From assembly GCA_943359345.1 (NCBI GenBank), contig CALRHE010000004.1, positions 1-59,600 on the forward strand: a stretch of DNA of 59,600 nt, in the 5' to 3' direction. Below are positions 1-59,600 of the stretch, piece by piece. The position numbers and the translations under genes are program-made. This DNA comes from Candidatus Uhrbacteria bacterium (GTDB lineage: Bacteria; Patescibacteriota; Patescibacteriia; UBA9934). Below the pieces are notes generated by a model. That model was not told the origin of the DNA. It saw only the letters and a list, made by a program, of their open reading frames with translations, and searched no databases. Numbering within the stretch: position 1 is the first letter of the stretch; each line of letters starts with the position of its first letter.

Positions 1-373
1 CTTCAACCGCCTTACGTTCAACCTCAGTAATCTCAAGCGGCACTGTCATTACAATCCGTGGTCTTGGTACCAATGTAAACGCGTCCTCATGAATCTTATC
101 CACGAAGTACTTGAGCATTTTCTCGGCCACCTCAAAGTCAGAAATAACCCCCTTCATTAGCGGTTTTGTGGTTAAAATATGCGGCGGGGTTTTACCCAGC
201 ATATCCTTGGCGGCAGTGCCTACCGCTAAAATTTGATTGCTACGCGTGTTGATCGCCACAATTGACGGTTCATGCATAACAATCCCACGTTCCTTAACGT
301 AAACACGGGTATTGGAGGTGCCAAGGTCAATGGCCACATCCTTAGAAAATTGACCAAAAAAGCGATTCAGCAT
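1..373 (-). CDS. mreB: Rod shape-determining protein MreB, N-terminal part (runs off the window edge)
   Basis: Manual translation from ATG 373: MLNRFFGQFSKDVAIDLGTSNTRVYVKERGIVMHEPSIVAIN...PLMKGVISDFEVAEKML; actin-like DLGT and EPS motifs. Confidence 0.93.
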   Translation of the reverse strand, partial: MLNRFFGQFSKDVAIDLGTSNTRVYVKERGIVMHEPSIVAINTRSNQILAVGTAAKDMLGKTPPHILTTKPLMKGVISDFEVAEKMLKYFVDKIHEDAFTLVPRPRIVMTVPLEITEVERKAVE

Positions 374-414
374 AGGTCAGTGTCGTGGCATTGAACCATA
401 GCCACCCCACTACC

Positions 415-810
415 TCAAGACTGACTGTCCACCTCGTCTTGGCTTGATATCAAGAAGAAAAATTCTAAAAAACCAAGGGCGAGTACAGCCACAAACAAGG
501 TTAGCGTTGAAAGTAAGCCTTGCGTCATGAGATACAAACAGCCAATCAGCAAAATAGTCAAAAATACGGCTTGGCGGAGTGAACGGTTAACAATTGAGCC
601 CACCTCGCGGTGCGGAAAGCGATAGGTTCTAACTAGCGTGCCTAAAATCGTGAATAACCCGGCTAGCCCTAGGCTTAGGGTCAAATAAAAAGCGGCCAGA
701 GCCAAGACCCCTGAAGTCAACGGGTTCATAGCGATCAGCACTACACACCAAGCAGACAGCGCGACCGCGGTGCCGATTGACATTACAATTAGGTATTGGC
801 GGAGGTTCAT
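415..810 (-). CDS. Hypothetical membrane protein (about 4 TM helices)
   Basis: 131-aa hydrophobic ORF; 4-nt overlap with the upstream gene. Confidence 0.75.
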   Translation of the reverse strand: MNLRQYLIVMSIGTAVALSAWCVVLIAMNPLTSGVLALAAFYLTLSLGLAGLFTILGTLVRTYRFPHREVGSIVNRSLRQAVFLTILLIGCLYLMTQGLLSTLTLFVAVLALGFLEFFFLISSQDEVDSQS

Positions 811-1160
811 AGACTGGCACTATTGTACCATTCGTCATCGTTGGCTTTGCCATTGCGAAACACACAAATTACCTTACGGAAGGTTTGATCAGGGTATTTT
901 TCCTCGAGTTTTCTAGCTATAATCTTGATTAGACCTTCAGCTGCGTAACGCGCTGTTGGAGTTTTGCAAGCCAGTAACAGCTCTGAGGCCTTATAACTCA
1001 CGGCTTGGACCTCGCCCCGTTGATCGCCATGCAACAACTCAGTTAGAAGTTGATTAGCACTAGCCACAATTTGAGCCGATAAAACTCGGTCACCAATACC
1101 GTGGCGGGCCAGAGAACCACCAAGCAGATGGCTAAGTGAAGATAATTTATACTCGCGCAT
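807..1160 (-). CDS. Hypothetical protein, possibly DciA/DUF721-like
   Basis: 117 aa; N-terminal 'SLSHLLGGSL' helix and a size/pattern like DUF721; coupled to neighbours. Confidence 0.5.
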   Translation of the reverse strand: MREYKLSSLSHLLGGSLARHGIGDRVLSAQIVASANQLLTELLHGDQRGEVQAVSYKASELLLACKTPTARYAAEGLIKIIARKLEEKYPDQTFRKVICVFRNGKANDDEWYNSASL

Positions 1161-1162
1161 AG

Positions 1163-4117
1163 TTATAATTTTGCGGCTGGACAGATGTCTTTAAAATCAC
1201 AGTATCGACACTTCATCGGGTCTGGGTCAGCGGCGAAATCACTTTTGGCAATTCTATCCATAGTTTCAAGTACCTGTTCAATGAGCTTCTCACGATCCTT
1301 ATTACTCGGCTCAAAACTCACCATCTCATTGGTCGTAAGGTAATAATACGTCAGGCGACGGATAGGTTTGGGATTTGGCAAACACTGCTCAAGTGCTAGA
1401 GCATACAACACCAATTGACGCTTATCGTCCCACTCAAGCTTGGATTTTGGATTGCCGGTTTTGTAATCGATAATTTCTAGGCCCCCATCATCGGTCTCAT
1501 CGATGCGATCAATTCTACCCTTAACCAGTACGTCGCCAAGCTTGAGAGTGAAGCCTTGCTCGAGACTAAAAACCTTAGGAGTCTTATCTACGACCTGAGC
1601 GTGAAATTTTCTAAGTGATTCGCGGCCTTGCTCGCGATACTCTTCTCGCTCTTCATTCGAGGTATACCACTCGTCGATAAAACCTTGGTCGAATAGGTCT
1701 AGGAGCTCCTTGAGCACAGGGACAGGCGGGCTCGAGCTTGTTGTGTCACCAAAAAGTGAGACCTGGGTTGCGTCCTGACGTTTTTTTACTTGCTCTAAAA
1801 ATTTCTGGAGCGTGTTATGCATCGATTTTCCAAAACTTAAACTGTGACGTCCGAAGGTTGGAACTTTTAGGATGTGAGCATACTTGTATTGCAGTGGACA
1901 GGTTGTAAAAGCCGCAATCTGAGAAAAACTAATGCGTTCGGGAACTGAATGGAGTAGCTGTTGGTGAGCTCGGACGCTGGCTTCAGGCAGAGTGAGCACA
2001 TCCCGACTCCCAACTGACTGTGCTGGCGTATCAAAACCAAGCTCGGTCAAGAATCGGGAAACCTTACGCTTACGCGAACCGCCATAATCCGCGGCTGACA
2101 TCAAATACAAACCCTCCTTGGCTCTTGTCATGGCCACGTAAAAAAGACGTCGCTCCTCAGCCACGTGATCATCAAGCTCAGCCGTGCCCTGTATCAGTCC
2201 CGGTGGCAAGGGCAAGGCCTCACTACGCGTTATTGAGGGGAAACGTTGCTCAATCAAATTGACCACGAACACGTACCGGAACTCGAGTCCCTTGGCACCA
2301 TGAATTGTCATAACGTTAACCACGTCTGGACCTGACTGGTCATCAGCCTTCAAGCTGCCGGCTTCACCGGCTTCACGCTCAGCCTCAAACTCATCTAGGA
2401 AAGAGGTGGAACTCTTGTCCTCGTTAGCATTTGCAAAACGCTTCAGGCGCGACAAAAAACCCTCCAAATGTCTGAACACCTCTTGTTGTTCGATCTCGGG
2501 CAAGCCACTAACGTCACCAAGTAAGCCTGTGCGTTTCAAAATAAATATAAACAGCTCAGTTACAGGAACTCGTTTAGCCTGATTACGAATGTCAGAAATG
2601 ATCTGCAGAACTTCTAGCATGCGTCCCCTACCCTCAAGTGAAATGCCGATGGCTTCAGTTGACCGCTGCATAGCGTCTACAATTGCCACCCCCTTACGTT
2701 TAACATGAAGCATGAGCTCTGACAGATCGCTCTCAGACACGCCAAGTCTGGGGTGCGATAAAATCCGGTAAGCAGCTGGGCTGTCAAAAGCTAAACGTGC
2801 GAGACGCATGTAGGCCAAAGTGTCCATGATAATCGGTTGCGTGTACAAGCCCGACATGGCCACAAACTTATAAGGGACACCAGCGCGCTCAAGCGCTTCA
2901 AGGAAAGGTTCAGAGGCATCGTTAGCTCGAACGAGTATGCAAAATTCGTTCCATGATCCGCCCGATTTTTTTTGGAGTTCAAGGATCTCACGCACTGTCA
3001 ATTCAACCTCGTCATCGAGTGTGTCGCAGTGCACATGCTTAACAAAGCCCTCTCCGGCCGCCTGCGCTCGTAAGGCCTTAGATAAACCCTCGGTGGCTTC
3101 TAAACGGTGCGGGTTATTTTGTTGAATCAGGCGGTAGGCACCGTCAAGAATAGCCTTACCGCTTCTATAATTACTTGTCAGCACCACTTTCGTAGCCTCG
3201 TTAAAATCATGGCGGAAAGACAAAATGTTAGCCAGGGCCGCACCTCTAAACTTATAAATTGCCTGGTCATCATCGCCCACAACCGTGAGATTGCGGCGCG
3301 GCTCTGAGAGTAATTTTACAAGTTTATATTGAACAGCGTTCGTATCCTGAAACTCATCGACCACGATGTACCTAAAACGCTCGCGATATTCCTTCAGAAC
3401 ATTTGGCCGTTCCAGAAATAAACGCAAAACGTAGGCCAGCAAGCTACCAAAGTCGAGCATCGATTTGTCCACTAGCAACTGCTCATAGGTGGCGTAGGCA
3501 CGAGCTAATTCCTGCCATTTTTGAAGGTCGAGTTTATCTTCATCGCTCATTGATGCAAAGGTTTCAGGCGCACCCCCAGTTTTTTGAGCGATAAAATCCT
3601 CAACCCATTGAGCGTATTCTTCAGGCGTGACGCCTTCGTCCTTAGCGCGTGAAAAATGTTGCAGCATCGACCTCAGAAACTTAGTCGGATTCCCACGCGG
3701 TCGGAAATACTCAAGTTTGAAGCGGTCAAGGTTGCGTCGCATAAGCAACCAGCTATCAACATCAGTAGCAATTTTAAAATCCTGCGGCAAACCAATATGC
3801 ACACCGTGGGCACGCAAAACTTTTTCACAGAAGGCGTGAAAGGTAGAGATGGAAAGATCGACGTAGCCAATTGGCAATAAACGATCAACCCGTTCCTCCA
3901 TTTCTGTAGCCGCTTTTTCGGTAAAAGTCAGTGCTAAAATGTCCTCTGGTCTAGCTTTGCCTTGGTCAATTAACCAGGCAATTCGGCGCGTAATGACAGT
4001 GGTCTTACCGGTTCCGGCCCCGGCTACAATCATCAGCGGGCCATCGCCGTGAGTAACGGCCATAACCTGCTCGGCATTCAAATCTTTAAGTAAATCGGAG
4101 TTGACCATAGACCTCAA
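1163..4117 (-). CDS. UvrD/PcrA-family SF1A helicase fused to a C-terminal PD-(D/E)XK (RecB/AddB/Cas4-like) nuclease with four Fe-S cysteines
   Basis: AGAGTGKT, VDEFQD, VGDDDQAIYKFRGA, NYRS, MTIHGAKGLEF, EERRLFYVAMTRA; C-terminal GRIDRID...IIDYKTG, QLVLY, TCPLQY and CRYCDFKDICP. Confidence 0.92.
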   Translation of the reverse strand: MRSMVNSDLLKDLNAEQVMAVTHGDGPLMIVAGAGTGKTTVITRRIAWLIDQGKARPEDILALTFTEKAATEMEERVDRLLPIGYVDLSISTFHAFCEKVLRAHGVHIGLPQDFKIATDVDSWLLMRRNLDRFKLEYFRPRGNPTKFLRSMLQHFSRAKDEGVTPEEYAQWVEDFIAQKTGGAPETFASMSDEDKLDLQKWQELARAYATYEQLLVDKSMLDFGSLLAYVLRLFLERPNVLKEYRERFRYIVVDEFQDTNAVQYKLVKLLSEPRRNLTVVGDDDQAIYKFRGAALANILSFRHDFNEATKVVLTSNYRSGKAILDGAYRLIQQNNPHRLEATEGLSKALRAQAAGEGFVKHVHCDTLDDEVELTVREILELQKKSGGSWNEFCILVRANDASEPFLEALERAGVPYKFVAMSGLYTQPIIMDTLAYMRLARLAFDSPAAYRILSHPRLGVSESDLSELMLHVKRKGVAIVDAMQRSTEAIGISLEGRGRMLEVLQIISDIRNQAKRVPVTELFIFILKRTGLLGDVSGLPEIEQQEVFRHLEGFLSRLKRFANANEDKSSTSFLDEFEAEREAGEAGSLKADDQSGPDVVNVMTIHGAKGLEFRYVFVVNLIEQRFPSITRSEALPLPPGLIQGTAELDDHVAEERRLFYVAMTRAKEGLYLMSAADYGGSRKRKVSRFLTELGFDTPAQSVGSRDVLTLPEASVRAHQQLLHSVPERISFSQIAAFTTCPLQYKYAHILKVPTFGRHSLSFGKSMHNTLQKFLEQVKKRQDATQVSLFGDTTSSSPPVPVLKELLDLFDQGFIDEWYTSNEEREEYREQGRESLRKFHAQVVDKTPKVFSLEQGFTLKLGDVLVKGRIDRIDETDDGGLEIIDYKTGNPKSKLEWDDKRQLVLYALALEQCLPNPKPIRRLTYYYLTTNEMVSFEPSNKDREKLIEQVLETMDRIAKSDFAADPDPMKCRYCDFKDICPAAKL

Positions 4118-5731
4118 CTATAAATCTGTTCCAGCACAACTTAAACCTAAAGATTGGCTGCACAGCGGAAAATCTGAAACAATATTCCCTGGTGCTATTT
4201 CGCCTAACAATGGCCAGTTACAAAACGATGGGTCACGAATAACGTAACGTTCGATTCTACCTGACTTAAGATAAACAAGGTGCAGAATTTCGCCGCGACC
4301 ATTCTCCACTGCACCTAGGTCACGACCATCCTTAGGTTCACAAGGCATTAGATGGGCACCTTCGCCTGGATTCTTGCACAATTCTTGGATCAATCTTTGG
4401 CTGTCTTTTAACTCGTCAACCCGAAGCATGAAACGGGCATAAACATCGCCCGTTACCTTGATGGGTACTGTGGGTAGGAAACGCCCATAGGCAGCGTACG
4501 GGTGGTCACGACGTACATCCCGATCAATTCCAGAAGCTCGGGCTGCAATGCCTACAGCACCGTAGGCTAAACCGGCTTCCTTGCTTAAAATACCTATATT
4601 CTCAAGCCGGTCACGTAAACCATCTGACTGGATAGCGAGACTTACCACATCCAGCATCTCATCAATTATCTCACCCATGACAATCGAAATCTTTTGAAAT
4701 TCATTAGCCTGAAAGTCACGCGACACGCCTCCAGGCACAATTAAGCCTCGCCAAAAACGGTTACCTAACAGCTCATCAGACAAGCGCACAACCTGCTCCT
4801 TGAGCCTAAAACCCTGAGATGATAAAAGCGTATACCCGGCGCCCAGGCCGCCAATCGTGGCCAGGTCAGAAATATGCATGGTTACGCGTTCAAGTTCATT
4901 CACGAGCGAACGTAAACTCTGGGCCCGTATAGACACCTTGCAAGCCGCCAAATTCTCAATTGCTTGTGCAAAGGCAAGGGCGTGCGAGGCAGCGGAGTCA
5001 CCACAAATATGCTCCACTAGCGTTAATGCTTCAGGTAGATTTTTACCTTCCAATAATTTTTCAACACCTTTATGAGTGAAAAAAAACTTACTCTCAAGGG
5101 CTATCATCCGCTCACCAGCTACGTTTAAACGAAAATGTGCGGGCTCACTAATACCCCCATAAACAGGTCCGAGTGGAATTTCAACAACACCCTCACCTAT
5201 CACAAACGGCATCGGATAAGCTATGTCGGCCGTCTCCATTTTAGCGTTCCACATAAAATCCTTGCGGAGCGGAAAATGTCCTTCCGGTACATTTTCATGG
5301 TGAACCAAACGTCGTGGGTCAGGATGACCAACTGCCTCAATACCGAACATGTCTTGAATAAATCTTTCGAACCAATGGGCCGCCATGACGCGACGTGTAA
5401 CCGATGGGTAGCTTAGATCTTCAGGCTGCAAACGTGTGGACAATAAAAACCAGGTCTGACTTGTGTCATCGTGCAGCAAAGCGTGCACACCATAACTACC
5501 CGCGCTAGTCCGATCATCAGTTGCGTACAGGTGTGCCAAAGCTAAACCAACGCCCACCAAACCGCTGACATCCAAGCTCATGCTCAGCTGCGTGGTTAGG
5601 CCCCTGACATTCACCAGTTCATCAATAATGTCGGCAAATTTTTCGCGCGGCACACTGGCGAAAACAAGGTCAGACCTGTCTGCCTGAATATGTAGGCCAA
5701 GCACGTTGCCCAAGAATTCTTTAAGGCTCAT
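4118..5731 (-). CDS. hyfG: Group-4 hydrogenase-related (Ehr) large subunit, HycE/HyfG-like NuoC+NuoD fusion, lacking NiFe-binding CxxC motifs
   Basis: WFERFIQDMFGI..GHPDPRRL, FPLRKDF, GPVYGGISEPAHFR, THKGVEK, ENGRGE, RDPSF; L1 reads HICGDS and the C-terminus reads DFPLCSQSLGLSCAGTDL (no DPCxxC). Confidence 0.88.
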   Translation of the reverse strand: MSLKEFLGNVLGLHIQADRSDLVFASVPREKFADIIDELVNVRGLTTQLSMSLDVSGLVGVGLALAHLYATDDRTSAGSYGVHALLHDDTSQTWFLLSTRLQPEDLSYPSVTRRVMAAHWFERFIQDMFGIEAVGHPDPRRLVHHENVPEGHFPLRKDFMWNAKMETADIAYPMPFVIGEGVVEIPLGPVYGGISEPAHFRLNVAGERMIALESKFFFTHKGVEKLLEGKNLPEALTLVEHICGDSAASHALAFAQAIENLAACKVSIRAQSLRSLVNELERVTMHISDLATIGGLGAGYTLLSSQGFRLKEQVVRLSDELLGNRFWRGLIVPGGVSRDFQANEFQKISIVMGEIIDEMLDVVSLAIQSDGLRDRLENIGILSKEAGLAYGAVGIAARASGIDRDVRRDHPYAAYGRFLPTVPIKVTGDVYARFMLRVDELKDSQRLIQELCKNPGEGAHLMPCEPKDGRDLGAVENGRGEILHLVYLKSGRIERYVIRDPSFCNWPLLGEIAPGNIVSDFPLCSQSLGLSCAGTDL

Positions 5732-7206
5732 AAGAGTCCGGGGTTAAACGACTGGGCTATACCGAGCATAAAGGCTAGCCCGGCTGGAGTGATATAAAAC
5801 ACCCCCAAAGCCACCGCCAAAAGCAGATGTAGACCCATGACTAGGTGAGTTATATTCCAGGGCTCAGCCACCGTGTTTGAGAATCGTCCGGGCGAGGTAA
5901 ATAAGAGCCCGTAAACATTTCTGATCATAGCCACACTAGCCACTACCAGAGCCAATGAAACCACAAGCGTAATTAATACGTGCTCTCTGAGGCCAAAGCC
6001 AATCACCAACATCTGACTCACAAAGACACCTGAGGGCGGGATAGCTGACAGCATGAGTAAAGTCAACAGAAAGAGCAAACCCGTCCTTGGCAACTTTACC
6101 CAAACGTCCTTTATCAGTGATGTATCGGTTGTTTTGTAGGCTGTAACAATCTCGCCAGCCCCAAAAAATAAGCCCGACTTGAGTAAGGCATGTCCGGGCA
6201 TGTGCATGAGCATAGGCACCAAGCCCGCGGGCCCAAGCCCGATTGCCAAAGTCATCAAGCCCATATGTTCAATGCTTGAATAGGCTAGCAAACGTTTATA
6301 GTTTTTCTGAAGCATTAGGCTGAGCGCGGGCACAACGATGGATAAGCAGCCGAAGACTAAAAACAGTCTGCCTGTCCAAACACCATTATCCATGAAAGCC
6401 AGATCAGCAACTTGTCGAAAGCGTAAAAGTGAGACCAGAGCCACATTCAGTAATACGCCAGATAACAAGGCCGAGATTGGCGCTGGTGTCTTGCTGTGTG
6501 CATCTGGTAGCCAGGTGTGCATTGGGACTAAGCCGATCATGGTTCCGATACCCATAAACACAAACACAAAAGCCCAGTGCATGATTTGGACATTCATACC
6601 TTGAGCGGCAGCAATATCACGAACAGTAGAGAGTAAGAATGAGCTGCCCACACCACTTTGTCCGGCGGCATAAGCGGTGAGGAAGATTCCGATTAAACAC
6701 AAACTCAAACCCAGAGAACACAAGAGGATTGATTTCCAAGCCGCCTCAAGGGCCGAACGTTTACGGTAGAAAGCTATGAGCAGAATCATTAATAGAGTCG
6801 CGGCTTCGAGTGCTAGCCACAGCAAACCCAGATGATTACTGAGCACAGCTACATACATGGCAGCACTTAACAACGGTGCCAGACTGAAATAACGCCGAAT
6901 ATCAGCGGTTGAAATAATTTGCTCTGCTTGTTCACGGGCCAGGTAACGATAGGCAGCCAGCGTAGCTGAAAATGAAATAAGCGCAATCAAAACCAGATTG
7001 AGTGCTGCAATACCGTCCAGATACCATAAGGACCATGGTCCGATGATTCCAACCTGAGAAAAGCCGGGCCAGGCAATATATATGGCCAGGGCCGAACTAA
7101 TCGCCATGAACATCAAACCCAAATATCGAGCCCGCCGGTCAGAAATTGGCAGGTAAGCCGTAGCTGCAGCGATGCTTAGCACGCCGATCAAGATCAGAGG
7201 CAACAT
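5728..7206 (-). CDS. hyfF: HyfF-like (NuoL/M/N, Mrp antiporter-like) membrane subunit
   Basis: WLALEAATL, HTWLPDAHS, SALLSG, KRLLAYSSIEHMG, KSGLFFGAG. Confidence 0.88.
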   Translation of the reverse strand: MLPLILIGVLSIAAATAYLPISDRRARYLGLMFMAISSALAIYIAWPGFSQVGIIGPWSLWYLDGIAALNLVLIALISFSATLAAYRYLAREQAEQIISTADIRRYFSLAPLLSAAMYVAVLSNHLGLLWLALEAATLLMILLIAFYRKRSALEAAWKSILLCSLGLSLCLIGIFLTAYAAGQSGVGSSFLLSTVRDIAAAQGMNVQIMHWAFVFVFMGIGTMIGLVPMHTWLPDAHSKTPAPISALLSGVLLNVALVSLLRFRQVADLAFMDNGVWTGRLFLVFGCLSIVVPALSLMLQKNYKRLLAYSSIEHMGLMTLAIGLGPAGLVPMLMHMPGHALLKSGLFFGAGEIVTAYKTTDTSLIKDVWVKLPRTGLLFLLTLLMLSAIPPSGVFVSQMLVIGFGLREHVLITLVVSLALVVASVAMIRNVYGLLFTSPGRFSNTVAEPWNITHLVMGLHLLLAVALGVFYITPAGLAFMLGIAQSFNPGLL

Positions 7207-7211
7207 ATTGG

Positions 7212-7874
7212 TTAACCAATTAATTCACGCAATTCACCAGTATCCTCCACTGCGTATAGTTCCTTAAGCCTACGTGCTAATAAACTCATGAGGAGCACCC
7301 CAAGAGTGACAGTGAGGTCAATCCCCAACTCTGCCAAAAGCGGGATCGCCCCCAGTGTAGCTGTAGCCAAAAGCGTGATGCCATTTCCGAGGGTGAAAAA
7401 AGCGATTATCTGCGAATACGGATCGCGGCGCACCATCATCGTGACACTACCTATAAGCATGATTGCAAAGGCTAGACAAATCAAAATCAAGTTGACATCC
7501 GAAACCGCGGGTGCAATCGCTCTAGCCGCCATAACCGCCACTCCTAAGGCCACACCGAAAACAAAGTATGACCCAGCTGAACTAACCAACGATATCAAGC
7601 GACCACTAGTATATGAACGTTTGGCACTGCTAGTAATAATTACGGGAATCAGCATGGCCTTAAAGATTAAAACACAGACAGCATTCAGATAAAGATGTTG
7701 GTCACCGTGAAAGGCTAAACTGCCCAAGAGCAACGCTAGAAACATTGATTGGAGTGCAAAGTAACGCACCATTTGACCTTGACGAAACTTACTACTGCCC
7801 CAAACAGCACACAATAAAAGTGCTACGGCTAAAGCTGTAGTGACGATGTCAAATGAATTTAAGACTGAGGTCAT
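7212..7874 (-). CDS. hyfE: HyfE-like membrane subunit
   Basis: Position between hyfC and hyfF homologs; 'LIFKAMLIP' and 'SQIIAFFTLGNGI' resemble HyfE. Confidence 0.75.
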   Translation of the reverse strand: MTSVLNSFDIVTTALAVALLLCAVWGSSKFRQGQMVRYFALQSMFLALLLGSLAFHGDQHLYLNAVCVLIFKAMLIPVIITSSAKRSYTSGRLISLVSSAGSYFVFGVALGVAVMAARAIAPAVSDVNLILICLAFAIMLIGSVTMMVRRDPYSQIIAFFTLGNGITLLATATLGAIPLLAELGIDLTVTLGVLLMSLLARRLKELYAVEDTGELRELIG

Positions 7875-8824
7875 ATAAGGCGTGACAAGAGTGCTAAGGA
7901 CACACCACCGAGTGCCATAAAGAAGGCGCTCGTTAGAAACTCTTGAATACGATAGAGCCGTACCCTGGCAATGCTAGATTCAAGCAAGGCAATAACAAAC
8001 ATTACCACTAACAACTTGAGCAAGGTTGCTAGAATTACACTGAACACAGTCAGGCCGCTGGATGTAGCTACAAGGATTGGCCAGGGTAATATCAGATTAG
8101 CAAGCAAGAGCACAAACACGGTTAGCTTAAGCGCGGAGGCATATTCAAGCATGGCCAGATACGGACCAGAGTAATCAAAGACCGTGGCTTCATGCATCAT
8201 TGTAAGTTCCAGTTGCGTACCTGGTTCGTCAACTGGATAACGGGCAGTTTCAGCCAAAGCAGTGAGCATGAGTGCAAACCATGACAACACCAAATACGGT
8301 GCCTGAATTAGCAGACCTCCGACCATGACCTGACCGCTAATCACTCCGTCAAGTGTAGATGACCCGGTGGCAAGAACTAAAGCTATAAAAGTCAGAATTA
8401 TGGTGGGCTCAAACAAAGCCGCCAGCGTGATGGCACGGCTGCCACCCAAACCTCCAAACGCACTTCCAGCATCGAACGCACCCATGACCAAAAACGTTGA
8501 ACTCAATAACAGCACAGCCGCGACCACAATAAAATTCGACAGCGCAGTCAAACTCCCGCCTACGGACACAAGCGGTAAAACTAAAGCTAAAAAAATATTC
8601 GATCCCAGCACTGCATAGGGTGTTACGTGCAGCATCCATGAACCGGTACTCGAAATTACGTTCTCCTTTTTCAATAAATTAGCGTATGTAATATAGGGTA
8701 ACCACGGTACAGCCCCATGACGACCTTGCAATCGGGCTTTGAACCAGCGCACGCCACCCACTGACATAGGTGCCAGTGACAAGACAAGGCTTATCTGAAT
8801 TAGACTTAATATGAGCGGGCTCAT
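7871..8824 (-). CDS. hyfC: HyfC/HycD-like (NuoH-like) membrane subunit
   Basis: KARLQGRHG, GSAFGGLGGSR, AETARYPVD, LELTMMHEA..DYSG. Confidence 0.88.
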   Translation of the reverse strand: MSPLILSLIQISLVLSLAPMSVGGVRWFKARLQGRHGAVPWLPYITYANLLKKENVISSTGSWMLHVTPYAVLGSNIFLALVLPLVSVGGSLTALSNFIVVAAVLLLSSTFLVMGAFDAGSAFGGLGGSRAITLAALFEPTIILTFIALVLATGSSTLDGVISGQVMVGGLLIQAPYLVLSWFALMLTALAETARYPVDEPGTQLELTMMHEATVFDYSGPYLAMLEYASALKLTVFVLLLANLILPWPILVATSSGLTVFSVILATLLKLLVVMFVIALLESSIARVRLYRIQEFLTSAFFMALGGVSLALLSRLI

Positions 8825-10815
8825 AAGGCAATCATCAGGGTTAAGACCGTGGCTAGTAAAATCAAGCTAATATACGCTTGGAGATTACCACTTTGGAGTC
8901 TTACCACGAGGCTGGCTAGACGTGTAAACCCAGCACCAATAGGCACATACAGCCGGTCGTACCATACCTGATTGATAAGCAATGTCATCGAACGTGCAAC
9001 AATCCAGCGATTATGGGTCGTGACCGGAGTGACATTGACTAGTTTTTTTGTGCGCAGAAAAAAACTAAATAAAAATCTGATCGGAGCCGAAAAGGCCGTG
9101 CTCGTGAACTCCATACGTGGAGTTAGAGGCTGGCCACCATCCCAGGTTTGATATTCACGTGTCAGCTTTACATCACTGATCAAGCCACGTATCAACCACA
9201 GACCGAACACCACCACCAGCATAAATAAGGCTAAATCCATCGGTACCAAACTGCCTCCACCAGTGACCAAAATTTGCTGACTAAAGTTGGCTGGCGCTAT
9301 GCCTACAGCTCCAATGCCGTTCAGCACCTGAGGCGCAAATAAACCCAGCATAAGTCCGAGTCCTGACAGTGAAGTTATTGGAAGCAAGAACTCGAGCCCA
9401 GGCTGCATAGCTGCAGCTGCTGGCTCAGAACGAGCTTGTGCTAAAAATGCCATGGCGTACAGCTTCACCATTGCAAATACAGCCAGACCGGTCACAAAAG
9501 TAATGGTGGACACAGTTACCAAGATCATAATCTTGAGCCTCAATGAAGACTCTTCCAAACCGCCCACCATAGCCTGCACAAAAATCCAGTCAGCTATAAA
9601 CGGTGCGAACGGTGGTAAAAAAGCTGCACCCAATATAAGCATGAACACCCCTACAGATAACTGGGGCATGCGCTTCGCCAATCCGCCCATAGCTTCAAGT
9701 CTGCGACTACGAGCGGCCGCCACTAGCACACCTGAAGCCAGGAATAATCCAGACTGACACACGGCCTGGGCCAGCATCAAAAATATCGCAGCGTACACCG
9801 CAGCCTGGGCCAGGACCAGATTCCCCTCTTGTCCAGCCAGTAACGCCAAGCCAAGCATAGTAAACATGATCCCAAAATTCTGAATACTCGTGTAAGCTAA
9901 TAAACGTGTGATGTCGCGCTCAAGCACGGAATATAAAACGCCTACAACTGCGGACAGTAAGCCCAGAAAAAACACTGTAAACACTGCCCACATCGGAACT
10001 CCTGGCAGTAAGAACAGAAAAACTCTTAAAAAACCATACACGGCAATGTTTAGCATGGCTCCGGATAACAGCGCTGAGACCTGGGTTGGAACTTGGGAGT
10101 GAACCTCTGGCAACCAAACGTGGAATGGAACCAAACCAGCCTTGCACCCGAAGCCAAAAATTAGGAGTCCAATGGCTACAAATAAACTGACCTGAGGAAG
10201 ATCGGCAGTCATTTGAGCTAAGACTGAAAAATTATTCAGTAAGGCTCCACCAGACAACAGGAAAAGTCCAGCCATGATGGCGCTCGTACTCAGATGAGCC
10301 AAGATCAAGTACAAAAACCCAGCTTTACGTGAGACCGCCTTGCCATCAGCCAGGATGAGAAAGAACAGGGTTATCGACATGATCTCCCAGAAAGTCATGA
10401 AGCCGAAAATATTTGTTGATAAAATAACGCCTTGCATGCCAAAGATAAACACCGCCGTTAGGATGTTCACATTCCGAATATTGTAGTTATCTGGTTGCTG
10501 TTCAAGGTACGGAATCGCGTACGCGGCTGCAAAAAAACTTATTCCTGACACGAGTGTATAAAAAATCGCTGAAAACCGATCAAGACTGAAATTCATGCCA
10601 TAAAATACCGGCCACAGACTGGCAGAAGGTAAAATCAACGGTTCGGTAGCAGTGGCTATAAATATACCCACCACCGCTCCCATAAGGGCGCACACAGCTA
10701 CGATCAGGTTACTCAACCGATGCGCATGACGGTTGGGCAAGCTTGCTACCACCGCTGCCAGGGCCATACCTAGGAACGAGGCTAGTAGCATAATCGCCAG
10801 GGCTTGCATAGTCAT
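8821..10815 (-). CDS. hyfB: HyfB/HycC-like (NuoL-like) antiporter-type membrane subunit
   Basis: FWEIMS, KAGLVPFHVWLPEVH, LLAYTS, LGGL-like 'AMGGLAKRMP', C-terminal RLQSGNLQAYI. Confidence 0.88.
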   Translation of the reverse strand: MTMQALAIMLLASFLGMALAAVVASLPNRHAHRLSNLIVAVCALMGAVVGIFIATATEPLILPSASLWPVFYGMNFSLDRFSAIFYTLVSGISFFAAAYAIPYLEQQPDNYNIRNVNILTAVFIFGMQGVILSTNIFGFMTFWEIMSITLFFLILADGKAVSRKAGFLYLILAHLSTSAIMAGLFLLSGGALLNNFSVLAQMTADLPQVSLFVAIGLLIFGFGCKAGLVPFHVWLPEVHSQVPTQVSALLSGAMLNIAVYGFLRVFLFLLPGVPMWAVFTVFFLGLLSAVVGVLYSVLERDITRLLAYTSIQNFGIMFTMLGLALLAGQEGNLVLAQAAVYAAIFLMLAQAVCQSGLFLASGVLVAAARSRRLEAMGGLAKRMPQLSVGVFMLILGAAFLPPFAPFIADWIFVQAMVGGLEESSLRLKIMILVTVSTITFVTGLAVFAMVKLYAMAFLAQARSEPAAAAMQPGLEFLLPITSLSGLGLMLGLFAPQVLNGIGAVGIAPANFSQQILVTGGGSLVPMDLALFMLVVVFGLWLIRGLISDVKLTREYQTWDGGQPLTPRMEFTSTAFSAPIRFLFSFFLRTKKLVNVTPVTTHNRWIVARSMTLLINQVWYDRLYVPIGAGFTRLASLVVRLQSGNLQAYISLILLATVLTLMIAL

Positions 10816-10818
10816 AGG

Positions 10819-11361
10819 CTAGGCACGGGCTGATTCAAGAGCCTGTAATACACCTCGGAGTATGTTGGTAGGTGAAGGCGGGTCGCCAGGAATGCGCACG
10901 TGGACCGGAATAACTGCATCAACTGGACCAACTACGGCATAAGAGTCTTTCCAAAGGCCGCCAGCACACGCCCCATCACCAATCGCGACTACTAGGCAAG
11001 GTTGCGGGGCGGCTGCATAGGTAGTCCTTAGGGCTCGTTCCATGTTCCGAGTCACTGGCCCAGTCACAAATAATATATCGGCGTGTCTGGGTGAGGCTAC
11101 GAAACTTAAGCCGAATCGTTCAAGATCGTAATAAGCATTACTAAGCGCACTCAGTTCTTGTTCTTCGGCGTTGGATGAGCCAGCATTGACTGCACGAATG
11201 CGTAACGCTCGTCCGGAGTACAAGTCCTTAACTACAGCCCTCAAAGCCTCACCCACAACCTCAAAATCATTGGCCTTGACCTGCGTGAAATTTTGCTCGT
11301 GCAAAGTGACCCTCGGTCCAAAAAACAGCAAATTCAGCAGGCGTAACAGCGTCATATGCAA
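10819..11361 (-). CDS. hyfI: HycG/HyfI-like (NuoB-like) small subunit with the Fe-S cysteines substituted
   Basis: YYDLERFG, FVASPRHADILFVTGPVTRNM; motifs read GSSNAE, GDGAC and IPGDPP in place of GSCNGC, GDCA and GCPP. Confidence 0.88.
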   Translation of the reverse strand: MHMTLLRLLNLLFFGPRVTLHEQNFTQVKANDFEVVGEALRAVVKDLYSGRALRIRAVNAGSSNAEEQELSALSNAYYDLERFGLSFVASPRHADILFVTGPVTRNMERALRTTYAAAPQPCLVVAIGDGACAGGLWKDSYAVVGPVDAVIPVHVRIPGDPPSPTNILRGVLQALESARA

Positions 11362-11379
11362 AAGTCTGTGAATGACCGA

Positions 11380-11408
11380 AGTTTACGCCCCGGGTCTAGA
11401 TGTGGCAA
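11380..11408 (-). promoter_or_regulatory. Putative sigma70 promoter for the hyf/ehr cluster
   Basis: Minus strand TTGCCA (11408-11403), 17 nt, TAAACT (11385-11380), about 20 nt before the hyfI start. Confidence 0.5.
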
Positions 11409-11418
11409 TAACCCTGGC

Positions 11419-11844
11419 CTAGCGTCGACGTTGGCCCTTAACGGCCACGCGATAGCGGGCTAATTCACGTTCTAGATGAGCGGCTGCGCTTGCAAAAGAC
11501 ACGTCTTCACGGTTACGAATATTTTTCAAAGCCTCTTCGGCTAAACGTTTAGCTGTTTCAATTTTTTCAAGCTCAAGTTCCTCAGATCTTTCCGCCGTAT
11601 TAGCCAAAATTACGATCTGATTATTCTTTTTAACCTCAAGTAAACCGGTCGAGACCGCCAAGAGCTCCTCCTTACCCTCCAGAGTTCTCACGCGCATCTC
11701 TCCCGCCTTCAAAAGTGAAGCCAGCGGAATATGACCGGGCAAAACCGTAATCTCGCCGTCTTCGGTCATAACCGAAAGCGACGTAGCCTCACCCTCGAGG
11801 ACTACTCGTTCAGGGGTGATGATTTTGTAGGTGAGGTTCTTCAT
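11419..11844 (-). CDS. atpC: ATP synthase F1 epsilon subunit
   Basis: IITPER, GEITVLPGHIPL, C-terminal helical hairpin. Confidence 0.95.
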   Translation of the reverse strand: MKNLTYKIITPERVVLEGEATSLSVMTEDGEITVLPGHIPLASLLKAGEMRVRTLEGKEELLAVSTGLLEVKKNNQIVILANTAERSEELELEKIETAKRLAEEALKNIRNREDVSFASAAAHLERELARYRVAVKGQRRR

Positions 11845-11862
11845 ACTTGTGGCAGGGTGTTT

Positions 11863-11973
11863 AGATATTAGGAATTAGATATTAGTAAGAATGTAGAAGT
11901 TTGATCTTAGACTAACTGCAGCCCCCTAACTTCTAAAGTCTAAGCTCTTACTAATATCTAATTCCTAATATCT
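11863..11973. repeat. Perfect 28-bp inverted repeat built from 7-nt units in the atpD-atpC spacer
   Basis: agatattaggaattagatattagtaaga (11863-11890) and its exact reverse complement (11946-11973). Confidence 0.9.
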
Positions 11974-11983
11974 TCATCTAGTA

Positions 11984-14216
<2,233 letters not shown>

Positions 14217-14224
14217 AGACCGAT

Positions 14225-14298
14225 GGGGTTAACGGGGTTGAGGGGGTTGATGATGGCACACCGGACCTCGGTGAACAGTCAACTGTCAACGGTAAACG
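14225..14298. repeat. Three 9-nt units (ggggttRaN) plus four 7-nt units (gtNaacN) in the atpA-atpG spacer
   Basis: ggggttaac ggggttgag ggggttgat (14225-14251); gtgaaca gtcaact gtcaacg gtaaacg (14271-14298). Confidence 0.7.
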
Positions 14299-14300
14299 AA

Positions 14301-15800
14301 TTACTTAAATGTTGAAACAAAATCTTTGATGTGCTTTTCAAGATCGCCCTGTACTTCCTTAACGTCGCGGCTGTCGAAAATAGCCTTCAAAGTCTCGCCA
14401 CCAAGACCCTGCATGTACTTGATGAGCTCAGCCTCGAAGCGATGCACCTCGGCCACCGCGATGTCGTCGATGTAACCATTGTTGAGCGCAAACATAATCA
14501 CTGACTGCTCAGCAAACGACATCGGGGAGTATTGCTTTTGCTTCATGACCTCCATGGCCCGACGACCACGTTCGATCTGCTGCTTGGTGGCCTCGTCGAG
14601 GTCGGTGGCAAACTGGGCAAAGGCTTCGAGCTCGCGATATTGAGCTAGGTCGACCTTCAGCGTCTTAGCCACAGCCTTCATAGCCTTGGTCTGAGCAGCC
14701 GAGCCCACGCGTGACACCGAGTTACCAATGTTCACAGCCGGACGCTGACCACGGTAGAAGAGATCGCTCTCCAAGAAAATTTGACCATCGGTAATTGAAA
14801 TCACGTTTGTCGGAATGTAGGCCGAGATATCACCACCTTGAGTTTCGATAATCGGTAAGGCCGTAATCGATCCCCCGCCGTTCTCCTTGTTCATGCGAGC
14901 AGAGCGCTCAAGCAAACGAGAGTGTAAGTAGAAGACGTCACCCGGATAAGCTTCGCGTCCCGGTGGACGACGAAGTAAAAGAGAAATTTCGCGGTAGGCC
15001 CAAGCGTGCTTGGACAAATCATCGTAAACTATCAGAACGTCCTCGCCCTTAGCCATGAAGTACTCAGCAATGGCACAACCAGCGTAAGGAGCGATGTAAA
15101 GCATGGCGGCGGGGTCGGAAGCGCCTGCGACCACGATGGTCGTGTACTCCATAGCCCCGGCCTTCTCAAGACGCGTACGAATCTGAGCCACCTTAGATTC
15201 CTTTTGACCGATAGCCACGTAGACGCACTTAGTGTTCTCACCCTTCTGGTTCAAAATCGTGTCAATAGCGATGGCGGTCTTACCCGTTTGGCGGTCACCG
15301 ATGATAAGCTCGCGTTGTCCGCGACCGATCGGGATCAGTGCATCGATTGCCTTAATACCGGTGTGCATCGGCACGCCCACTGACTGGCGGGTCATAACGC
15401 CTGGAGCAACCTTTTCGATCGGTACAAACTCGGCGTTAGCAATAGCGCCCTTGCCATCCACTGGATTACCGAGCGAGTCAACCACGCGACCAACAATACT
15501 ATCGGCAACAGGGATCGAAAGAATACGGCCGGTTGAACGCACGGTGTCGCCAGCCTTCACGGCCCAAGCGTCGCCAAGCAAAATTGCCCCGGTAGTTTCT
15601 TCCTCAAGGTTTAAAGCTACACCAAACACACCCGACCCAAAGTCCAACATTTCTTGGCTCTTCACGCTAGACAAACCGCTCATACGGGCCACGCCATCGG
15701 AAACCGAAACGACTGTGCCCACGCGCTCTTCATGCGCTTCGGCTTTAAAGGCCTCAACCTGCTTGCGCAGAGCCTCGATGATGTCCATTTTCTTTGCCAT
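14301..15800 (-). CDS. atpA: ATP synthase F1 alpha subunit
   Basis: [31 protein letters not shown]. Confidence 0.99.
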
Positions 15801-15803
15801 AAT

Positions 15804-16187
15804 TTAGGAAAGTAACGCTTGTTTCAAACGCGTAAGAGCTCCGAGCACGGTGCCGTCAATGCGTCGCTCATCGAGCCGAATGAGGGCACCGCCCATCAGC
15901 CGCTCGTCGACCAACCGCTGAACTTCAGCCCCATTGGCGAGTTGTTCGATTTTTTCCATGGCCTTGTCCGTGAGTGGATGAGCCGAGGCGATGGTGATCT
16001 TTGAAGCTCCGTATTTTTCGCGCCAGGCTTCGTTAAGCTCACGCTCCAAATCACGCCAACGTCCGAGCAAACCCTTGCTGGCCAAGTAGGTCACGACCTC
16101 GGCCATGTGCCTATCAATATCCTTAGCCGTTTTGCCCTCGAGCTCGTTAACCAAGGTACGAGCAATCCCGCGCATGCTTTTCTTCAT
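15804..16187 (-). CDS. atpH: ATP synthase delta subunit (short form)
   Basis: Operon position; 'VDERLMGGALIRLDERRIDGTV' OSCP C-terminal motif. Confidence 0.88.
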   Translation of the reverse strand: MKKSMRGIARTLVNELEGKTAKDIDRHMAEVVTYLASKGLLGRWRDLERELNEAWREKYGASKITIASAHPLTDKAMEKIEQLANGAEVQRLVDERLMGGALIRLDERRIDGTVLGALTRLKQALLS

Positions 16188-16190
16188 ACG

Positions 16191-16763
16191 CTAGGTGAGT
16201 TTACGTACCATTTCTTCAGCCAAAGACTGTGACTTCTTTTCAGTCAAACCTTCGGTGACGATCTTGGCAGCAGCCTTAACAGCGATGTCAACCAAATCCT
16301 TGCGAGCCGTCATAAGCATGGCCACACGCTCTTCGTCCAGTTGTTGTTTACCCCTCTGGATAACGCGCTCAACCTCACGCTTGGCGGCCTCAACCATCTC
16401 GTTCTTACGGGCTTCAGTGTCAGCCACGGCTTTGTCGATGATCGCTTGAGCTTCGCCACGAGCCGCCACCACAATTTTCTGGTGTTCGACCTCAGCGTCA
16501 CGCAAGCGTTTCTCGATGGCCTCAGCATTCTTCACGCTTTCAGCGATCTTCTGTTCGCGCTCTTCGAGCAGGCGCATGATTGGCTTGTAGGCAAAGCGCC
16601 ACAAGACCAGCAACACCAATAAGAAGTTCACGAGCTGGGCCGCAAATAAATCGCCGCGCAACCCAAAAGTACCGATCACACCCTCAAGCCCACCCTCTTC
16701 AGAGTGTTCTTGAGTAGCGGTAGTGGTCGTGACTGCGTCCTCGGTGGTAGTTGACATACGCAA
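16191..16763 (-). CDS. atpF: ATP synthase Fo b subunit
   Basis: AQLVNFLLVLLVLWRFAYKPI, LEEREQKI, coiled coil. Confidence 0.95.
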   Translation of the reverse strand: MRMSTTTEDAVTTTTATQEHSEEGGLEGVIGTFGLRGDLFAAQLVNFLLVLLVLWRFAYKPIMRLLEEREQKIAESVKNAEAIEKRLRDAEVEHQKIVVAARGEAQAIIDKAVADTEARKNEMVEAAKREVERVIQRGKQQLDEERVAMLMTARKDLVDIAVKAAAKIVTEGLTEKKSQSLAEEMVRKLT

Positions 16764-16779
16764 ACGTTAAACGCAAGAA

Positions 16780-17010
<231 letters not shown>

Positions 17011-17020
17011 TTAATTATCC

Positions 17021-17048
17021 GAACCTTGAACACTGGACATTGAACATG
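17021..17048. repeat. Four 7-nt units in the atpB-atpE spacer
   Basis: gaacctt gaacact ggacatt gaacatg. Confidence 0.55.
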
Positions 17049-17143
17049 AAAAGTTTGCTCAATGTTGAAGGTTAAAGATTCGGTGAGAGTTGAGGTCTCT
17101 CCGTAGAATCACCGTGCTCGATGACGCTGCGGAGGTACCCCAC

Positions 17144-18016
17144 TTAGGCGTGGGCTGGAGCGTGTTCTTTATCATGATTTTCCTCCTCATGTCCATGTTC
17201 CATGGTCGCCACCGTCAGGAACACCAAGACCAGCAATGCGAAAACTGTGGCCTGAATGACGCCCACGAGAATTTCAAGGAACATGAACGGAATCGGGATC
17301 ACAAATGACGCCAAACTGAGCATGACGCCAATCAAAATTTCACCAGCAAAAACGTTGCCAAACAAACGCAGTGACAACGAAGCGATACGCGCAGCCTCGC
17401 CGATGATCTCGAGCAAACCGACGAAGAACTCAATAATAGCAACGCCGATAGCGACCGGACCTTTAGGGATAGCTCGGAAGATGCCTCGAATATTAATAAA
17501 TTTACTCACGTAGTTTACAAAACCCACGCCGCGGACGCCAGCCAGCTGCACAATCACCACCGAGAAAACCGCCAAGGCTAAAGTGAGGTTCAGATCGGAC
17601 GTGGCTGGTCGCAACAAGGGAATGAGTTCAACAGCGCCATGAACCTCTCCATAAAAACCGATTGTGCCCGTACCTGGAATGAGTCCCAACCAGTTATTCG
17701 CCAGAATGAACAAAAACAAGGTCGCAACCAGTGGGAAAAAGACTTTGGTCTTTTTGTGATCACCGGTGACCTTGTCCATTTCGTCCATCATGAAAACCAC
17801 GATGGTCTCAAACACATTGTGAATACCCCGAGGCACAAGCGAGGTACGACGCGAAGCGACGGCGGCAATCAGGAGAAAAACCAGCGTCACGATCCAAGCA
17901 TTGAGCATGGTGTTCGTGACTGGAAAATTACCCAGCTGAAAAATTGGTTCAGCGGCTAGCGCTGCCCCCAGAACCGGGAGGTTTAATGTCCGTAAGTTTT
18001 TTATACTCTGTGCCAT
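17144..18016 (-). CDS. atpB: ATP synthase Fo a subunit
   Basis: AAEPIF, NNWLGLIPG, RPATSDLN, SLSLRLFGNVFAGE, IQATVFALL. Confidence 0.97.
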   Translation of the reverse strand: MAQSIKNLRTLNLPVLGAALAAEPIFQLGNFPVTNTMLNAWIVTLVFLLIAAVASRRTSLVPRGIHNVFETIVVFMMDEMDKVTGDHKKTKVFFPLVATLFLFILANNWLGLIPGTGTIGFYGEVHGAVELIPLLRPATSDLNLTLALAVFSVVIVQLAGVRGVGFVNYVSKFINIRGIFRAIPKGPVAIGVAIIEFFVGLLEIIGEAARIASLSLRLFGNVFAGEILIGVMLSLASFVIPIPFMFLEILVGVIQATVFALLVLVFLTVATMEHGHEEENHDKEHAPAHA

Positions 18017-18224
18017 AACCTTGAACCTTTTTTACCACCATCAGTAAACTGAGAATAAACACCGCGATGAGACTTATGAAAAAGATGAGCTGCTCGTAAG
18101 CTAGGTGATCATAGGCCTTACGCAGCAATATGACCAAGACCGGCGGAATCAACATGGTGCCCGTAATATCGGCCATGGCTTTCATGGCGAATAAGTACAA
18201 AACACGTAAGTCATTTTCTACCAT
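17949..18224 (-). CDS. AtpZ/AtpI-like small membrane protein (start moved to ATG 18224)
   Basis: Two TM helices (DITGTMLIPPVLVILL; LIFFISLIAVFILSLLMV) directly upstream of atpB; the longer 18440 start gives non-protein-like sequence. Confidence 0.65.
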   Translation of the reverse strand: MVENDLRVLYLFAMKAMADITGTMLIPPVLVILLRKAYDHLAYEQLIFFISLIAVFILSLLMVVKKVQGYGTEYKKLTDIKPPGSGGSASR

Positions 18225-18391
18225 AAAAGCGCTAGGAGTATACGTGTCTAGATGGCTAGCGTCAAGAATCAAGAAACTGCAAGAACAGGACCACGCCCGA
18301 TAAAATACGAAACCGCCCACCAGATGAGCCGGAAGGCGGCTCGTGGCACGTCGTTTGTAAACGGCGTGCCGTGGTGGGCGGTGAGGAGATG

Positions 18392-18847
18392 TTAATCTTC
18401 TATCTCTTCTTGATCGTCTGGAGAAGAATCCGGTGGGCACGCAAGGTGTGCGAAGATAACGCGGAGCATCTTCGTCGCTGGGATGCCGTCGTTCGGGGAC
18501 TGGAGGTTAATCCCACTTTCCGTCATGGCCTGTAGGTGGAGAGTGAGACACGCATCTTCCCCGTTGATCACGAAGAACGGCTCGTTGGCATAGAGGACAA
18601 ACTGCACTTCATTACTGAACTCTGTCAAGTAGAGAGTGACCGTCAATTTGGCATTGTCATACCAGGATTCCAAACTGGGAGTGCTCGGGCAAAGGCGGAT
18701 GGTGACCCGTTCACAGTCGGTTGTAAAGGTCAGCACAGCCTCACCGTCGTAAGAATCATCTTCTGTCACTCCAAAGTCGTTTAGCGACAGAGCGTAAACC
18801 ATGAGGTTGGCGATGTCGAGAAGACGCTGGTTGGCGATGTCGCTCAT
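18392..18847 (-). CDS. ORFan hypothetical protein, acidic
   Basis: 151 aa; GAGG SD, own promoter, visibly more GC-rich than flanks. Confidence 0.65.
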   Translation of the reverse strand: MSDIANQRLLDIANLMVYALSLNDFGVTEDDSYDGEAVLTFTTDCERVTIRLCPSTPSLESWYDNAKLTVTLYLTEFSNEVQFVLYANEPFFVINGEDACLTLHLQAMTESGINLQSPNDGIPATKMLRVIFAHLACPPDSSPDDQEEIED

Positions 18848-18908
18848 GATGAACCTCGGAGGATGAGTTCAAACCGGCGATTGCCAGTCTGGTCGTTGGA
18901 CGACCGAG

Positions 18909-18937
18909 AAGCATATCATAAAATGTCAATAAAAGCA
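18909..18937 (-). promoter_or_regulatory. Putative sigma70 promoter for the 18847 ORFan
   Basis: Minus strand TTGCTT, 17 nt, TATGCT. Confidence 0.45.
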
Positions 18938-18951
18938 AGGGCTCGCCCAAA

Positions 18952-18983
18952 CAGCCCGACCCCCAAAATTGGGGGTCGGGCTG
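18952..18983. terminator. Perfect 15-bp hairpin downstream of the 19005-19511 lipoprotein gene
   Basis: cagcccgacccccaa aa ttgggggtcgggctg. Confidence 0.65.
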
Positions 18984-19004
18984 ATCTTGGCTATAAACTG
19001 TGAC

Positions 19005-19511
19005 CTACTCGTTCCAATGGATTTGCTGGATAACTGCTTCAGCCAGAGCTTCGCCCGCTGGCTTTAGGTAGAATAAACCAATATACACGTTTTGCTCATC
19101 TAAATAGTAACTGTGACCGGGCCAGGTTTCGCCGCCAAGTAGTCGGCCATTACCCCGTATGGCCTCCTTGCCTGCTAAAATCACGTCTTCAGTAGAAGTG
19201 AAGCTGTCGGCTATGTTCTCTTGGCCAGAGATATAGGGTGTTATCTCAATAAAAAAAGTTTGATCAGGATATTCAATGCCGTAGCCATCCTGTGAGATAA
19301 AGTTTTGAATCCGTACCCTACTCTCTGTCTGCTCGAGCACGTAACCGTAGTCAACCGGCAAACGGTAGGCGGCTGTATTTACGAATTGATATTCGCCACT
19401 CGGGAAAGCTGCCTCCCAGCCCTGAACCGTTTCACTAGTTTGGGACGTAGCGTTCACACAGCCTCCTCCGATTAAAAGTAGCATTGCCCCCGCCAGTAAA
19501 TATTTTTTCAT
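19005..19511 (-). CDS. Putative lipoprotein (start moved to ATG 19511)
   Basis: MKKYLLAGAMLLLIGGGC signal peptide with lipobox-like GGGC. Confidence 0.7.
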   Translation of the reverse strand: MKKYLLAGAMLLLIGGGCVNATSQTSETVQGWEAAFPSGEYQFVNTAAYRLPVDYGYVLEQTESRVRIQNFISQDGYGIEYPDQTFFIEITPYISGQENIADSFTSTEDVILAGKEAIRGNGRLLGGETWPGHSYYLDEQNVYIGLFYLKPAGEALAEAVIQQIHWNE

Positions 19512-19512
19512 A

Positions 19513-20394
19513 TTAGCTGAGTTTAAATAATTTTTTTGCATTCTCTGTCGTCACCCTGGCTACCTCGTCGACAGTGATCCCCTTTAATTCAGCAATCTTC
19601 TGAGCTACGTGTTCGACGTACTTCGGTTCGTTACGTTTACCCCGATGCGGTGCTGGGGTCAGGTAGGGCGAATCGGTTTCGATCATGATCTGCTCAAGCG
19701 GTATCTCCTTAGCAGCCGCCATGACGTTTTTTCCGAAGGTCACAATACCCGTCAAGGATACGTAAAAACCGAGTTCATGATACACGGCCGCCTCGGCCAC
19801 TGTGCCAGTGAAACAGTGGATCACCCCACGACGTTTTAGGCCACCTCGATCAATCTCTTCTCTCAAAAGCTCAGCCTGGTCGGTGTGTGCATCGCGACAA
19901 TGAATGACGACGGGTTTGTCGACCTCAGTCGCAAAACGCAACTGTTCACGAGCTTGATCTTGCTGGTCTTTTTTCAGAGCTTCGAGATCGACGCCTGGAG
20001 GAACACGATAATAATCCAGACCGAGCTCACCGATGGCCACAACCTTTGGGTGCTTGGCGAGTTCACGATAATAATCCCAATCAAAGCGTTCGGCTCGCGT
20101 CCTAATGTGAGCGGGGCCATCACCTTCTTTCAGATCGTCAACAATACCCGGCGGAAGCTCGTTCTCATCAAAAAAATCCTGGGCGTGCAAATGATTCGGG
20201 TGGAGTCCGATCGTGCACCATACACCGTCATACTTCTCGGCCAGCGCGATACCATTCTTGCTCGTCGTCGACTGCGTGCCCACAGTAATCATGCCCACAC
20301 CGGCTTCGAGCGCTCGTTTCACAACAGCGTCCATGTCTTCCTGGAAAGCCTGAAAGTGAACGTGGCAATGCGTGTCAATAAACCTATAATCCAT
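19513..20394 (-). CDS. tatD: TatD family hydrolase/DNase
   Basis: DTHCH, GLHP, IGELGLDY, IHCR, VIHCFTG, IETDSPYL. Confidence 0.95.
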   Translation of the reverse strand: MDYRFIDTHCHVHFQAFQEDMDAVVKRALEAGVGMITVGTQSTTSKNGIALAEKYDGVWCTIGLHPNHLHAQDFFDENELPPGIVDDLKEGDGPAHIRTRAERFDWDYYRELAKHPKVVAIGELGLDYYRVPPGVDLEALKKDQQDQAREQLRFATEVDKPVVIHCRDAHTDQAELLREEIDRGGLKRRGVIHCFTGTVAEAAVYHELGFYVSLTGIVTFGKNVMAAAKEIPLEQIMIETDSPYLTPAPHRGKRNEPKYVEHVAQKIAELKGITVDEVARVTTENAKKLFKLS

Positions 20395-20396
20395 AA

Positions 20397-20876
20397 CTAC
20401 AAGAGACTGAATTGCTCCCCTAGGCTAACCGCAGTACCAATCAGGGTTGAGTCAAACATAGCTTGCGACACCGCCCCGGCTGGCAGGTATGTAACACTCA
20501 CGTAGGCGAGCGCAGCGATAAGAATAGCGGCCTGAACTAGCCCCAAAACCATTCCCAGTAATCGGTTAATTAAACCAACAAATGGGATGATCGACATCAA
20601 GCGACGCACCAAATCTAAGGCACCCACAATCAAGCGAATAATTTGACTAACCACTACCGTCAGGGTCAAAAATACCAACACGAAGATGGCGGGATTGCTC
20701 GTCAGGTCAAAGCCGGTAAAGTCTTCGAGCCAGGTGACGCCCCAAATTCCAATTGCGATGCTGACCACAAGACCAAGCAAGCTCCCAGCCGCCTGGATGA
20801 ATCCGTGTTTATATCCGCTCCAAATCAACAACAGCGAAATTACCGCCAAGATAACATCAATGATGATCGGATCCAC
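20397..20876 (-). CDS. cvpA: CvpA (colicin V production) family membrane protein
   Basis: GYKHGFI, INRLLGMVLGLVQA. Confidence 0.85.
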   Translation of the reverse strand: MDPIIIDVILAVISLLLIWSGYKHGFIQAAGSLLGLVVSIAIGIWGVTWLEDFTGFDLTSNPAIFVLVFLTLTVVVSQIIRLIVGALDLVRRLMSIIPFVGLINRLLGMVLGLVQAAILIAALAYVSVTYLPAGAVSQAMFDSTLIGTAVSLGEQFSLL

Positions 20877-20894
20877 AGTTTTAATCTTCAGTGT

Positions 20895-22340
20895 TTAAGT
20901 CTTAGTCTCCTGATCACGACGTGGAAACAAGGGCTCACCATGAATAAGCTTATCTCCAGTATAACGCCTTAGAATCTCTTCGGCCGCAGCCGGGATGACC
21001 GGGCTAAGGGCTCGACCGATCCAGACAATCATAGCCGCAAGCTCGGACAGCGAACGCTTGGCATCAGCCGGGTTGGTCTTAGCGAGCTTGAAAGGTTCTT
21101 CTGTTTGGATTTTTAGGTTAGCCGCGCTAACAACTTCCCAAACACAATCGATGTATTTCTTAAAATCGTACTGTGCCAGAGCCTCGCCCATGCGAACGTC
21201 GTACTCGGCGTGATCAAAATCAACTTTGTCGACCTCGCCCTCAAAATACTTATTACTCATGGCCGCCACACGACCCATAAGATTTCCAAGATCGTTAGCC
21301 AGCTCGGCATAGCGCTCTTCCATGCGTTTCACAGAATAATCACCATCGGTACCGTACGGCATCTCACGCAATAAATAGTAACGAACCGCGTCAGCTCCGT
21401 AGGTCGCAACCAAAGACTTGGGGTCGATGACGTTGCCGACCGACTTACTCATTTTCTGTCCGTCGACAGTAATAAAACTGTGGATGAATATCTGCTTGGA
21501 CAGCGGCAAACCAGCTGATAACAGCATGCCCTGCCACATAGCCGACTGTTGACGGAGGTTGTCGATGCCAGCTACCTGAATACCAGGCCAAAACTTCTCG
21601 AAATTCCCAGCCTGAGGCCAGTCGAGCGTCGAAATATAATTTACCAGTGCGTCAAACCACACGTACATGACATGGCCCTCATCGCCTGGGACAGCGATAC
21701 CCCACGGCATCTTATCCTTGAGTCGAGAGATACTAAAGTCGTTAAGCCCAGCCTTTACGAAGTTCTTAATCTCGTGGAATTTTTCCTTGGGAACAACAAA
21801 GTCTGGATTGGCTTCGTAATGATCAAGCAAAGCTTGCTGATATTTTGACCAGCGGAAGAAATAATTTTCCTCATCCCGCAGTTCGATCTTGTTCTTAGGA
21901 TGTGTCGGGCAACCACCGTCGACGAGTTCTGAATCAGTTTTCTCAAGCTCACAGCCCACGCAATATTTGGTCTGATACTGCTTTTTGTAAATATCGCCAG
22001 CAACCTCGCAACGTTTCCAAAACTCTTGAGCAGCGGCTACGTGTTTCTTGTCAGTCGTGCGAATGAAATGGGTGTAGGTCAAATTCAAAAGCTCACGCAG
22101 CTCGTCGAACTTGGCAGCATATTGATCGCAATAAACTTTTGGATCAAGCCCCGCCTCAAGCGCCTTCTTGTAAATTTTCTGACCGTGTTCGTCGGTACCT
22201 GTATTAAAAATCACCTCATTGCCACGCAAACGTTCAACACGAGCCAACGTGTCGGCTTGGATAATCTCCAGAGCAAAACCAATGTGCGGTTCAGCGTTGA
22301 CGTACGGCAAGGTGGTGGTTATGTAGTAAGTCTTTTTCAT
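20895..22340 (-). CDS. metG: Methionyl-tRNA synthetase (short form)
   Basis: YVNAEPHIG (HIGH-like), TGTDEHGQK, YVWFDALVNY, KMSKS. Confidence 0.97.
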   Translation of the reverse strand: MKKTYYITTTLPYVNAEPHIGFALEIIQADTLARVERLRGNEVIFNTGTDEHGQKIYKKALEAGLDPKVYCDQYAAKFDELRELLNLTYTHFIRTTDKKHVAAAQEFWKRCEVAGDIYKKQYQTKYCVGCELEKTDSELVDGGCPTHPKNKIELRDEENYFFRWSKYQQALLDHYEANPDFVVPKEKFHEIKNFVKAGLNDFSISRLKDKMPWGIAVPGDEGHVMYVWFDALVNYISTLDWPQAGNFEKFWPGIQVAGIDNLRQQSAMWQGMLLSAGLPLSKQIFIHSFITVDGQKMSKSVGNVIDPKSLVATYGADAVRYYLLREMPYGTDGDYSVKRMEERYAELANDLGNLMGRVAAMSNKYFEGEVDKVDFDHAEYDVRMGEALAQYDFKKYIDCVWEVVSAANLKIQTEEPFKLAKTNPADAKRSLSELAAMIVWIGRALSPVIPAAAEEILRRYTGDKLIHGEPLFPRRDQETKT

Positions 22341-22345
22341 AAACG

Positions 22346-22420
22346 AGCGGTAACGCGTCAGATCCCGAACAAAGCGGTAACGCGTCAGATCCTGAACGAA
22401 GGTGAAGGATCTATCGAAAC
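22346..22420. repeat. 27-nt-period tandem duplication running into a REP-like half unit
   Basis: agcggtaacgcgtcagatcc(c/t)gaac at 22346-22370 and 22373-22397; gatcctgaacgaaggtgaaggatctatcgaaac at 22388-22420 is identical to 22797-22829. Confidence 0.9.
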
Positions 22421-22427
22421 AGTTATT

Positions 22428-22724
22428 TTAAGTGCTGTCTGTGATTAGATCCTCAAATACGTCCTTCCACCTTGGATTGAACTGGTTTATTAAACCGACT
22501 TTCTTAACTCTCGTCCAGCCCTTCAGCTGCTTCTCTCTTATATATGCCTGATCTTCGTCTTCACAGCTCTCATAGTACACAAGCTTGGTACAGCGGTACT
22601 TTTGTGTAAATCCCACAACAAGGCCCTCGCGATGAGTTTCAACTCGAGCTACTAGGTGGGTACTCATACCAATATACAAAGTGCGATGAGATTCATTTGT
22701 CATGATGTAAACTCCGCAGCTCAT
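22428..22724 (-). CDS. Small stand-alone GIY-YIG nuclease (start ATG 22724 or 22730)
   Basis: GVYIMTN...LYIGMS..L..R, FTQKY..TKLVYYE, AYIREKQLKGWTR.KK, NPRWKD. Confidence 0.9.
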   Translation of the reverse strand: MSCGVYIMTNESHRTLYIGMSTHLVARVETHREGLVVGFTQKYRCTKLVYYESCEDEDQAYIREKQLKGWTRVKKVGLINQFNPRWKDVFEDLITDST

Positions 22725-22797
22725 ACGCATGCACTTATACGGATGATGATATTTCGGATTCGCGATCCTGAGCTGAGACATGGCACCCTGGCCTACG

Positions 22798-23054
22798 ATC
22801 CTGAACGAAGGTGAAGGATCTATCGAAACCATTATCGAGAACCCATTCCCAGTTTACTAGACCCTTCATCTGCATTCAGGGTCTTGGAGTATCAATTACC
22901 AATGTTCAGACTCTTGGAGTACTCAACCGTCTCGATCAGGTCACAATTGGTACTGTACTAAATCCTGAACGAAGGTGAAGGATCTATCGAAACCATTATC
23001 GAGAACCCATTCCCAGTTTACTAGACCCTTCATCTGCATTCAGGGTCTTGGAGT
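22798..23054. repeat. Two perfect 93-nt direct repeats, each an inverted REP-like doublet (REPIN/BIME-like)
   Basis: 22798-22890 = 22962-23054; each holds atcctgaacgaaggtgaaggatct and the imperfect inverse agacccttcatctgcattcagggtc. Confidence 0.92.
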
Positions 23055-23093
23055 GCACGATCGCTTAACACAACTGTTTACCATCGACTGTCC

Positions 23094-23765
23094 TCACGCC
23101 GGAGCAATGACGATCACAAACTCCCCTTTTGAACTAGTGGCCTCGATCTGCTGCATAACCTCCGCTGGTAAACCCCGGTAAATTGTCTCATGCATTTTGG
23201 TAAGCTCGCGACCAACCACAAGTGAGCGGCCGAGTTCCTTTAGAGCCTCAAGAGTTTTCATGATGCGATGCGTCGACTCATACAGCACAATTATGTGATC
23301 AATCTTAGCCAAGTCTTTAAAAAAGCTTTGGCGACCTTTCTTATGCGGTGGGAAACCAACAAATGTGAATCGATCGATCGGTAGCCCAGAAATCGATAAG
23401 GCTGCAATGACAGCGCTCGGCCCTGGAATCGGTATAACGATGACACCCGCGGCCACTGCATCAGCTACAAGAAAACTGCCAGGATCAGAAATCGCCGGCG
23501 TGCCAGCATCGGTTACGAGCGCGATGGACTTCCCAGCCACGAGCATGTCCACGAACTGCCTGCGCTTCAGGGCGTCGGTGTACTCATGAAAAGAGTTGAG
23601 CGATGGTCTGATCTCAAGCGCAGCCATGAGTTTAGCGGTGACCCGAGTATCCTCGCACAGCACCAAATCAACACTCGACAAAACTTGTTTCGCCCGTGCT
23701 GAAATATCACCCAGATGTCCAATTGGTGTTGCGACTACGAACAGTTGTCCAGCGGAGTCCGGCAT
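23094..23765 (-). CDS. rsmI: 16S rRNA (cytidine1402-2'-O)-methyltransferase (start moved to ATG 23765)
   Basis: LFVVATPIGHLGDIS, CEDTR, TDAGTPAISDPG, YESTHR, RELTKMHE. Confidence 0.95.
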   Translation of the reverse strand: MPDSAGQLFVVATPIGHLGDISARAKQVLSSVDLVLCEDTRVTAKLMAALEIRPSLNSFHEYTDALKRRQFVDMLVAGKSIALVTDAGTPAISDPGSFLVADAVAAGVIVIPIPGPSAVIAALSISGLPIDRFTFVGFPPHKKGRQSFFKDLAKIDHIIVLYESTHRIMKTLEALKELGRSLVVGRELTKMHETIYRGLPAEVMQQIEATSSKGEFVIVIAPA

Positions 23766-23766
23766 T

Positions 23767-24951
23767 TTATTGAATCTCAAGAGTTTGTCCTTCGGGTTCG
23801 ATGTCATCGAGTGGCAACAATTCCTGGCCACTAATTAGCGAGGCTGGGTACATGGCAAAGTGAGCAAAAGCGTAATGTCGTGTAAGCGGTAGTTCTGCTA
23901 GCGACGTTCCCCTAAATTCGCCGGACAAAGCCACGCCCTCAGGCGACCAACGTGAACCGGTTTCTTCATCCGTGATAGTCCCACCGACATAGTTAAATCG
24001 CAACACACGACCACTGACGTTCCGATCAAAGATCCGAACAGTATCTAGGTCCTCGTCGTACAAAGCTACGATTGAGAGTTCACCCTGGCTGTGCGGCACG
24101 ACGGCATTAGGGTCTTTTTGCATGGGCAGGTAGCGAAGCATGAACACCAGCGGCTGCTCACTCGTTTCAAATCGGTAAACTAAATCTTTGGGCTCAAGTT
24201 GATTAAAAACATGATTGAGCGGGAAAAATATTCCCGGTGAGCTTTCGTAACTGGCGTAAGGATGACGACCATAATCTCGGGCTACACCGGTATCCATGGA
24301 TAAAACTAAACCTGTCGGATGGCGATCTTTCCAGGTGGCCCAAGTCATCACAGCCGAGGGATAGATTTCAAGTTTTTGACCAACGCCCTTGCCTACAATG
24401 GCCTGTCCGGTGGTCTGATTCCACCAAGTGCCGTAACCGTCCTCCATTAACAAACCGTTATTGTACACCTGTCCGGCATCAACAAAATTATGTAACTCAC
24501 CAGTCGTCTCTGAAGCCTTAGCTGAATACACCACCGCCGAACCAGTAAGTGGCGAATACGTAATGATCAGATCCTCACCGTTGATGTTATCGTGCACGAT
24601 TTGGTGCCAGTTCAAAATCTGAAAAGGGTAAAAACGTTGTGTGTTACCCACGCTGACAGCAATGCCCTCAAGCTCATCGGCCAACTTGCTGTCGGCGCTA
24701 GCAATGTCATCATGTTTCGGATCGTGCAAGGCCGGCCTGTCATTCGCAGCCAGACCACTGGCGTAAATTTCATCAGGCGGCACCAAATACTTTAACCCAC
24801 CCTGTGAAATTGGCTCAGCGTAAACTCCCCCATCAAGTTCTGGATAACCACCAACAGCATTATCGCTCCCCCACATCCGCGATCCGGCAAAACCTAAGGC
24901 GGCTAAGATTACAATCACTATAAAGGCAATGAGGCTAGGTTGTTTTTGCAT
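23767..24951 (-). CDS. DUF3179-like exported protein
   Basis: N-terminal TM anchor; RFYPFQILNWHQIVHD, TYSPLTGS, GQVYNNGLLMED, TWATWKDRHP, DEETGSRWS. Confidence 0.75.
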   Translation of the reverse strand: MQKQPSLIAFIVIVILAALGFAGSRMWGSDNAVGGYPELDGGVYAEPISQGGLKYLVPPDEIYASGLAANDRPALHDPKHDDIASADSKLADELEGIAVSVGNTQRFYPFQILNWHQIVHDNINGEDLIITYSPLTGSAVVYSAKASETTGELHNFVDAGQVYNNGLLMEDGYGTWWNQTTGQAIVGKGVGQKLEIYPSAVMTWATWKDRHPTGLVLSMDTGVARDYGRHPYASYESSPGIFFPLNHVFNQLEPKDLVYRFETSEQPLVFMLRYLPMQKDPNAVVPHSQGELSIVALYDEDLDTVRIFDRNVSGRVLRFNYVGGTITDEETGSRWSPEGVALSGEFRGTSLAELPLTRHYAFAHFAMYPASLISGQELLPLDDIEPEGQTLEIQ

Positions 24952-25014
24952 ATGAGCTTGTATAAGATCGGAAAAATGCTACCATGAAAGGGCTAAATTC
25001 GTCACCTTTTACCT

Positions 25015-25539
25015 ATGATTACCCTAGGTCACTCAGCTCCAGATTTTAAGGATATCACCGCCTACAGACAGGGAGAGTTTACAAAAATTAGTTTGTCAGA
25101 CTTTCACGGTAAGTGGCTAGTATTATTTTTTTACCCACGTGACTTTACCTTTATTTGTCCAACTGAGCTGCGCGGTTTTGCTAAACACACGGCCGAACTA
25201 AGTCAGCTTGGTGCCCAGGTCCTAGCCGCTTCAACTGACTCTGAATGGAGTCACAAAGCTTGGTTAGAAAAAGACCTACCGGAGATTGACTATCCCGTGC
25301 TCGCCGATACCACGCACCAGGTCTCTAAAGCCTACGGGGTGCTAGATGAAACTAATGGCGAGTCGCAGCGTGGCCTGTTCATTATCGACCCAGAGGGACT
25401 GGTAAAATACGTGGTCATCTCAGCCGGTTCAGTTGGTCGCTCAGTCAAAGAAGTCATTCGTGTGCTCGAGGCTCTACAATCCGGTGAACTCTGCCCGGTG
25501 GAATGGGAGCCGGGACAAACAACTCTTGGCAAGGCCTGA
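25015..25539 (+). CDS. ahpC: Typical 2-Cys peroxiredoxin (AhpC/Prx1)
   Basis: FYPRDFTFICPTE, GRSVKEVIRVLEALQ, LCPVEW. Confidence 0.95.
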   Translation: MITLGHSAPDFKDITAYRQGEFTKISLSDFHGKWLVLFFYPRDFTFICPTELRGFAKHTAELSQLGAQVLAASTDSEWSHKAWLEKDLPEIDYPVLADTTHQVSKAYGVLDETNGESQRGLFIIDPEGLVKYVVISAGSVGRSVKEVIRVLEALQSGELCPVEWEPGQTTLGKA

Positions 25540-25543
25540 AATT

Positions 25544-25771
25544 TTATTTTTTCAGAAACTTTATAAAAATATCTTTCTCAGCACCCAGAGTTCTGAGATT
25601 ATTGAGTATAATAAATGATGGTAATGGATTATATTGAGGCACAACCAAAGGACGTGTTAACCCCTGCTTACGATAAATGCGATGATCGCCCTTGGTTCTA
25701 TGTAAAACGCAGCCTTGGGTCAAAAAAAATTTCTCGAATATTTTCCAACCTACGGATCCAAATTCACCCAT
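25544..25771 (-). CDS. hicA: HicA-family mRNA interferase toxin
   Basis: 75 aa; 'RTKGDHRIYRK...PLVVP' with the conserved G-x-H. Confidence 0.8.
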   Translation of the reverse strand: MGEFGSVGWKIFEKFFLTQGCVLHRTKGDHRIYRKQGLTRPLVVPQYNPLPSFIILNNLRTLGAEKDIFIKFLKK

Positions 25772-25772
25772 A

Positions 25773-26060
25773 CTAAGCCGCAGTCGGTATCCTCACCTTC
25801 ATGAGCGAATGCGTCACGACTTTCGGCGGCTGCATGGAGCCTTTAGTCTTTGTCCAGCCGAGTTCCTTGAGTGCCGACTCAACTGTACCCATCTCAATCA
25901 GCTCTTCAAAGAAGAGCTCAACTGCCTCAACGAACATACGCCGAGCCTGGGCTTCAGTTTTTCCTGCGGTTGATAAATCCAAAGCTGGGGTATAGGCCAC
26001 GAAGGCCTTACCTTCTCTGAAAATAGTAACTGGAAGTGAGCAGGAAAAATTAGTCTTCAT
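25773..26060 (-). CDS. hicB: HicB-family antitoxin (short, no evident DNA-binding domain)
   Basis: FVAYTPALDLSTAGKTEAQARRMFVEAVELFFE partial RNase H fold pattern; adjacent to hicA. Confidence 0.78.
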   Translation of the reverse strand: MKTNFSCSLPVTIFREGKAFVAYTPALDLSTAGKTEAQARRMFVEAVELFFEELIEMGTVESALKELGWTKTKGSMQPPKVVTHSLMKVRIPTAA

Positions 26061-26080
26061 ATTACTGGCACTATATCACG

Positions 26081-27574
26081 CTAGAATTTCTCCACAAATT
26101 CTACAAGTGTACGCACGCCGTGGCCTGTGCCACCCTTGCCTAGATACGAGCTCAACGGTCGCTCAGCATAAGCCGGGCCAGCAATATCTAGGTGTACCCA
26201 GGGTTTGCCATCTACGAACTCCTGAATGAATAGACCAGCTGTCAGTGTTCCGCCGTAACGCGAGGTTGGGATATTCCGCAAGTCGGCGATGTCCGAGTTA
26301 ATCAGTTCACGATAGCGCGGCTCAAGTGGTAATTCCCACATTTTTTCACCAGCCAGCTCGGCCGCCTCCAAAACTTGCTTACCCAACGCCTGATTGTTAG
26401 TCATGAGGCCAGTGATCTCTTCGCCAAGTGCCACCATGCAGGCACCCGTTAACGTAGCTAGGTCGATAATTGCATCTGGTTTTTCTTTAAGTACGTAGGT
26501 GATGGCGTCAGCTAGTGTGAGACGACCTTCAGCGTCGGTGTTCAAAATTTCGATCGATTTTCCATTTGATGCTCTAACCACATCACCAGGTCTAATCGAC
26601 TTACCTGACACCATGTTTTCTGTAGCCGCAATCACCCCATGCACGTTAACACGTGGTTTAAGTTTAGCTAAGATCTCGAACAGGCCGATCACGGCCGCTC
26701 CCCCAGCCATGTCGCACTTCATAGTCATCATGGCGTCAGCCGGTTTGAGAGATAATCCACCCGAATCAAAAGTTACACCCTTGCCCACCACGGCTAAAGT
26801 TTTTTTGGTTGGTCGAGGCGAGGTGTAGGTCAAGTGAATAAACTTAGGCTCATGCTCAGCCCCTTGAGCTACTGCCAGGTATGCTCCCATCTTGAGTTTT
26901 GTACATTCAGCTGTATCAAGCACCTTGATCTTGATTATGCCTGACGAGCTTTTAGCCACCTGCGTAGCGGCCGCAGCCATGTGTGTCGGTGTCATGTCTT
27001 GCGCCGGAGTGTTGACTAGATCACGAGCCGTGGTGATGCCGCCTGCAATCACCTGGGCTCGCTCAATATGTTTACGCATGGCCTGTGCCAGCCGACCGTC
27101 AGCTGCCAAAATTTCTAGGCTATCAATTTTTTTTGCCGGCTTGTGTTTGCGATAAGTCTCAAAAGTGTAATCAGCTAACTGAACAGCTAGTGCCACGGCC
27201 TCAGCGGATTCGGCTTTAAAATCTTTACCAGATAAATCCAGAGCCAAAGTTTTAAGGCCTTTACGTTTAGCTGTGGTCAACATGACTCCCGAGGCCTCCC
27301 GCACAGCCTCTTCTAAACCATGCAAGCGTTTACTCCCCAAACCAACCAGCAAAAACTCGTCAGCCATTGACTCTACCGGAGCCGGCAGTGACAACGACTG
27401 ACCGACCTTGCCAGAAAAATCCAAGGCCTTAGCAGCCTTGGCTGCTCGTTGTTTCCACACGTCATTAAAGCCTTTGAGGGTCTGAACATCAAACTCAGCA
27501 TTTTCAAACACCGGCAGCACCAAGAGCTCGGCTGGACTAGTCAATAAATCCCCTTTTTTTACTGTAATCGTCAT
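26081..27574 (-). CDS. pepA: Leucyl aminopeptidase (M17)
   Basis: VGKGVTFDSGG, MKCDMAGG, NTDAEGRL, DLATLTGA, HLDIAG. Confidence 0.97.
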   Translation of the reverse strand: MTITVKKGDLLTSPAELLVLPVFENAEFDVQTLKGFNDVWKQRAAKAAKALDFSGKVGQSLSLPAPVESMADEFLLVGLGSKRLHGLEEAVREASGVMLTTAKRKGLKTLALDLSGKDFKAESAEAVALAVQLADYTFETYRKHKPAKKIDSLEILAADGRLAQAMRKHIERAQVIAGGITTARDLVNTPAQDMTPTHMAAAATQVAKSSSGIIKIKVLDTAECTKLKMGAYLAVAQGAEHEPKFIHLTYTSPRPTKKTLAVVGKGVTFDSGGLSLKPADAMMTMKCDMAGGAAVIGLFEILAKLKPRVNVHGVIAATENMVSGKSIRPGDVVRASNGKSIEILNTDAEGRLTLADAITYVLKEKPDAIIDLATLTGACMVALGEEITGLMTNNQALGKQVLEAAELAGEKMWELPLEPRYRELINSDIADLRNIPTSRYGGTLTAGLFIQEFVDGKPWVHLDIAGPAYAERPLSSYLGKGGTGHGVRTLVEFVEKF

Positions 27575-27858
27575 AGGATATCTTTTTCTATCATTTTCAC
27601 AATCTCGTCAATATCGTCCCAAGTGGCCCCAGACAGCCAGACATCGTCAGGCATGATCATAATATTTGGTCCAAAGTCACATTGACCGAGGCAGCTGGTT
27701 TGCACCACCCGTACGGGCAATTGCTTGGCTTTACATAGCTCCTTCAGTTTGTCCTTATATTCACTACCGCCTTGAGGACCACAAGAAACTCGACCATCGT
27801 CGCGAATGTTGCCACAAACCAAGATCAACTTCTTATAAGGTATACTTTGCTGGTGCAT
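27571..27858 (-). CDS. Thioredoxin-like [2Fe-2S] ferredoxin
   Basis: LVC-x10-C...TSCLGQCDFGPNI four-Cys pattern. Confidence 0.85.
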   Translation of the reverse strand: MHQQSIPYKKLILVCGNIRDDGRVSCGPQGGSEYKDKLKELCKAKQLPVRVVQTSCLGQCDFGPNIMIMPDDVWLSGATWDDIDEIVKMIEKDIL

Positions 27859-27861
27859 AAA

Positions 27862-27890
27862 TTGACGAAAACTTGAGTCTTCGGCATACT
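27862..27890 (+). promoter_or_regulatory. Putative sigma70 promoter
   Basis: TTGACG, 17 nt, CATACT. Confidence 0.55.
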
Positions 27891-27957
27891 ACTCTCCATC
27901 TTGAACAAGGGCAATCTCCCCTTAACCCCATCAACCCCCTTAACCCCTTTATTCAAT

Positions 27958-28089
27958 ATGCCAACCCGCCATCACATCTCACGCAAAAGTGCCAACGCAC
28001 GTTTTGCCGTCAAGCGTAAAGAAGCTGAATTTACTCGCCGCAAAAACAAAGCTAAGCGCCTAGCCAAACTAGAGAAAAAGGCCGCTTAG
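27958..28089 (+). CDS. Small very basic protein (43 aa)
   Basis: MPTRHHISRKSANARFAVKRKEAEFTRRKNKAKRLAKLEKKAA; promoter upstream; stop 3 nt before the next gene. Confidence 0.55.
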   Translation: MPTRHHISRKSANARFAVKRKEAEFTRRKNKAKRLAKLEKKAA

Positions 28090-28092
28090 TTT

Positions 28093-29016
28093 ATGCGCTT
28101 CTACTCGATGCTAATGTTAAGCAGTCTGCTCCTCCTCGGTGCAGGCTGTTTTAAGTCGTCGCCAATCAGTGTTCTGCCCGAAACCCCTGATAGACAATCT
28201 GAAATACTCGTCGGCGATCTTGAAATCGAGGCCGTCACTATCGAGCGTAACTTTGTTCTCAATGACTCGGCCGAGTGTCGAGTCAATCTCAGTTATCCCA
28301 ACCTCTTAGCAGGTAGCCTCCCGGCTGAGGTTGGTGCCGAGGCCGACCGAGCTATGGCTGGCTTCATAGCTAAAGCACTAGGCTCAGCTGCTGACGTTGA
28401 AAGTACTTCCGAGCTGGACGCACTTATTGATGATTACCTTAAGGTCTGCGAACATGGAATTACCGCCGAGTACGACGCTCTCACTGAAGCTGATGAAGTT
28501 CTGTTCACAAACCTCAAGCACCGTCTAGACATCGTGTATTCAATAACTCTTAACGAGCATAATTTATTAAGCCTTGGTCTAGATGAATATTCGTACACTG
28601 GCGGAGCTCATGCCAACCAAAATCAACTTTACTTAAACCTTGATCTTAATGGCAACCGTTTACTCAAACTTCAAGACCTGATTAAACCTGATAGTCTCAA
28701 AACTTTTGTCCAACTCGAAAAATTTAAATTACTTGAGGCACAGGCTGACAATCTGTATCCCGATAGAATAGCAGAGTATGAAGCTTTGATGATCGATACT
28801 CGCCTACTATCTGCCGAACAACAAATCGAAAGCTATGGCGACATCGACAATTTTTATTTGTCCGCTACTGCTATCGTCACTTATTACAATCCATACGACC
28901 TGGCACCGTATGCCGTGGGTCCAATTTTTGTTGAAATTCCGTATACTGTGATCCTGGATTATCTAGATCCTAATAGCCAGATCTCACCGCTCGTTGAGGC
29001 ACTCAAACAATTATAA
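28093..29016 (+). CDS. Lipoprotein with RsiV/PdaC-like (DUF4163/DUF3298) domain
   Basis: LLLLGAGC lipobox; YSYTGGAH, LKLQDL, YNPYDLAPYAVGP. Confidence 0.8.
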   Translation: MRFYSMLMLSSLLLLGAGCFKSSPISVLPETPDRQSEILVGDLEIEAVTIERNFVLNDSAECRVNLSYPNLLAGSLPAEVGAEADRAMAGFIAKALGSAADVESTSELDALIDDYLKVCEHGITAEYDALTEADEVLFTNLKHRLDIVYSITLNEHNLLSLGLDEYSYTGGAHANQNQLYLNLDLNGNRLLKLQDLIKPDSLKTFVQLEKFKLLEAQADNLYPDRIAEYEALMIDTRLLSAEQQIESYGDIDNFYLSATAIVTYYNPYDLAPYAVGPIFVEIPYTVILDYLDPNSQISPLVEALKQL

Positions 29017-29023
29017 GCACAAG

Positions 29024-29050
29024 GCCCCATGGTCAGAGAGACCATGGGGC
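29024..29050. terminator. Hairpin between convergent genes
   Basis: gccccatggtc agaga gaccatggggc. Confidence 0.65.
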
Positions 29051-29085
29051 ACGATTGTCGCCGAGCTGAACGGATCATGGGGTGA

Positions 29086-29820
29086 CTACGCCAAATCCAT
29101 GCGGATGGCCTCCAGGATGGAATAGTCATACCCTGGCTTGTAGTTTTCAAACACATCCCGTAAGGCAGGGTGTACGTCTGCTTCAGAAAGATCGGATGCG
29201 CAATTGAACAGGTGGAACTGCAGGCCGCCGAAATGGATGACTACCTTGAGCAGTTCCTGCCAATCGGCAAACATGTATGGAACCGTGAATACTTCCAGGC
29301 TATTCAAACCACCTTGATCGATGCACACACGGAAGCGATAGCGCAACGGAGGCGTTGCAAACTTGGCCGCGTCAGGCCCAGAGACGGTCGGCACAGCCTC
29401 GGACTGGCGGCTGGCCACTTCATTTGCGTGCACCAAAATCGCACCCTCATGCAAGAACTTGTAGCGTTTGGGAAACACCTGCACCATCCACTGATCAGGC
29501 AAGCTTTCGAGCAATGCCACCCCGAGTGCGTAGGCCAGCTGCCGACGCAATTCTATGGGTAGATCAGCGTGATCCTCAAGGCCCTCGATAATAATGTAGG
29601 CAACCCTCGGATCCCCAACCTCACCGTCATGGCATTCCCAAGGATTACCGAAATCGAAGATAACTGATTCACGGTCCTCAAGACCTGGAACCTGAGTGTC
29701 CGCGATGGTCTGCCAGAGAGAGCGGCGGACATCTGCTCGCCAAAAGCCGGCTGCCTCTTGACCGTGTTCCGCAATATACACCTCTGGAAACTCGTAATTT
29801 CCAATCCGAATGATGATCAT
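29086..29820 (-). CDS. ORFan hypothetical protein
   Basis: 244 aa; AGGAGG SD; TAGACT-17-TAACCT promoter upstream; GC-rich. Confidence 0.7.
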   Translation of the reverse strand: MIIIRIGNYEFPEVYIAEHGQEAAGFWRADVRRSLWQTIADTQVPGLEDRESVIFDFGNPWECHDGEVGDPRVAYIIIEGLEDHADLPIELRRQLAYALGVALLESLPDQWMVQVFPKRYKFLHEGAILVHANEVASRQSEAVPTVSGPDAAKFATPPLRYRFRVCIDQGGLNSLEVFTVPYMFADWQELLKVVIHFGGLQFHLFNCASDLSEADVHPALRDVFENYKPGYDYSILEAIRMDLA

Positions 29821-30048
29821 GTTCCCTCCTAAGTAGGTCGTCGTCTGGCCCTGCCATAGGGTTCGTTTCCTAGGAAGCGAAAACTCAGGTTACATAAAAA
29901 TATGCTTTTAGTCTAGCCCTCAATTCATCGGGCCTTGAAATCACTCAGGCTTTACTGGAATAGACAAAATCTATATTCAGTAGTAATCTGCTCAGTCGTA
30001 AGACAATCAACCAACCAACAAACCAATCTACTCCGTGGAGGAAATCAC

Positions 30049-30348
30049 ATGAGCGCCGCCTTGTATGACATCGATTACAGGCACGCCACCATCACCGAAC
30101 ATCGTGGACGCGACACGTGTGTAGGCAGAGTGGTGCGCGTTGAGCCCGACATGCAGGCAGGTCTAATCACACTGTGGTGGTCTGGACCAAGGGGCAATCT
30201 CCGTCGGGCTGTACTCGTATTCGCGGACTGGGATATCGAGTACCGCGACGGACAGGCTGTATTCCAAAAGGCTGCCAATCCACAACCCAATTACCACGGT
30301 CACGCGACACCCAATGTAACCGGCTACATGATCGCATTAGCCCCGTGA
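30049..30348 (+). CDS. ORFan hypothetical protein (start moved to ATG 30049)
   Basis: GGAGG SD 7 nt upstream; TAGACA-17-TAATCT promoter at 29961-29989. Confidence 0.65.
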   Translation: MSAALYDIDYRHATITEHRGRDTCVGRVVRVEPDMQAGLITLWWSGPRGNLRRAVLVFADWDIEYRDGQAVFQKAANPQPNYHGHATPNVTGYMIALAP

Positions 30349-30377
30349 CTGCCGTCTCACCCCATGCAAACAACGAG

Positions 30378-30426
30378 CCCCCTCTACTGGGAGCCTGGTC
30401 GTTCTCAGCACGGGGTTTGTTGTTTA
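30378..30426 (+). repeat. 49-nt structured 3' element, copy 1
   Basis: ccccctctactgggagcctggtcgttctcagcacggggtttgttgttta, identical to 31303-31351. Confidence 0.9.
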
Positions 30427-30669
30427 AATAAAATCTGTTTAGAACAGCTAAAATACAAATCCACCTTCGTGATGAAGACGGACTGGTGGTGAACCGAAAG
30501 CTACGTTAACCGAATATTTAGAGAAAACGTTGAAAAGCTCGCATTGCTGAAGTTTAGCTTCGGAACACCCGTTGCCGCCGAATAGACAGAGCGAGCTATT
30601 TATGATAGTCTCTTGGGTCGCAAGACGCCCTACGGCAGGGACAGCCGTGTTCTTTCAAGGAGGTCGACC

Positions 30670-31272
30670 ATGTATCAAGTGGCCGTGCTGATAACAGCCG
30701 GACTCATTCTCATTTCAGCGGTGGACTACGTCCGCCGCGCCTGGAGAGGTGAGACGAATCCGGTGCCCGCCACCTGGATACTCATGATGGTTATGATCAG
30801 TCTGTCCTGCTGGACTTACTGGCAGAGCCCTAGCAGGTCGTGGACAAGTAATATCGCTGTTCCGGCGAGCGTCCCCAACGTCGCCTACATCCTGTCCGCG
30901 GTTCTTATCCTAAATGCGCGTCGGGGAAGCCTGGTGGTTGCTTTCGACCGCGTACAGAGATGGTGCCTGTTTGGTGGGGCCGGAGTCGTGGTGTTTTGGT
31001 TCATTACCAAGAACGCCCTCGTCTCCTACATCCTCGTCCAGTGCATCGGGCTCATTGCCTACGCAGCGACTGCCCGGAGGCTCTGGTACGCGGAGCGCGT
31101 GACCGAACCTTTGGTCTTCTGGGTCTGTATCCTGTTTGCGAACTTGTGCGCCTTGTACCCGGCGTGGGTGCGTGACGACATGTTCTCCTGGATCTACCTT
31201 ATCCGGACCATCCCCACCACTTCCGGCATGATCTTTCTTATCGCCCGCGCACAGCGGCGTATGAAGTCATGA
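30670..31272 (+). CDS. Multi-pass membrane protein (start moved to ATG 30670)
   Basis: AAGGAGGT SD; TAGACA-17-TAGTCT promoter at 30583-30611; about 6 TM helices, GETNPVPATW motif. Confidence 0.75.
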   Translation: MYQVAVLITAGLILISAVDYVRRAWRGETNPVPATWILMMVMISLSCWTYWQSPSRSWTSNIAVPASVPNVAYILSAVLILNARRGSLVVAFDRVQRWCLFGGAGVVVFWFITKNALVSYILVQCIGLIAYAATARRLWYAERVTEPLVFWVCILFANLCALYPAWVRDDMFSWIYLIRTIPTTSGMIFLIARAQRRMKS

Positions 31273-31302
31273 TCGCGTATCTCGCCCCGTACGAGCGACA
31301 AT

Positions 31303-31351
31303 CCCCCTCTACTGGGAGCCTGGTCGTTCTCAGCACGGGGTTTGTTGTTTA
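31303..31351 (+). repeat. 49-nt structured 3' element, copy 2
   Basis: Identical to 30378-30426. Confidence 0.9.
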
Positions 31352-31631
31352 GTGATAATATCTTTATGTATTAAGGAATTCGAAACCCGCGAGTAAAGCT
31401 GCTAAAAATGGGACACATATTAGCAGATGCCGAAATATCCTTTGCTATTTCTTAAACCTTAAAATAAATTCCTGTATTTAACATAGTTGGTCTAGATAGA
31501 ACTAGTAAAAATACTCTTGAAAATGAACAGGCATCTTGGCTTTTTTAACCTGACTTAGGACACATGCAGAGTAAGCTTATGCCAAAATTAGCTAGCTTTT
31601 TTTTGGAAAAATATAGTAGAGTAGTCTGATT

Positions 31632-32057
31632 ATGAATCCTTTTCTCAAAGTAGCAGGAATCCTAGTTGGTAGTGCTCTTGTTGCGACTACAGTAATAAAT
31701 CTATCGAAAAATATTCCGCTACTAGTTCAAAGCGAGACTGTTCAAGAAACTCCAAAATTCACACTGCCAAGTCAAATTCAAAAACCAGCCCTCATTCAAG
31801 CTACAGGTGGAGGAGCGATCGAAGAAGCTGTTGTTGAAAAACCAGAAGTTAAGAAAATCGTTACTCCTCCAAAGACACAAGTTAGACCAGTATCAAATTG
31901 CCATCCAAGCTATTCAGGATGCCTTGAAATGAATGCTGGTGACTATGACTGTGACAGCGGTTCAGGCAATGGTCCAAATTACACCGGATCAATTGAAGTA
32001 TACGGCTCTGACCCATTTGACCTTGACCGAGATAATGATGGTTGGGGCTGTGAGTAG
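31632..32057 (+). CDS. Membrane-anchored protein with a C-terminal Excalibur-like Ca-binding domain
   Basis: N-terminal TM, Pro/Lys linker, CHPSYSGC..DYDC...DPFDLDRDNDGWGCE. Confidence 0.75.
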   Translation: MNPFLKVAGILVGSALVATTVINLSKNIPLLVQSETVQETPKFTLPSQIQKPALIQATGGGAIEEAVVEKPEVKKIVTPPKTQVRPVSNCHPSYSGCLEMNAGDYDCDSGSGNGPNYTGSIEVYGSDPFDLDRDNDGWGCE

Positions 32058-32443
32058 TATGAATAATTGTTGTACTATTTAACTAAAACGTTATAAAAAA
32101 GACATCCAAATGAAGTACCAGATATTATAAAAATTATCTGAGGTTTTTCTATACACTCAATCAACGTTCTCCCTCGATTTAGTTTGTTCTTGGTGAACCA
32201 CCCTCCAGAAATGTGGAACCTCATTCTCGAAGAGCTGAAGCAGCTCTATGTTCTGCAAACCGAGGAAAACAGAGCTACGGCATTTGCTCGATAGGACTAC
32301 CGATGGGGAGTAGAACAAGAAGAAACAAGGCGAGATTCATGAAGTCAGCCCGTTCATTGGTACACGGGATTTTCAGGGCAGAGATTATGGAGGAATGGTC
32401 AATATAACTTGGCTAACATAAGCCATTATATTGCGAGTTTACC

Positions 32444-32472
32444 TTGACAAAAGGTCAAAAAAGTGTTATAGT
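32444..32472 (+). promoter_or_regulatory. Near-consensus sigma70 promoter
   Basis: TTGACA, 17 nt, (TG)TATAGT. Confidence 0.75.
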
Positions 32473-32663
32473 AATAGACGTAAGATGTTCATTGTCATGG
32501 TGCTTGCGGCAAGTCATTGTTCCGCGCTTTGAGGAAAGAAAATAGCTTCTTTTCTGAAAGCGCGTCGAGCAATGGCTCGCGGCAATCGGTGGCACCCGCC
32601 ACCAACGCTGACGGTACGCCCTGACCGTCGGTTTCCTCCAAAGGGCTACAATCGGAGCACCCC

Positions 32664-32957
32664 ATGACGACGACCCAGACCACCCGCGCCCCCGAGACCG
32701 CCACCTCCTTCGCTTCCCGCGTGGAGCGGCACAGCGGCCTCAAGGTCAGCCGCATCCCCAACGCGGAGCCCGAGGTCATGCTCGGCGGTGCCATCATCTG
32801 CAACTCCCCCCACGGTACGCTGGTCTTCACGGACTGGTCGCATCAGGAGGAGGACGGCACGGACATCTACTCCAAGGCCGTCATCGTGAACCGTGGGAGC
32901 GAACTCGCCCCCGCCGACCACGATGCGGACGGCATCATCCCGCAGGACAACAAGTAG
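32664..32957 (+). CDS. ORFan hypothetical protein, strongly GC-rich
   Basis: 97 aa, GGAG SD, GC3-rich codons, downstream hairpin. Confidence 0.65.
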   Translation: MTTTQTTRAPETATSFASRVERHSGLKVSRIPNAEPEVMLGGAIICNSPHGTLVFTDWSHQEEDGTDIYSKAVIVNRGSELAPADHDADGIIPQDNK

Positions 32958-33004
32958 CACTCTCGCGCATCGGCGCGGCTACGCACCTCAACGTTCAATC
33001 GTTG

Positions 33005-33040
33005 CAAGGAGCGTAACCCGTCGGTGCGCTCTTTGTTTAC
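33005..33040 (+). terminator. Intrinsic terminator-like hairpin
   Basis: caaggagcg...cgctctttg followed by ttt. Confidence 0.5.
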
Positions 33041-33086
33041 AGTAGGTTTTCTATGATAAAATCAGGTGACTAAATAACTTTTCCCT

Positions 33087-33434
33087 ATGTTAGGACGACA
33101 TCCTGAAGGAGGAATGGAAGTGCCGCAGCCACCCGAGGCCACAGAGCACAAGATACAGTCAAAGTATATTTATCGTGAGGAGGGCGTACCCGAGGATCCA
33201 GCAACGCTCAATGCCCTACAAGAGTGGGCGGATGCGTGGGGTGAATACGTCTGGCAATGTAAAATCGAAAACCAGCCAGTTCCTCCAAACGATGACGAGG
33301 TAAGTGCTGACCTCAAAGCAAAGGGTGACCTTTTGGAGCAGAAAGGCGCAGCTCTTGAAAAAATGCTACCAGAGGCCAAGTTCTATTCTGGCGTTGTCAT
33401 TTGGGAGGGCGGACACGTTGAACTGACCACATAA
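33087..33434 (+). CDS. Hypothetical acidic protein
   Basis: 115-aa ORF filling an intergenic gap, followed by a hairpin. Confidence 0.65.
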   Translation: MLGRHPEGGMEVPQPPEATEHKIQSKYIYREEGVPEDPATLNALQEWADAWGEYVWQCKIENQPVPPNDDEVSADLKAKGDLLEQKGAALEKMLPEAKFYSGVVIWEGGHVELTT

Positions 33435-33485
33435 AAGAAAAAGAACAGCCAATAAAAACAACCCTCCACGAGGGAGAGTTGTCTT

Positions 33486-33560
33486 TGGTGACTCCACCGG
33501 GAATCGAACCCGGATTTAAGGCTTGAGAAGCCTCTGTCCTAACCGTTAGACGATGGAGCC
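33486..33560 (-). tRNA. tRNA-Glu(CTC), CCA encoded
   Basis: GGCTCCA...TGGAGTC acceptor stem, GAGGC-TTCTCAA-GCCTT anticodon arm, GGTTCGATTCC T arm. Confidence 0.95.
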
Positions 33561-33572
33561 AGAATATCTAGA

Positions 33573-33681
33573 CAATTTAATTAGGCTATCTTCTGCGTCA
33601 CTCGTTCCGTCGGATTCGTCGTACCTGTCAGTACGTCTCGTCCTTACTCGTTCGCTTCTAGAATCTGACCTAATTAAATTG
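33573..33681. repeat. 13-bp terminal inverted repeats enclosing an 83-nt structured core
   Basis: caatttaattagg (33573-33585) and cctaattaaattg (33669-33681); inner cgtac-ctgtca-gtacg hairpin. Confidence 0.6.
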
Positions 33682-33768
33682 ACTTTATTATGAAAAGAAC
33701 GGTGGAAGGATAGCCTGAAAGTCAGTATTGGTCAAGCTGTGTTTGGTCAGTTACACTAGGGTCAGATA

Positions 33769-34176
33769 ATGCTTATGTTGGTTATTCCCGAATCAGAAAT
33801 CGAGTTTGAATTTGTACGCTCATCCGGCCCGGGCGGGCAAAATGTCAACAAGACCTCGACTAAAGCGCAGTTACGCTGGCCGATGTTTGCGTCCAGCGTC
33901 TTGAGCGACGCAGACAAGCAAACACTCGCCATCAAACTCGCCCATCGCTTAACCCAAGATGGTTACTTGGCCATTGATGTGAGCGAGAAACGCTCGCAGC
34001 TCAGGAATAAACAACGAGCTCTAGAGCTCCTGCATGAACTCGTTAGTCAAGCACTCGAACCGACCATTCCCAGACTCCCAACACGTCCCACCAAAGCCTC
34101 GCGAGCAAAGCGTTTAAACAACAAACTCAAGCGTGGCAGTCTAAAACAGTTACGTAAACCTATAGCTGAGGACTAG
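33769..34176 (+). CDS. arfB: Alternative ribosome rescue factor ArfB (YaeJ)
   Basis: FVRSSGPGGQNVNK, RSQLRNK, basic tail PTRPTKASRAKRL..K. Confidence 0.95.
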   Translation: MLMLVIPESEIEFEFVRSSGPGGQNVNKTSTKAQLRWPMFASSVLSDADKQTLAIKLAHRLTQDGYLAIDVSEKRSQLRNKQRALELLHELVSQALEPTIPRLPTRPTKASRAKRLNNKLKRGSLKQLRKPIAED

Positions 34177-34262
34177 AACTGTCATCTTTTCCACAGACAG
34201 ATTTTACCAATACTAAATTAGTTAGTATTCTTAAGCCTATCTAATATTCATGCAAAATTTGT

Positions 34263-36086
34263 ATGTGTGGAATCATTGGCTTCATTGGTGACGAAGATGC
34301 TGTCAATCATATTACTGACGGGTTAACTATTCTGGAGAACCGTGGCTACGACTCGGCTGGTCTAGCCACACTCTCAGCCGCTGGCCAATTATTCGTCAGT
34401 AAATTTGCGAGTGGTGATCAGGCCGATGCCGTCGTCCATCTCAAACAGGTGGCCGGCCTGCACGTAGGGCACAAACTCGGGATCGGTCACACGCGTTGGG
34501 CTACGCACGGTGCCAAGACTGATACCAACGCCCATCCTCACCTTGATGCCAAACAGCGTGTCGCCGTCGTCCACAATGGTGTGATTACAAACTATACGAC
34601 TCTCAAACACCAACTGGTTAATCAGGGTATAAACTTCGTTTCCCAAACTGACACTGAGGTCATTGCACAACTTATCGGTGACGCGCTCGATCGTGGTCTA
34701 GAGCTCACCGAGGCCGTGCGCGATACACTTGGCAAACTCGAAGGCACCTGGGGGCTTGGCATTATTTCTCCGCTACTCCCCGATGGCATCATAGTTGCTA
34801 AAAACGGCAGTCCGCTTGTCATCGGCATAGCCGATGACAAAGCCTTCATAGCCTCTGAGCCGGTGGCCTTTGGCACAGCCACGCGTGATTTTATCGCACT
34901 CCAAAACGGCGAAATCGCTATCGTCCGGGCCAATCGAGATGGTCTCGATTTGACTAGGTTAGAAAAAGCCGCCGAAGAAACGATCGCTGTCTCGCCTGAA
35001 CCCTATCCTCACTGGACCATTAAAGAAATCCTAGAACAGCCCGAGGCTATCCGTCGCACCCTAAACCACGGCGCACGCCTGCGGTCAGATGTTGAGGTTA
35101 AACTCGGTGGCTTAGACATTCGCGAAGAAGAACTCGTGCAGATTCACCATCTCGTTATTGCCGCCTGCGGAACGTCCTACCACGCCGGCCTGTATGCAGC
35201 GCAATCGATGCGCTCACTAAACGCCTTCGAGACAGTTCAAGTGGTTGATGCTTCTGAGCTTACGCCCCAACATTTTGCGAGCGAGGGCGCCGGCCTACTC
35301 GTGATCTCTCAATCTGGAGAAACCAAAGATGTTCACCGAGCCGTCATCATGGCTCAAGAACTCGGAGTACCTGTTTTCTCGGTGGTCAACGCGGTCGGAT
35401 CGCTCATAGCCCGCACCACGCAGTGTGGTGTCTACCTTAACGCTGGACGTGAACGTGGAGTAGCCTCGACCAAAGCCTTCGTAACCCAGGTGGCAGCTCT
35501 CGAGCTCATTGCTATTTGGTTCTCCGAACAACAAGAAACCGAGGTGGCTAAACGACGCCAACTCGTCGAGGAATTGCATCGGCTCTCAACCAATATCGAG
35601 GCCGCCCTCAAACTTCGTGATCAATGTCACAACCTCGCCAAAAACTTACTCGAGGCCGAGCACATGTTCGTACTCGGCAAAGGCTACGGTGAAGCTATTG
35701 CTCGTGAGGGTGCCCTCAAAATTAAAGAAATCACCTACCTCCACGCCGAAGGTTATCCGGGTGGTGCCCTAAAGCACGGGCCGTTTGCACTTATACAACC
35801 CGGTACCCCAGTCATACTGGTTATTCTCGATGACGAACATGCTAATCATATGCGCACGGCCGCTGAAGAGGTGCGTGCTCGGGGTGCCCGTACGATTGTG
35901 ATTACTGATCGAGCAACCTTGGCAGAACACGTGGCTGATGAAACTCTCATCATTCCAAAAGACGGCACCTTGGTCGGACTCCTGGCAACTGTGCCACTCC
36001 AATTAATCGCCTATGAGCTTGCAGTCCTAAAGGGCATCAATCCCGACAAACCGAGAAACCTCGCCAAGGCCGTAACCGTTGATTAG
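34263..36086 (+). CDS. glmS: Glutamine-fructose-6-phosphate transaminase (isomerizing)
   Basis: MCGI, NRGYDSAG, GHTRWATHG, SQSGET, STKAF, KHGPFAL, PRNLAKAVTV. Confidence 0.98.
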   Translation: MCGIIGFIGDEDAVNHITDGLTILENRGYDSAGLATLSAAGQLFVSKFASGDQADAVVHLKQVAGLHVGHKLGIGHTRWATHGAKTDTNAHPHLDAKQRVAVVHNGVITNYTTLKHQLVNQGINFVSQTDTEVIAQLIGDALDRGLELTEAVRDTLGKLEGTWGLGIISPLLPDGIIVAKNGSPLVIGIADDKAFIASEPVAFGTATRDFIALQNGEIAIVRANRDGLDLTRLEKAAEETIAVSPEPYPHWTIKEILEQPEAIRRTLNHGARLRSDVEVKLGGLDIREEELVQIHHLVIAACGTSYHAGLYAAQSMRSLNAFETVQVVDASELTPQHFASEGAGLLVISQSGETKDVHRAVIMAQELGVPVFSVVNAVGSLIARTTQCGVYLNAGRERGVASTKAFVTQVAALELIAIWFSEQQETEVAKRRQLVEELHRLSTNIEAALKLRDQCHNLAKNLLEAEHMFVLGKGYGEAIAREGALKIKEITYLHAEGYPGGALKHGPFALIQPGTPVILVILDDEHANHMRTAAEEVRARGARTIVITDRATLAEHVADETLIIPKDGTLVGLLATVPLQLIAYELAVLKGINPDKPRNLAKAVTVD

Positions 36087-36844
36087 AGCGCCCGCATCTT
36101 TTTCTTGGTGCTCAGGTGCATGGCCACAAATACAAGCGCAGCTAAAGCAGCCACGACCACGAGCGAAATCATCGGGTTCCCGTCTGAGTAACCTGTGACC
36201 GCGTAACGTAATAAGTTAATGTTGTGATGAAGTGGGTTGAAGGCGCTGACTGTATCCCAGGGTGCTGGTAAATTTGCGATCGGATAAAACACCCCAGCCA
36301 GAAAAATCATCGGCTGCATCACAAACGTCGTCATGAACGTCAAGGACTCGAAGCCCTTGGCCCACATACCAAAAGTAACCCCAAGCATACCGAACTCGAG
36401 GGCTGTGAGCGAGAAGGCTAAGAGCAACAAGAATGGGTTGTTGATACCGAGCTCTGGGATAAACCAACCCGTCACCAAAACCGCCAAGCCGATTGTGAGT
36501 AAAGCTCGTGTAAGCGCTGCTAAGGCATAAGCCACGCCTATGCTCCAGGGTCGAAGTGGGGCTAATTGAAGATCAACAATCGTACCCGTATTCTTACCAA
36601 TAACTAAAGCAAAGGCCGGATTAGAAAAGCTGCTGTTAACGATATTCATGGACAACAAGCCCACATAAATAAATAACACATACGGCAAACCCCCAATCTC
36701 TTGACCTCCGGCTACAATTCCAAAGACTGACAAGAACAGAATTGTGGACACGATCGGACTAAAGACCGTATCCATCCAGATTTTCTGAAAGCGCTTAACT
36801 TCACGCGCATACAGCGCCCACATGTAGGTCATATTTCGAGCCAC
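36083..36844 (-). CDS. ABC-2 type transporter permease (YadH-like)
   Basis: REVKRF, GVFYPI, FNPLHHNINLLRY; the start may be ATG 36832. Confidence 0.88.
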   Translation of the reverse strand: MARNMTYMWALYAREVKRFQKIWMDTVFSPIVSTILFLSVFGIVAGGQEIGGLPYVLFIYVGLLSMNIVNSSFSNPAFALVIGKNTGTIVDLQLAPLRPWSIGVAYALAALTRALLTIGLAVLVTGWFIPELGINNPFLLLLAFSLTALEFGMLGVTFGMWAKGFESLTFMTTFVMQPMIFLAGVFYPIANLPAPWDTVSAFNPLHHNINLLRYAVTGYSDGNPMISLVVVAALAALVFVAMHLSTKKKMRAL

Positions 36845-36920
36845 CCTGAGTTCAACAAAGGGTCAGGTCCCCCGAGGCTGAAACACCACGGGCTACTTAT
36901 CCTTCCTTACGTCAGGATGG
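36841..36920. repeat. Degenerate REP-doublet of the same family as 22798-23054
   Basis: ccaccctgagttcaacaaagggtc...atccttccttacgtcaggatgg; the arm ends match the GIY-YIG-associated arms. Confidence 0.6.
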
Positions 36921-36928
36921 AAATTAGT

Positions 36929-37831
36929 TCACCGCGTAAGTTCTAAGAAGATCGTCTCAAGCGAGGCGGCTCCGGATTTAATCGACTTAATGTTGCCTGT
37001 GTAGTGCGAGGTCAGGGCGTGCATGTCTGGTCCCAGATCTGTGAGTGGATATTCAAATTCAACGCCTATCGATTTGACTTCCGCTAGGTGTGGGACATTG
37101 ATGTCGAAGAGCTCAAAATGGATTGAATTCTGTGCAAACTCTGTCTGCATGTCCTTCAAATTACCCTCACGCACAACCTGTCCGTGATTGATCAAGGTAA
37201 TTTCGTCACACAGCTGCTCGGCTTCTTCCAGGTAATGCGTTGTAAACAAAATCGTCATCCCCTCTTGGTTTAAACGCCGCACCAGCTGCCAAATCTTTTG
37301 GCGCAAAGCTACGTCAACACCGGCGGTTGGCTCATCGAGAATCAAAAATTTCGGCTTGTGAATCAAGGCTTTAGCAATCATCAAACGCCTTTTCATGCCA
37401 CCCGATAAATGCTTAGCCCGTTCATCAATTTTGTCGAGTAAATCAAGATCCGTAAGCACGGCCTCAATGCGAGCATTACGCTCGTGGCTTGGGACTCCAT
37501 GCATACCAGAAAAATAGTGCAAAACCTCACGAACCGTAAAGGCCATTTCATAGGTCACTTCCTGGGGCACCACGCCTATGAGTTTTTTAGCTTCTAAAGT
37601 GTCGCTAACAATATCCAAACCAAAAATTTCGATCTTGCCAGTATCTGGCAATAACATACCGCTTAGCATACCAATCAAGGTCGACTTACCGGCCCCGTTT
37701 GGACCAAGTAGGCCATGAATTTTACCTTGCTCTATCTTAATCGAAACTGTTTTAAGAGCCTCGACCACTGGTCGTTTGGACGGATGAAAGGTTTTACTAA
37801 CCTGGCTAACCAGTAACGGTAACATAAACAA
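36929..37831 (-). CDS. ABC transporter ATP-binding protein (YadG-like)
   Basis: GPNGAGKST, LSGGMKRR, ILDEPT, TTHYLEEAE. Confidence 0.93.
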   Translation of the reverse strand: MFMLPLLVSQVSKTFHPSKRPVVEALKTVSIKIEQGKIHGLLGPNGAGKSTLIGMLSGMLLPDTGKIEIFGLDIVSDTLEAKKLIGVVPQEVTYEMAFTVREVLHYFSGMHGVPSHERNARIEAVLTDLDLLDKIDERAKHLSGGMKRRLMIAKALIHKPKFLILDEPTAGVDVALRQKIWQLVRRLNQEGMTILFTTHYLEEAEQLCDEITLINHGQVVREGNLKDMQTEFAQNSIHFELFDINVPHLAEVKSIGVEFEYPLTDLGPDMHALTSHYTGNIKSIKSGAASLETIFLELTR

Positions 37832-37837
37832 GCAAGT

Positions 37838-38818
37838 TTAGCTTTTTCTAATCAGCATGTACTTAGCATCAAACACGCAAAAAATTAAGAACCCGAACAC
37901 CACCGGGAATAGCAGAATTGCAACTCTGATAATGATCACCAAGGCTAGTGCCAAGGACAGATTGATGCCAAGTAAATGAAGAACACCACTCATGCCACCC
38001 TCTGTAACCCCTAGGCCTCCGGGAATAATCGTAAATACTCCCTGTAATAAAGCGCCGCTGGCATATACGAGTGTCGCCTGGAAAAAGTTTATAGACACAT
38101 CAAAGGTGTGAGCAGCGATCAACACCAGTACCCCGCCCATTAACTGAGCCAAGACAGACAGCCCTACAGCCCCAAGTACGTGCCTATCAAATCCGCCCTG
38201 CTCAAGTAGGGCAAAATTATGCCTAACATGTTCATGACCATTTTTGATACGATCAAAATGTTTATCGACAAACGGTAGGTTGGCCAGAATATCAAGTAAG
38301 TAATCAAAGGCTTGTCTGTGCAACACAATCCAGATCAACACACACAGCACGCCAACAGCCACGAAGGCAGGAATAAATAATTCTGGATAGAATAAACTGG
38401 CCACGAGCACAATCACGGCCGCAGCCGCAATTTCATAAACCGCCTGACCAAGCACCGGACCGGCAACTTTTCCAAGCGTGGCGCCAGTGGCTTGTTTTAA
38501 TAAAGCTCCGCGAATCGCCTCGCCAGCTGGTATTAGGGTAGCTGCCTGACTGGCCAAGAATAAACGTAACGTTCTCCAAAAACTAATCTCTATACCTACG
38601 TGACGAACCAAAATATGAAAACGCGCCCCCTTTAGAACACTCACCAAGAATGAGGCTATGAGCAAAATTGATAACGCACCTAATGGAAATCTAGCTATAG
38701 CTTGCAGGACGTCATCAAGATCAAAGGTTTGCGCCATGATCAGAAGCGCGATAGCTAATAATATCAAGCCTAAAAAAACCCTTAGGAGTGTAGATTTACC
38801 CGCCCGTGACCACAACAT
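37838..38818 (-). CDS. Lysylphosphatidylglycerol synthase TM / flippase-like (UPF0104) membrane protein
   Basis: LKGARFHIL, GEAIRG, IPGGLGVTEG, IIIR. Confidence 0.82.
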   Translation of the reverse strand: MLWSRAGKSTLLRVFLGLILLAIALLIMAQTFDLDDVLQAIARFPLGALSILLIASFLVSVLKGARFHILVRHVGIEISFWRTLRLFLASQAATLIPAGEAIRGALLKQATGATLGKVAGPVLGQAVYEIAAAAVIVLVASLFYPELFIPAFVAVGVLCVLIWIVLHRQAFDYLLDILANLPFVDKHFDRIKNGHEHVRHNFALLEQGGFDRHVLGAVGLSVLAQLMGGVLVLIAAHTFDVSINFFQATLVYASGALLQGVFTIIPGGLGVTEGGMSGVLHLLGINLSLALALVIIIRVAILLFPVVFGFLIFCVFDAKYMLIRKS

Positions 38819-38848
38819 AAGTGCGGATAATATACCCTAAACTTGGTT

Positions 38849-39529
38849 TTATTCAAGCCGATGTAAATCCACACCACTAAACTCTGCCTCAAGGTTTAGC
38901 CGATCTTCAGAAATCATCAACTGCGTGAGCTGGGTGCCTGGTGTCGCCACCAAGTAGTCATTCACTAGCTGACTGAGCTCACTTTCAAGATTATCCAAGC
39001 TCTGGTCGCTGACCTTTAAGCCTCCCAAGGAGACTTGATCAATGTCAATAAAAATTACATCAGCCTTGCCCACAATCTCCGCTTCTAGATAAATAGCCGA
39101 CTGCGCTGGCAGGTATTCAATCATCGAAGAGATCAAAACGCTACTTGTTGATTCATCACCTAGCTGACGGAGCAAATTTTCTAGACGCTCACGATCTACA
39201 AACCCAGACAGCTCCAAACCGCCATCGGCCATGAGTCTAACTTGCGTATCCTGAATCACGCAGGCTGTCTGACTGCAATCACTTAGGAGTGCCGTCAGCT
39301 CTGCGGGAGTAAAGCTGGCGTTGATAAATTGCTCCTCAATTGCTCGGTTTAACTTGTCCTGTGCCCCCTCATAATCAGCCTCAGTATATTCGACCCCCAG
39401 ATCACGTGGAGCGCCGAGTCCAATGACTCGACTAATCTCTGGGAAATAGCCCAAAGACACCATAATCAAAACTATCACTATAAACACACTCGCAAGCACG
39501 GCAACAACGATAAATAAAAGTTTTTTCAT
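38849..39529 (-). CDS. Hypothetical membrane-anchored protein
   Basis: N-terminal TM, PRDLGVEYTEADY, acidic body. Confidence 0.7.
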   Translation of the reverse strand: MKKLLFIVVAVLASVFIVIVLIMVSLGYFPEISRVIGLGAPRDLGVEYTEADYEGAQDKLNRAIEEQFINASFTPAELTALLSDCSQTACVIQDTQVRLMADGGLELSGFVDRERLENLLRQLGDESTSSVLISSMIEYLPAQSAIYLEAEIVGKADVIFIDIDQVSLGGLKVSDQSLDNLESELSQLVNDYLVATPGTQLTQLMISEDRLNLEAEFSGVDLHRLE

Positions 39530-39567
39530 AAACTATTCAATAGTATAGCAATAATCCAACCTGTCCC

Positions 39568-39596
39568 TTGCCAAGAGTAGCGTCTGAGTCTAATCT
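39568..39596 (+). promoter_or_regulatory. Putative sigma70 promoter
   Basis: TTGCCA, 17 nt, TAATCT. Confidence 0.55.
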
Positions 39597-39611
39597 GCCC
39601 CTGAGGTGAAC

Positions 39612-39899
39612 ATGGATCCCATCTTCTACTTGATTGGCTTTGTGTGGTTCTGTCTAAGCCTGGCCGTTATTTGGCACCTATGCCGACACATGCGTCCGGT
39701 CATGCATGCCGACACTGGCGTGAATATCTTTCTGGCAGTCTTGGCAATCTCGCTTGGTGGTTTCGTGACCTCCTTGCTCGTGGTCATGTGCCTGTATTTC
39801 GAAAGTATCAAACTGGCTGGAGCACTTGGTGCTTGGTCTGTGCTGGTCAGCATTAGCGCCAGCTGCTACTGCGTGAATGCACGCCGACCCAGATCATGA
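39612..39899 (+). CDS. ORFan small membrane protein (3 TM)
   Basis: GAGGTG SD, own promoter, 12-bp hairpin at the stop. Confidence 0.6.
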   Translation: MDPIFYLIGFVWFCLSLAVIWHLCRHMRPVMHADTGVNIFLAVLAISLGGFVTSLLVVMCLYFESIKLAGALGAWSVLVSISASCYCVNARRPRS

Positions 39900-39921
39900 G
39901 CAGTACTCCCTGCTCATGATC
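39892..39921. terminator. 12-bp hairpin
   Basis: gatcatgagcag tactcc ctgctcatgatc. Confidence 0.55.
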
Positions 39922-39958
39922 AACACTTAACCGAAAATATACTTTGCCTACTGAAAAC

Positions 39959-39986
39959 AAAACACCCGGCCTAAGCCGGGTGTTTT
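39959..39986 (-). terminator. Bidirectional intrinsic terminator downstream of csp
   Basis: aaaacacccggc ctaa gccgggtgtttt. Confidence 0.8.
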
Positions 39987-39996
39987 GATTGCCTGG

Positions 39997-40203
39997 TTAA
40001 CCGATGCGCTGTACGTTTACAGCGCGAGGACCCTTGTCAGACTCTTCAGTCTCAAAGGTAACCTTGTCACCTTCACGGAGATCGTCGAAGGTCATGTCGA
40101 CCAAAGACGAAACATGGAAGAAGACATCCTTAGCACCTTCACCTTCAGGGGTGATGAAACCAAAACCCTTGTCAGTCAAACGCTTGATGGAACCTGTCAT
40201 CAT
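39997..40203 (-). CDS. Cold-shock protein
   Basis: KGFGFI (RNP1), DVFFH (RNP2), KGPRAVNV. Confidence 0.96.
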   Translation of the reverse strand: MMTGSIKRLTDKGFGFITPEGEGAKDVFFHVSSLVDMTFDDLREGDKVTFETEESDKGPRAVNVQRIG

Positions 40204-40321
40204 AATGATAACTATAAATTATTACCGCAATAACGCTAGCTGCGGGAAATTTATCCATCTCCACGTAGTGCTGTTTTGCCGCAATACTATACACTAAACT
40301 CAAAAAAATGTAAAGTCTGAG

Positions 40322-40834
40322 GTGAATATGCGCCTGCCTACCCGAAAATCTGAGCTAGAACGCCTAGAGCGTCAGGTGATAGATAACTACCTAACTCCAG
40401 CAAAAATCGAGCGAATGCAGGTAGAATTGCAAGATTTGATCAAAAACCAACGCCGTCCTGCCGCTGACGAGGTGGCCCGTACGGCCCAAATGGGCGACCT
40501 CTCAGAAAACGCGGCCTACCAATTTGCCAAACAGCACCTGCGCCGGCTGAATGATCGGATCACTAATCTCGAGGAACGCCTAAAGCACGCCATTCCCATC
40601 AACCAAGGAGCCAGTGATGGCGTCATCCGGATCGGGTCTACTGTCACGTTACGCACCAACGGTAAACAGCTAATCTTTGAAATTCTAGGCTCATCAGAAA
40701 CCAACCCTTCGAGTGGACGCATCTCCTACAGCTCCCCGCTTGGGGTTGCCCTCATCGGAAAAGGCGTTGGTGATGTAGTTGTCTTAAAAACTCTGAGAGG
40801 CGAAACTAAATACGAAATTGTGTTGATCGGCTAG
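40322..40834 (+). CDS. greA: Transcription elongation factor, GreA/GreB family
   Basis: GDLSENAAY, IGSTV, ISYSSPLG.AL.GK.VGD. Confidence 0.9.
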   Translation: MNMRLPTRKSELERLERQVIDNYLTPAKIERMQVELQDLIKNQRRPAADEVARTAQMGDLSENAAYQFAKQHLRRLNDRITNLEERLKHAIPINQGASDGVIRIGSTVTLRTNGKQLIFEILGSSETNPSSGRISYSSPLGVALIGKGVGDVVVLKTLRGETKYEIVLIG

Positions 40835-40846
40835 ACAGTCAATCGA

Positions 40847-42304
40847 TTAGCGCAAATATTTGCCCAAATCAAGTTCCTGACCAAATTTAATTTGGCTTAC
40901 AAAATCCGGAACGTGACTGACCATAATCATGGCGCCGTCATATTTTTCTAAAGCCCGAGCGATGACTGGAAGGTGACGGAAATTAATGTGGTTAGTGGGC
41001 TCGTCCAAAATCAACAAGCCCGGTCTCTGTAATACAAAGCGGGCAAAACATAACAAACCTTTCTGGCCCTCAGACAATGAACCAACACGAGTGGCCAGAG
41101 CGTCGCCATTTAGCAAAAAGTGAGCACCCACAGCCCGAATGGTTTGATTATCCGGCACAGCCATCATCTCAGCCAACGAATCGTAAGCGGTCTTAGCAAA
41201 ATCCAACCCAGAGAAGTCTTGCCGGTAATAACCGACCTGTACGTCTTTGGCTATGACCGCGCCTTCATCTTTACCACCCGCGAGCGAACGTAACATGGTA
41301 CTTTTGCCAATCCCATTTGGACCAGTCACGAATAACCGCTGACCTTTACGCAAGAAGACCTTAGTGTCGACCCGAATTGGCTCGTGATCTTTAATAACCT
41401 TGACTGAGTTGATTGTGACTACATTGTCGCTCCAAGTTTGTGAGGGAATTTCAAAATCACGAATGGTGCGATCGTCACGACGCACCTCAACCATATTCTC
41501 TTCTGCATCTTCAACTTGGTCGCGGAGTTTGCTAGCGAGTTTACGCATCTTTCCGCCTTTATGCGCGAAAAAGTTAATTTTATCTTTACGATCTTGGATT
41601 TCTTTTAATAACCGGGCGTTCTTCATGCGGTCACGCTCCAAGCGAGCGTTAATCTCTTCCACTACGTCAAAATAGTTACCGTCGTATTTATCGACCTTAC
41701 CAGTATATACATCCAAATGTAGGACTCCTTCAGTAAAGGTGTTCAAAAAATCAGCATCGTGGGATATCACGAGCACAGTCTTAGGGTACATGATCAAGAA
41801 AGCTGTCAGGTGAGCGATGCCGTCGGCGTCGAGGTTGTTGGTGGGCTCGTCGAGCAACAAAATATCTGGCTCTTGAATCAAAGCGTAAGCAAGCAAGAGA
41901 CGAGCTTGCTGGCCACCAGAAAAATCCTCGATGTGTTTATCGTGCGGAGCCTTTAGATTAACGGTCTCGAGCACATCGTCGATGAGTTTAGGGAGATTGT
42001 GCTGGACCTCAGAAAAAGCGGTAGCAAAAAACTCTGCCACCGTGCGCGGCTTGTGGTCAGGGTGCATTACCTGAGTCGCAATGGCGATACGCGAGCCCTG
42101 CTTGATATGAACCTGACCACGATCAGGTTTTAAGTCACCCGTGAGCAACTTTAAGAGCGTGCTCTTACCGGCCCCGTTCTGACCCATGATGGTCAGCTTA
42201 GTATTCTCACGAATAGAAAAATCGGCCTCATCGAGGACAGGATTCTCAGCGTCATACCCAAAGGTCACGCCCTCAAATCGAATAATCACATCACTAGAGT
42301 CCAT
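40847..42304 (-). CDS. ABC-F family ATPase (tandem NBDs, no TM)
   Basis: GQNGAGKS, FSGGQQ, LDEPTNNLD; GPNGIGKS, LSEGQK, LDEPTNH. Confidence 0.92.
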   Translation of the reverse strand: MDSSDVIIRFEGVTFGYDAENPVLDEADFSIRENTKLTIMGQNGAGKSTLLKLLTGDLKPDRGQVHIKQGSRIAIATQVMHPDHKPRTVAEFFATAFSEVQHNLPKLIDDVLETVNLKAPHDKHIEDFSGGQQARLLLAYALIQEPDILLLDEPTNNLDADGIAHLTAFLIMYPKTVLVISHDADFLNTFTEGVLHLDVYTGKVDKYDGNYFDVVEEINARLERDRMKNARLLKEIQDRKDKINFFAHKGGKMRKLASKLRDQVEDAEENMVEVRRDDRTIRDFEIPSQTWSDNVVTINSVKVIKDHEPIRVDTKVFLRKGQRLFVTGPNGIGKSTMLRSLAGGKDEGAVIAKDVQVGYYRQDFSGLDFAKTAYDSLAEMMAVPDNQTIRAVGAHFLLNGDALATRVGSLSEGQKGLLCFARFVLQRPGLLILDEPTNHINFRHLPVIARALEKYDGAMIMVSHVPDFVSQIKFGQELDLGKYLR

Positions 42305-42366
42305 AACGGGCCCTAGTCTAGCTTGTATTTTGGAAAAAGTCCAGTTCCGATACCGATCGTGTCAGT

Positions 42367-44046
42367 CTATTTCAGGGGCATGAACAAACGCGCCAGTCGA
42401 ATAACATCATAGTCGTATTCGCCTTTAAAAAACTCGTGCACAGGCTTGAGGAGCTCGGTGTCCAAGACTCGGAACTTAGCCTGAATAAGTTTGATGTCAT
42501 CTTGCTTATCAACGATAAGATGGCCAAGTTTATCGAACGGCAATGCTTTCAGATCACGCAACTCTTCGAGATGTTCAAAAATCGTAAACACTGTCCGACT
42601 CCGTTCGTTAGCAGCCTGAGCGATCGTCATGCCCCCAATTATCAGTGCAAGTGTAGCCTCGTAACGTTTGTCTTTTTTCTTGGCCTTTTTAGGCTTGGCC
42701 GCGAAGCCTCCCACGTTTAACGATCCTCCTCGCGCCACAATAAACTCGTCGTGAAGACGTTTAATGTGCTCTTCCGATAATGCTAACATCGCTTCCTTCG
42801 ATTCAAGCGAGCTCAAGCGGAAACGCTCATCTTGTGCCAGCACATTCGGGTCGACCTCCAAAGCTCGTTGATTGAGCCCTTGCAAATGCAACCCCGACAG
42901 GGAGCGTAAACGAGACAGGGCCACATAGCCCTGCCCATAGGCAAAAGCACTCGAGAGGTCGATCAGCGCCGCATCGAGCGACATACCTTGGCTCTTATGA
43001 ACCGTCATGGCCCAAGCCAAACGCAAAGGTAGCTGCACAATGGCGGCCACTGACTTACCCTCAGCCTCGATTTTCCATTCAGTGGTCGAGGCTTCAATAA
43101 AACGACCTGAACGTAGTTTTACGATCGGATAACCATTTTCTTTTGAGAAACTGTTCACCTCGCCCGTAGTGCCGTTCACATAACTCCCGTCCGTACTATT
43201 TTTAGTGAACATGACGCGCGCGCCGACCTTGAGGACGAGTAACTCTGGCGATAGACAACCGCGTTTAAGTTGTTCGATAAGTGGCGGAATTCCATAAGCG
43301 TGCATCCTGTAGCTGCGGGGCTCGGCTTCCAGCTGACTGAGGGCGTGCGTGTTCATGCGGTCGACATCAACATTATGCGAAAATAATTTGGTCATGTCTC
43401 CAAAAACGTCGTCCATGAATACTACCTGACGCTCGCCCAAAATCTGCTTGTGCTCTTCGGTGACAGTCCCCCGTCGCAAAGCCGATAGCACCTCTAGAAA
43501 AATTTCATCCTCCTGCCGGTGTTGTTCTGATAAATAACAAACTTCTGGCTTCGCGGCCTGCCAAGCTTGTGACTCAAAAGCAAATTGCGGCAAAGGTTCA
43601 CCTGATCGAGACACCGGTGGCAACTGAAAAAAATCGCCCACAAAAACCACCTGCATACCACCAAACGGGAGCTGCGAGTCCTTAACGGTACGACACACGG
43701 CGTCGACCAGGTTAAGGGTCAAACCCTCAAACATCGAGATTTCATCGATAATCAAAACCTGGGTGGCTCGAATGCGTTTAGCTAAACGATCACGACCGGC
43801 GACTTCTTTAAGCTCAGCCGCGTTCATGGTCTTGTTAATGCCAATACCACTCCAAGAGTGAAGCGTCATGCCACCGATGTGGGTAGCGGCGATGCCGGTG
43901 GAGGCCGTGATGGCTGGATCGATAGCACGGGAACGCAAATAATTGACGTACTGCCGAATGGTGTACGACTTCCCTGCCCCCGGCTCGCCCGTCAAGAACA
44001 CGTTGACACCGGTTTTTAAGATCGCTAAGGCTTCAGCCTGCAGCAT
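42367..44046 (-). CDS. Pif1-family SF1B helicase with C-terminal HTH (start moved to ATG 44046)
   Basis: TGEPGAGKS, TLHSWSGIG, IIDEISM, GDFFQLPPV, LAWAMTVHKSQGMSLD, GQGYVALSR. Confidence 0.92.
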   Translation of the reverse strand: MLQAEALAILKTGVNVFLTGEPGAGKSYTIRQYVNYLRSRAIDPAITASTGIAATHIGGMTLHSWSGIGINKTMNAAELKEVAGRDRLAKRIRATQVLIIDEISMFEGLTLNLVDAVCRTVKDSQLPFGGMQVVFVGDFFQLPPVSRSGEPLPQFAFESQAWQAAKPEVCYLSEQHRQEDEIFLEVLSALRRGTVTEEHKQILGERQVVFMDDVFGDMTKLFSHNVDVDRMNTHALSQLEAEPRSYRMHAYGIPPLIEQLKRGCLSPELLVLKVGARVMFTKNSTDGSYVNGTTGEVNSFSKENGYPIVKLRSGRFIEASTTEWKIEAEGKSVAAIVQLPLRLAWAMTVHKSQGMSLDAALIDLSSAFAYGQGYVALSRLRSLSGLHLQGLNQRALEVDPNVLAQDERFRLSSLESKEAMLALSEEHIKRLHDEFIVARGGSLNVGGFAAKPKKAKKKDKRYEATLALIIGGMTIAQAANERSRTVFTIFEHLEELRDLKALPFDKLGHLIVDKQDDIKLIQAKFRVLDTELLKPVHEFFKGEYDYDVIRLARLFMPLK

Positions 44047-44089
44047 AGACACCAGAGTGTAGCCGGTGGCGTGATAATATGCGAGCCAT

Positions 44090-44365
44090 ATGTCCCGTTG
44101 GTTTGTGTATATCTTACGCTGCAAAAATGGCAGCCTCTACACCGGCATCACCAACAACCTGGAAGCCCGCGTGACTAAGCACAACGCCGGGCGAGGTGCC
44201 AAGTACACCCGAGCTTTTGGACCGACCAAACTCGTGTACTCACAGGCTATGAAATCACCGACCGCCGCCCGCAAACGCGAGGCCGAAATCAAGAGCTGGA
44301 GCAAAGCCGCGAAGGAAAAAATTATTCAACTTTATTTCGGTTACTCACCGCCACGAAGTAGCTGA
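44090..44365 (+). CDS. GIY-YIG nuclease, UPF0213/YhbQ-like
   Basis: WFVYILRC.NGSLYTGITNNL..R..KHN.G.GAKYTR, A.KREAEIK. Confidence 0.92.
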   Translation: MSRWFVYILRCKNGSLYTGITNNLEARVTKHNAGRGAKYTRAFGPTKLVYSQAMKSPTAARKREAEIKSWSKAAKEKIIQLYFGYSPPRSS

Positions 44366-44664
44366 AGGATGGTATCGAGTTTGGCATTCAGAGTCTTGTA
44401 CTGCTCAGTTGTGATGCCATTCAAAGAAGGGCGGCTGTCAGGCCTGGCATGTGGTCGGCTCTGGTAGGCCGACTTCTTCTCGTAAAAGTTTGATTTGTCG
44501 GAGCGGTCGTCGTTTTTCTCCTCGCGAATATAACAGGCGCTACAGAACACCGGCTTCTTACCGTTCGGCTTAAAAGGCACCTGGCACACATTGCCACAAC
44601 CGCTACAGGTAGCTGAATGCATGGTGTTATCGTACGGTTTCTTGCTAGATGATTTCTTAAACAT
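44341..44664 (-). CDS. CxxC-x17-CxxC domain protein
   Basis: ATCSGCGNVCQVPFKP.GKKPVFCSACY. Confidence 0.9.
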   Translation of the reverse strand: MFKKSSSKKPYDNTMHSATCSGCGNVCQVPFKPNGKKPVFCSACYIREEKNDDRSDKSNFYEKKSAYQSRPHARPDSRPSLNGITTEQYKTLNAKLDTILQLLRGGE

Positions 44665-44729
44665 AGTTGGCGGAGGTTAGCGCAAAAATAAATAAATAGC
44701 AAGTTTCAACAAAACTCACGTTATTATCG

Positions 44730-45806
44730 TTACGGAGCCACAAGTGTAAATATGACTCGGCCAAGCACCTGGCCGCGCTCATTAGCCACGGTTACACGCC
44801 ACTTACCATATTCCAACTGCGATTTCATGGTGTAACCACGATAACCTTCTGGTCGGCCGCCACGAATCTTGAAATTTAATACGCCCCGCTCCTCCCACTT
44901 ACCTGTGTCTAGATTTTTATACTCCCAGTTGTGGTAAATAGTTGTACGCACTTCAGCCGGCGCAAAAATGGATGTGTAGGCGTAGACACCCTCATCAAGG
45001 TTGGCGTGCACGATTTGCCCAGGCACAAGCCCTTGCCAAAAACTTTCGTCTTCACCTACCAAGGTAAACAGGTTACCATCACGAATAATCTGATTATAAA
45101 TCCCGGCCTCACGAATTGAAAGAGGTAAAGGTGGAATGATGTTTAGGAAGTACAAAACATTCATGAGCACGAACACGCCCATCACCACCACGTACATTAA
45201 CTTTTTTTGGCGCTCAATGTGTTCTGCTAGTTGAGCCAAACAGGTAATCAACAGCAACACGATAAACGTGCTCATGGCACCACTGATGATGAAGATCCAA
45301 CCGTTAATTGAATGCATCACAAACGGCAAGAGGATGGCAAAATATGACAGCAACAAGAATGTATACACCCCAAACAGCGTAATTGGTTTCAGGTAATACT
45401 GACGAAACAGCTCACTTGAAATCATGACACCAGTCACAAGCGCCAGCAACGGCCAGCTAACAGACAGTGATCCGCTATACCAGTAAAATAACAGGGACGA
45501 ACTCAAGAGCGCACCGAAAGTCAGTTGAATCACGTAAGGCGACAAGGCTCTTAGATAACGCAAAATTGCCCATTTACTCGGTGACCTACGCCCGTCAAAA
45601 ATATTCTGGTATATCAAAGCCAGGGCCGCCAGAATAGCGTAAGCACCCAAAAACTGCATGGTGCTCTTCATCGACATTATCTGGAAAGTGATTAGGTCAA
45701 AAATAAAACCCGCTACCAGCAATCCTGGTACCAGCAGGCGCTCATGTTTATCGTAATAAGCGCGTAATTTTTTATCTAACCGTAGACTCTCCTTAAGCAT
45801 GGGCAC
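44730..45806 (-). CDS. DUF2914-family membrane protein
   Basis: Multiple TMs; C-terminal GGRPEGYRGYT.K...GKWRV.V. Confidence 0.8.
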   Translation of the reverse strand: MPMLKESLRLDKKLRAYYDKHERLLVPGLLVAGFIFDLITFQIMSMKSTMQFLGAYAILAALALIYQNIFDGRRSPSKWAILRYLRALSPYVIQLTFGALLSSSLLFYWYSGSLSVSWPLLALVTGVMISSELFRQYYLKPITLFGVYTFLLLSYFAILLPFVMHSINGWIFIISGAMSTFIVLLLITCLAQLAEHIERQKKLMYVVVMGVFVLMNVLYFLNIIPPLPLSIREAGIYNQIIRDGNLFTLVGEDESFWQGLVPGQIVHANLDEGVYAYTSIFAPAEVRTTIYHNWEYKNLDTGKWEERGVLNFKIRGGRPEGYRGYTMKSQLEYGKWRVTVANERGQVLGRVIFTLVAP

Positions 45807-45872
45807 ATCATAACAGATTGATGATTAATGGCAGATTTGGTAACTATTAAGGCCAATAAACCCTAGGTTTAA

Positions 45873-45901
45873 TTGACAAAAAGGCACTTTTTTGCTATAC
45901 T
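45873..45901 (+). promoter_or_regulatory. Near-consensus sigma70 promoter
   Basis: TTGACA, 17 nt, (TGC)TATACT. Confidence 0.78.
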
Positions 45902-45968
45902 GATTGGTTGGCTTTGGCTCATGCCATTCCATCAAACCCCAACAATCCCACCCCCCCGAGAGGACATC

Positions 45969-46643
45969 ATGAACGTAGTTCCGACCCCAACCCGCGTCTA
46001 CCGTCGCCGTGACATCGGCGCTTCCCCCGCCGCATGCAACGAGATCCTGGTCGATTCGACCCCGATCATCGTGATCCGGCGGCGGCGCCCTGCGACGGTC
46101 AACGCCGTTCGGCCCCTGATGTCGGACGCACTGCCGTCCGCTCGGTGTGTCGAGGTGATCCCCGAGCCAGTCGCAATCCAGGTCCTGGCCAAGCCGGTAC
46201 TGGTCGTGCCGACGCAGCCCCAGACCGCGTCGTTCGACGTCCTGGCCCGCAAGTGGACTCCGGCGACCGTCCAGTACGGTCAAACCCGGTCGGTTCACAT
46301 CACGGGCCGGCCGGAGTCGGCTACCTCGAACGGTCGGCGACTCAGCAAACAGGTGCGGTTCGCCCGTAAGGCCGCCAGCCTGCAGCGTCAACTCCGTGAG
46401 CTGGCCGTGGGCCTGTCCGATCAGACCCTGGGGCTCACGAACAAGTTCAGCCTGGCCTATGGAATTCGTGAAAACCTTGGCAAAATCTGGAACCTGTGGT
46501 CGCTCGAAAGCGTGATCGCGGGACTCGAAAACTTCGCGGCCTACGAGGCGCTCCGGCAGTTCATCGCGCTCGCGCGTGCGCGACAGATGAAGTTCGACGC
46601 CGTGGAAGCAAGGGTAAGGGCGTCGCTCCAGGCCTTGGCCTGA
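45969..46643 (+). CDS. ORFan hypothetical basic protein (start moved to ATG 45969)
   Basis: GAGG SD, own promoter and terminator, GC-rich. Confidence 0.6.
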   Translation: MNVVPTPTRVYRRRDIGASPAACNEILVDSTPIIVIRRRRPATVNAVRPLMSDALPSARCVEVIPEPVAIQVLAKPVLVVPTQPQTASFDVLARKWTPATVQYGQTRSVHITGRPESATSNGRRLSKQVRFARKAASLQRQLRELAVGLSDQTLGLTNKFSLAYGIRENLGKIWNLWSLESVIAGLENFAAYEALRQFIALARARQMKFDAVEARVRASLQALA

Positions 46644-46655
46644 GCTCGTACAATC

Positions 46656-46704
46656 ACGGGTCGGATGTGTAGGCGCGATCGCCGATCACATCCGACCCGT
46701 TTTC
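46656..46704 (+). terminator. 14-bp stem terminator
   Basis: acgggtcggatgtg...cacatccgacccgt followed by ttt. Confidence 0.75.
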
Positions 46705-46720
46705 GCATCCAAAAATTTGA

Positions 46721-47209
46721 TTACTTTAGATAACTGTCGAAGCGCACAAAATGGCAGGTGTAACCGCTAGGACTCTTTTGTAGATAATCCTGATGATAAC
46801 CCTCAGCTGGATAGAAGCTCGTCAACGGCTCGAGTGTAGTAATCACCGGTTTGGACCAACGACCAGATTGGTTTACGAGATCGATAAATTTTTCAGCTTC
46901 TGCTTTGTCAGTTTCATCCCCGTAAAAAATCGCCGAACGATAGCTCGTGCCAACGTCATTGCCTTGTCGGTTGAGCGTAGTCGGGTCATGCACACGAAAA
47001 AAGAAATCTAAAAGCTCACGGTAGGAAATTCGTGACGAATCGTATTCAATTTGCAAAGCCTCGGCATGGCCGGGGTGATGTTCGTAGGTGGGATGGGCAT
47101 TGTTGCCACCGGTGTAACCGACCTCAGTCGCGATCACCCCATCGAGTTGGCGGACAAGCTCCTCCAGGCCCCAAAAACAACCACCGGCAAAGACTGCCTG
47201 TTTGGTCAT
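46721..47209 (-). CDS. msrA: Peptide-methionine (S)-S-oxide reductase
   Basis: AGGCFWG, GYTGG, HAEA, QGND.GTSYRSAIF, AE.YHQDY. Confidence 0.97.
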   Translation of the reverse strand: MTKQAVFAGGCFWGLEELVRQLDGVIATEVGYTGGNNAHPTYEHHPGHAEALQIEYDSSRISYRELLDFFFRVHDPTTLNRQGNDVGTSYRSAIFYGDETDKAEAEKFIDLVNQSGRWSKPVITTLEPLTSFYPAEGYHQDYLQKSPSGYTCHFVRFDSYLK

Positions 47210-47215
47210 AATATG

Positions 47216-47542
47216 TTACGCAGTTAAAATTTTAGGAGTAGTGATCTCAAGCTTGAACTTTTTGGTGTCGCCCATGGCAATATCAGCTCGTTTACGCACC
47301 GCGGCCTTGAGCGGCAGTAGATACGTACCCGCTTTTCGATCAGGAAAAATCGAGGTCTTCCAGGTTACTTTTCCAGAGGTCATGATAACCGGCAACGAGC
47401 CCCAACCGCGTGCCTTCTTACCGTATAACTTTTTAAGTCTGGTTGACAATGTTTTCGGCAACGACACAAAATGCCACCCGGCCATACCGGGGTACTGCCA
47501 AACTTTGGCGGAGAAGCTATGGGTCGGCACAAATTGCGACAA
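47216..47542 (-). CDS. DUF1905-family protein
   Basis: WHFVSLP, GWGSLPV, WKTSIFPD, YLLPLKAAVRK. Confidence 0.85.
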   Translation of the reverse strand: MSQFVPTHSFSAKVWQYPGMAGWHFVSLPKTLSTRLKKLYGKKARGWGSLPVIMTSGKVTWKTSIFPDRKAGTYLLPLKAAVRKRADIAMGDTKKFKLEITTPKILTA

Positions 47543-47545
47543 CGT

Positions 47546-47734
47546 TTACTCAGCTACATGAAACCTGGCCTTATTCTCGGTCATCCACCGCTCGCGATCG
47601 GCCTCGGTTTTGCTACTGTCGCTCATGACGTCTGCATGCGCTGCCATGTAGTGCGGCATGAGATTATTCATCCAGGTCTCGAAAGTCTCGCCTTCGGCCA
47701 TGGTGTCGCACAAATCGCATTTCAAAGATTTCAT
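47546..47734 (-). CDS. Small putative metal-binding protein, DUF1059-like (start moved to ATG 47734)
   Basis: MKSLKCDLCD...HY.AAH; TATAAT 10 nt upstream. Confidence 0.6.
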   Translation of the reverse strand: MKSLKCDLCDTMAEGETFETWMNNLMPHYMAAHADVMSDSSKTEADRERWMTENKARFHVAE

Positions 47735-47792
47735 AGAGTTGATATTATAGTTTATGCTAGTGTAACCTAAGGGCTTGATCTGGCAAATATAT

Positions 47793-48218
47793 ATGGCTGA
47801 GATAAAAACAAAAGTTACAAAGGCGAGCGTGAAGGACTTTATCGCCAGCGTCCCCGATGAGACCAAACGAAAAGATAGTCTGGTATTGTTAAGGCTGTTT
47901 GAGAGGATCACGGGTGAGCAAGCCAAAATGTGGGGCAACGCCATGATTGGATTTGGTTTGTACCATTACCAGTCTGAACGCAGCACCCAAAAAGGCGACT
48001 GGCCACTGACCGCCTTTTCTCCGCGCAAGCAGAATCTCACTCTCTACGTCATGCCTGGATTCAGTGATCTCATCGACCTCCTCAAGAACCTAGGCAAATA
48101 TAAACTCAGTGGCGGTAGTTGTCTTTACATTAAAAAGCTCAGCGACGTCGATATGAAAGTCCTCGAGCAGATTATTAAAAAGTCGTTCCTGGAGATGAAG
48201 AAGCGACACAAAGTTTAG
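47793..48218 (+). CDS. DUF1801 (YdhG-like) protein
   Basis: MWGNAMIGFG.YHY, FSPRKQNLTLY, LGKYK..GSCLYIKKL.D. Confidence 0.88.
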   Translation: MAEIKTKVTKASVKDFIASVPDETKRKDSLVLLRLFERITGEQAKMWGNAMIGFGLYHYQSERSTQKGDWPLTAFSPRKQNLTLYVMPGFSDLIDLLKNLGKYKLSGGSCLYIKKLSDVDMKVLEQIIKKSFLEMKKRHKV

Positions 48219-48505
48219 GCAATTTTGGCCTCAAACTTTATTACGCGTTGATCGAGACTCTCAATTTGGGGCAAAATTCGTTCATCAATGAAAGCGATAA
48301 TTTTTTCTTTGTTCTTGTCAGCCTTGGCATCAACGCGGTGCTCCATAGCTTTCATTTCTTGTCTCAGTAAATCCTGTGTATACTGAGACGAATCCTGCAC
48401 AGCTTGCAAGATCTTTTCCTGTATGACATTCAACGTCTTCATCTGTTGCAGTGTAAAATCGTCCATACATAATAAAATTGTATCCAACACTTGAGTATCA
48501 AACAT
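48215..48505 (-). CDS. Hypothetical coiled-coil protein
   Basis: 96-aa heptad-rich ORF in a run of minus-strand genes. Confidence 0.6.
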   Translation of the reverse strand: MFDTQVLDTILLCMDDFTLQQMKTLNVIQEKILQAVQDSSQYTQDLLRQEMKAMEHRVDAKADKNKEKIIAFIDERILPQIESLDQRVIKFEAKIA

Positions 48506-48511
48506 GCGAGC

Positions 48512-48832
48512 TTATCCCCTACTCTTAGTTTTTCGTTGCCGCTTCATTATCGCCTGCACCGACGGGCTGATTTTCTTGTCTGAGCGATGCGTACACCCAA
48601 GCCAACAACACGGCCGACGTTTCCCCATCTTCAGTTCTGCGATCGCCCGCATAACGTGCTGATGTCTAGTTTCGGCCTTCTTCACAAAAGTCACCCAACA
48701 AATCCACTCGTTGCGCGCGAGTGGCGTCAGACTTTCCCAAGCCACTAGAGCAGCCTCATCGGAAACAAGTGCTTGTCGTAAATCCGATGACATCGAATGC
48801 GCCGTACCGCTAGAGATAACTTTTGAGGTCAT
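48512..48832 (-). CDS. YdeI/OmpD-associated (OmdA) family protein
   Basis: [38 protein letters not shown]. Confidence 0.85.
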
Positions 48833-49182
48833 ACTTTTCGTAAAATCTTTTCCATCGCCCTCCCCTTAGCCAATTCGTCGATCAGTTTATCGAGACAACG
48901 AATCTCGCGCATTGTCGGTTCTTTGATATCTTCGATACGAACGCCACAGATAACGCCGGTAATCGACTTACGCAAGGGATTAAGCCGGGGAGCTTTCATC
49001 AAAAAGGTTTCAAGATCCGTGCCTTTCTTGAGTTGGGCCACTAACCCCTTTTGGGTATACCCCGTCAACCAACGAATAGCTCCATCAACCTCCGCCTTGA
49101 TTCGGCCTTTTCTCTCGACCTTGCTGATATACAAAGGATAGATGCTCGCAAAACTCATAGTGTAGATGCGATGTTTGAGCAT
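48829..49182 (-). CDS. DUF2200-family protein
   Basis: [55 protein letters not shown]. Confidence 0.9.
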
Positions 49183-49266
49183 ACTCAGTAGTCTAGTCTA
49201 AAACAAAACCCCTCACCTTGTCATTTTTTATAGTCCTTGATACTATTTCCGCGTTAAACAACCTAT

Positions 49267-49341
49267 TCCGGGGTAGCTCAGTGGCAGAGCGCGGGACTGT
49301 TAATCCCTAGGTCGTGGGTTCGAGCCCCACCCCCGGAGCCA
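49267..49341 (+). tRNA. tRNA-Asn(GTT), CCA encoded
   Basis: TCCGGGG/CCCCGGA acceptor stem, CGGGA-CTGTTAA-TCCCT anticodon arm, GGTTCGAGCCC T arm. Confidence 0.95.
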
Positions 49342-49455
49342 ACAACATCTCCCTGTATTTGAGGGAGATTTTGTTATACTGTGGAAGACAATCCCCATCT
49401 AATGCAACAAAGTGATAGCCTTGTCCTTTGGGACAGCTAAAACGGTCTCTGAATT

Positions 49456-50463
49456 ATGTCTGAATATAAACCCGCATCGTTAGAAGTGATGCCCGCCGAG
49501 GTTATTGTGTCTCGTGAGGCAGGCGAAAAGCGCCCGGATGCGGAACGAGTCGAGGAGCCGCCGTCTGAAACGACAGAGAGTTTGGGTCAAAAAATTTTGG
49601 AGATCGAAAAAAAAGCCGACATGTATCTGGGGTCGATCGAAGCAACCGAAATAGGTCTCAACGAGGCTCGAACAAAACTAGGCTTACCCGAACGCTCCGA
49701 GACGCCATTCAGCATTGCCACCGCACAAGCCGCGCTTCTGAAGTTGGAGGAATCAAGAAATATATTGGTTGACAGAGACATGACGATTCGTGGAAGTGAA
49801 ACGCCACCGCAGAGCGTCGAGCAGCACGAAAACGAAAAAGCGGTTGAACGCATCCAACCCGACGCGTTCCTTCAGAATCTTGCGTCTAGACTCTCAGCAG
49901 AAACAGGCAAGGATGGAGCGATTGTGTTGGACTACCTGCTACACGGGGCGCGGTCGCCGGAGACGGCGGGCATCGTGACGGAGGTTGATCAAGAGCTGAA
50001 AAAAAATGGGATCGAGATGGTTCATATCTATCAAGGGTTGACGATGGAGTCCGGGGATACGGATCGATTTTTTGTGACGAATAAAATCAACGGATGCGTT
50101 GCGACGGTCGTCGATACCGCGTACGCGGACGGACGCAGAGGTGTGAGTTTTACGCACTTTCCGGAATTTATGAGCAGGCGGAACGTGGATGCGTATCGGT
50201 CGGCGGCAAAAGAGGCCGGGGTCAGCCGGTCGCTTCTCATGATGGACGCGCGTCGGACAGGGAAAGAGGGGGCGTTGCGTGCTGGCCTGACAGAGGCTTT
50301 CGGAGAAACACAAACAGATCGCGTTTTTTACGACACAAGCGAAACCACGAAACCAGATTATGGTGTCGTACTCGTAAAGGTCACCGCAGACAAGAAGGAA
50401 CCGTTCTCATTTCACACCTGGGCGAAAAGTGGCGCTATACCTGTCCCACTGCGTATTCAATAA
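49456..50463 (+). CDS. Hypothetical protein: acidic/coiled N-terminus plus a possible CNF1/CheD/YfiH-like Cys-His domain
   Basis: 335 aa; FVTNKINGCVATVV...SFTHFP; sole gene between the two cggagcca repeats. Confidence 0.7.
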   Translation: MSEYKPASLEVMPAEVIVSREAGEKRPDAERVEEPPSETTESLGQKILEIEKKADMYLGSIEATEIGLNEARTKLGLPERSETPFSIATAQAALLKLEESRNILVDRDMTIRGSETPPQSVEQHENEKAVERIQPDAFLQNLASRLSAETGKDGAIVLDYLLHGARSPETAGIVTEVDQELKKNGIEMVHIYQGLTMESGDTDRFFVTNKINGCVATVVDTAYADGRRGVSFTHFPEFMSRRNVDAYRSAAKEAGVSRSLLMMDARRTGKEGALRAGLTEAFGETQTDRVFYDTSETTKPDYGVVLVKVTADKKEPFSFHTWAKSGAIPVPLRIQ

Positions 50464-51309
50464 TCGTCCCCGGACACTTTCTGCTCCTGTGAGCTTCGGG
50501 ATACTGTTGTACCTCTGATAGTTTTGGATTGCGGTTCTAACATCGTTCACGACGCGGAGCCAAGATGGACGGTCTGCAGAAATGCCGACCGTCTTTCTTT
50601 GTTCATCAGCAAAGTTAAGTACTAAATCAAAAGGCTTTTTGAGATCAAAGACCAGTTCTTTACCTGCTACCGTTGGGTTCTGAACAAGGAAATTTATAAA
50701 TGCTCGCTTTTCGTGAGTTTCAGAACTATCAAAAATATCCTTTGCACGACGAGCTACGGAAAGTACTGTAGCCACGGTTGTTTGGTAATCGTAATCAGCT
50801 TTTGAATGTTCTGCTAACTCAAGGTTGAGAGTCTGGAGTCTGTCCATGATCTCCTGCAACTTTTTGTCATAGTCTGCCTTAGTAATCCCCACAGCCGAGT
50901 ACATGAAGCCACTATACAGGGGCACCCCAGCGATTTTGAAAAAGGCCGCTTCAGGATAACTCCACGACCCAATTCCCGGCGAGGTCTTGAACAGCTCAAG
51001 ACAAAATCCGATCAGGTGAAAGAGCATAATAACTTTGACCTCGTCTTTGGTTTCTAGCTTGAGTAAAACCAGAATGGCCTGAATAGCAATCGCGGCCAAG
51101 AATATGAAGTCATAGCGGGCTAGGCCGAACAGTGGGATGTAATTTGAAAGAATCAGCACCCCAAAGAAACTACCCACAAACACACAAGCACGGACCTGTT
51201 TTAGGCCAAAAACCAAGAATTCATGGAAATCAGCCTTGAAGCGAGCTCTAAAGTAGGTCATATAGCTAAAACTCGGATGAGTATACCGGTAACAGCTTGA
51301 CTGAAGCAA
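50407..51309 (-). pseudogene. Chimeric ORF: DUF817 N-terminal half fused in frame to the C-terminal remnant of a large serine-recombinase-like protein
   Basis: DUF817-like up to PLYSGFMYSAVG, then ITKADYDKKLQE...EKRAFINFLVQNPTV...WLRVVNDVRT; junction near 50887. Confidence 0.7.
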
Positions 51310-51354
51310 GAAATTCCGGTATATTTCGCCCGATTTTGCTTACTCAATGAATTT

Positions 51355-53166
51355 GTGGAATTTCGCAATATTGCCATCATCGCTCACGTTGACCACGGCA
51401 AGACTACGCTCGTGGACGCCATGCTGAAACAGTCTGGCACTTTTAATGACCGCGAAGTCATTGAAAACTGCGTCATGGACAGCAACGAACTCGAGCGCGA
51501 GCGCGGCATTACCATCTACGCCAAAAACACCGCTATCACCGTTGATGGGGTTAAGATCAACATCGTGGACACCCCTGGTCACGCTGACTTTGGTTCAGAG
51601 GTTGAACGCGTGTTGCGGATGGTCGACTCTGTGCTCTTGCTAGTGGATGCTTACGAAGGTCCGATGCCGCAAACCAAGTTTGTACTCCGCAAGTCATTGG
51701 CACTGGGCCTGAAACCAATCGTGGTCATCAACAAGATCGACAAACCCACTGCTCGTCCTGACGCCGTGCTTAACATGGTCTTCGATTTGTTCGTCGAGCT
51801 CGGGGCTAAAGATGACCAGTTGGATTTCAAATATATTTATGCCATCGGTCGTGACGGTGTGGCTAAGGCCAGCCTAACTGACGATAGCAAAGACTTGCGC
51901 CCACTCTTTGACTTGATCCTAAAGTCTGTTCCGCCAGCCCCAAGCGACACTTCAAAACCCATGCGTCTACAGGTAGCTAACTTGAAATACGATAACTATG
52001 TTGGTCGTATCGGTGTTGGTCGCGTGGTGGAAGGTATCGTTAAGGCCGGAATGACGGCTACTGTAGTTAAGGTTGATGGTACTCGCTACGCCGGCAAAGT
52101 CACGAAACTTTACACTCACCAAGGTCTGAACAAAATCGAGGTGACTGAAGCGGTTGCTGGTGACATAGTCCAGGTGGCTGGTTTCCCGGAAATTTACGTG
52201 GGTGAGACCATCGCTGAGCTGGCTGATGCCGAAGCCCTCCCTACGCTCGCTATCGACGAACCAACCCTAACCATGAACTTCATGCCCAACTCGTCTCCGT
52301 TTGCGGGACGTGAAGGTTCATTAGTTACCTCTCGTCAAATCCGTGAACGCCTGGAGCGCGAGCTTGAGGTGAACGTTGGTTTGCAAGTCGACTTCCCTAC
52401 CAACGATGGTGAATTCAAAGTCTCAGGCCGAGGTGAAATGCACCTAGCGGTTTTGATCGAACAAATGCGCCGCGAAGGTTTTGAATTACAAGTCAGCCAG
52501 CCTCAAGTCATCATGAAGACTGAAAACGGTCAGTTGATGGAGCCTATGGAATCTGTCGTTATCGACGTTCCGGATGAATTCGCAGGCACGGTCATTGAAA
52601 AACTTGGTCGCCGTAAAGGTGACATGACCAACATGACTACCGAAAACGGTTCAACCCGTTTGGAGTACTCTATGCCCACCCGCGGTATTCTTGGTTTCCG
52701 CACAGAGTTCATGACAGATACCAAGGGCGAAGGTACTTTTTCCCACATCTTCGCGAGCTACGCCCCACACAAAGGTGAAATCAACCGCCGCAGCAATGGC
52801 TCGATTATCTCCGGTGACCAAGGCAAGACCACGCCGTACGCCTTGGCCATGGTTCAAGAACGCGGTCCGCTGTTTATAGCCCCGGGCACTGAAATTTACG
52901 AGGGCATGGTGATTGGCGCCAGCATGAAAGAAACCATGACCGTCAACGCCATCCGAGAAAAGAAACTCACTAACATGCGCGCTTCAAGTGCTGATCACAT
53001 TGTGGTGATTACTCCAGCTATAGACATGAACCTAGAACGCGCACTCGAATACATTGATAGCGATGAATACGTTGAAGTCACGCCGCAAAACGTACGTATC
53101 CGTAAAAAGTATCTGACAGAAAATGAGCGCAAACGCGCGGATCGATCTACTCCCAACGATGTCTAA
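51355..53166 (+). CDS. typA: Translational GTPase TypA/BipA
   Basis: AHVDHGKTTLVD, ERERGITI, DTPGHADFG, SGRGEMHL, EVTP.NVRIRK. Confidence 0.98.
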   Translation: MEFRNIAIIAHVDHGKTTLVDAMLKQSGTFNDREVIENCVMDSNELERERGITIYAKNTAITVDGVKINIVDTPGHADFGSEVERVLRMVDSVLLLVDAYEGPMPQTKFVLRKSLALGLKPIVVINKIDKPTARPDAVLNMVFDLFVELGAKDDQLDFKYIYAIGRDGVAKASLTDDSKDLRPLFDLILKSVPPAPSDTSKPMRLQVANLKYDNYVGRIGVGRVVEGIVKAGMTATVVKVDGTRYAGKVTKLYTHQGLNKIEVTEAVAGDIVQVAGFPEIYVGETIAELADAEALPTLAIDEPTLTMNFMPNSSPFAGREGSLVTSRQIRERLERELEVNVGLQVDFPTNDGEFKVSGRGEMHLAVLIEQMRREGFELQVSQPQVIMKTENGQLMEPMESVVIDVPDEFAGTVIEKLGRRKGDMTNMTTENGSTRLEYSMPTRGILGFRTEFMTDTKGEGTFSHIFASYAPHKGEINRRSNGSIISGDQGKTTPYALAMVQERGPLFIAPGTEIYEGMVIGASMKETMTVNAIREKKLTNMRASSADHIVVITPAIDMNLERALEYIDSDEYVEVTPQNVRIRKKYLTENERKRADRSTPNDV

Positions 53167-53188
53167 AACAAGTACTCACCTTCTGATC

Positions 53189-53313
53189 AACACAGATTAG
53201 CGAATCGATGACGACAGATTAAACACAGATATGAAAAACGAGCCTAGCAGCTCGTTTTTCGTTTATTCACAATCTGTGTAAAATCTGTAATTGTTCTTGA
53301 CTAAATCTGTGTT
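53189..53313. repeat. Nested imperfect palindrome (acacagat units) around a bidirectional terminator
   Basis: (a)acacagat/acagatt x3, then gaaaaacgagc-ctagca-gctcgtttttc (53233-53260), then aatctgt(gt) x3. Confidence 0.75.
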
Positions 53314-53376
53314 AATAAAAATACGAAGTATTGATATAAAATAAAATGTTGGATCCGGTTCACTAATCTGTGTTGT

Positions 53377-53553
53377 TCAACTGCGTAACTTCCAGAGAAG
53401 GCGTATCCCATAGATAGCCAAGACAATTGTGACGAGACCGAGTAAGACCGGAGTGCGGCCAGCTCGAGCTAGGAAAATCACGATCACGAGCAGCGTCAAA
53501 GCCGCCGTGAGCGCAGCCAACGCCCTCCCCTTCATGGCTTGCGTATTCATCAT
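53377..53553 (-). CDS. Small two-TM membrane protein (58 aa, below the ORF-track cutoff)
   Basis: Manual translation MMNTQAMKGRALAALTAALTLLVIVIFLARAGRTPVLLGLVTIVLAIYGIRLLWKLRS, 11 nt downstream of rpoD. Confidence 0.6.
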   Translation of the reverse strand: MMNTQAMKGRALAALTAALTLLVIVIFLARAGRTPVLLGLVTIVLAIYGIRLLWKLRS

Positions 53554-53564
53554 AGCAACAAGCT

Positions 53565-54779
53565 TTAATAATCGCGTAACTTTTGAATAATATCCTTCTG
53601 CTGAATCTTCTCCAATGCCTTGGCTTCAATTTGTCGGATGCGCTCGCGGGTCACGTCAAACTCACGACCGACCTCTTCCAGAGTATGCGAGACCCCGTCC
53701 TCTAGTCCGAAGCGCATTTCCAGAATCTTTTGCTCGCGTGGGGTTAGGTCGCGCATGGCCTCGTGCACATAATCCTTAAGCAACTGCCTAGCGGCGGCTT
53801 TATCTGGTGGCAGGTTCTTCACGTCCTCAATAAAATCTTCAAGCTTAGAATCATCATCATCATCACCAACCGAGGTGTCTAGTGAAACCGTCTCCTGTGA
53901 GATTTTCTGGATGTGCTGGACCTTTTCAAGCGGCATGTCCATTTCAGCCGCCAACTCCTCAAGTAAGGGTTCACGACCCAGGTCTTGGATGAGGCGGCGC
54001 TCCACCTGTTTGAAGCGGTTGATGGTTTCCACCATGTGAACCGGGATACGAATGGTGCGGGATTGATCGGCTAAGGCGCGAGTGATAGCCTGACGAATCC
54101 ACCAGGTGGCGTAGGTTGAAAACTTAAAGCCTTTACGATACTCGAATTTCTTAACGGCGCGGAACAAGCCCACGTTGCCCTCTTGAATCAAATCCAGGAG
54201 TGACAATTGTTTACCCACGAATTTCTTGGCAATTGAAACTACCAGACGCAGGTTAGCCTCTATCAAACGACGCTCAGCTTCTTTATCGTTACGCTCTTTC
54301 CTACGCGCTAGGGCTACTTCTTCTTCGGCGTTCAAAAGTGGGATCTTTCCGATCTCGCGCAGGTACATTTGGATGCTGTCTTGAGTTAACTCTGTAGACA
54401 CCGAGGTATCTGCTTTTTTGTCGATCGTAATGCGCAACTTGCCATACACATCATCACGCGATTTGCTGCCGCCTAGAAAACCCTCTTTCATCTCCACGAA
54501 ATGCAATCCCTTGCGCTCCAAGCGATTTAAAAATTCTTCAAACATTGGAATGTGATCCTCCACGTAACCAAAAACAAAGATAACTTCGTTTTCAGTAACG
54601 AAGCCCCGTGACATACCGCGCTCAATCATGCGGTTAAGAGCCTCCTCAGTTGGTGGCGGACTCTTTTTGTCCACCACTAGTTTGGGCTGAGGCTTCTTAG
54701 GCTGAATTTTTTTATGAACTACCTTGGTAGCTGTCTTTTTGTGTACAGACTTGGCTGGTTTTTTTAAAGGCTTCTTCAT
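53565..54779 (-). CDS. rpoD: Primary RNA polymerase sigma70 factor
   Basis: [55 protein letters not shown]; Lys-rich N-terminus. Confidence 0.97.
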
Positions 54780-54816
54780 AATGACCCCCCGCTCCTAATC
54801 ATCAAATTAAAAATGA

Positions 54817-56676
54817 CTAGGGGGCGGGGCGTGAGATGAGCTTGGAATATTCAGCTAAGAGCTCCGTCAAACGTGACGACTCGCCACCAATTTCTGCGTG
54901 GCGGATTGCTGCTTCCAAGTCTTTACGCCTCTTCATGAGTTGCGCCGAGGCAAACAGCGCTAAATGGTTTTCAACCTCGTGTTGTACCTGGATTGGCGTC
55001 AGACCGGCCAGGATCTCGTCGCTGCGGAGAGCTATGGCATCAAGCGTTTGCACACTTTGAGGCTGTTGCTGTCCTTCGAGATAGGCCCGTAGACGCGAAA
55101 AAAGACTTTGGGGAGGTACGGAGGTTGGTATTTGTGGAGCAGTGTAAACGATGTCTAAGGCTATGTAAAGCGACTTCCATGGTTCTGTTAAACTTTCTTT
55201 AGGAACATTGGCCAAAATTGCTTGCGTGTAGGGCTCATAACGTAAAGCTGCGCCTAGCAAAAGCTCGGCGGCCTGAAGCTCAGGGGTTGAAGAGGTTGAG
55301 GGAGTTAAGGTAGTTGATGGGGTTGAAGGGGTTGAGGGAGTTAATCTTTTATCTTTTATCTTCAGTTCATCAACCATAGCCTGCAAGACATCTGTGCCTA
55401 CATGCGTGGCGTCGGCAATCCGGAGTAAATACAAATGTCGCTCGTCTGGCCGTTGCACGCGTGCCACGTGTGGTAAGAGCTCGTCAATTAAACGTCGGCG
55501 AGCTTCAATACTCGTTGCCCCGCCTTGGTCTTCAAACATGCGGATGACTTTCTGGAAATAATATTCGATGACTGCTTGCGAGTCACTCGCGATCTTAACC
55601 CACTCACTCGGATCACGTTGCACAATCTCATCTGGATCTTTGCCTACGCCAGCCGGCACCACCAAACAGCGTACATCAAACTGCAGTGCGGGATCAGCGG
55701 CTTTGAGTTTAATGGCCAGCTCAACCACACGTTTAGCAGCCGCGAAACCAGCCGCGTCGTCATCAAGACAAAACACTAAACGCTTGGTATAGCGAGCCAA
55801 CGTCCGCAACTGTGTCTCAGTGAGAGCTGTGCCTGAACTACCGACGACATTCTCGATCTGCGCCTTGTGCGAAGCAATCACGTCAAGATTGCCTTCGACG
55901 ATAATGACCTCTCCGGTCTTGCGAATCCCAGTTTTAGCCAGATGCAAACCGTAGAGCATCGAGCCCTTGTGATAGATAGCTGTCTCTGGCGAGTTTACGT
56001 ATTTACCTTGATCAGCCGGTGCGCCCGGCATGACCCGGGCCGTAAAGCCGACGACAACGCCGGCAGCGTCGCACAGGGGGATCATCAAACGATTACGGAA
56101 ACGATCCACCAGCCCGCTACCTGACTTACGCTTAAGACCAAGACCGCTATCCAGAATGTCTTGTTCTGAAAAACCTTTCTTCGCAAGCAGGTTAACGAGC
56201 ACATCCCAATCATCCGGCGAAGCACCCAGCTGGAATTTATTCATCAGCTCGGGTCCAATATTTCTGGTCGCCACGTACTCGCGCACAACTTGTCCGTTTG
56301 GATACTCGCGTAAGCAAGTAGCGTAAAACTCAGCCGCCACCGCGTGAATCTTTTTCAAAACATCGCGCCTGTCTGTCTCCTGGGTTGGTCGATACTCAGG
56401 GAGCTCGACACCAGCCCTGGCTGCCAGGTGTTTCAAAGCTTCTGGGAAGGTCAAGCCCTCCATCTCCATAACAAACGAGAAGATGTCCCCACCCTTATCG
56501 CAGCCAAAGCACTTCCAAATCTGCCGTTCCCTGGAAACATGAAAAGACGGGGTCCGCTCAGCATGAAATGGGCAAATACCCTTCATTGAGCCACTCCCAG
56601 ATGGCTTTAAGGGGACGTATTCGCCAATCACCTCGGCCACGTCGAGTTTTAGTTTAATCTCGTCCTTAGCTTCCAT
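54817..56676 (-). CDS. dnaG: DNA primase
   Basis: CPFHAERTPSF, KCFGC, KYVNSPET, VEGNLDV, TOPRIM D.D.AG, KDPDE. Confidence 0.97.
   Translation of the reverse strand: MEAKDEIKLKLDVAEVIGEYVPLKPSGSGSMKGICPFHAERTPSFHVSRERQIWKCFGCDKGGDIFSFVMEMEGLTFPEALKHLAARAGVELPEYRPTQETDRRDVLKKIHAVAAEFYATCLREYPNGQVVREYVATRNIGPELMNKFQLGASPDDWDVLVNLLAKKGFSEQDILDSGLGLKRKSGSGLVDRFRNRLMIPLCDAAGVVVGFTARVMPGAPADQGKYVNSPETAIYHKGSMLYGLHLAKTGIRKTGEVIIVEGNLDVIASHKAQIENVVGSSGTALTETQLRTLARYTKRLVFCLDDDAAGFAAAKRVVELAIKLKAADPALQFDVRCLVVPAGVGKDPDEIVQRDPSEWVKIASDSQAVIEYYFQKVIRMFEDQGGATSIEARRRLIDELLPHVARVQRPDERHLYLLRIADATHVGTDVLQAMVDELKIKDKRLTPSTPSTPSTTLTPSTSSTPELQAAELLLGAALRYEPYTQAILANVPKESLTEPWKSLYIALDIVYTAPQIPTSVPPQSLFSRLRAYLEGQQQPQSVQTLDAIALRSDEILAGLTPIQVQHEVENHLALFASAQLMKRRKDLEAAIRHAEIGGESSRLTELLAEYSKLISRPAP
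55283..55345 (-). repeat. Seven in-frame 9-nt units inside dnaG encoding LTPSTPSTPSTTLTPSTSSTP
   Basis: ggggttgaa gaggttgag ggagttaag gtagttgat ggggttgaa ggggttgag ggagttaat. Confidence 0.85.
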
Positions 56677-56721
56677 GACAGCAGGCTACCGCAAAACCCA
56701 AGTTTGGAACAGTCTCCGCAA

Positions 56722-57270
56722 TCATCTCTGTTTAGCCTTAACTTTCACTTTAGTCTTGGCTTTAGCCTTAGCCGTGGACTTGGCTTGAACCTTAACCTTA
56801 ACTTTAGCGGCTCGTGCTTCTTTTTTAATTCGTTGATAGCGACCAGTAAGGGCTGCCGAAGCTAAAATATGCGGCTGCATGGCCGCCTCCAACACATGTC
56901 TGGGAGCGCCTTCGTGAACGTCTAGAAAACTATCGAGTGCAAAAATGGTAAAGCGATACTCATGCTCGCCGTAACCTGGACACGGACCCCCGTAACCCAC
57001 TTCGCTGAAGTCGGTCTCACCCTCTAGAGCTTTGTCCGGAACGCTATCTTCTTCAATGATTCGTAAACTCGGATCAATATTCCACACAGACCAATGCAAC
57101 CAATTGCCACTTGGCGAATCTGGATCATCAACCACTAAGGCCAAGCTCTTGGCCTCCTTAGGGACTCCGTCAAAACGTAATTCGGGATTAATGTCGTCGC
57201 CGTCGCAGGTGAAAAGTGAAGGGATTCGGTGACCGTTCGGAAAAGCAGGGCTCATGATGCGCATAAGCAC
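56722..57270 (-). CDS. YbhB/YbcL (PEBP, Raf kinase inhibitor-like) protein with a Lys/Ala tail
   Basis: FTCDG.DINP.L, LALVVDDPD.P, HW.VWNI, YGGPCP..G.HEY.F. Confidence 0.92.
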   Translation of the reverse strand: MLMRIMSPAFPNGHRIPSLFTCDGDDINPELRFDGVPKEAKSLALVVDDPDSPSGNWLHWSVWNIDPSLRIIEEDSVPDKALEGETDFSEVGYGGPCPGYGEHEYRFTIFALDSFLDVHEGAPRHVLEAAMQPHILASAALTGRYQRIKKEARAAKVKVKVQAKSTAKAKAKTKVKVKAKQR

Positions 57271-57396
57271 GAATCGAGATAGGAGAATTCGTTCATGATA
57301 CTGTCACTCGGAGTGAGCGACAAGAACGTTTACACACAGCTCGACCGGGTGTTGATAATTCTTTGCATCCACCCGAGCTCTAGGTAGACTTAAAGC

Positions 57397-57789
57397 ATGC
57401 TTGCAACGCTGTATCAGCTGTCACAACCAAAAACCTGGCTCTGGGTGCTTATTCCGTTTGTGTTAGGGCTGCTGCTCTCAGGCGTTCATCCAGCTGCCTT
57501 AATCCATCCAACCGTCATAGCCTTCCTGGTTTACTTTACCTTGCCAGCGAATTTGTTATTGCATAACCCTAAACCAACTGGGCAGCTCAGGCTCCAGATC
57601 ATCACCATAACAACCCCGTTCTTAATTTTGCTCGTCTACCTCGACCCACTGGCCAGCTTGGTATTTTGTTCATTTGTGGCCACCTGTATCTACACCCCCA
57701 AGCTCCCGCGACTAGCAGCGCTGCGGTACGTCTTGCCCTTAGCCTTTGGTTTTTTCCTAATGGGTGGCGGATTTGGTGCCTTCACCTAA
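57397..57789 (+). CDS. Miniaturised UbiA-like prenyltransferase homolog lacking the Asp-rich motifs (possible pseudogene)
   Basis: LSQPKTWLW, VYFTLPANLL..NPK resemble the UbiA/lycopene-elongase N-terminus; only 130 aa; no NDxxD motif. Confidence 0.5.
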   Translation: MLATLYQLSQPKTWLWVLIPFVLGLLLSGVHPAALIHPTVIAFLVYFTLPANLLLHNPKPTGQLRLQIITITTPFLILLVYLDPLASLVFCSFVATCIYTPKLPRLAALRYVLPLAFGFFLMGGGFGAFT

Positions 57790-58229
57790 GCAACTAGCAA
57801 TGTGACCGCCAAAACTAAGGCTGTCCACCAGGTTATTATCGAAATACAGAAACTGAGTGTGATCATGAACTTCCAAGGTTTAGGCAACAGCTCGGTCGAC
57901 CTACCTGCTCGTTCTCGTGCCAACAAGCGCGGGCTAACCCACAGGCTCAACCACAACCCGTTCACGATCATGATTAGCAAAATGATCCCATGCGCAATCA
58001 TTACGAGCGACGGCCCGAGCAAAGAGTAATACCACGCGCCTCCGAGCGCCGCGATAAACAAGCCCATCCAAATGAGCGGTTTAGTTACTTTATGCGTACG
58101 GATAGTCGCTTCGGTCCAGTAACCGGATCGCTGTCCGAGGAACCCCAAGGTTTCGATCACACTGACCGCTCCTAAACCAATCACAAAACCGGCTACCCAA
58201 ATTACAGCCACTACCTCAAGCGTTGTCAT
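57786..58229 (-). CDS. Hypothetical 4-TM membrane protein
   Basis: GFVIGLGAV.VI, YWTEATIRTHKVTKPLIW, SPRLL.RE..G...ELLP. Confidence 0.75.
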   Translation of the reverse strand: MTTLEVVAVIWVAGFVIGLGAVSVIETLGFLGQRSGYWTEATIRTHKVTKPLIWMGLFIAALGGAWYYSLLGPSLVMIAHGIILLIMIVNGLWLSLWVSPRLLARERAGRSTELLPKPWKFMITLSFCISIITWWTALVLAVTLLVA

Positions 58230-58244
58230 ATGAAGTGGTAAAAA

Positions 58245-59435
58245 CTACAACGGCAATCCGGTCAAACCATTTAGCCAAAGCTTGCTGCCGCCGACTTTTT
58301 TGACTTTCAAATAAGCAGTCCCCGGGTAAACACTAACAATAACTTCACCCGATAAAAACGGCTGGTAGAAATACTTACTGCCATCAACAAAGGTAACTGT
58401 AACTGCACCAGTTAAACTCCCGGTCACGGACGTAATGTCTGAATTTACGGCCGGATCATGGCTGCCATAAACTGGATGGAGCCCGTTCTCGGCTACTGTG
58501 TTCATCTCATCAATGATTCCGTCGCCATCATCATCTAGGCCATTCGGATATTCAATCGTATAGGCCACTAACAAGCCATCTTCTAATAGCCCATCCTCGA
58601 GGGCAGGATCAAGAAAATTATTATAGGTCATGACCAAGCCACTATCTTCGGCCGTCACCGCCGACAACACGCCAGCTGTGCTAGTTAAAGTAATCCCCTC
58701 TTGATTTGTTCCCGGCCAATTGAAACTATCAATAAAAGTTCCATCCGGAGTACGACTCTCGAGAATATTGAGTCCGTCATAGCCGGCATAGACTTTGTTA
58801 GTGACTGGCGAATAATACAGGGCCGACAAATCCGTATAACCGCTAGTCATGTGAATCTCCTCTTTGAAAATACCCGCACCAGCAACTCCCGGGTCAGCGT
58901 CAAATACGTAGATATCCCCGTCCTCTTGCCATCCGGCATAAAACAACCCGCCAAAACTGGTCACGCCATGCGCATGTACTCCGTCTGGCACAAAAGTTAA
59001 GCCTTCAATACCGTTAGAGCCACCAACCTCAGTAATGTAAGCTGAAAAATCTACATACCAACCAGTTAATGCACCGGTGTCTAAATTGAAAGCATACGAT
59101 CTCGAAGTATTTTCTTCTGCCAAGTACACCAGGTTACCAGCTAAACCCACGGCTACATCTTCTAAATCATAAGCCGATCCTAAGTCCCAGCTAGCCTTAA
59201 CTAAGCCAGTTTTAGTCAACTCAGCCACCTCTCCCTCATCAGAGACCACAACCATGGAATCGCGGGCTGAAATATACACCACCCCACTTGGCTCAAAAGC
59301 TGGGAAAACCTCCTTCAGGATTACAGAAATATCCGTTCCGGCTGGATCTGCCGGCCAACCACTAGCAAAAATTTCAAGCCCTGGCGATAAAATTATCGCT
59401 AGTATCATGCTTACGCTTAAAAGATATTTTTTCAT
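58245..59435 (-). CDS. Secreted SdiA-regulated/YjiK-like beta-propeller protein
   Basis: Signal peptide; repeats FEPSGVVY, DLEDVAV, GIEGLTFVP, DLSALYYSP, QEGITL; DDDGDGIIDE Ca-binding-like loop. Confidence 0.72.
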   Translation of the reverse strand: MKKYLLSVSMILAIILSPGLEIFASGWPADPAGTDISVILKEVFPAFEPSGVVYISARDSMVVVSDEGEVAELTKTGLVKASWDLGSAYDLEDVAVGLAGNLVYLAEENTSRSYAFNLDTGALTGWYVDFSAYITEVGGSNGIEGLTFVPDGVHAHGVTSFGGLFYAGWQEDGDIYVFDADPGVAGAGIFKEEIHMTSGYTDLSALYYSPVTNKVYAGYDGLNILESRTPDGTFIDSFNWPGTNQEGITLTSTAGVLSAVTAEDSGLVMTYNNFLDPALEDGLLEDGLLVAYTIEYPNGLDDDGDGIIDEMNTVAENGLHPVYGSHDPAVNSDITSVTGSLTGAVTVTFVDGSKYFYQPFLSGEVIVSVYPGTAYLKVKKVGGSKLWLNGLTGLPL

Positions 59436-59491
59436 AATCTTATGATAGCAGATTTTGTTAATAAACTATCGTACTTGATAAAAACTAGATT

Positions 59492-59579
59492 TGGCGGAAG
59501 AGGAGAGATTCGAACTCTCGATACCTTGCGGTATACACGCTTTCCAAGCGTGCGCACTAGGCCACTATGCGACTCTTCC
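59492..59579 (-). tRNA. tRNA-Ser(GGA), CCA encoded, long variable arm
   Basis: GGAAGAG/CTCTTCC acceptor stem, CACGC-TTGGAAA-GCGTG anticodon arm, ATACC-GCAA-GGTAT variable arm. Confidence 0.95.
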
Positions 59580-59600
59580 GGATTACTTCCACTTTCGTTG

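Follow-up and report, generated by a model that had tools for sequence, protein, structure and literature searches.

The window, a stretch of 59,600 nucleotides from a freshwater Patescibacterium, encodes an Ehr-type, complex-I-like membrane complex of six subunits that has neither a NiFe site nor [4Fe-4S] ligands, and that is devoid of about half of the charged residues used for proton movement in such machines. According to mutagenesis and structural work on complex I, Mrp, MBH and FHL, the lost residues form the proton relay. Their erosion is limited to one small Patescibacterial subclade, in which it is derived and lineage-specific, and the Ehr operon is still under purifying selection. 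Judging from sequence comparisons, we lean towards a lineage-specific relaxation of ion-relay chemistry in an Ehr complex that was already cofactor-less and that would have been retained for a non-pumping role.

The six ORFs are tightly packed at 4118-11361 on the reverse strand, with a 4-nt overlap at three junctions (Table 1), and their order is common to approximately 70 related loci. All the named sequences among the best 120 HyfF matches and the best 120 HyfB matches are from Patescibacteria, and a concatenated tree built without the Jaffe reference set places the Ehr of the window among Patescibacterial sequences and separate from other Ehr. Genes of this kind are currently labeled "hydrogenase 4 subunit" or "proton-conducting transporter."

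Table 1. Features of the Ehr locus, in window positions
Feature	Positions	Strand	Basis or remark
NuoC+NuoD/HyfG-like fusion, large subunit	4118..5731	-	Pfam PF00329, PF00346, PF00374
HyfF-like distal antiporter-like subunit	5728..7206	-	Alignments, column counts
HyfE-like small membrane subunit	7212..7874	-	NCBIfam PRK11492, 4.7e-13, below cutoff
HyfC/HycD/NuoH-like membrane anchor	7871..8824	-	Pfam PF00146; PDB phmmer match HycD 7z0s_D, 8e-27
HyfB/HycC-like proximal antiporter-like subunit	8821..10815	-	NCBIfam hydrogenase 4 subunit B, 1.5e-119, below cutoff
TM11 triad codons, HyfB-like	9754..9780	-	L346 9778-9780, Q350 9766-9768, Q354 9754-9756
N256 codon AAC, HyfB-like	10048..10050	-	Replaces TM8 central Lys
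NuoB/HycG-like small subunit	10819..11361	-	Pfam PF01058; aligned with NuoB/HyfI/HycG of E. coli
F1Fo ATP synthase operon (a, c, b, delta, alpha, gamma, beta, epsilon)	11419..18016	-	Directly upstream of Ehr genes

The HyfB-like protein is the most eroded of the six subunits. Relative to the family, it has N256 for Lys, T303 for Lys, Q312 for Glu, L346 and Q350 for His, Q354 for Lys, D409 for Glu and G560 for Cys. Residue roles were taken from the description of HycC/HycD and NuoL/M/N (PMC9474812). Alignment to the E. coli proteins places N256 at the central Lys of TM8 (HyfB K252, HycC K239, NuoM K265) and Q312 at the Glu of TM10 (HyfB E310, HycC E294). T303 replaces the N-side Lys (NuoL K305), and the whole His-His-Lys triad of TM11 (HycC H328/H332/K336, NuoL H334/H338/K342) has given way to L346/Q350/Q354; in the outgroup columns H350 and K354 are found in 68/68 and H346 in 63/68. 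G560 stands in place of the ND3-loop Cys (HycC C537), and D409, which aligns with HyfB E407 and HycC E391, is a conservative replacement. No compensating charges were found in the membrane core of HyfB. We scored an 11-site HyfB signature in 138 representatives (full-length relatives clustered at 50%), of which 132 (96%) show two departures at most, as opposed to eight in the window. Ionisable residues account for a disproportionate share of the losses in this subunit, with 7 of 13 invariant ionisable sites affected vs 14 of 72 non-ionisable ones (p = 0.014). Over the complex as a whole there is no such excess, with 41/288 non-ionisable and 16/109 ionisable invariant columns hit (p = 0.87). 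The fold of the protein is predicted to be intact, including the 14-TM core in which TM7 and TM12 are discontinuous: the AF2 model (pLDDT 85, pTM 0.86) has helix breaks at 227-233 and 398-403, and its best Foldseek match is HycC (7z0s_C, TM 0.83).

The HyfF-like subunit retains most of its axis, namely E134, K158, H230, E313, H314, H339 and K343. The Asn in TM8 (N254) is normal for the family and is also found in E. coli HyfF. Two positions are replaced, the TM7 Lys by M223 (E. coli HyfF K232, NuoM K234) and the TM12 Glu by Q398 (E. coli HyfF E406, NuoM E407). As for the pair formed by the TM5 Glu and the TM7 Lys, both residues are present in the HyfB-like protein (E144 and K225), while the HyfF-like one has E134 but M223; HycC likewise is without the TM7 Lys. 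Along the HycD-type carboxylate chain (HycD E130, E138, E189, E201, E203, E206), the HyfC-like subunit has lost its charge at A131 (E. coli HyfC E138, HycD E130; NuoH has Ala in the same column) and at Q204 (His in the family, HycD E201). E139, E192, E206 and E212 are present, as is D199; D217 is a changed residue (HycD E211), and E200 is new. In the HyfE-like subunit, G163 replaces a family-invariant Glu (43/43; E. coli HyfE E159), E182 is present and D186 has been gained. A phmmer search of the PDB with this protein gave no match, and hhalign aligned it weakly with TM2 of E. coli NuoK (probability 19%), with E163 one turn off NuoK E36. HyfC E200 and HyfE D186 are the sole candidates for relocated compensatory charges in the complex. 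The initial annotation had pointed to six altered motifs, GT-M223-IG and FVS-Q398-M in HyfF, ML-N256-IA, SI-Q312-N and IA-D409-W in HyfB and SR-A131 in HyfC; all are present and align, as it claimed, with the corresponding positions of HyfB/HyfF/HyfC, HycC/HycD and NuoL/M/N from E. coli, and the residues it listed as kept (HyfB E144 and K225, HyfF E134) are indeed there. Nine further substitutions were found, HyfB T303, L346, Q350, Q354 and G560, HyfC Q204 and D217, HyfE G163, and HyfG Y191.

The latter residue, in the large subunit, takes the place of the His of the beta1-beta2 loop (HycE H188). This HyfG-like protein nevertheless has 45 of its 47 family-invariant ionisable residues, a loss of 2/47 vs 7/13 in HyfB (p = 1e-4). 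At the columns of HycE C241/C244/C531/C534 the window reads C/S/S/G and the family S/variable (S, M, A or T)/S/G. The NiFe cysteines are missing throughout the family, and the one Cys at these columns in the window, C243, is derived. In the NuoB-like subunit, changes affect only 2 of 58 family-invariant columns, and the [4Fe-4S] ligand columns hold S63, E66, G130 and D160, with a shifted Cys at C132. These four ligands are absent across a large clade of CPR and Acidobacteriota sequences. The Cys ligands are present in Nitrospirota-type loci, reduced to one in an intermediate CPR clade and all absent from the large clade of the window; the proximal [4Fe-4S] Cys are present in L056, L083 and related loci, which are Nitrospirota/Acidobacteriota-type members. 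Approximately 40 loci of the large clade are without the [4Fe-4S] ligands and yet have every residue of the charge axis, indicating that loss of the redox site is ancient and loss of charges recent. The proposal that the two were lost in a coordinated manner is thus not supported. Patescibacterial Ehr may, as a tentative model, form a cofactor-less class with a perfect relay axis but no redox input, driven by or regulating an ion gradient, in which the subclade of the window would represent a stepwise conversion to a non-translocating but selected complex, the NiFe site going first, then the FeS ligands and then the charge axis.

One trivial explanation is that the substitutions represent ordinary Ehr/Hyf variation, and that the wrong consensus was used for comparison. 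This applies to the TM8 Asn of HyfF, which is family-normal, and HycC without its TM7 Lys and NuoH with Ala at the A131 column offer precedents for two other positions. At each of the remaining positions, 117-137 of the 138 representatives have the family residue, and outside one subclade the eroded columns are invariant in 63-78 related loci (68/68, 70/70, 43/43, 78/78); the departures go beyond chance, so that this explanation is refuted for most sites and is highly improbable overall. The question raised by the initial annotation, whether the altered residues are normal in Hyf/Ehr subunits, is mostly answered in the negative. The signature EKHKKEHHKE / EHE / E / EKKHNEHKE is likewise unchanged in approximately 63 loci outside the subclade. 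Within it, H346 of HyfB is replaced throughout, K256 was lost independently at least five times, to N, S, T, A or G, and erosion is heavy in at least four lineages. The replacements differ between lineages, with A312, V354, G409 and L223 in L094 and G256 in L093. A sequencing or assembly artefact was rejected, since independent assemblies of strains that are 99% identical (L084-L087) have identical states.

The window departs from the family-invariant columns at 14.4%, compared with an outgroup median of 1.8%, and L094 and L093 at 22-25%. Such figures could signal early pseudogenisation, i.e., a functionless, drifting operon that has not yet been struck by a frameshift or a stop codon, as could the fact that the acceleration is limited to the Ehr genes. 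Indeed, the identity of AtpA/D/G/C and UvrD to the outgroups is equal in eroded and mildly affected lineages, whereas that of every Ehr subunit is lower in the eroded ones, and the window and L094 are 98% identical in AtpA and AtpD vs 45% in HyfB. Because the neighboring genes for ATP synthase and UvrD show no acceleration, the erosion is specific to the Ehr genes. Also in line with decay, atpA and atpD are truncated and highly diverged beside the Ehr operon of L093. Against it, the six ORFs are intact, with their coupled overlaps, in each of at least nine subclade loci as well as in several lake populations, in agreement with the initial annotation, which had described them as full length; the lake metagenome contigs had no indels, which also speaks against a sequencing error. 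At the strain level, pN/pS is 0.11-0.16 for the Ehr genes, no higher than for the flanking ATP-synthase/UvrD genes (0.13), with 29-59 synonymous vs 14-21 non-synonymous changes, and neutrality is rejected (p < 1e-8). This ratio was used for strains only, as synonymous sites are saturated between the window and L088-L094 (pS 0.56-0.87). The ionisable residues of the NuoB-like and HyfG-like subunits are, moreover, almost fully conserved. We thus regard pseudogenisation as improbable. Two metatranscriptomes of samples that hold the organism contained no reads of its own, only 40-nt matches from atpA/atpD of other organisms.

A more serious competitor is that the complex has become a neofunctionalised transporter, for another cation, a solute, or protons moving passively on a water wire, in which the new Asn, Gln, Thr and Asp residues would provide a different binding or conduction path. 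Ongoing purifying selection and the intact predicted fold are compatible with this idea. Of the 14 replacements in the window, nine are polar and Gln is over-represented, new carboxylates have arisen near lost ones (HyfC E200 beside Q204, HyfE D186 after E163G), and HyfF has kept E134, E313/H314 and H339/K343. Convergent redesign would, however, be expected to look different: sister lineages differ from one another at the eroded sites, often with apolar residues, as in L094 and L093, the overall rate of loss is no different for non-ionisable invariant columns (p = 0.87), and the HyfB core has gained no charges. We consider a new transporter rather unlikely, although it is the main alternative. 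The differing replacements of sister lineages, together with non-ionisable columns being hit as often overall, give a pattern like relaxed constraint and not directed redesign. The initial annotation had argued for a changed function as opposed to random decay, and the intact ORFs and low pN/pS agree with the absence of pseudogene decay; the pattern of change does not suggest that residues were replaced toward a new design. The passive, secondary-transport or scaffold role that it proposed would be an extrapolation from sequence.

In the species of the window, as in a small number of sister lineages, the lateral charge relay has been dismantled: the HyfB-like subunit no longer has its central Lys, N-side Lys, TM10 Glu or TM11 triad, and single key residues are missing from the HyfF-, HyfC- and HyfE-like ones. 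In the favored scenario of relaxation, the constraint on ion relay would have been relaxed in the subclade, and the eroded complex would no longer be able to act as a coupled ion translocator of the complex-I/Mrp style. Its residual role might most plausibly be that of a membrane partner, either structural or regulatory, perhaps for the F1Fo ATP synthase encoded next to it, for which the conserved peripheral NuoB/NuoCD-like module would matter more than the HyfB axis. Several points count against the relaxation scenario. A loss of pumping presupposes that the ancestor translocated ions. Many of the replacements are polar and near-isosteric (five Gln, plus Asn, Thr and Asp), and could maintain a hydrated pathway with altered chemistry. 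The axis of HyfF is mostly retained, and HyfC E200 and HyfE D186 are possibly compensatory carboxylates. Single substitutions are not decisive, given that HycC functions with its TM7 Lys missing and that Ala occupies the A131 column in NuoH.

The gap between atpC and the NuoB-like gene is 57 nt, and in at least 25 CPR loci the F1Fo ATP synthase genes are likewise followed immediately by Ehr genes. In the c subunit of the ATP synthase in the window, E59 is followed by Ala and the Gln/Ser/Thr Na+ motif is missing, which we take to denote an H+-type enzyme by motif. The idea of a Na+-coupled ATP synthase that would hint at Na+/H+ antiport was rejected on this basis.

The subclade offers a graded natural series of intact, mildly eroded and heavily eroded complexes in closely related genomes, redox-less and located beside an ATP synthase. 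It would represent a natural example of a pump that turned into something else while still under selection. With this series, one can test the role of a redox-less complex-I-like module in bacteria that have no respiratory chain, and which relay residues the activity of that module requires. The annotation of these genes also needs correction, as neither of their two current labels is justified in this lineage.

The Ehr concept is used here as cited in PMC7304191 and PMC6349859. Like the CPR Ehr of Jaffe et al. (2020; PMC7304191), the complex of the window has a group-4-hydrogenase-like large subunit without metal-binding cysteines, a gene set comprising NuoB-like, NuoH-like, antiporter-like and large subunits, and nearest relatives that are all Patescibacteria. 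Its large subunit is homologous to those of group 4 [NiFe]-hydrogenases and to NuoD but is without the L1/L2 Ni-Fe cysteines, and the same operon encodes the NuoB-like small subunit, the NuoH-like anchor and the antiporter-like subunits. The proximal [4Fe-4S] ligands that Nitrospirota/Acidobacteriota-type members have in the small subunit are replaced in the window (S/E/G/D), and neither the NiFe CxxC pairs nor the proximal [4Fe-4S] cluster of group 4 [NiFe]-hydrogenases is found. As far as we found, the published description of CPR Ehr deals with the phylogeny of the large subunit and its missing NiFe Cys only (PMC7304191), and we found no report in the literature on the membrane-arm residues of CPR Ehr complexes. 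The small subunit without [4Fe-4S] ligands, the family-invariant membrane charge axis and its erosion in one subclade go beyond that description.

The order and types of the four membrane subunits are those of E. coli hydrogenase 4 (Hyf/FHL-2), the NuoC+D-type fusion resembles HyfG, and the best NCBIfam matches of the proteins are Hyf subunits, all below cutoffs. Unlike hydrogenase 4, the complex of the window has no HyfA, HyfD, HyfH, NiFe site or FeS site, and K252, K301, E310, H344, H348, K352 and E407 of E. coli HyfB, and K232 and E406 of HyfF, are all replaced. The best structural and sequence templates are HycC and HycD of E. coli FHL-1 (PDB 7Z0S). HycC is active without the TM7 Lys (L208) (PMC9474812), and it is also without the N-side Lys (Q285); partial loss is therefore compatible with an active enzyme. 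The proteins of the window have lost the equivalents of HycC K239, E294, H328/H332/K336, E391 (to Asp) and C537, and of HycD E130 and E201. With regard to the hallmarks of antiporter-like subunits, the TM8 Lys and the TM11 His/His/Lys are missing from the HyfB-like protein, while H339 and K343 are retained in the HyfF-like one, and the TM12 Lys/Glu is replaced by Q398 in HyfF and, conservatively, by D409 in HyfB. In NuoL/M/N of complex I and in MrpA/D, the proton relay is defined by a central Lys, a His/Lys bridge in TM11 and a Lys/Glu in TM12. The complex of the window is for the most part without these residues and has no redox module as driver; it shares with those subunits the 14-TM core, the broken TM7 and TM12 helices, and the TM5 Glu.

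Pfam and NCBIfam searches place the six Ehr (energy-converting hydrogenase-related, complex-I-like) proteins among the relatives of Hyf and Nuo subunits but not among their equivalogs, because all NCBIfam matches scored far under the curated cutoffs. The closest homologs, wherever named, belong to Patescibacteria (CPR), namely Uhrbacteria, Peregrinibacteria, Gracilibacteria, Moranbacteria and Falkowbacteria, and the organism itself was found in freshwater lake metagenomes in several studies.

Genes of the Ehr operon and its neighborhood
Feature	Coordinates	Strand	Evidence or remark
Six-ORF Ehr operon	4118-11361	-	Three junctions are 4-nt overlaps
NuoB/HycG-like small subunit	10819-11361	-	Pfam, NCBIfam
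HyfB/HycC-like antiporter-like subunit, C-terminal extension	8821-10815	-	Pfam, NCBIfam
HyfC/HycD/NuoH-like anchor	7871-8824	-	Pfam, NCBIfam
HyfE-like small membrane protein	7212-7874	-	Pfam, NCBIfam
HyfF-like antiporter-like subunit	5728-7206	-	Pfam, NCBIfam
NuoC+NuoD/HyfG-like fusion	4118-5731	-	Pfam, NCBIfam
Complete F1Fo ATP synthase operon	11362-18016 region	-	Directly upstream of the Ehr operon, same strand
UvrD/PD-(D/E)XK helicase gene			Downstream of the Ehr operon

Alignment to the E. coli K-12 hyf, hyc and nuo proteins bore out the neutralized residues reported in the initial annotation. In HyfF, M223 corresponds to HyfF K232/NuoM K234 (TM7) and Q398 to HyfF E406/NuoM E407 (TM12). 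In HyfB, N256 stands at HyfB K252/HycC K239/NuoM K265 (TM8), Q312 at HyfB E310/HycC E294, and D409 at HyfB E407/HycC E391 (TM12), and HyfC A131 occupies the position of HyfC E138/HycD E130. HyfB E144 and K225 and HyfF E134 are retained, as had been stated, and HMMER alignments to MbhH and HycD concur with the mappings; the codon coordinates were also confirmed. An unbiased scan of every column with 90% or higher conservation among related operons revealed further losses. HyfB has T303 for the family Lys (NuoL K305, the N-side entry Lys) and L346/Q350/Q354 in place of the complete TM11 triad (HycC H328/H332/K336, NuoL H334/H338/K342). HyfB G560 is found at HycC C537, the ND3-loop Cys, and HyfG Y191 at HycE H188, the beta1-beta2-loop His that packs on HycC C537 in the FHL structure (PMC9474812). 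HyfC Q204 and D217 also depart from the family state, as does HyfE G163 at E. coli HyfE E159; residue equivalence between HyfE and NuoK is weak. The HyfB core contains no new charged residues, and HyfC E200 and HyfE D186 may compensate locally.

We aligned each subunit across approximately 80 operon-bearing loci of species-representative genomes, with nine close relatives added, and inferred a tree from the concatenated subunits. Approximately 63 loci outside one subclade, from several CPR classes, Acidobacteriota, Nitrospirota and others, share an identical signature: E144-K225-H232-K256-K303-E312-H346-H350-K354-E409 in HyfB, E131-H204-E217 in HyfC, E163 in HyfE, and E134-K158-K223-H230-N254-E313-H339-K343-E398 in HyfF, where position 398 may also be K. 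Among 1.84 billion representative proteins, searched exhaustively, we found 138 full-length HyfB relatives, of which 95 have all 11 HyfB signature sites and 132 show at most two departures; only four depart at seven or more sites, and the window protein departs at eight. The family thus keeps a complex-I/Mrp-type charge axis very strictly, and the window residues are not its normal state. Caveats attach to single positions: the HyfF TM8 Asn is both the family and the E. coli state, NuoH has Ala at the HyfC A131 column, and HycC of the active FHL-1 has L208 in place of the TM7 Lys and Q285 in place of the N-side Lys (PMC9474812).

Every eroded sequence belongs to a single monophyletic subclade of Patescibacteria. 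All of its sampled members have another residue in place of H346, consistent with one early loss, and HyfC E217D is common to eight of the nine sampled subclade loci. K256 then gave way to N, S, T, A or G on at least five independent occasions, and heavy erosion with differing replacements occurred in at least four lineages (P0148; P0139/L092; P0142; and the group of the window, P0132 and P0143/L094). This subclade has relaxed the constraint on the axis repeatedly and non-convergently, most of all in the proximal HyfB-like subunit. The main rival explanation, a change in transport chemistry, would fit the many replacements by Gln, Asn, Thr or Asp, but those in sister lineages do not converge and are often apolar.

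The redox sites have another history. None of the loci encodes the NiFe cysteines. For the [4Fe-4S] cluster, members of the Nitrospirota/Acidobacteriota-type clade have Cys at all four ligand columns of the small subunit, those of an intermediate CPR clade have a single one of these Cys left, and those of the large clade containing the window read S/E/G/D without exception, so that this Ehr-type complex has no redox-cofactor site at all. Approximately 40 loci of the large clade have no possible cluster yet a perfect charge axis. The two losses were therefore not coordinated, contrary to the initial proposal.

In the NuoB-like protein (S63, E66, G130, C132 and D160; 10882-11175), carboxylates E66 and D160 are conserved at two of the four lost ligand positions, a conserved Cys appears at +2 (GDGAC), and another lies near residue 121; a remodeled non-FeS metal site is conceivable. 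In the HyfG-like protein, the first NiFe L1 position is Ser in 73 of 74 family members and C243 (5003-5005) in the window lineage, which has thus acquired one "hydrogenase" Cys as a derived state; the remaining three ligand sites are still non-Cys. Six loci from Acidobacteriota MAGs (L032-L035, L040 and L058), with no FeS ligands and an intact axis, are nested within the Patescibacterial clade of the concatenated tree, which suggests lateral transfer between phyla.

The window differs at 57 of 397 family-invariant columns (14.4%), versus an outgroup median of 1.8% that is biased downwards because the columns were outgroup-defined; the mild subclade members (3 to 7%), from which the columns were not defined, are the fairer baseline. 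Two other eroded loci, L093 and L094, reach 22 to 25%. This excess would fit early pseudogenization, as would the finding that losses across the whole complex are not biased to ionizable residues (16/109 versus 41/288, P = 0.87). By subunit, HyfB lost 7/13 invariant ionizable sites versus 14/72 others (P = 0.014) and HyfG showed the opposite (2/47 versus 13/64, P = 0.022), the two differing in ionizable-site losses (P = 1e-4); only 2 of 58 NuoB-like invariant columns changed. Acceleration is specific to the Ehr operon: compared with mild lineages, eroded ones show lower identity to outgroups for every Ehr subunit and equal identity for AtpA, AtpD, AtpG, AtpC and UvrD. Between the window and L094, AtpA and AtpD are 98% identical and HyfB 45%.

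As deep dN/dS is saturated, selection was measured at the strain level. The Ehr operons of the window and of three strains 99% identical to it differ by 29 to 59 synonymous and 14 to 21 nonsynonymous changes. The resulting pN/pS is 0.11 to 0.16, versus 0.13 for the ATP-synthase/UvrD flanks, and neutrality is rejected (P < 1e-8). The operon of this species is thus still under purifying selection, which makes early pseudogenization unlikely. None of the six ORFs is disrupted in any subclade locus, extending the initial observation of full-length ORFs, and no indels were found in the Ehr genes of lake populations. The AlphaFold2 model of the HyfB-like protein (pLDDT 85) has a confident HycC-like fold with both discontinuous helices, its best Foldseek match being 7z0s_C (TM 0.83). 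Relative to strains L085 and L087, the NuoB-like gene has a pS of 0.145, versus approximately 0.01 to 0.04 for the other Ehr genes, with only two nonsynonymous changes, a pattern that resembles a short tract acquired by recombination from a less closely related strain.

In at least 25 Patescibacterial loci of several classes (window, L004-L025, L037, L038, L053, L072, L079 and L084-L094), the atpAGDC genes immediately precede the Ehr operon and share its strand. This adjacency is not present in the non-CPR (Acidobacteriota, Nitrospirota) loci. The conserved neighborhood suggests a functional link to ATP synthase. In L093 (GCA_049296775.1, 3836-5772), which has one of the most eroded Ehr operons, the adjoining genes are 266-residue AtpA-like and 372-residue AtpD-like remnants, only 35 to 44% identical to the window proteins, and gamma and epsilon genes are lacking; the ATP synthase appears to be degenerating there. 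The atpA-atpG spacer differs among strains, 73 nt (14252-14326) being swapped for 25 other letters in one lake population (run X5). In the c subunit (16780-16998), the E59 carboxylate is followed by Ala, without the Gln/Ser/Thr Na+ motif, which we take to indicate a proton-type c ring.

With these losses, the lateral relay that links the E-channel to HyfF by way of HyfB would be broken, so that coupled ion translocation of the complex-I/Mrp kind would no longer be possible. Retention of the complex may reflect a different function, one for which the peripheral NuoB/NuoCD-like module and the general architecture would be important. The most attractive guess is a putative role tied to ATP synthase or gradient handling, given the conserved placement of the Ehr genes immediately after those of the ATP synthase.

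The function of Ehr complexes is regarded as unknown (PMC6349859, PMC10284858). Our literature search found no report on missing FeS ligands in CPR Ehr complexes, on how strictly cofactor-less ones conserve the membrane charge axis, or on erosion of this axis in an Ehr subclade. Ehr large subunits of CPR that form a monophyletic clade, lack the metal-binding cysteines and probably cannot interact with H2 have already been described (Jaffe et al. 2020, PMC7304191). The features reported here bear on complex-I evolution and CPR physiology, and they are directly testable.

Follow-up and report, generated by a model that had tools for sequence, protein, structure and literature searches.

Behind the F1Fo ATP synthase operon of an ultra-small bacterium (G000; genome of 0.73 Mb, 97.8% complete) lies a cluster of genes resembling those of hydrogenases and complex I, which raises the question of what such a cluster does there and whether the two complexes work as a pair. 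The DNA analyzed here, referred to as the window, is a stretch of 59,600 nt. It carries, on the minus strand, the complete atp(I)BEFHAGDC operon and, 57 nt behind it, a six-gene Ehr cluster of the CPR type (Table 1). A sequence-only reading had noted this spacing on the same strand, as well as the coupling of the six genes by gaps of 5 nt or less or by 4-nt overlaps. Both are borne out by the coordinates, with junctions that are, in order, a 3-nt gap, two 4-nt overlaps, a 5-nt gap, and a 4-nt overlap; if ehrS starts at the ATG at 11355, the gap to atpC becomes 63 nt instead. Our reading as a whole is that of an accessory, redox-independent Ehr module in an old synteny with atp, of which G000 carries a derived and eroded copy, and we hold it with moderate confidence.

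Table 1. Features of the atp-ehr locus, listed in the direction of transcription.
Feature	Position in window	Strand	Evidence or remark
Best promoter-like site 5' of the atp operon	18237..18265	-	TTGACG-17-TATACT, 10/12 matches; consensus match only
Small membrane ORF, 91 aa (ATG at 18224)	17949..18224	-	Overlaps atpB start
atpB, Fo subunit a, 290 aa	17144..18016	-	Pfam ATP-synt_A 1.5e-42
atpE, c subunit, 72 aa	16780..16998	-	Pfam ATP-synt_C 4.7e-18
atpF, b subunit	16191..16763	-	Pfam ATP-synt_B 6.4e-22
atpH, short delta/OSCP, 127 aa	15804..16187	-	Pfam OSCP 3.1e-12
atpA, alpha	14301..15800	-	P-loop GDRQTGKT
atpG, gamma	13359..14216	-	Pfam ATP-synt 3.3e-88
atpD, beta	11984..13345	-	P-loop GGAGVGKT
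atpC, epsilon	11419..11844	-	Pfam ATP-synt_DE_N 7.6e-24
atpC-ehrS spacer, 57 nt	11362..11418	-	Weak promoter-like motif, without terminator-like hairpin
EhrS, NuoB/MbhJ-like small subunit, 180 aa	10819..11361	-	Pfam Oxidored_q6
HyfB/NuoL-like antiporter-like subunit, 664 aa	8821..10815	-	Profile matches, NCBIfam, residue alignment
NuoH/HycD-like subunit, 317 aa	7871..8824	-	Pfam NADHdh 9.2e-28
HyfE-like small membrane subunit, 220 aa	7212..7874	-	NCBIfam 'hydrogenase 4 membrane subunit' 4.7e-13, under cut-off
HyfF/NuoM-like antiporter-like subunit, 492 aa	5728..7206	-	Profile matches, NCBIfam, residue alignment
EhrL large subunit, 537 aa	4118..5731	-	Pfam; NuoC-like and HycE/NuoD-like domains fused
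UvrD/AddA-type helicase-nuclease, 984 aa	1163..4117	-	Pfam; abuts ehr cluster

The small membrane ORF at the head of the atp operon occupies the position expected for atpI/atpZ, from which its putative identity is taken; an NCBIfam search with it gave no match. AtpB keeps the arginine of LSLRLFGN. The c subunit reads ...GIGLIGN...FAEAIAIY, with the carboxylate E59 within FAEAIAIY, and none of the Gln, Ser, or Thr Na+ ligands is present in its sequence. As the carboxylate is kept without these ligands, the c ring fits the H+ type, judged by published Na+-binding motifs. At the other end of the operon, no terminator-like hairpin was found in the 57-nt gap between atpC and ehrS. The promoter placed in this gap by the sequence-only reading, TTGCCA-17-TAAACT, is there as a motif (11408-11380, 9/12 consensus matches), but it carries no statistical weight, since the region holds fewer promoter-like matches than shuffled sequence (11 versus 15.1 +/- 3.8).

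The concept of Ehr, the energy-converting hydrogenase-related complex, is reportedly due to Marreiros et al. in 2013. Neither redox metal site is intact in the Ehr of the window. Alignment to 6cfw_J and 7z0s_G shows that EhrS has lost its [4Fe-4S] ligands, with S63, E66, a cysteine displaced by 2 residues, and GDPP replacing GCPP; its D160 does not vary among 8 CPR sequences and is found in 70/74 sequences. In a motif survey, the NiFe cysteine motifs of EhrL were likewise gone (HICGDSAASH and ...SLGLSCAGTDL), and the one cysteine that remains at a NiFe position is a lineage-specific regain. The absence of hyp, NuoI-like, and formate dehydrogenase (FDH) genes, noted earlier for the window, extends to the whole genome: profile searches returned 0 matches for HypD and 0 for Molybdopterin (PF00384), i.e., no molybdopterin enzyme, and no ORF of at least 50 aa contains the classical ferredoxin motif C..C..C...C[PGAS]. 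PF00361 was matched by just 2 genes genome-wide, both inside the ehr cluster, which thus holds the sole antiporter-like genes of G000.

Ehr complexes of CPR bacteria have been published before (Jaffe et al. 2020, BMC Biol, PMC7304191), and the window cluster resembles that clade in its large subunit, which lies among group-4-related sequences and lacks the NiFe cysteines, in its patchy distribution across the CPR, and in its HyfB-, HyfF-, HyfE-, and NuoH-like subunits. In a large-subunit tree, EhrL of the window falls inside the CPR group. ATP synthase has 0 occurrences in the main text of that paper, which describes neither a class-wide linkage to atp nor carbonic anhydrase (CA)-like neighbors, and no description of atp-ehr linkage was found in the literature. 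Among solved structures, HycE of the Escherichia coli formate hydrogenlyase is the nearest to EhrL (7z0s_E, 1.5e-60) and shares its NuoC+D fusion. Further likeness to formate hydrogenlyase and hydrogenase 4 (HycE, HycG, HycC, HycD; Hyf; PDB 7Z0S) is seen in HycC, a close match of the 664-aa subunit, and in the best NCBIfam names, which are hydrogenase 4 subunits B, F, and E, all with scores under the cut-offs. The NuoH/HycD-like subunit is strongly diverged, with an NCBIfam NuoH score of just 43.7 bits. Unlike the E. coli systems, the window cluster lacks the NiFe site, the small-subunit [4Fe-4S] cluster, the HycF/HyfA ferredoxin subunits, FDH, and hyp. MbhH and MbhJ of Mbh (PDB 6CFW) are the best solved matches of the 664-aa and small subunits. 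The simplest functional analogy would be with Mrp-type multisubunit cation/proton antiporters, as redox-free assemblies of antiporter-like subunits. Unlike Mrp, Ehr keeps a NuoB/C/D/H-like arm, and unlike both Mrp and Mbh, the G000 copy has the conserved Lys/His/Glu relay largely replaced.

A synteny survey ruled out that the adjacency of atp and ehr is unique to G000. Within the class, 21 Ehr-bearing genomes were informative, and in approximately 15 of them, from 9 families, the two adjoin. Fourteen of these have a tandem arrangement with atp upstream of ehrS (G208, G754, G544, G500, G664, G595, G575, G499, G492, G437, G543, G683, G468, and G573), at gaps ranging from 7 nt to 4.5 kb, while G416 is divergent. 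Three more arrangements were found in additional contig loci, and inverted-order and convergent arrangements also keep the clusters together. In the EhrL gene tree, atp-linked loci occur in both Ehr subclades, which share ~37% large-subunit identity, and the tree requires the linkage state to have changed at least 11 times. Beyond the class, atp and ehr are seldom linked; six Ehr-bearing class genomes and ~34 loci outside the class are unlinked. Because linkage recurs across these genomes, families, and subclades, often with short gaps, an association of the two gene sets is supported as real at the class level, and probably at the level of transcription. The order of atp followed by ehr is an old synteny of this Uhrbacteria/Magasanikbacteria-type class, and inheritance without selection could account for part of its conservation. 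EhrS was detected in 25/401 class genomes versus 310/401 for AtpD, and Ehr is present in ~8% of the class genomes that have an ATP synthase. As most ATP synthases of the class thus run without it, Ehr is accessory rather than a general energizer of CPR ATP synthases.

In 21 distinct related loci, a gene resembling β-carbonic anhydrases lies beside ehr, and in 9 loci of the window's Ehr subclade it occupies the position of the atpC-ehrS spacer. In one of these related loci (L152), atp, ehr, and the CA-like gene share a strand, separated by 76 and 7 nt. The CA-like genes fall into four sequence families with weak mutual resemblance. CA1 (340 aa) matches Pfam CsoSCA_cat above the cut-off (1.7e-9) and has the CxDxR ... 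H ... C pattern; CA4 matches Pro_CA_2 (1.1e-7); CA3 has invariant C39, D41, H115, and C118 and a structural model that matches almost only β-CAs; CA2 matches no family significantly (Pro_CA_2 0.084). Two of these families have weak support, both by structure (Foldseek E 0.013-0.2, TM 0.3-0.37, model pLDDT 68) and by profile (hhalign E 3e-4 to 0.2). CA1 may be likened to CsoSCA2, the non-carboxysomal CsoSCA homologues (Front Microbiol 2022, PMC9164163), a paper whose main text has 0 occurrences of CPR or Patescibacteria. No CA-like gene, CA1 included, was found in the G000 genome, and the 57-nt spacing of atpC and ehrS may stem from this absence. Energy-coupled carbonic anhydrases are known as DAB (DabA/DabB) and as CupA on cyanobacterial NDH-1. 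The CA-like genes of the relatives would resemble these in directly adjoining a complex-I-type antiporter-like module; unlike DAB and CupA, the link is one of gene neighborhood, and as such it bears on the relatives and says nothing direct about the G000 copy.

Other CPR Ehr complexes keep relay residues that the G000 copy has lost. The HyfB-like subunit of nearly all other relatives shows the relay pattern E/K/K/H/K/E, whereas 4 of the 6 positions are occupied in the window by N, Q, Q, and D (K256N, H350Q, K354Q, and E409D). TM5 Glu144 and TM7 Lys225 are kept, the former position being Glu in 42/42 clade-B and 19/19 L-first sequences. The HyfF-like subunit has K223M and E398Q, and keeps the TM5 Glu plus the TM11 His and Lys. 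The replaced residues are conserved in nearly all relatives, ~110 of which keep the canonical Lys/His/Glu. Same-genus G754 has the identical derived states Q350 and Q354 (HyfB-like) and Q398 (HyfF-like). Such losses are no proof of lost transport, given the TM5 Glu and TM7 Lys still present in the HyfB-like subunit, the conservative nature of E409D, and the chance that further residues could take over. Erosion was also measured as changes at positions at least 90% conserved in relatives. These amount to 27/100 in the HyfB-like subunit, 15/73 in the NuoH-like subunit, 17/119 in the large subunit, and 12% in the HyfF-like subunit, against medians of 1-2 among other genomes; EhrS, with 1/60, is as conserved as elsewhere. 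The share of changed positions is 15-27% for the HyfB-like subunit, the NuoH-like subunit, and the large subunit versus 2-7% for ATP synthase subunits (atpD 5/263, atpA 10/220).

The helicase-nuclease gene downstream of ehr is syntenic in G653, G675, G626, G208, and G664, and was used as the flank marker for the ehr insertion site. Within the genus, the site is full but eroded in G000 and G754, reduced in G675 to two degenerate antiporter-like ORFs that match the window proteins with E 6e-11 and 2e-9, and empty in G653, where ~450 nt separate atpC from the helicase-nuclease gene. AtpD is 87-90% identical between G000 and the same-genus genomes without Ehr. When neutral drift was simulated for half the distance between G000 and G754, in-frame stops averaged 45 over 1,873 codons (minimum 29 in 200 runs). 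Synonymous sites are saturated between the two genomes, and no stops or frameshifts were observed in ~7.2 kb in either. Given this difference between simulation and observation, the six ehr frames are kept open by purifying selection.

These results bear on three other explanations. The Ehr of G000 might actively translocate ions in a functional pair with the H+-type ATP synthase, supplying, converting (H+ to Na+, as in Mrp), or dissipating the gradient that the ATPase uses or makes. The class-wide and often tightly spaced atp-ehr pair, the terminator-free 57-nt gap, the selection on all six frames, the relay residues still kept in TM5 and TM7 of the HyfB-like and TM5 and TM11 of the HyfF-like subunit, and the cluster's standing as the genome's only source of antiporter-like genes all favor it. 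However, six relay residues that almost all relatives conserve have been replaced, invariant positions are eroded 5-10 times as much as in other genomes, and no energy input is identifiable, with FeS, NiFe, ferredoxin, FDH, and CA all absent. Moreover, Ehr is present in few of the ATP synthase-bearing genomes of the class, and sister genomes with a closely similar AtpD manage without it. We consider this explanation unlikely. Of the pairing proposed by the sequence-only reading, the association is thus supported at the class level, whereas the rarity of Ehr, its replaced relay residues and eroded near-invariant positions, and its partial or whole loss within the genus speak against the idea of Ehr supplying or converting the gradient used by this ATP synthase.

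At the other extreme, the cluster could be a functionless relic heading for deletion, its site behind atp being ancestral happenstance. The graded series within the genus, the heavy erosion, and the loss of the usual CA-like neighbor are what such a relic would show, but two lineages have kept ~7.2 kb free of the ~45 stops predicted by neutral drift, have held Q350, Q354, and Q398 in common since their split, and in G000 EhrS is as well conserved as anywhere; this makes a relic improbable. Still less credible, in our judgment, is an adjacency without functional meaning, i.e., an inherited order in small, slowly rearranging genomes with separate expression of the two clusters. Several relatives do have gaps of 0.9-4.5 kb filled by an unrelated ABC transporter, an MBL-fold hydrolase, or ORFans, unlinked loci exist within and outside the class, and the window's own gap has a promoter-like motif. 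Against this, linkage persists over 9 families and both diverged subclades while the downstream neighbor changes; the two clusters stay together whether the arrangement is tandem, inverted-order, convergent, or divergent; and at junctions of 7, 31, 76, and 88 nt, hardly any space is left, if any, for separate regulation.

Under the reading of an accessory module with an eroded copy in G000, a normally conserved, complete H+-type F1Fo ATP synthase operon precedes, on the same strand, a membrane module derived from complex I and group 4 hydrogenases that is devoid of redox cofactor sites. Drawing on the old synteny and the usual CA-like partner in relatives, we suggest that in a minority of lineages, Ehr serves as an accessory, redox-independent ion-handling module co-expressed with the ATPase, possibly coupled in these relatives to CO2/bicarbonate through the β-CA-like gene. 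G000 and its genus carry a derived, eroded form that has parted with the CA-like partner, and in sister species either two relic genes are left at this very site or the cluster has been deleted there. Taken together, the relay replacements, the lost partner, the reduction within the genus, and the open frames suggest that the G000 Ehr most likely no longer moves protons by the canonical Lys/Glu/His relay. Rather, its role may have been reduced or altered to a structural, regulatory, or passive one, beside what would be a fully functional ATP synthase.

ORF listing and Pfam scans placed the atp genes on the minus strand in the order B, E, F, H, A, G, D, C, and confirmed that atpC ends 57 nt ahead of a tightly coupled six-gene cluster that shares its strand, just as the sequence-only reading had claimed. 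The junctions within this cluster are, in order, +3, -4, -4, +5, and -4 nt. Overall, what that reading had observed was confirmed, and its interpretation is partly supported by the analyses below. The window, contig C4, comes from a genome of 0.73 Mb (24 contigs, 97.8% complete), the closest named relatives of which are Candidatus Uhrbacteria MAGs. A gene for a UvrD/AddA-type helicase-nuclease abuts the last ehr gene and may be reached by read-through of ehr transcription, as its TTG start touches the stop codon of the large-subunit gene with 0-nt spacing; an alternative ATG start lies two codons downstream. Within the otherwise compact atp operon, the atpD-atpC and atpA-atpG spacers are unusually long.

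Coordinates of the features discussed. Positions are those of the window, or of the named locus (L-number: a stretch around ehr or atp genes in a compared genome; G-number: genome)
Feature	Location	Position	Strand	Size or content
Small membrane ORF ahead of atpB	window	18224 (start ATG)	minus	
atpA-atpG spacer	window	14217-14300		84 nt
atpD-atpC spacer	window	11845-11983		139 nt
atpC-ehrS spacer	window	11362-11418	minus	57 nt
ehr gene 1, NuoB-like small subunit (EhrS)	window		minus	180 aa
ehr gene 2, HyfB/NuoL-like subunit	window		minus	664 aa
ehr gene 3, NuoH-like subunit	window		minus	317 aa
ehr gene 4, HyfE-like subunit	window		minus	220 aa
ehr gene 5, HyfF/NuoM-like subunit	window		minus	492 aa
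ehr gene 6, NuoC+D/HycE-like large subunit (EhrL)	window		minus	537 aa
EhrL stop and helicase-nuclease TTG start	window	4117-4118		
Membrane-arm relic of Ehr cluster	L170 (G675:C1:93000-112900)	9155-12209		475 and 540 aa
Degenerate atp remnant	L138 (G754:C3:139500-159400)	7614-10456		b, delta, 266-aa alpha fragment, 372-aa beta-like
Carbonic-anhydrase-like gene (16 further loci)	L022	9582-10619		
Carbonic-anhydrase-like gene	L034	954-1976		
Carbonic-anhydrase-like gene	L036	9133-9879		
Carbonic-anhydrase-like gene	L054	9231-9821		
Carbonic-anhydrase-like gene	L152	1571-2668		
DedA-like neighbor of ehrS	L041-L044, L047, L049, L050, L055, L057, L030			

EhrL matches the Pfam families Complex1_49kDa, Complex1_30kDa, and NiFeSe_Hases, and its closest solved structure is E. 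coli HycE (7z0s_E, 1.5e-60); the genome contains a single Complex1_49kDa locus. The cluster's NCBIfam matches, to subunits B, E, and F of hydrogenase 4 and to NuoB, NuoD, and NuoH, all scored below their curated cut-offs. Its gene order (S-L-H-E-M-CD) is common to more than 70 loci. In EhrL trees, which were built without the reference sequences of the 2013 and 2020 Ehr papers, the window sequence was sister to that of G754, a genome of the same genus, inside a 13-row clade (SH-aLRT 100) that takes in Uhrbacteria, Kaiserbacteria, and Parcubacteria loci.

The cofactor sites that define group 4 [NiFe]-hydrogenases (Hyf/Hyc/Mbh/Ech) are missing from these proteins. Hydrogenase large subunits carry four NiFe-ligand cysteines in the L1 (RxCGxC) and L2 (DPCxxC) motifs, whereas the corresponding regions of EhrL read HICGDSAASH and ...SLGLSCAGTDL; the second L1 cysteine and both aligned L2 cysteines are lost, and the NiFe site is thus absent. 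The remaining L1 cysteine, C243, is a serine in 57 of 61 relatives, across which the equivalent motifs are RISGDxxxSH and NLSYSG. C243 is therefore not an ancestral ligand, and the two cysteines of the window's EhrL are lineage-specific changes rather than retained ligands. The small-subunit [4Fe-4S] ligands are gone as well: in an alignment to MbhJ and HycG, the CxxC pair of EhrS is replaced by S63 and E66, a cysteine is shifted two residues off the GxC position, and GDPP stands where GCPP is expected. The aspartate in question, D160, is invariant in eight CPR (Patescibacteria) sequences and present in 70 of the 74 loci of the same gene order.

The partners of a hydrogenase could not be found either. 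Group 4 enzymes depend on Hyp genes and a ferredoxin-type (HycF/NuoI-like) subunit, whereas a HypD search of the whole genome returned 0 matches and the ferredoxin motif C..C..C...C[PGAS] occurred in no ORF of at least 50 aa. No molybdopterin oxidoreductase was detected genome-wide, and no further antiporter-like gene was found outside the ehr cluster. The lack of hyp, ferredoxin-type, and formate dehydrogenase (FDH) genes, which had been noted for the window, thus extends to the genome. The missing ferredoxin motif also suggests that the genome encodes a very limited set of iron-sulfur proteins. Complex I has cluster N2 in NuoB, a NuoI subunit, and an NADH module, whereas the window cluster has lost the N2 ligands and its genome has no ferredoxin-type motif and a single Complex1_49kDa locus, the three features covered by this comparison. 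By its homology, cysteine loss, gene neighbors, and tree position, the cluster belongs to the Ehr complexes of the CPR clade.

CPR Ehr has been described as a group that is monophyletic, lacks the cysteines, occurs patchily, and “likely cannot interact with H2” (Jaffe et al. 2020, PMC7304191); the text of that study does not mention ATP synthase (PMC7304191). An FDH-Ehr system has been proposed for Margulisbacteria (PMC6349859), but this idea is inapplicable here because the genome has no FDH. Loci with the gene order L-H-E-M-CD-S (L078, L081, L085-L112), which are archaeal, acidobacterial, and alphaproteobacterial, were considered as true hydrogenases, and this was rejected, as their large subunits likewise lack the NiFe cysteines; by this loss they are of the Ehr type. 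All four small-subunit [4Fe-4S] cysteines are kept in 8 of 17 of these small-subunit-last loci, and are lost in the small-subunit-first loci, which are mostly CPR. RISGDxxxSH and NLSYSG(T/N)DL are conserved in both groups.

The ATP synthase, in turn, looks ordinary. Pfam matches were obtained for all eight core subunits (a, c, b, delta, alpha, gamma, beta, and epsilon), P-loops were found in both alpha and beta, and the coupling residues (a-subunit Arg and c-subunit Glu) are kept. The c subunit reads GIGLIGN ... FAEAIAIY and, compared with the motif of Ilyobacter tartaricus, lacks the Na+-binding Gln/Ser/Thr set. The presence of the carboxylate and absence of this ligand set agree with the H+-type c ring proposed earlier, and the enzyme appears to fit the H+-coupled F1Fo type.

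The association between the two complexes is not unique to this genome, as it would have to be to refute the sequence-only reading. Mapping of the window proteins onto sampled loci revealed an atp operon upstream of ehrS in tandem in 14 genomes (G208, G754, G544, G500, G664, G595, G575, G499, G492, G437, G543, G683, G468, and G573) and a divergent arrangement in one (G416). The linked genomes of the window's class span nine families, and six informative class genomes were unlinked. Gaps between atpC and ehrS measured 7, 31, 76, 88, 163, and 230 nt, and 0.9 to 4.5 kb. In a wider mixed set, composed of 80 loci examined out of more than 595 from a pattern scan with one genome per species, and of a phylum-wide sample (of 401 genomes, 18 had the large subunit, in about 10 cases of full-length Ehr type), 11 of 45 informative loci were linked; this set overlaps with the class set (L022 is G208, L087 is G573, and L100 is G416). 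Two other linked loci, L037 (atp behind ehr, both on a single strand) and L082 (convergent arrangement), carry unreliable “Saccharibacteria” labels. Several labels of TPA MAGs (“uncultured Gammaproteobacteria”, “Bdellovibrionales”, and “Saccharibacteria”) look unreliable, as the loci group with CPR Ehr; these are L033-L035, L042-L044, L048-L050, and L100, the last of which is the same contig as G416, from the window's class.

On the EhrL tree, linked loci occur in both major subclades, at around 37% mutual identity, and the linkage state requires at least 11 changes. The atp-ehr association is conserved across the class and probably operates through transcription where the junctions are tightest. 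Of the functional pairing suggested by the sequence-only reading, a gene association is supported, but Ehr is not a general supplier of the gradient: in a class-wide sample, EhrS was found in 25 of 401 genomes, versus 310 for AtpD. Since only about 8% of the genomes with an ATP synthase also carry it, Ehr is an accessory and not the general answer to how CPR bacteria energize their membranes.

Two other explanations of the junction in the window were considered. The gap contains the promoter-like motif TTGCCA-17-TAAACT, which would fit independent expression of the ehr genes. The motif itself is present, as had been noted; however, promoter-like matches in the region number 11, fewer than the 15.1 +/- 3.8 obtained from shuffles, which leaves the motif without weight and uninformative on this point. 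No terminator-like hairpin was found in the 57-nt gap, the RNA fold of which was no better than that of shuffles (z = -0.83), and no clear Shine-Dalgarno sequence was seen at either the atp or the ehr starts. That ehr recently entered the atp locus by horizontal transfer was rejected, as GC and GC3 of the ehr genes match those of the neighboring genes and the site is common to several families.

In relatives, a gene encoding a beta-carbonic-anhydrase (CA)-like protein (Cys-x-Asp ... His-x-x-Cys) is often present between atpC and ehrS, or just after the EhrL gene. HMM searches found such genes adjoining ehr at 21 distinct loci and sorted into four families by sequence. CA1 has a Pfam CsoSCA_cat match above cut-off (1.7e-9) and CA4 a Pro_CA_2 match (1.1e-7), and for CA2 no family match reached significance (Pro_CA_2 at 0.084). 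In CA3, residues C39, D41, H115, and C118 are invariant, and nearly all Foldseek matches of its AlphaFold model (pLDDT 67.6) are beta-carbonic anhydrases, although these matches are weak (E 0.013-0.2, TM 0.3-0.37). Profile-profile comparison gave only weak signals uniting the four families. The CA family CsoSCA2 has been named but not studied (PMC9164163). L152 carries atp, ehr, and CA1 on a single strand, separated by 76 and 7 nt. The pairing of a CA-like gene with an antiporter-like module, typical of energy-coupled (DAB/Cup-like) carbonic anhydrases, is seen in these 21 related loci but not in the genome of the window, in which neither the four CA-like HMMs nor tblastn found a CA-like gene. 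As a CA-like gene occupies the atpC-ehrS position in nine loci of the window's Ehr subclade, the 57-nt junction may be the scar of a lost one.

A Moranbacteria-type clade shows another theme of ion and pH homeostasis. In 10 loci, a DedA-like membrane protein is encoded around 100 nt upstream of ehrS, and in six of these a CPA1-type Na+/H+ antiporter-like protein of around 700 aa is encoded around 750 nt upstream, both named from sequence motifs.

Six relay positions (TM5 Glu, TM7 Lys, TM8 Lys, TM11 His and Lys, and TM12 Glu) were surveyed in an alignment to MbhH, HycC, and 69 HyfB-like and 52 HyfF-like relatives. All 42 clade-B sequences and almost every other relative keep the HyfB-like relay, for which the window has E, K, N, Q, Q, D. 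For the HyfF-like family it reads E, K, N, H, K, E/K, versus E, M, N, H, K, Q in the window. Thus, the Mrp-type antiporter relay from TM5 Glu to TM12 Lys/Glu is complete in relatives, but not in the window subunits. G754 has the same Q, Q, Q states, with further lysines gone, and shares a long stem of the tree (0.44) with the window.

Erosion was counted as changes at positions at least 90% conserved in other genomes. The window showed 27 of 100 for the HyfB-like subunit (other genomes' median 2), 15 of 73 for the NuoH-like (median 1), 17 of 119 for the large subunit (median 2), and 10 of 81 for the HyfF-like (median 2). Counts were 1 of 60 in EhrS, and 5 of 263, 10 of 220, and 4 of 56 in atpD, atpA, and atpB. 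Such erosion raises the possibility of a pseudogene array. As synonymous sites between the window genome and G754 are saturated (third-position difference of around 0.6 at identical residues), stop-codon drift was simulated in place of dN/dS. Neutral drift over half the distance between the two gave around 45 in-frame stops (minimum 29) in 1,873 codons, versus 0 observed, which rules out a pseudogene array; selection still holds the ehr frames open.

Other genomes of the genus differ at the same site. G754 keeps all six ehr genes, preceded at 2-nt spacing by a degenerate atp remnant in which a, c, gamma, and epsilon are missing, while a complete but divergent atp operon lies around 190 kb away (L172). 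The remnant hinted at an ATP-driven Ehr, but its alpha and beta-like proteins lack P-loops, and this candidate was set aside. G675 contains only two degenerate, otherwise intact polytopic antiporter-like ORFs between atpC and the helicase-nuclease gene, which match the HyfB-like (E 2e-9) and HyfF-like (6e-11) proteins of the window. In G653 (AtpD 90% identical), atpC is followed after around 450 nt by the same helicase-nuclease and downstream genes, leaving an empty site (L169). With a full cluster, a two-gene relic, and an empty site, the genus shows stepwise dismantling of Ehr at one position. The window copy, though of a known kind, is derived and stands at the eroded end of the series; the class-wide linkage is the point of interest.

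In the class, Ehr probably handles ions independently of redox chemistry, as an accessory that is expressed together with the ATPase and, by analogy with DAB or CupA-NDH-1, possibly coupled to CO2/bicarbonate chemistry. A further-reaching reading, which we put forward tentatively and consider unlikely as it stands, is that ATP synthase, cofactor-free Ehr, and an interchangeable beta-CA-like protein form one conserved bioenergetic supermodule of this Uhrbacteria/Magasanikbacteria-type class, in which CO2/bicarbonate proton chemistry replaces electron transfer for ion translocation. In the window genome, the module, which has no CA-like partner and would lack the canonical proton relay, probably survives with a diminished or changed function next to a normal ATP synthase.

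Our literature searches for a link of CPR Ehr to atp or CA found no such paper, nor any report of a redox-dead complex-I-like module genetically tied to ATP synthase at the class level. The window alone is the weaker, derived example of this pairing, and a single genus still shows step after step in the dismantling of the module. If the supermodule reading is true, the genus would be a natural dissection series for the use of Ehr to the ATPase, running from loss of the CA and neutralization of the relay with the genes kept (window genome and G754), through a membrane-arm relic (G675), to an empty site (G653). An intact relative, the relay-neutralized window copy, and the two-gene relic form a comparison set for transport and CO2-dependence assays, which bears on how CPR bacteria use their F-type ATP synthase and on what sets their membrane potential.

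Follow-up and report, generated by a model that had tools for sequence, protein, structure and literature searches.

An Ehr-type complex of Patescibacteria without recognisable redox-cofactor sites is a candidate redox-free ion translocator

INTRODUCTION

The accepted view of complex I, the membrane hydrogenases and their relatives is that all of them pump ions with redox energy, which enters through the NuoB cluster at the junction of NuoB, NuoD and NuoH.

For the Ehr relatives of these machines, the sections of Jaffe et al. (2020, BMC Biol; PMC7304191) that treat them describe large subunits from CPR bacteria that have no metal-binding cysteines and form one monophyletic clade, and for these the conclusion drawn is that they 'likely cannot interact with H2'. 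The analysis in those sections is of the large subunit only; loss of the small-subunit ligands, fixed Glu, Gly and Asp residues and a missing ferredoxin subunit are not reported there. Three further studies of Ehr, namely Matheus Carnevali 2019 (PMC6349859), a study of comammox Nitrospira (PMC10284858) and a Geobacter proteomics study (PMC7894505), describe only missing NiFe ligands.

We analysed a 59.6-kb stretch of DNA, all of which is called the window here, that carries an operon of this kind. The host is an ultra-small lake bacterium that is fermentative and has no respiratory chain. In the organisms concerned, the operon type, the cysteine-less large subunit and the monophyly apart from other Ehr, the window matches the CPR clade as those sections of PMC7304191 present it. 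A reading made from the letters alone (the sequence-only reading) had called the machine undescribed, which does not hold for the clade or for the large-subunit loss (PMC7304191). For the small subunit it may hold: a full-text literature search, outside which lie the founding papers (Marreiros 2013, Coppi 2005), gave no description of an Ehr small subunit that lacks the cluster. Hence, the complex is an Fe-S-free form of a known Ehr complex that the literature anticipates in part.

RESULTS

A six-gene Ehr operon next to the ATP synthase genes

Using Pfam and NCBIfam models, we identified six tightly packed genes on the minus strand between positions 4118 and 11361 (Table 1). They make up the Ehr gene set in one operon, with antiporter-like EhrA/D, NuoH-like EhrB, HyfE-like EhrC, EhrL and EhrS, and, of the 80 loci described below, the related ones that are full-length have the same six genes. 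The neighbours of the operon in the window are the atp operon and a UvrD-like gene, and a consensus scan found no terminator-like site in the 57-63 nt gap between the atp operon and the small-subunit gene. The atp operon lies upstream of the Ehr operon in the window and in L001, L002 and L081-84; in L005 and L027 it is downstream. Most of the 41 loci with a Cys-less small subunit lack this adjacency. In a Moranbacteria-like subclade (roughly L015-L032), genes for a Na+/H+ exchanger (PF00999) in 9 loci and for a DedA/VTT-domain membrane protein in 15 loci stand before the operon on the same strand (about 7000-9900).

Table 1. Positions of the Ehr-type operon, its altered residues and the adjoining ATP synthase genes in the window
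Feature	Position	Strand	Basis or remark
Large subunit (HycE/NuoCD-like), 537 aa, without NiFe ligands	4118..5731	-	EHICGDSAASH and GLSCAGTDL
HyfF/NuoN-like antiporter-type subunit, 492 aa	5728..7206	-	Pfam/NCBIfam
HyfE-like membrane subunit, 220 aa	7212..7874	-	NCBIfam/Pfam
HyfC/NuoH-like subunit, 317 aa	7871..8824	-	Pfam/NCBIfam
HyfB/NuoL-like antiporter-type subunit, 664 aa	8821..10815	-	Pfam/NCBIfam
Small subunit (NuoB/HycG/EhrS-like)	10819..11361	-	without Fe-S ligands; 180 aa from TTG, 178 aa from ATG at 11355
P158-G-D160-P161 codons, in place of the GCPP motif (ligand 4)	10879..10890	-	MbhJ/HycG alignment
D129-G130-A-C132 codons; G130 in place of ligand 3	10966..10977	-	MbhJ/HycG alignment
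S63-N-A-E66 codons, in place of CxxC (ligands 1 and 2)	11164..11175	-	MbhJ/HycG alignment
F1Fo ATP synthase operon atpB-E-F-H-A-G-D-C, directly upstream	11419..18016	-	same strand
Large subunit, window-specific: H191Y, N525S, K526Q, Y532C	4118..5731	-	
HyfF, window-specific: K223M (TM7 Lys), Q398 (TM12 position)	5728..7206	-	
HyfE, window-specific: E163G	7212..7874	-	
HyfC, window-specific: E131A, H204Q, K287R	7871..8824	-	
HyfB, window-specific: K303T, E312Q, H346L, H350Q, K354Q, E409D, plus K256N	8821..10815	-	

The small subunit keeps its fold and has lost all four cluster ligands

The small-subunit ORF translates without a stop, and its true start is probably the ATG at 11355, which gives the length seen in most homologs. 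The protein belongs to the NuoB/PSST/HycG family by its score against Pfam PF01058 (Oxidored_q6; 82.8 bits, cut-off 27), and it scores below the cut-offs of the NCBIfam NuoB subfamily models (103 vs 116). Its best solved relatives found with HMMER are MbhJ (6cfw_J, E 4e-28) and HycG (7z0s_G, E 3e-24), and the motifs ERFG, ASPRHAD and TGPVTRNM are all present. An AF2 model built with 62 homologs as input reached a pLDDT of 87.5 (87-94 in the blocks that hold the old ligand positions), and Foldseek superposed it on MbhJ 6cfw_J with a TM of 0.86 and an rmsd of 1.6 A over 132 columns. Hence, the model has the flavodoxin-like NuoB/MbhJ fold, and the window copy deviates at none of the 38 near-invariant columns of the small subunit.

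In the HMMER alignments, S63, E66, G130 and D160 fall under the four cluster cysteines of MbhJ and HycG, with the codons TCC, GAA, GGG and GAC, and the family's ligand pattern CxxC...GxC...GCPP is absent. The small subunit is therefore predicted to be unable to hold a canonical [4Fe-4S] cluster. The sequence-only reading had seen a clear NuoB/HycG fold with its ligands replaced, which the Pfam match, both alignments and the model bear out, and it had noted that some replacements need more than one base change, which is so: Cys to Glu and Cys to Asp each take two or three.

The ligand loss is authentic and under purifying selection

Two assemblies from other samples (L081 and L082) encode the same four residues at the ligand positions, and their whole operons are collinear with that of the window, from which they differ by about 100 substitutions in 11 kb and by no indel. 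The window stretch is also contained in about 17 lake or freshwater metagenome runs. Sequencing error, already judged unlikely from the letters alone, and a private mutation are ruled out, since the same residues occur in these independent assemblies and in 120 homologs.

Between the window and L081/L082, we counted 20 synonymous and 2 non-synonymous differences in the small subunit (dN/dS 0.03) and, for the six genes pooled, 50 synonymous and 17 non-synonymous differences (dN/dS roughly 0.1). The four membrane subunits gave dN/dS values of 0-0.33 and the neighbouring uvrD-like gene 0.29; the value of 0.61 for the large subunit comes from just 2 synonymous and 4 non-synonymous differences. A private decay with dN/dS near 1, proposed earlier as what would overturn the reading, was not seen; the ligand loss is not decay, because it is clade-wide and under purifying selection.

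The stretch from 10500 to 11500 has 24-33 substitutions per kb relative to L081/L082, nearly all synonymous, which is 2-4 times the density found elsewhere in the operon (about 8 per kb). It looks like a recombination patch spanning the small-subunit gene and the end of atpC. In two metatranscriptomes from samples that bear the organism, we found matches only to short conserved atpA/atpD fragments of other organisms.

Three replacement residues are fixed across a Patescibacteria-type clade

The best 120 protein matches (65-99% identity) all keep GS[T/S]NAEE, GDGAC and PGDPP, and those that are named come from Patescibacteria, Parcubacteria, Uhrbacteria and Falkowbacteria. A 99%-identical protein (P0002) carries the label Nitrosomonadaceae on a 2.5-kb contig and is probably mis-binned.

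A scan of one genome per species gave 80 loci, comprising the 41 closest, Patescibacteria-type loci and 39 others; nearest to the window are loci from Patescibacteria and Uhrbacteria. All 41 were scored as Cys-less (GS[S/T/N/A]N[A/G]EE, GDGA[C/I/V], PG[D/N]PP), with one Cys retained in the T-C-D-D pattern of L037. The other 39 all keep GSCN[G/A]CE, G[A/D]C and PGCPP, in hosts that include Acidobacteriota, Verrucomicrobiota, Bacteroidota, Zetaproteobacteria and Methanoperedens. That ordinary Ehr small subunits keep their cluster, as had been presumed, is thus what we found.

Glu66 is present in 121/121 close homologs and 41/42 clade loci, Gly130 in 121/121 close homologs, and Asp160 in 120/121 close homologs and 40/42 clade loci, with Cys at this last position in 39/39 other Ehr. 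Position 63 varies (S/T/N/A) across the clade. Cys132, two residues past the third-ligand position, is kept in 116/121 close relatives; it is not a conserved substitute ligand, because the position reads C, I or V in the wider clade, and as a shifted third ligand it is ruled out. By these alignments E66, G130 and D160 are the only clade-wide replacement residues. Hence, the earlier question of whether S/E/G/D is conserved in a clade is answered positively for three of the residues and negatively for S63, and the earlier proposal of a new site built from Ser, Glu, Cys and Asp fails as drawn, because neither S63 nor C132 is conserved.

The cluster was apparently lost once in this clade

With the ligand columns masked, the small-subunit tree placed the 42 Cys-less rows on one side of one branch (UFboot 86, SH-aLRT 89), the window grouping with Patescibacteria sequences, and a single change suffices in 87% of the bootstrap trees. 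This placement points to one ancient loss, in which the ancestor of the Cys-less clade would have given up the proximal [4Fe-4S] cluster. Identity within the clade is only about 50%. In the tree, the Cys-less clade has as close neighbours the Cys-bearing Ehr loci with the gene order of the window (small subunit first; L042, L044, L062, L068, L071 and L076).

The only systematic differences between Cys-less and Cys-bearing small subunits are E66, G130, D160 and a conservative L70. We found no compensating charged residue in the large subunit or HyfC, and neither the small nor the large subunit has basic residues that would compensate. Since the loss of the cluster came with no other systematic change, Ehr complexes in general may already be able to do their core work without it.

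A library of representatives at 50% identity contains more Cys-less small subunits elsewhere in the Ehr tree (P0126, P0144, P0157, P0159, P0187, P0204, P0223, P0239 and P0255). Their ligand patterns include DVDD, DIDD, DAAD, DTAD, DEDS, SAES and ECED; some are named Chloroflexota or Dehalococcoidia. The sequences of this set favour two or three carboxylates (Asp/Glu) at the old ligand positions. These lineages apparently arose independently.

CPR-type Cys-less operons also occur on contigs labelled 'uncultured bacterium', 'Acidobacteriota' or 'Bdellovibrionales' (L037 on a 2.79-Mb contig, L004 on a 403-kb contig, and L016-L034), and the L037 contig is far larger than a CPR genome. Either these labels or assemblies are wrong, or the Cys-less type exists outside Patescibacteria as well.

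The complex has no recognisable redox cofactor

At L1 (RxCGxCxxxH) and L2 (DPCxxCxxH/R), the large subunit of the window reads EHICGDSAASH and GLSCAGTDL, and three of the four aligned cysteines are absent. We recovered large subunits from 67 of the 80 loci in addition to the window and found the NiFe cysteines absent in all; the recovered proteins carry ER[IV]SGD... and N.SYSG.D in their place. The loci are Ehr-type because their large subunits have these two features.

A ferredoxin-type domain gives ordinary Ehr an electron-input module. In many Cys-bearing Ehr loci from Bacteroidota and Ignavibacteriota (L048-L052, L079), such a domain with one or two CxxCxxCxxxC motifs (2x[4Fe-4S]) forms an N-terminal fusion with the small subunit; Methanoperedens and a Methanomassiliicoccaceae MAG (L070) encode it on its own, in a gene of about 110 aa immediately upstream of the small subunit. 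Further loci with a ferredoxin-type domain (about 9600-10000, as in L070) are L054, L057, L060, L061, L063, L064 and L080. The CxxCxxCxxxC motif was found in no ORF of the 59.6-kb window and in none of the 41 Cys-less loci, each searched with 10 kb to either side, so that a ferredoxin or other Cys-rich partner is rejected for both. Among the ORFs at 4000-20000 of the window, no Hyp maturation gene was recognised.

Lack of NiFe ligands, of the proximal cluster and of a ferredoxin-type subunit would together leave the complex redox-inert. As predicted from its genes, it is a six-subunit complex without a recognisable redox cofactor that cannot transfer electrons, which agrees with the earlier view that it is unfit for canonical electron transfer. 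The small subunit could still bind a redox cofactor through non-Cys ligands, for example an Asp/Glu/Ser-ligated Fe-S cluster or a mononuclear iron; other proteins are known in which one Asp or Ser serves as a ligand of a [4Fe-4S] cluster, and the pocket retains two carboxylates. However, Cys is missing from all four ligand positions, one of which holds Gly, the sole nearby Cys (C132) is not conserved, and both the electron-input subunit and the NiFe site are absent, so we consider such a cofactor exceedingly improbable.

The membrane arm of the clade keeps its antiporter residues

As in Cys-bearing Ehr, the Cys-less clade keeps the TM5 Glu, the TM7 Lys and the His-His-Lys relay in both HyfB and HyfF. 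HyfB also keeps the TM8 Lys and TM12 Glu across the clade. For HyfF, most members of both groups have Asn at the TM8 position, and the Cys-less clade has Glu or Lys at the TM12 position. These retained residues, together with ion-gradient neighbours, best support reading the complex as a redox-free ion translocator or antiporter, and its likeliest role would be redox-free ion handling beside the adjacent F1Fo ATPase.

The near-invariance of E66 and D160 at only about 50% identity is more than a vacated site would need, and it suggests another reading, which overlaps with the redox-free translocator: the former cluster pocket (Glu66 and Asp160, with the ancestral Asp129 and Glu67) could be a new cation- or proton-binding site whose occupancy drives or gates the membrane arm, making the peripheral arm a sensor or coupling site and more than a structural cap. 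Convergence of independent Cys-less Ehr lineages on two or three carboxylates fits such a site, as does the lack of a new basic partner residue in both the small and the large subunit. But a pair of buried carboxylates might do no more than stabilise the fold, by hydrogen bonding or by sharing a proton, and S63 and C132 vary. We therefore hold the new site to be a tentative and rather unlikely proposal. The combined claim that the machine works without any electron transfer and that a Glu66/Asp160 proton or cation coupling site drives or gates its membrane arm seems to us unlikely.

Complex-I-type modules are also known to couple to CO2 hydration, as in NDH-1MS/CupA and DabAB, and by that precedent the complex could be the membrane part of a CO2- or bicarbonate-handling system with a neighbouring carbonic anhydrase. 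The gene neighbourhoods speak against it: no carbonic-anhydrase family is among the 25 commonest Pfam families in the 114 immediate neighbours of the 41 closest loci, and a search for the beta type of the enzyme by its beta-CA signature gave 0/80 loci and nothing in the 59.6-kb window. Hence, a carbonic-anhydrase partnership is very unlikely.

The window copy has lost invariant residues of the membrane arm

Taking 66-69 Ehr homologs of both kinds (41 for HyfE), we looked at the positions with at least 95% invariance and found that the window departs from them in HyfB, HyfC, HyfE, HyfF and the large subunit (Table 1). In this lineage alone, protonatable residues give way there to neutral ones: K303T, E312Q, H346L, H350Q and K354Q in HyfB, K223M in HyfF, E131A and H204Q in HyfC, E163G in HyfE, and H191Y and K526Q in the large subunit. 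All the changes are also in L081 and L082. The nearest species-level relative, L001, has only a subset (HyfB K256N, H346M and K354M; large subunit K526E and Y532C), and the loss of invariant residues looks progressive in the atp-linked lineage. These losses argue against canonical proton translocation by the window copy: it probably cannot use the canonical lateral proton relay, as judged from the missing residues, and yet it is maintained under purifying selection.

Because many invariant charged residues are lost only in the window (in HyfB, HyfC, HyfE, HyfF and the large subunit), and its proteins are 1-7 points further from outgroups than those of L001 in nearly all comparisons, the operon could be a decaying relic of incipient pseudogenes in this genome. 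Against this stand six intact collinear ORFs without indels in three assemblies, the dN/dS values of the small subunit (0.03) and the membrane subunits (0-0.33), the unaltered near-invariant columns of the small subunit (0/38 changed) and an overall rate ratio that is normal for the subclade. Hence, decay is highly improbable. A general rate acceleration of the window's membrane genes is unsupported as well, since the ratio of small-subunit to HyfB identity is normal for the subclade.

DISCUSSION

Taken as a whole, our results are best explained by loss of the cluster from a complex that, now cofactor-free, acts as a redox-free ion translocator or antiporter beside the F1Fo ATPase; we put the probability of this reading at roughly 0.6. 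Under it, the ancestral ligands would have become Ser/Thr/Asn, Glu, Gly and Asp, after which Glu, Gly and Asp were fixed. An oxidised Cys4[4Fe-4S] centre has a net charge equal to two negative charges, and, going by homology, Glu66 and Asp160 would fill the old cluster pocket with two negative charges and may bind a cation or proton. The NuoB-NuoCD peripheral cap would remain seated on the NuoH-like subunit, where it would serve for structure or gating. The complex would translocate or exchange H+ or Na+ without redox chemistry, and it would use or reshape the gradient of the F1Fo ATPase in fermentative bacteria that have no respiratory chain.

A large and widespread clade keeps the whole architecture of a redox-driven pump under purifying selection without a recognisable redox-cofactor site. 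The Cys-less clade thus lets one ask, in a natural system, what a coupling module is capable of without electrons, and it bears on how CPR bacteria that do not respire manage their membrane potential beside an ATP synthase. The window copy, whose proton-relay residues are neutralised and which is selected nonetheless, raises the question of a non-transport role.

Among known systems, Ehr complexes of other phyla, such as EhrA-D, L and S of Geobacter sulfurreducens (GSU0739-45), have the same six-subunit set as the window (two antiporter-like, one NuoH-like, one HyfE-like, one large and one small subunit). They also share the large-subunit motifs ER[IV]SGD and N.SYSG.D, which stand where the NiFe cysteines would be, and the window has the Ehr hallmark of a large subunit related to group 4 hydrogenases without NiFe ligands. 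The difference lies in the small subunit, where the window lacks the [4Fe-4S] ligands of Ehr: 39/39 Ehr loci of other phyla keep the four cysteines and many add a 2x[4Fe-4S] domain, whereas the window clade has neither.

The group 4 [NiFe] hydrogenases Mbh (6CFW) and Hyc (7Z0S) are the best matches of the window's small, large and membrane subunits. They carry NiFe, a proximal [4Fe-4S] cluster and ferredoxin-like subunits and make H2, whereas the window has none of these ligand sets; both the L1/L2 cysteines and the ferredoxin-like (HycF/NuoI-type) subunit that mark this group are missing. Nor is the operon a respiratory complex I, as the N-module (NuoE/F/G), NuoI and NuoA/J/K are not among the six genes.

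Mrp antiporters are redox-free, and their antiporter-like subunits MrpA and MrpD share Pfam PF00361 with the window complex. However, Mrp has no NuoB/NuoD/NuoH-like module, and the window operon has no MrpB/C/E/F/G: only the PF00361 subunits of the MrpA-G set are shared, and the other four genes are NuoH-, HyfE-, NuoCD- and NuoB-like. The window complex most likely works like Mrp, by analogy in function and not by membership.

Follow-up and report, generated by a model that had tools for sequence, protein, structure and literature searches.

Stand-alone Shine-Dalgarno-led accessory genes between the core operons of an Uhrbacteria-type genome

Gene content of the window

The window analysed here (the whole 59,600-nt stretch, contig C4) comes from a 732-kb genome in 24 contigs, and its host is a tiny member of the Patescibacteria (CPR) with an Uhrbacteria-type genome. 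Seven stand-alone ORFs, referred to by their lowest coordinate, were found in four intergenic slots flanked by conserved genes (Table 1); judged by eye, two of their products look membrane-like and the remainder look like small soluble proteins. A preliminary description had presented these ORFs as self-contained, GC-rich ORFan cassettes, and had missed an additional unit (33117) encoding 105 aa with a GC3 of ~0.48, which is lacking in both the congener G013 and the sister strain L034. In the largest slot, four units make up a block of 3,024 nt that begins right behind the 3′ element closing unit 3 and stops 36 nt short of the tRNA-Glu gene, a repeat of whose 3′ end was searched for within this slot and not found. 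The block is compositionally mosaic (GC3 of 0.74, 0.26, 0.93 and 0.48), which fits stepwise assembly. As previously reported, no integrase or transposase accompanies the ORFs, none being annotated by Pfam from 11.7 to 47 kb. The whole genome encodes a single tyrosine recombinase, Xer-like and located on contig C17, as well as ComEC and DprA.

Table 1. Coordinates and predicted signals of the stand-alone units in the window
Feature	Position	Strand	Description
Unit 1	18312-18938	-	predicted promoter TTGCTT-17-TATGCT at 18938-18910
Unit 1 leader			62 nt, GGUCGU/ACGACC hairpin; then SD GAGGT
Unit 1 ORF	18392-18847	-	151 aa, acidic; branched terminator hairpin ~18382-18312
Unit 2	29024-29915	-	predicted promoter TAGACT-17-TAACCT; leader with hairpin
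Unit 2 leader motif	29861-29849	-	CCCTATGGCAGGG; then SD AGGAGG
Unit 2 ORF	29086-29820	-	244 aa; terminator 29050-29024
Unit 3	29962-30441	+	predicted promoter TAGACA-17-TAATCT; leader hairpin GUC-GUAA-GAC; SD GGAGG
Unit 3 ORF	30049-30348	+	99 aa
Unit 3 3′ element	30355-30441	+	87 nt; holds copy 1 of the 49-nt repeat (30378-30426)
Four-unit block	30426-33449	+	3,024 nt; units 30670, 31632, 32664, 33117; absent from sister strain L034
Unit 4	30583-31366	+	predicted promoter TAGACA-17-TAGTCT; leader hairpin GGGUC-GCAA-GAC
Unit 4 leader motif	30627-30646	+	CCCTACGGCAGGG; then SD AAGGAGGT
Unit 4 ORF	30670-31272	+	200 aa, hydrophobic, membrane-like by eye
Unit 4 repeat copy	31303-31351	+	copy 2 of the 49-nt repeat, within the 3′ element
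Unit 5	32444-33045	+	predicted promoter TTGACAAAAGG...TG-TATAGT at 32444-32472; 185-nt leader; SD GGAG
Unit 5 ORF	32664-32957	+	97 aa, GC3 0.93; 85-nt terminator module 32958-33041
Additional unit	33050-33449	+	ORF probably from GTG 33117 (start by eye) behind AAGGAGG
tRNA-Glu(CUC)	33486-33560	-	borders largest slot
Unit 6	39568-39987	+	proposed promoter TTGCCA-17-TAATCT, leaving just ~8-nt leader; SD GAGGTGA
Unit 6 ORF	39612-39899	+	95 aa, hydrophobic, membrane-like by eye
Unit 6 terminator hairpin	39958-39987		common to convergent cspA
Unit 7	45873-46705	+	predicted promoter TTGACAAAAAGG...TG-TATACT at 45873-45901; 67-nt leader; SD GAGAGG
Unit 7 ORF	45969-46643	+	224 aa, GC3 0.80; terminator hairpin 46656-46700

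Expression signals and base composition

The SD motifs described earlier are present at all seven ORFs, with SD/anti-SD duplex energies of -5.8 to -12.8 kcal/mol that rank five of them in the top 6% of gene starts genome-wide. The compositional claim was likewise borne out when GC, GC3 and SD strength were compared with those of core genes, as had been proposed: GC3 values of 0.60-0.93 correspond to the 91st-100th percentile (top 9%) of a genome with a mean of 0.522 (sd 0.070), each ORF is GC-richer than its own 1-kb flanks, and GC by codon position is 0.645/0.448/0.728 in the cassettes vs 0.575/0.396/0.507. A strong 3′ hairpin was also found behind all seven (-29 to -50 kcal/mol, z-scores of -2.5 to -6.0).

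The promoter claim stood in part. The strings given earlier do occur. A generic scan for sigma-70 promoters, however, yielded 21 sites against 18.8 expected, which is chance level, and a score of 11/12 was reached only by 32664 and 45969. Conservation in orthologous cassettes backs the predicted promoters of 29086, 30049, 30670, 32664 and 45969, but no such support was found for those predicted for 18392 and 39612. All five TAnnCT-type -10 boxes match the native -10 type. Predicted leaders are structured and 60-185 nt long, with one shorter. With promoters and leaders predicted in this way, the view of the seven as insulated single-gene expression units, already put forward in the preliminary description, is supported.

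Coding status and homologues

Comparison with the sister strain L034 gave dN/dS values of 0.41 for 29086 and 0.50 for 30049, and ORF 32664 differs from its counterpart in the congener G013 by 12.5%, 5.2% and 24% at the three codon positions (a 3>1>2 pattern), with two in-frame indels. In ORF 45969, frame and 224-aa length are kept in homologues. One of these, in L029 (59% aa identity), adjoins the same upstream gene, DUF2914, together with the first 20 nt of msrA; there, the C-terminal 84 aa and the 3′ UTR are conserved, the N-terminal two-thirds are variable and lack codon-position bias, and 18 synonymous vs 89 non-synonymous codon differences were counted over the whole ORF. A dicodon gene model scored 30049, 30670 and 39612 below threshold and 45969 weakly; their codon usage is therefore atypical. 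Junctions are identical in independent assemblies of several samples, taken from both ENA and Logan. On this evidence from sequence comparison, all seven ORFs are genuine accessory genes, and most are restricted to this lineage.

The ORFan label failed for 30670, whose family comprises at least 83 homologous clusters; those named by source are Patescibacteria or unclassified MAGs, with one labelled Nanoarchaeia. ORFs 29086 and 45969 each have only 2 clusters among 5.8 billion proteins, and for unit 1 a search of 1.84 billion representatives gave just three relatives (86%, 38% and a weak repeat protein). Homologues of 29086 are weak and occur in 3 of 60 relatives. None of the 60 has 30049 at the protein level, and this ORF is weakly related to 32664 (33% over 51 aa).

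Two initiation regimes

The 3′ end of the 16S rRNA is canonical (GGATCACCTCCTTTC), with the anti-SD intact. In the 627 genes whose GC3 is at most 0.6, an SD at least 5 nt long precedes 2.0% of N-terminal candidate starts vs 1.9% of internal ones, so that SD enrichment is absent, while for genes with GC3 > 0.65 the corresponding values are 10.7% and 2.7%. The reported lack of an SD at atpA, atpD, pepA and typA was confirmed and extends to glmS and metG; among ordinary genes, greA is an exception carrying GAGGTGA. T occupies position -1 in 78% of the genome's ATG starts, and C occupies it in all seven cassettes. Core genes thus appear to initiate without an SD in a ‘U-AUG’ context, and many look leaderless or follow closely on the gene before them.

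The preliminary description attributed the cassettes to a different translational regime. This idea is unsupported, since the same two regimes were found in a few other Patescibacteria loci (12-17 kb each), where annotated genes are mostly SD-less, often with T at -1, and a minority of hypothetical genes is SD-led. Because homologues also lie in Patescibacteria-type contigs or, when the source is named, mostly in Patescibacteria MAGs, the SD would mark a gene class that belongs to the phylum and would not point to a foreign donor.

Variable slots and distribution among relatives

The same slots hold different, unrelated genes in congeners, or are empty, and in two of them the occupants characterised are again mostly GC-rich and SD-led. 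At tatD|atpI, where the window carries 18392, G004 has a different 158-aa ORF and G013 a different 288-aa GC-rich SD-led unit; the proposed comparison of empty and filled sites found atpI adjoining tatD in six congeners. At DUF2914|msrA, four genomes have four unrelated ORF sets (GC3 0.8-0.93, or 0.83-0.93 in G014, G004 and G013), most with an SD-like motif. The o28093|arfB slot spans 4.7 kb in the window, ~1.8 kb in L034 and ~12 kb, inverted, in G014, and the position of 39612 beside cspA is taken in G014, G004 and G013 by an ABC-F paralogue. Occupants range from 97 to 425 aa and include lipoprotein, membrane and soluble types.

Vertical conservation, which would have spoken against gain, is not genus-wide: 18392, 39612 and 45969 were found at the DNA level in none of 18 congeners, and 30670 has an ortholog in one of 60 relatives at the protein level and in none of the 18. 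Within the species, 18392, 39612 and 45969 are present in all contigs examined; unit 1 is collinear in every contig reaching its slot, and unit 6 occurs in 9 of 10, the tenth (933 nt) ending within it. In L034, 29086 and 30049 are syntenic; the former is 47% identical with a dS of 1.27, and the latter is 57% identical and retains its promoter, leader and 3′ element. Given this species-wide presence and synteny at dS ~1, part of the class may consist of old residents evolving beyond recognition rather than of replaced cassettes. The claim that units were gained one at a time fits the mosaic insert; some units would be older residents.

Recombination through conserved flanks and portable modules

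L034 is ~94-95% identical overall, reaching 98-100% outside recombined patches and 71-86% in the patches around slots. dS is 0.055-0.12 in glmS and pepA and 0.63-1.27 in o28093, arfB, 30049 and 29086, so that synonymous divergence across the slot of the 3,024-nt block and its flanking genes is 5-20 times background. This mosaic divergence points to homologous recombination via conserved flanks as the route of replacement, and the capture mechanism, previously called unknown, is thus not wholly so. High dS reaching into flanking core genes suggests imported DNA, not fast protein evolution. No direct empty-site progenitor or target duplication, the latter among the features proposed for inspection, could be defined, the sister-strain allele itself being divergent. 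Simple GC-biased gene conversion was considered as a cause of the GC3 excess and argued against by the recombined flanks o28093 and arfB, which are not GC-rich.

Unit 4 is 82% identical in amino acids to its counterpart in L033, where core proteins are just 45-62% identical, and it keeps its promoter, leader motif, SD and terminator type there; it therefore seems to have been transferred in one piece. Members of the 30670 family in six other Patescibacteria loci always have a predicted promoter of their own and a leader of 45-63 nt, together with an SD or a G-run resembling one. Unit 5 is closer to G013 in its leader (98.4%) and 3′ UTR (96.7%) than in its coding sequence (86%), and its type of terminator module also lies 3′ of unrelated genes in G007 and G014. 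The 49-nt element recurs in G008, G012, G014 and L034; the leader motif CCCTAYGGCAGGG 5′ of the SD was found in at least three unrelated gene families and 6-8 further Patescibacteria-type contigs; and the promoter TTGACAAAAGG...TAnnnT has three copies in the genome, each before an SD-led gene with GC3 ≥ 0.8. Judging from these recurrences, unrelated cassettes across Patescibacteria have putative promoter, leader-motif and terminator modules in common.

Origin of the units

We consider it probable that these genes are insulated SD-led accessory units, each with a sigma-70-type promoter, structured leader, SD, GC3-rich coding sequence and strong hairpin terminator, filling flexible intergenic slots between conserved core operons. 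They would be supplied by a pool of SD-led accessory genes, so far seemingly confined to Patescibacteria, whose members carry portable promoter, leader and terminator modules and would pass from one lineage to another as complete units. Both gain and replacement would proceed mainly by homologous recombination via conserved flanking genes, probably after DNA uptake, and recombination inside shared terminator modules may add to it, as the 49-nt direct repeat bracketing unit 4 suggests. The SD would be a second initiation mode inside the phylum, not the mark of a foreign donor, needed in the cassettes because their mRNAs have leaders.

A clearly less probable explanation is an old resident regulon, vertically inherited at fixed positions, in which fast protein evolution hides orthologues and apparent replacement is mostly divergence in place. 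It would account for the low identity of the syntenic L034 homologues (47-57%), the missing codon-position bias in the N-terminal two-thirds of ORF 45969, the presence of three ORFs in all same-species contigs examined and the recurrence of GC3-rich, SD-led occupants in the two characterised slots, although the cspA slot has an ordinary ABC-F paralogue. Against it stand the closeness of unit 4 to L033 and its absence from the 18 congeners and the sister strain, the truly empty tatD|atpI sites, the differing lengths and types of occupants, and the high dS of flanking core genes. Recent acquisition from organisms beyond the phylum that are GC-rich and use the SD, such as a host bacterium, is improbable: all three codon positions show elevated GC, as long evolution at ~60% GC would give, the SDs are strong and the distribution patchy, but searches of 5.8 plus 1.84 billion proteins returned only near-identical copies, a divergent relative or two whose neighbours are of CPR type, or a family (30670) whose members, where named, are nearly all from Patescibacteria or unclassified MAGs. 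The recurrence of the modules in Patescibacteria contigs and the native TAnnCT-type -10 boxes also argue against such import, and viral relatives and PHROG matches were looked for and not found. That the ORFs are artefacts, either chance frames in GC-rich non-coding DNA or products of chimeric assembly, is highly improbable and largely refuted, even though such DNA yields long ORFs in several frames (32646-32960(-), 45825-46391(-)) and three ORFs fall below the coding-model threshold; codon-position patterns, in-frame indels, dN/dS < 1 and full-length homologues indicate coding, and the junctions agree between independent assemblies.

Comparison with known systems

The closest known analogues are the minimal mobile elements of Neisseria and phage morons. 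Following the definition in PMC3082526, the former (Saunders & Snyder 2002; Snyder et al. 2007) resemble the present units in that differing cassettes, each a whole gene, occupy the interval between one pair of conserved genes across strains or species, with mobility genes absent, homologous recombination in the flanks and DNA-uptake genes encoded by the organism. Unlike them, the present cassettes are set apart as a class by both composition and translation, being GC3-rich and SD-led in a genome otherwise SD-less, with stereotyped promoter, leader and terminator modules common across a phylum; exchange is observed between species and genera, not strains alone, and transformation is a presumed step here. 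Phage morons, reportedly described by Hendrix and Juhala in 2000, are autonomous promoter-gene-terminator units between conserved prophage genes. The likeness lies in the single ORF of deviant composition, which carries both a promoter and a terminator of its own and has entered between conserved genes without polar effects; the cassettes described here, in contrast, lie between chromosomal housekeeping operons and have no prophage context.

Integron attC cassettes are likewise mostly ORFan single-gene units in which similar 3′ elements, each an imperfect palindrome, stand behind unrelated ORFs, and a direct repeat of the 3′ element brackets one unit here. However, no IntI lies beside the cassettes, every unit has its own predicted promoter rather than forming an array with a common Pc, and the 3′ elements look like intrinsic terminators without RYYYAAC/GTTRRRY core sites. 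SD-poor Bacteroidia keep the SD on few genes, such as rpsU of Flavobacterium johnsoniae, and share with this genome an intact anti-SD, a bulk of genes without SD and a small minority with a strong one, which could make those genes separately controllable. In contrast to Bacteroidia, the SD-led minority described here is made up of accessory genes that vary, have a composition of their own and carry portable UTR modules, and it is not a ribosomal-protein autoregulation circuit.

Coding status of the cassette ORFs

The seven ORFs led by Shine-Dalgarno (SD) motifs (units 1-7: 18392(-), 29086(-), 30049(+), 30670(+), 32664(+), 39612(+) and 45969(+)) were recovered where the preliminary description had placed them, together with their SD motifs, upstream hexamers and 3' hairpins, and comparative data indicate that all seven are genes. 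ORF 32664 and its homologue in the congener G013 differ by 12.5%, 5.2% and 24% at codon positions 1, 2 and 3, with two in-frame 3-nt indels, and dN/dS values against the sister-strain alleles were 0.41 for ORF 29086 and 0.50 for ORF 30049. A homologue of ORF 45969 is 59% identical with a length of exactly 224 aa, and ORF 30670 has 83 full-length homologous clusters (48-82% identity), those with a named source being nearly all from Patescibacteria or unclassified MAGs. Since the same junctions occur in independent assemblies from several samples, chimeras are excluded. ENA (ERZ4201063-65, ERZ27280192-310) and Logan (ERR3856787-89, ERR3719144) hold contigs of the species.

The description of the seven as ORFans therefore fails for 30670, while no library assigns a function to any of them: Pfam, PHROGs, PADLOC and NCBIfam matched none of the seven. 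Rfam (E <= 1) gave no match in any cassette or leader of the window; the matches elsewhere in it were three tRNAs, the 5' UTR of cspA and some weak ones below threshold. Viral-contig scans for three ORFs returned no relatives, a weak negative given that single-protein scans find close relatives only, and a scan of genome contigs with ORF 29086 gave no match. AlphaFold2 models of ORFs 29086 and 18392, built on 3-sequence alignments, reached pLDDT values of 53-56, too poor for fold search. Seven stretches of P0090, a 1493-aa protein from the representative library, resemble residues 53-101 of ORF 18392, which may form a repeat-domain fold. Compared with its homologue in the L029 locus, ORF 45969 has a variable part (table), a C-terminal stretch of 84 codons that is 93% identical and a 3' UTR that is 97% identical; over the whole ORF, the three codon positions differ to an equal extent, and indels keep the frame.

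Translation initiation context and base composition

The host genome (732 kb, 24 contigs, 98% complete; the window is its contig C4) carries the canonical anti-SD GGATCACCTCCTTTC at the 16S rRNA 3' end. Named homologues assign it to Patescibacteria, Uhrbacteria type. For the statistics, 692 genes were called with a purpose-built dicodon model. GGAG, GAGG and AGGA were found at chance level 5' of longest-ORF starts (GGAG, 28 observed vs 23 expected). Among genes with GC at third codon positions (GC3) of at most 0.6 (n=627), an SD of at least 5 nt precedes 2.0% of N-terminal and 1.9% of internal start codons, compared with 10.7% and 2.7% in genes with GC3 above 0.65; because internal starts in the latter reach only 2.7%, their SD enrichment is not explained by composition. 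The SD-less nature ascribed to core genes is thus confirmed for the bulk of the genome, with the exception of greA, a core gene whose strong SD (CTGAGGTGAAT-ATG) is nearly identical to that 5' of ORF 39612 (CTGAGGTGAAC-ATG).

Genome-wide, T occupies position -1 in 78% of ATG starts, operon-internal genes included, and internal in-frame ATGs mostly have C there, so that T-ATG without an SD looks like a distinct initiation context of core genes. In operon-first genes, the ATG often lies about 9 nt 3' of the end of a TAnnCT/TAnAAT box, a spacing that suggests leaderless or near-leaderless mRNAs. All seven cassette ORFs have C at -1.

The cassettes were indeed GC-richer, with GC3 values of 0.60-0.93 (91st-100th percentile of the genome), and when GC, GC3 and SD were compared with core genes, the seven ORFs stood apart from the bulk. 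Their GC1/GC2/GC3 is 0.645/0.448/0.728 against 0.575/0.396/0.507, the third-position gain being mostly C, and where amino-acid composition was compared with foreign origin in view, the rises in GC1 and GC2 were proportional to that in GC3. GC-biased gene conversion as sole cause of the high GC was rejected, since GC is not high in the flanking core genes that have recombined. Translational selection was likewise rejected as the cause of high GC3, which reaches only 0.54 in the 40 best-fitting genes of the bulk dicodon model, used as a weak proxy. As for the foreign translational regime initially proposed, in other Patescibacteria loci an SD is missing from most annotated genes, which often have T at -1, and precedes a minority of hypothetical genes; the two initiation regimes occur within the same loci and therefore coexist inside the phylum. 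These loci, few and short, indicate that the SD identifies leadered accessory units as a class of genes rather than pointing to a foreign donor. A search of the literature on SD or leaderless usage in Patescibacteria returned nothing pertinent.

Slots, probable recombination and transfer

The cassettes occupy four slots, intergenic sites between genes conserved in congeners (o28093 encodes PdaC), and their neighbours are atp, tatD, pepA, glmS, cspA and msrA. Different whole-gene occupants, unrelated by blastp, are found at the same site across genomes (table), and the tatD/atpI site could be compared in its empty and filled states. Every same-species contig examined carries ORFs 18392, 39612 and 45969, which are missing from congeners and may in part be old residents.

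Slots and other features of the window (G0xx, congener genomes; L034, sister strain; other L-numbers, other loci or contigs; C-numbers, contigs of the host genome)
Feature	Window position	In the window	Elsewhere
Slot tatD/atpI		ORF 18392 and o19005	G004: different 158-aa ORF. G013: different 288-aa GC-rich ORF with TTGACA-17-TAAGCT promoter, ~60-nt leader, GGAG SD and terminator. G003, G016, G018, G015, G009, G012: empty, two core genes adjacent
Slot o28093/arfB, with tRNA-Glu		4.7 kb, six units	L034: ~1.8 kb, two units. G014: ~12 kb, inverted
Slot o38849/cspA		ORF 39612	G014, G004, G013: ABC-F paralogue
Slot DUF2914/msrA		ORF 45969	G014, G004, G013: unrelated ORFs, GC3 0.83-0.93, most with SD-like motif
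Further mini-slot	25535-26069	Small ORFs 25544-25771 and 25773-26060	Sister strain: 49-55% identity, 534 vs 415 nt; flanks 98-100%
Examples of T-ATG starts	14301-15800, 26081-27574		
Leader motif CCCUAYGGCAGGG(M)(M)AG(M)CG	29849-29861(-), 30627-30646(+)		L033, L068, L071-L073, L077, L079, L088
Extra block	30426-33449	3,024 nt, four units	Not in L034
AT-rich gene (GC 0.42, GC3 0.26)	31632-32057	Between two GC-rich units of the 3-kb insert; product secreted-looking, weak Excalibur-like C-terminus	
~100-nt element, apparently a dispersed repeat family	33575-33682	Between tRNA-Glu and arfB	Many congener matches (~74-88% identity); also C5:5889-5970 and C2:28142-28215
Patch within ABC ATPase gene	37200-37500		Sister strain: 84-88% identity in a 98-100% background
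greA SD	40310-40330		
ORF 45969 variable part, codons 21-140	46029-46388		L029 homologue: only 65% identity

The sister strain (L034/L035) shows about 94-95% nucleotide identity overall and 98-100% over most of the region in 200-nt bins, with L034 falling to 71-86% in slot-flanking patches (o28093, arfB, the prx end and 37.2-37.5 kb) and to 49-82% inside the slot. Against L034, dS was 0.055-0.12 in glmS and pepA, compared with 0.63 in o28093, 1.17 in arfB, 0.75 in ORF 30049 and 1.27 in ORF 29086, that is, 5-20 times background in the slot and its flanking genes. Because the high dS reaches into the core flanks, it argues for homologous-recombination import from a divergent lineage and not for fast protein evolution. 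Mosaic identity and dS together thus point to incorporation of the cassettes by homologous recombination of their flanks, so the capture mechanism need no longer be considered wholly unknown. The divergent patch within the ABC ATPase gene is probably another recombination tract.

The extra block follows immediately on the 3' element of unit 3, and a second copy of that element, identical over 49 nt, closes unit 4, the arrangement that a crossover within a shared terminator would leave. The GC3 of its four units is unequal (0.74, 0.26, 0.93 and 0.48), which makes the block composite. ComEC and DprA domains are encoded in the genome; the ComEC match (contig C10, 3421-4158) contains one TGA in a read-through frame. 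In agreement with the preliminary description, no integrase or transposase Pfam match was obtained at 11.7-47 kb. The sole genome match to PF00589 is a tyrosine recombinase on contig C17, and no repeat of tRNA-Glu (att duplication) was found within its slot.

The closest relative of ORF 30670 (82% aa identity) lies in L033, a contig whose core proteins are 45-62% identical to those of this genome and whose native genes have T-ATG starts without SD, as here. Unit 4 and its L033 counterpart share the TAGACA-17-TAGTCT promoter, the leader (GGGUCGCAAGAC..CCCUACGGCAGGG), the SD AAGGAGGT and the terminator type. The 30670 family is absent from 18 congeners and the sister strain, and one of 60 relatives has an ortholog. 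Its members in six other Patescibacteria loci, whose GC is 36-55%, always have their own sigma-70 promoter and a 45-63-nt leader; four carry an SD and the remaining two an SD-like G-run, and four of the six are clearly GC-richer than their locus. These comparisons indicate that whole units travel between lineages.

Shared promoter, leader and terminator modules

The 3' hairpins were strong in all seven cassettes (z-scores -2.5 to -6). A generic promoter scan gave matches at chance level (21 vs 18.8 expected), with only two cassette promoters scoring 11 of 12; the promoters initially proposed find their support in conservation, five of the seven being kept in orthologous cassettes.

The 85-nt terminator of unit 5 recurs at 85-89% identity 3' of unrelated genes in two genomes whose core genes are only 65-78% identical. 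In G007 these genes encode a repeat lipoprotein of 311 aa and a membrane protein of 126 aa, and in G014 a product of 116 aa. The unit-5 leader is 98.4% identical to that of G013, far above third codon positions (24% different) and the adjacent tRNA (89% identical), which places it under strong constraint.

Units 2 and 4 and their homologues carry the motif CCCTAYGGCAGGG about 25 nt 5' of the SD, as does a third gene in L033 that is unrelated to them. A 596-Gb scan with the extended leader motif yielded 21 exact matches vs about 17 expected by our own estimate; 6-8 of them are Patescibacteria-type contigs in which the motif is preceded by TTGACAAAAGG...TGnTATAnT and GUCAUnUCAGAC, most of these having an SD motif, an ATG and a GC3-rich ORF 3' of it. 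The TTGACAAAAGG-type promoter has three copies in this genome (about 0.1 expected, own estimate), always 5' of SD-led genes with GC3 of at least 0.8 (32664, 45969 and C18:9913-10776).

The CCCUAYGGCAGGG motif is common to unrelated SD-led genes of several Patescibacteria, usually with GUC-(loop)-GAC ahead of it near the predicted 5' end. It has no Rfam entry and may serve at the 5' end to stabilise the mRNA or in regulation; CsrA as the reader of its GGA loop was rejected, as the genome has no CsrA gene. L069 and L088, from MAGs labelled 'uncultured Gammaproteobacteria', combine leader motif, SD and GC3-rich ORF as the Patescibacteria contigs do, L088 also with a TTGACAAAAGG-type promoter, and both may be mis-binned.

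Wider reading and significance

Patescibacteria (CPR) are uncultured, ultra-small symbionts whose gene expression and gene gain are largely unknown. A broader reading, which taken jointly in its parts and roles we consider rather unlikely and put forward tentatively, is that plug-and-play accessory genes on a second, SD-dependent expression channel form a pool that circulates horizontally throughout the phylum. Each pool gene would combine a promoter (TTGACAAAAGG...TGnTAnnnT or TAGACA-17-TARYCT), a 5' leader hairpin module (GUC-GNRA-GAC and/or CCCUAYGGCAGGG), an SD, a GC3-rich, mainly C3-rich, coding sequence and a portable terminator. The shared modules could provide handles for recombination by which new coding sequences are captured, and also a common control point, e.g. 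through anti-SD availability or mRNA stability, which would set the pool genes apart from the SD-less 'U-AUG' core genes.

The window suggests two initiation modes in one cell, an SD-less 'U-AUG' core and an SD-led, leadered minority of fast-turnover accessory genes, as well as a concrete route of gene gain in which insulated units would be exchanged in fixed slots via flank recombination. The promoter, leader and terminator modules would supply ready-made expression parts for CPR genetics, and they define a set of candidate genes for host interaction, recognisable by sequence alone.

Comparison with known systems

Like the minimal mobile elements (MMEs) of Neisseria, each cassette site is defined by two conserved flanking genes, houses different whole-gene cassettes in different genomes and lacks dedicated mobility genes, with homologous recombination of the flanks read here from the divergence pattern. 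The autonomous promoter-ORF-terminator unit of deviant composition resembles phage morons; nevertheless, the cassettes sit beside chromosomal genes and not in a (pro)phage, with no PHROG match and, for the three ORFs scanned, no viral-contig relatives. Integron cassettes were rejected because attC and IntI features are missing: no IntI, attI or Pc lies beside the cassettes, which are spread over four loci, each with its own promoter, and by inspection their shared 3' palindromes lack the RYYYAAC...GTTRRRY pair and end in U-tracts like terminators. Unlike a tRNA-integrating genomic island, the slot bordered by tRNA-Glu has neither integrase nor tRNA repeat. DGR-type hypermutation of the ORF 45969 variable part was rejected as well, since unlike a DGR target it has no template repeat; no DNA paralogue of any cassette coding sequence was found elsewhere in the genome.

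The class is real and coherent, and is best described as MME-like flexible slots with moron-like insulated units, the latter so far apparently confined to Patescibacteria. Its novelty lies in a mode of translation of its own, a GC3 signature and expression modules that are portable.
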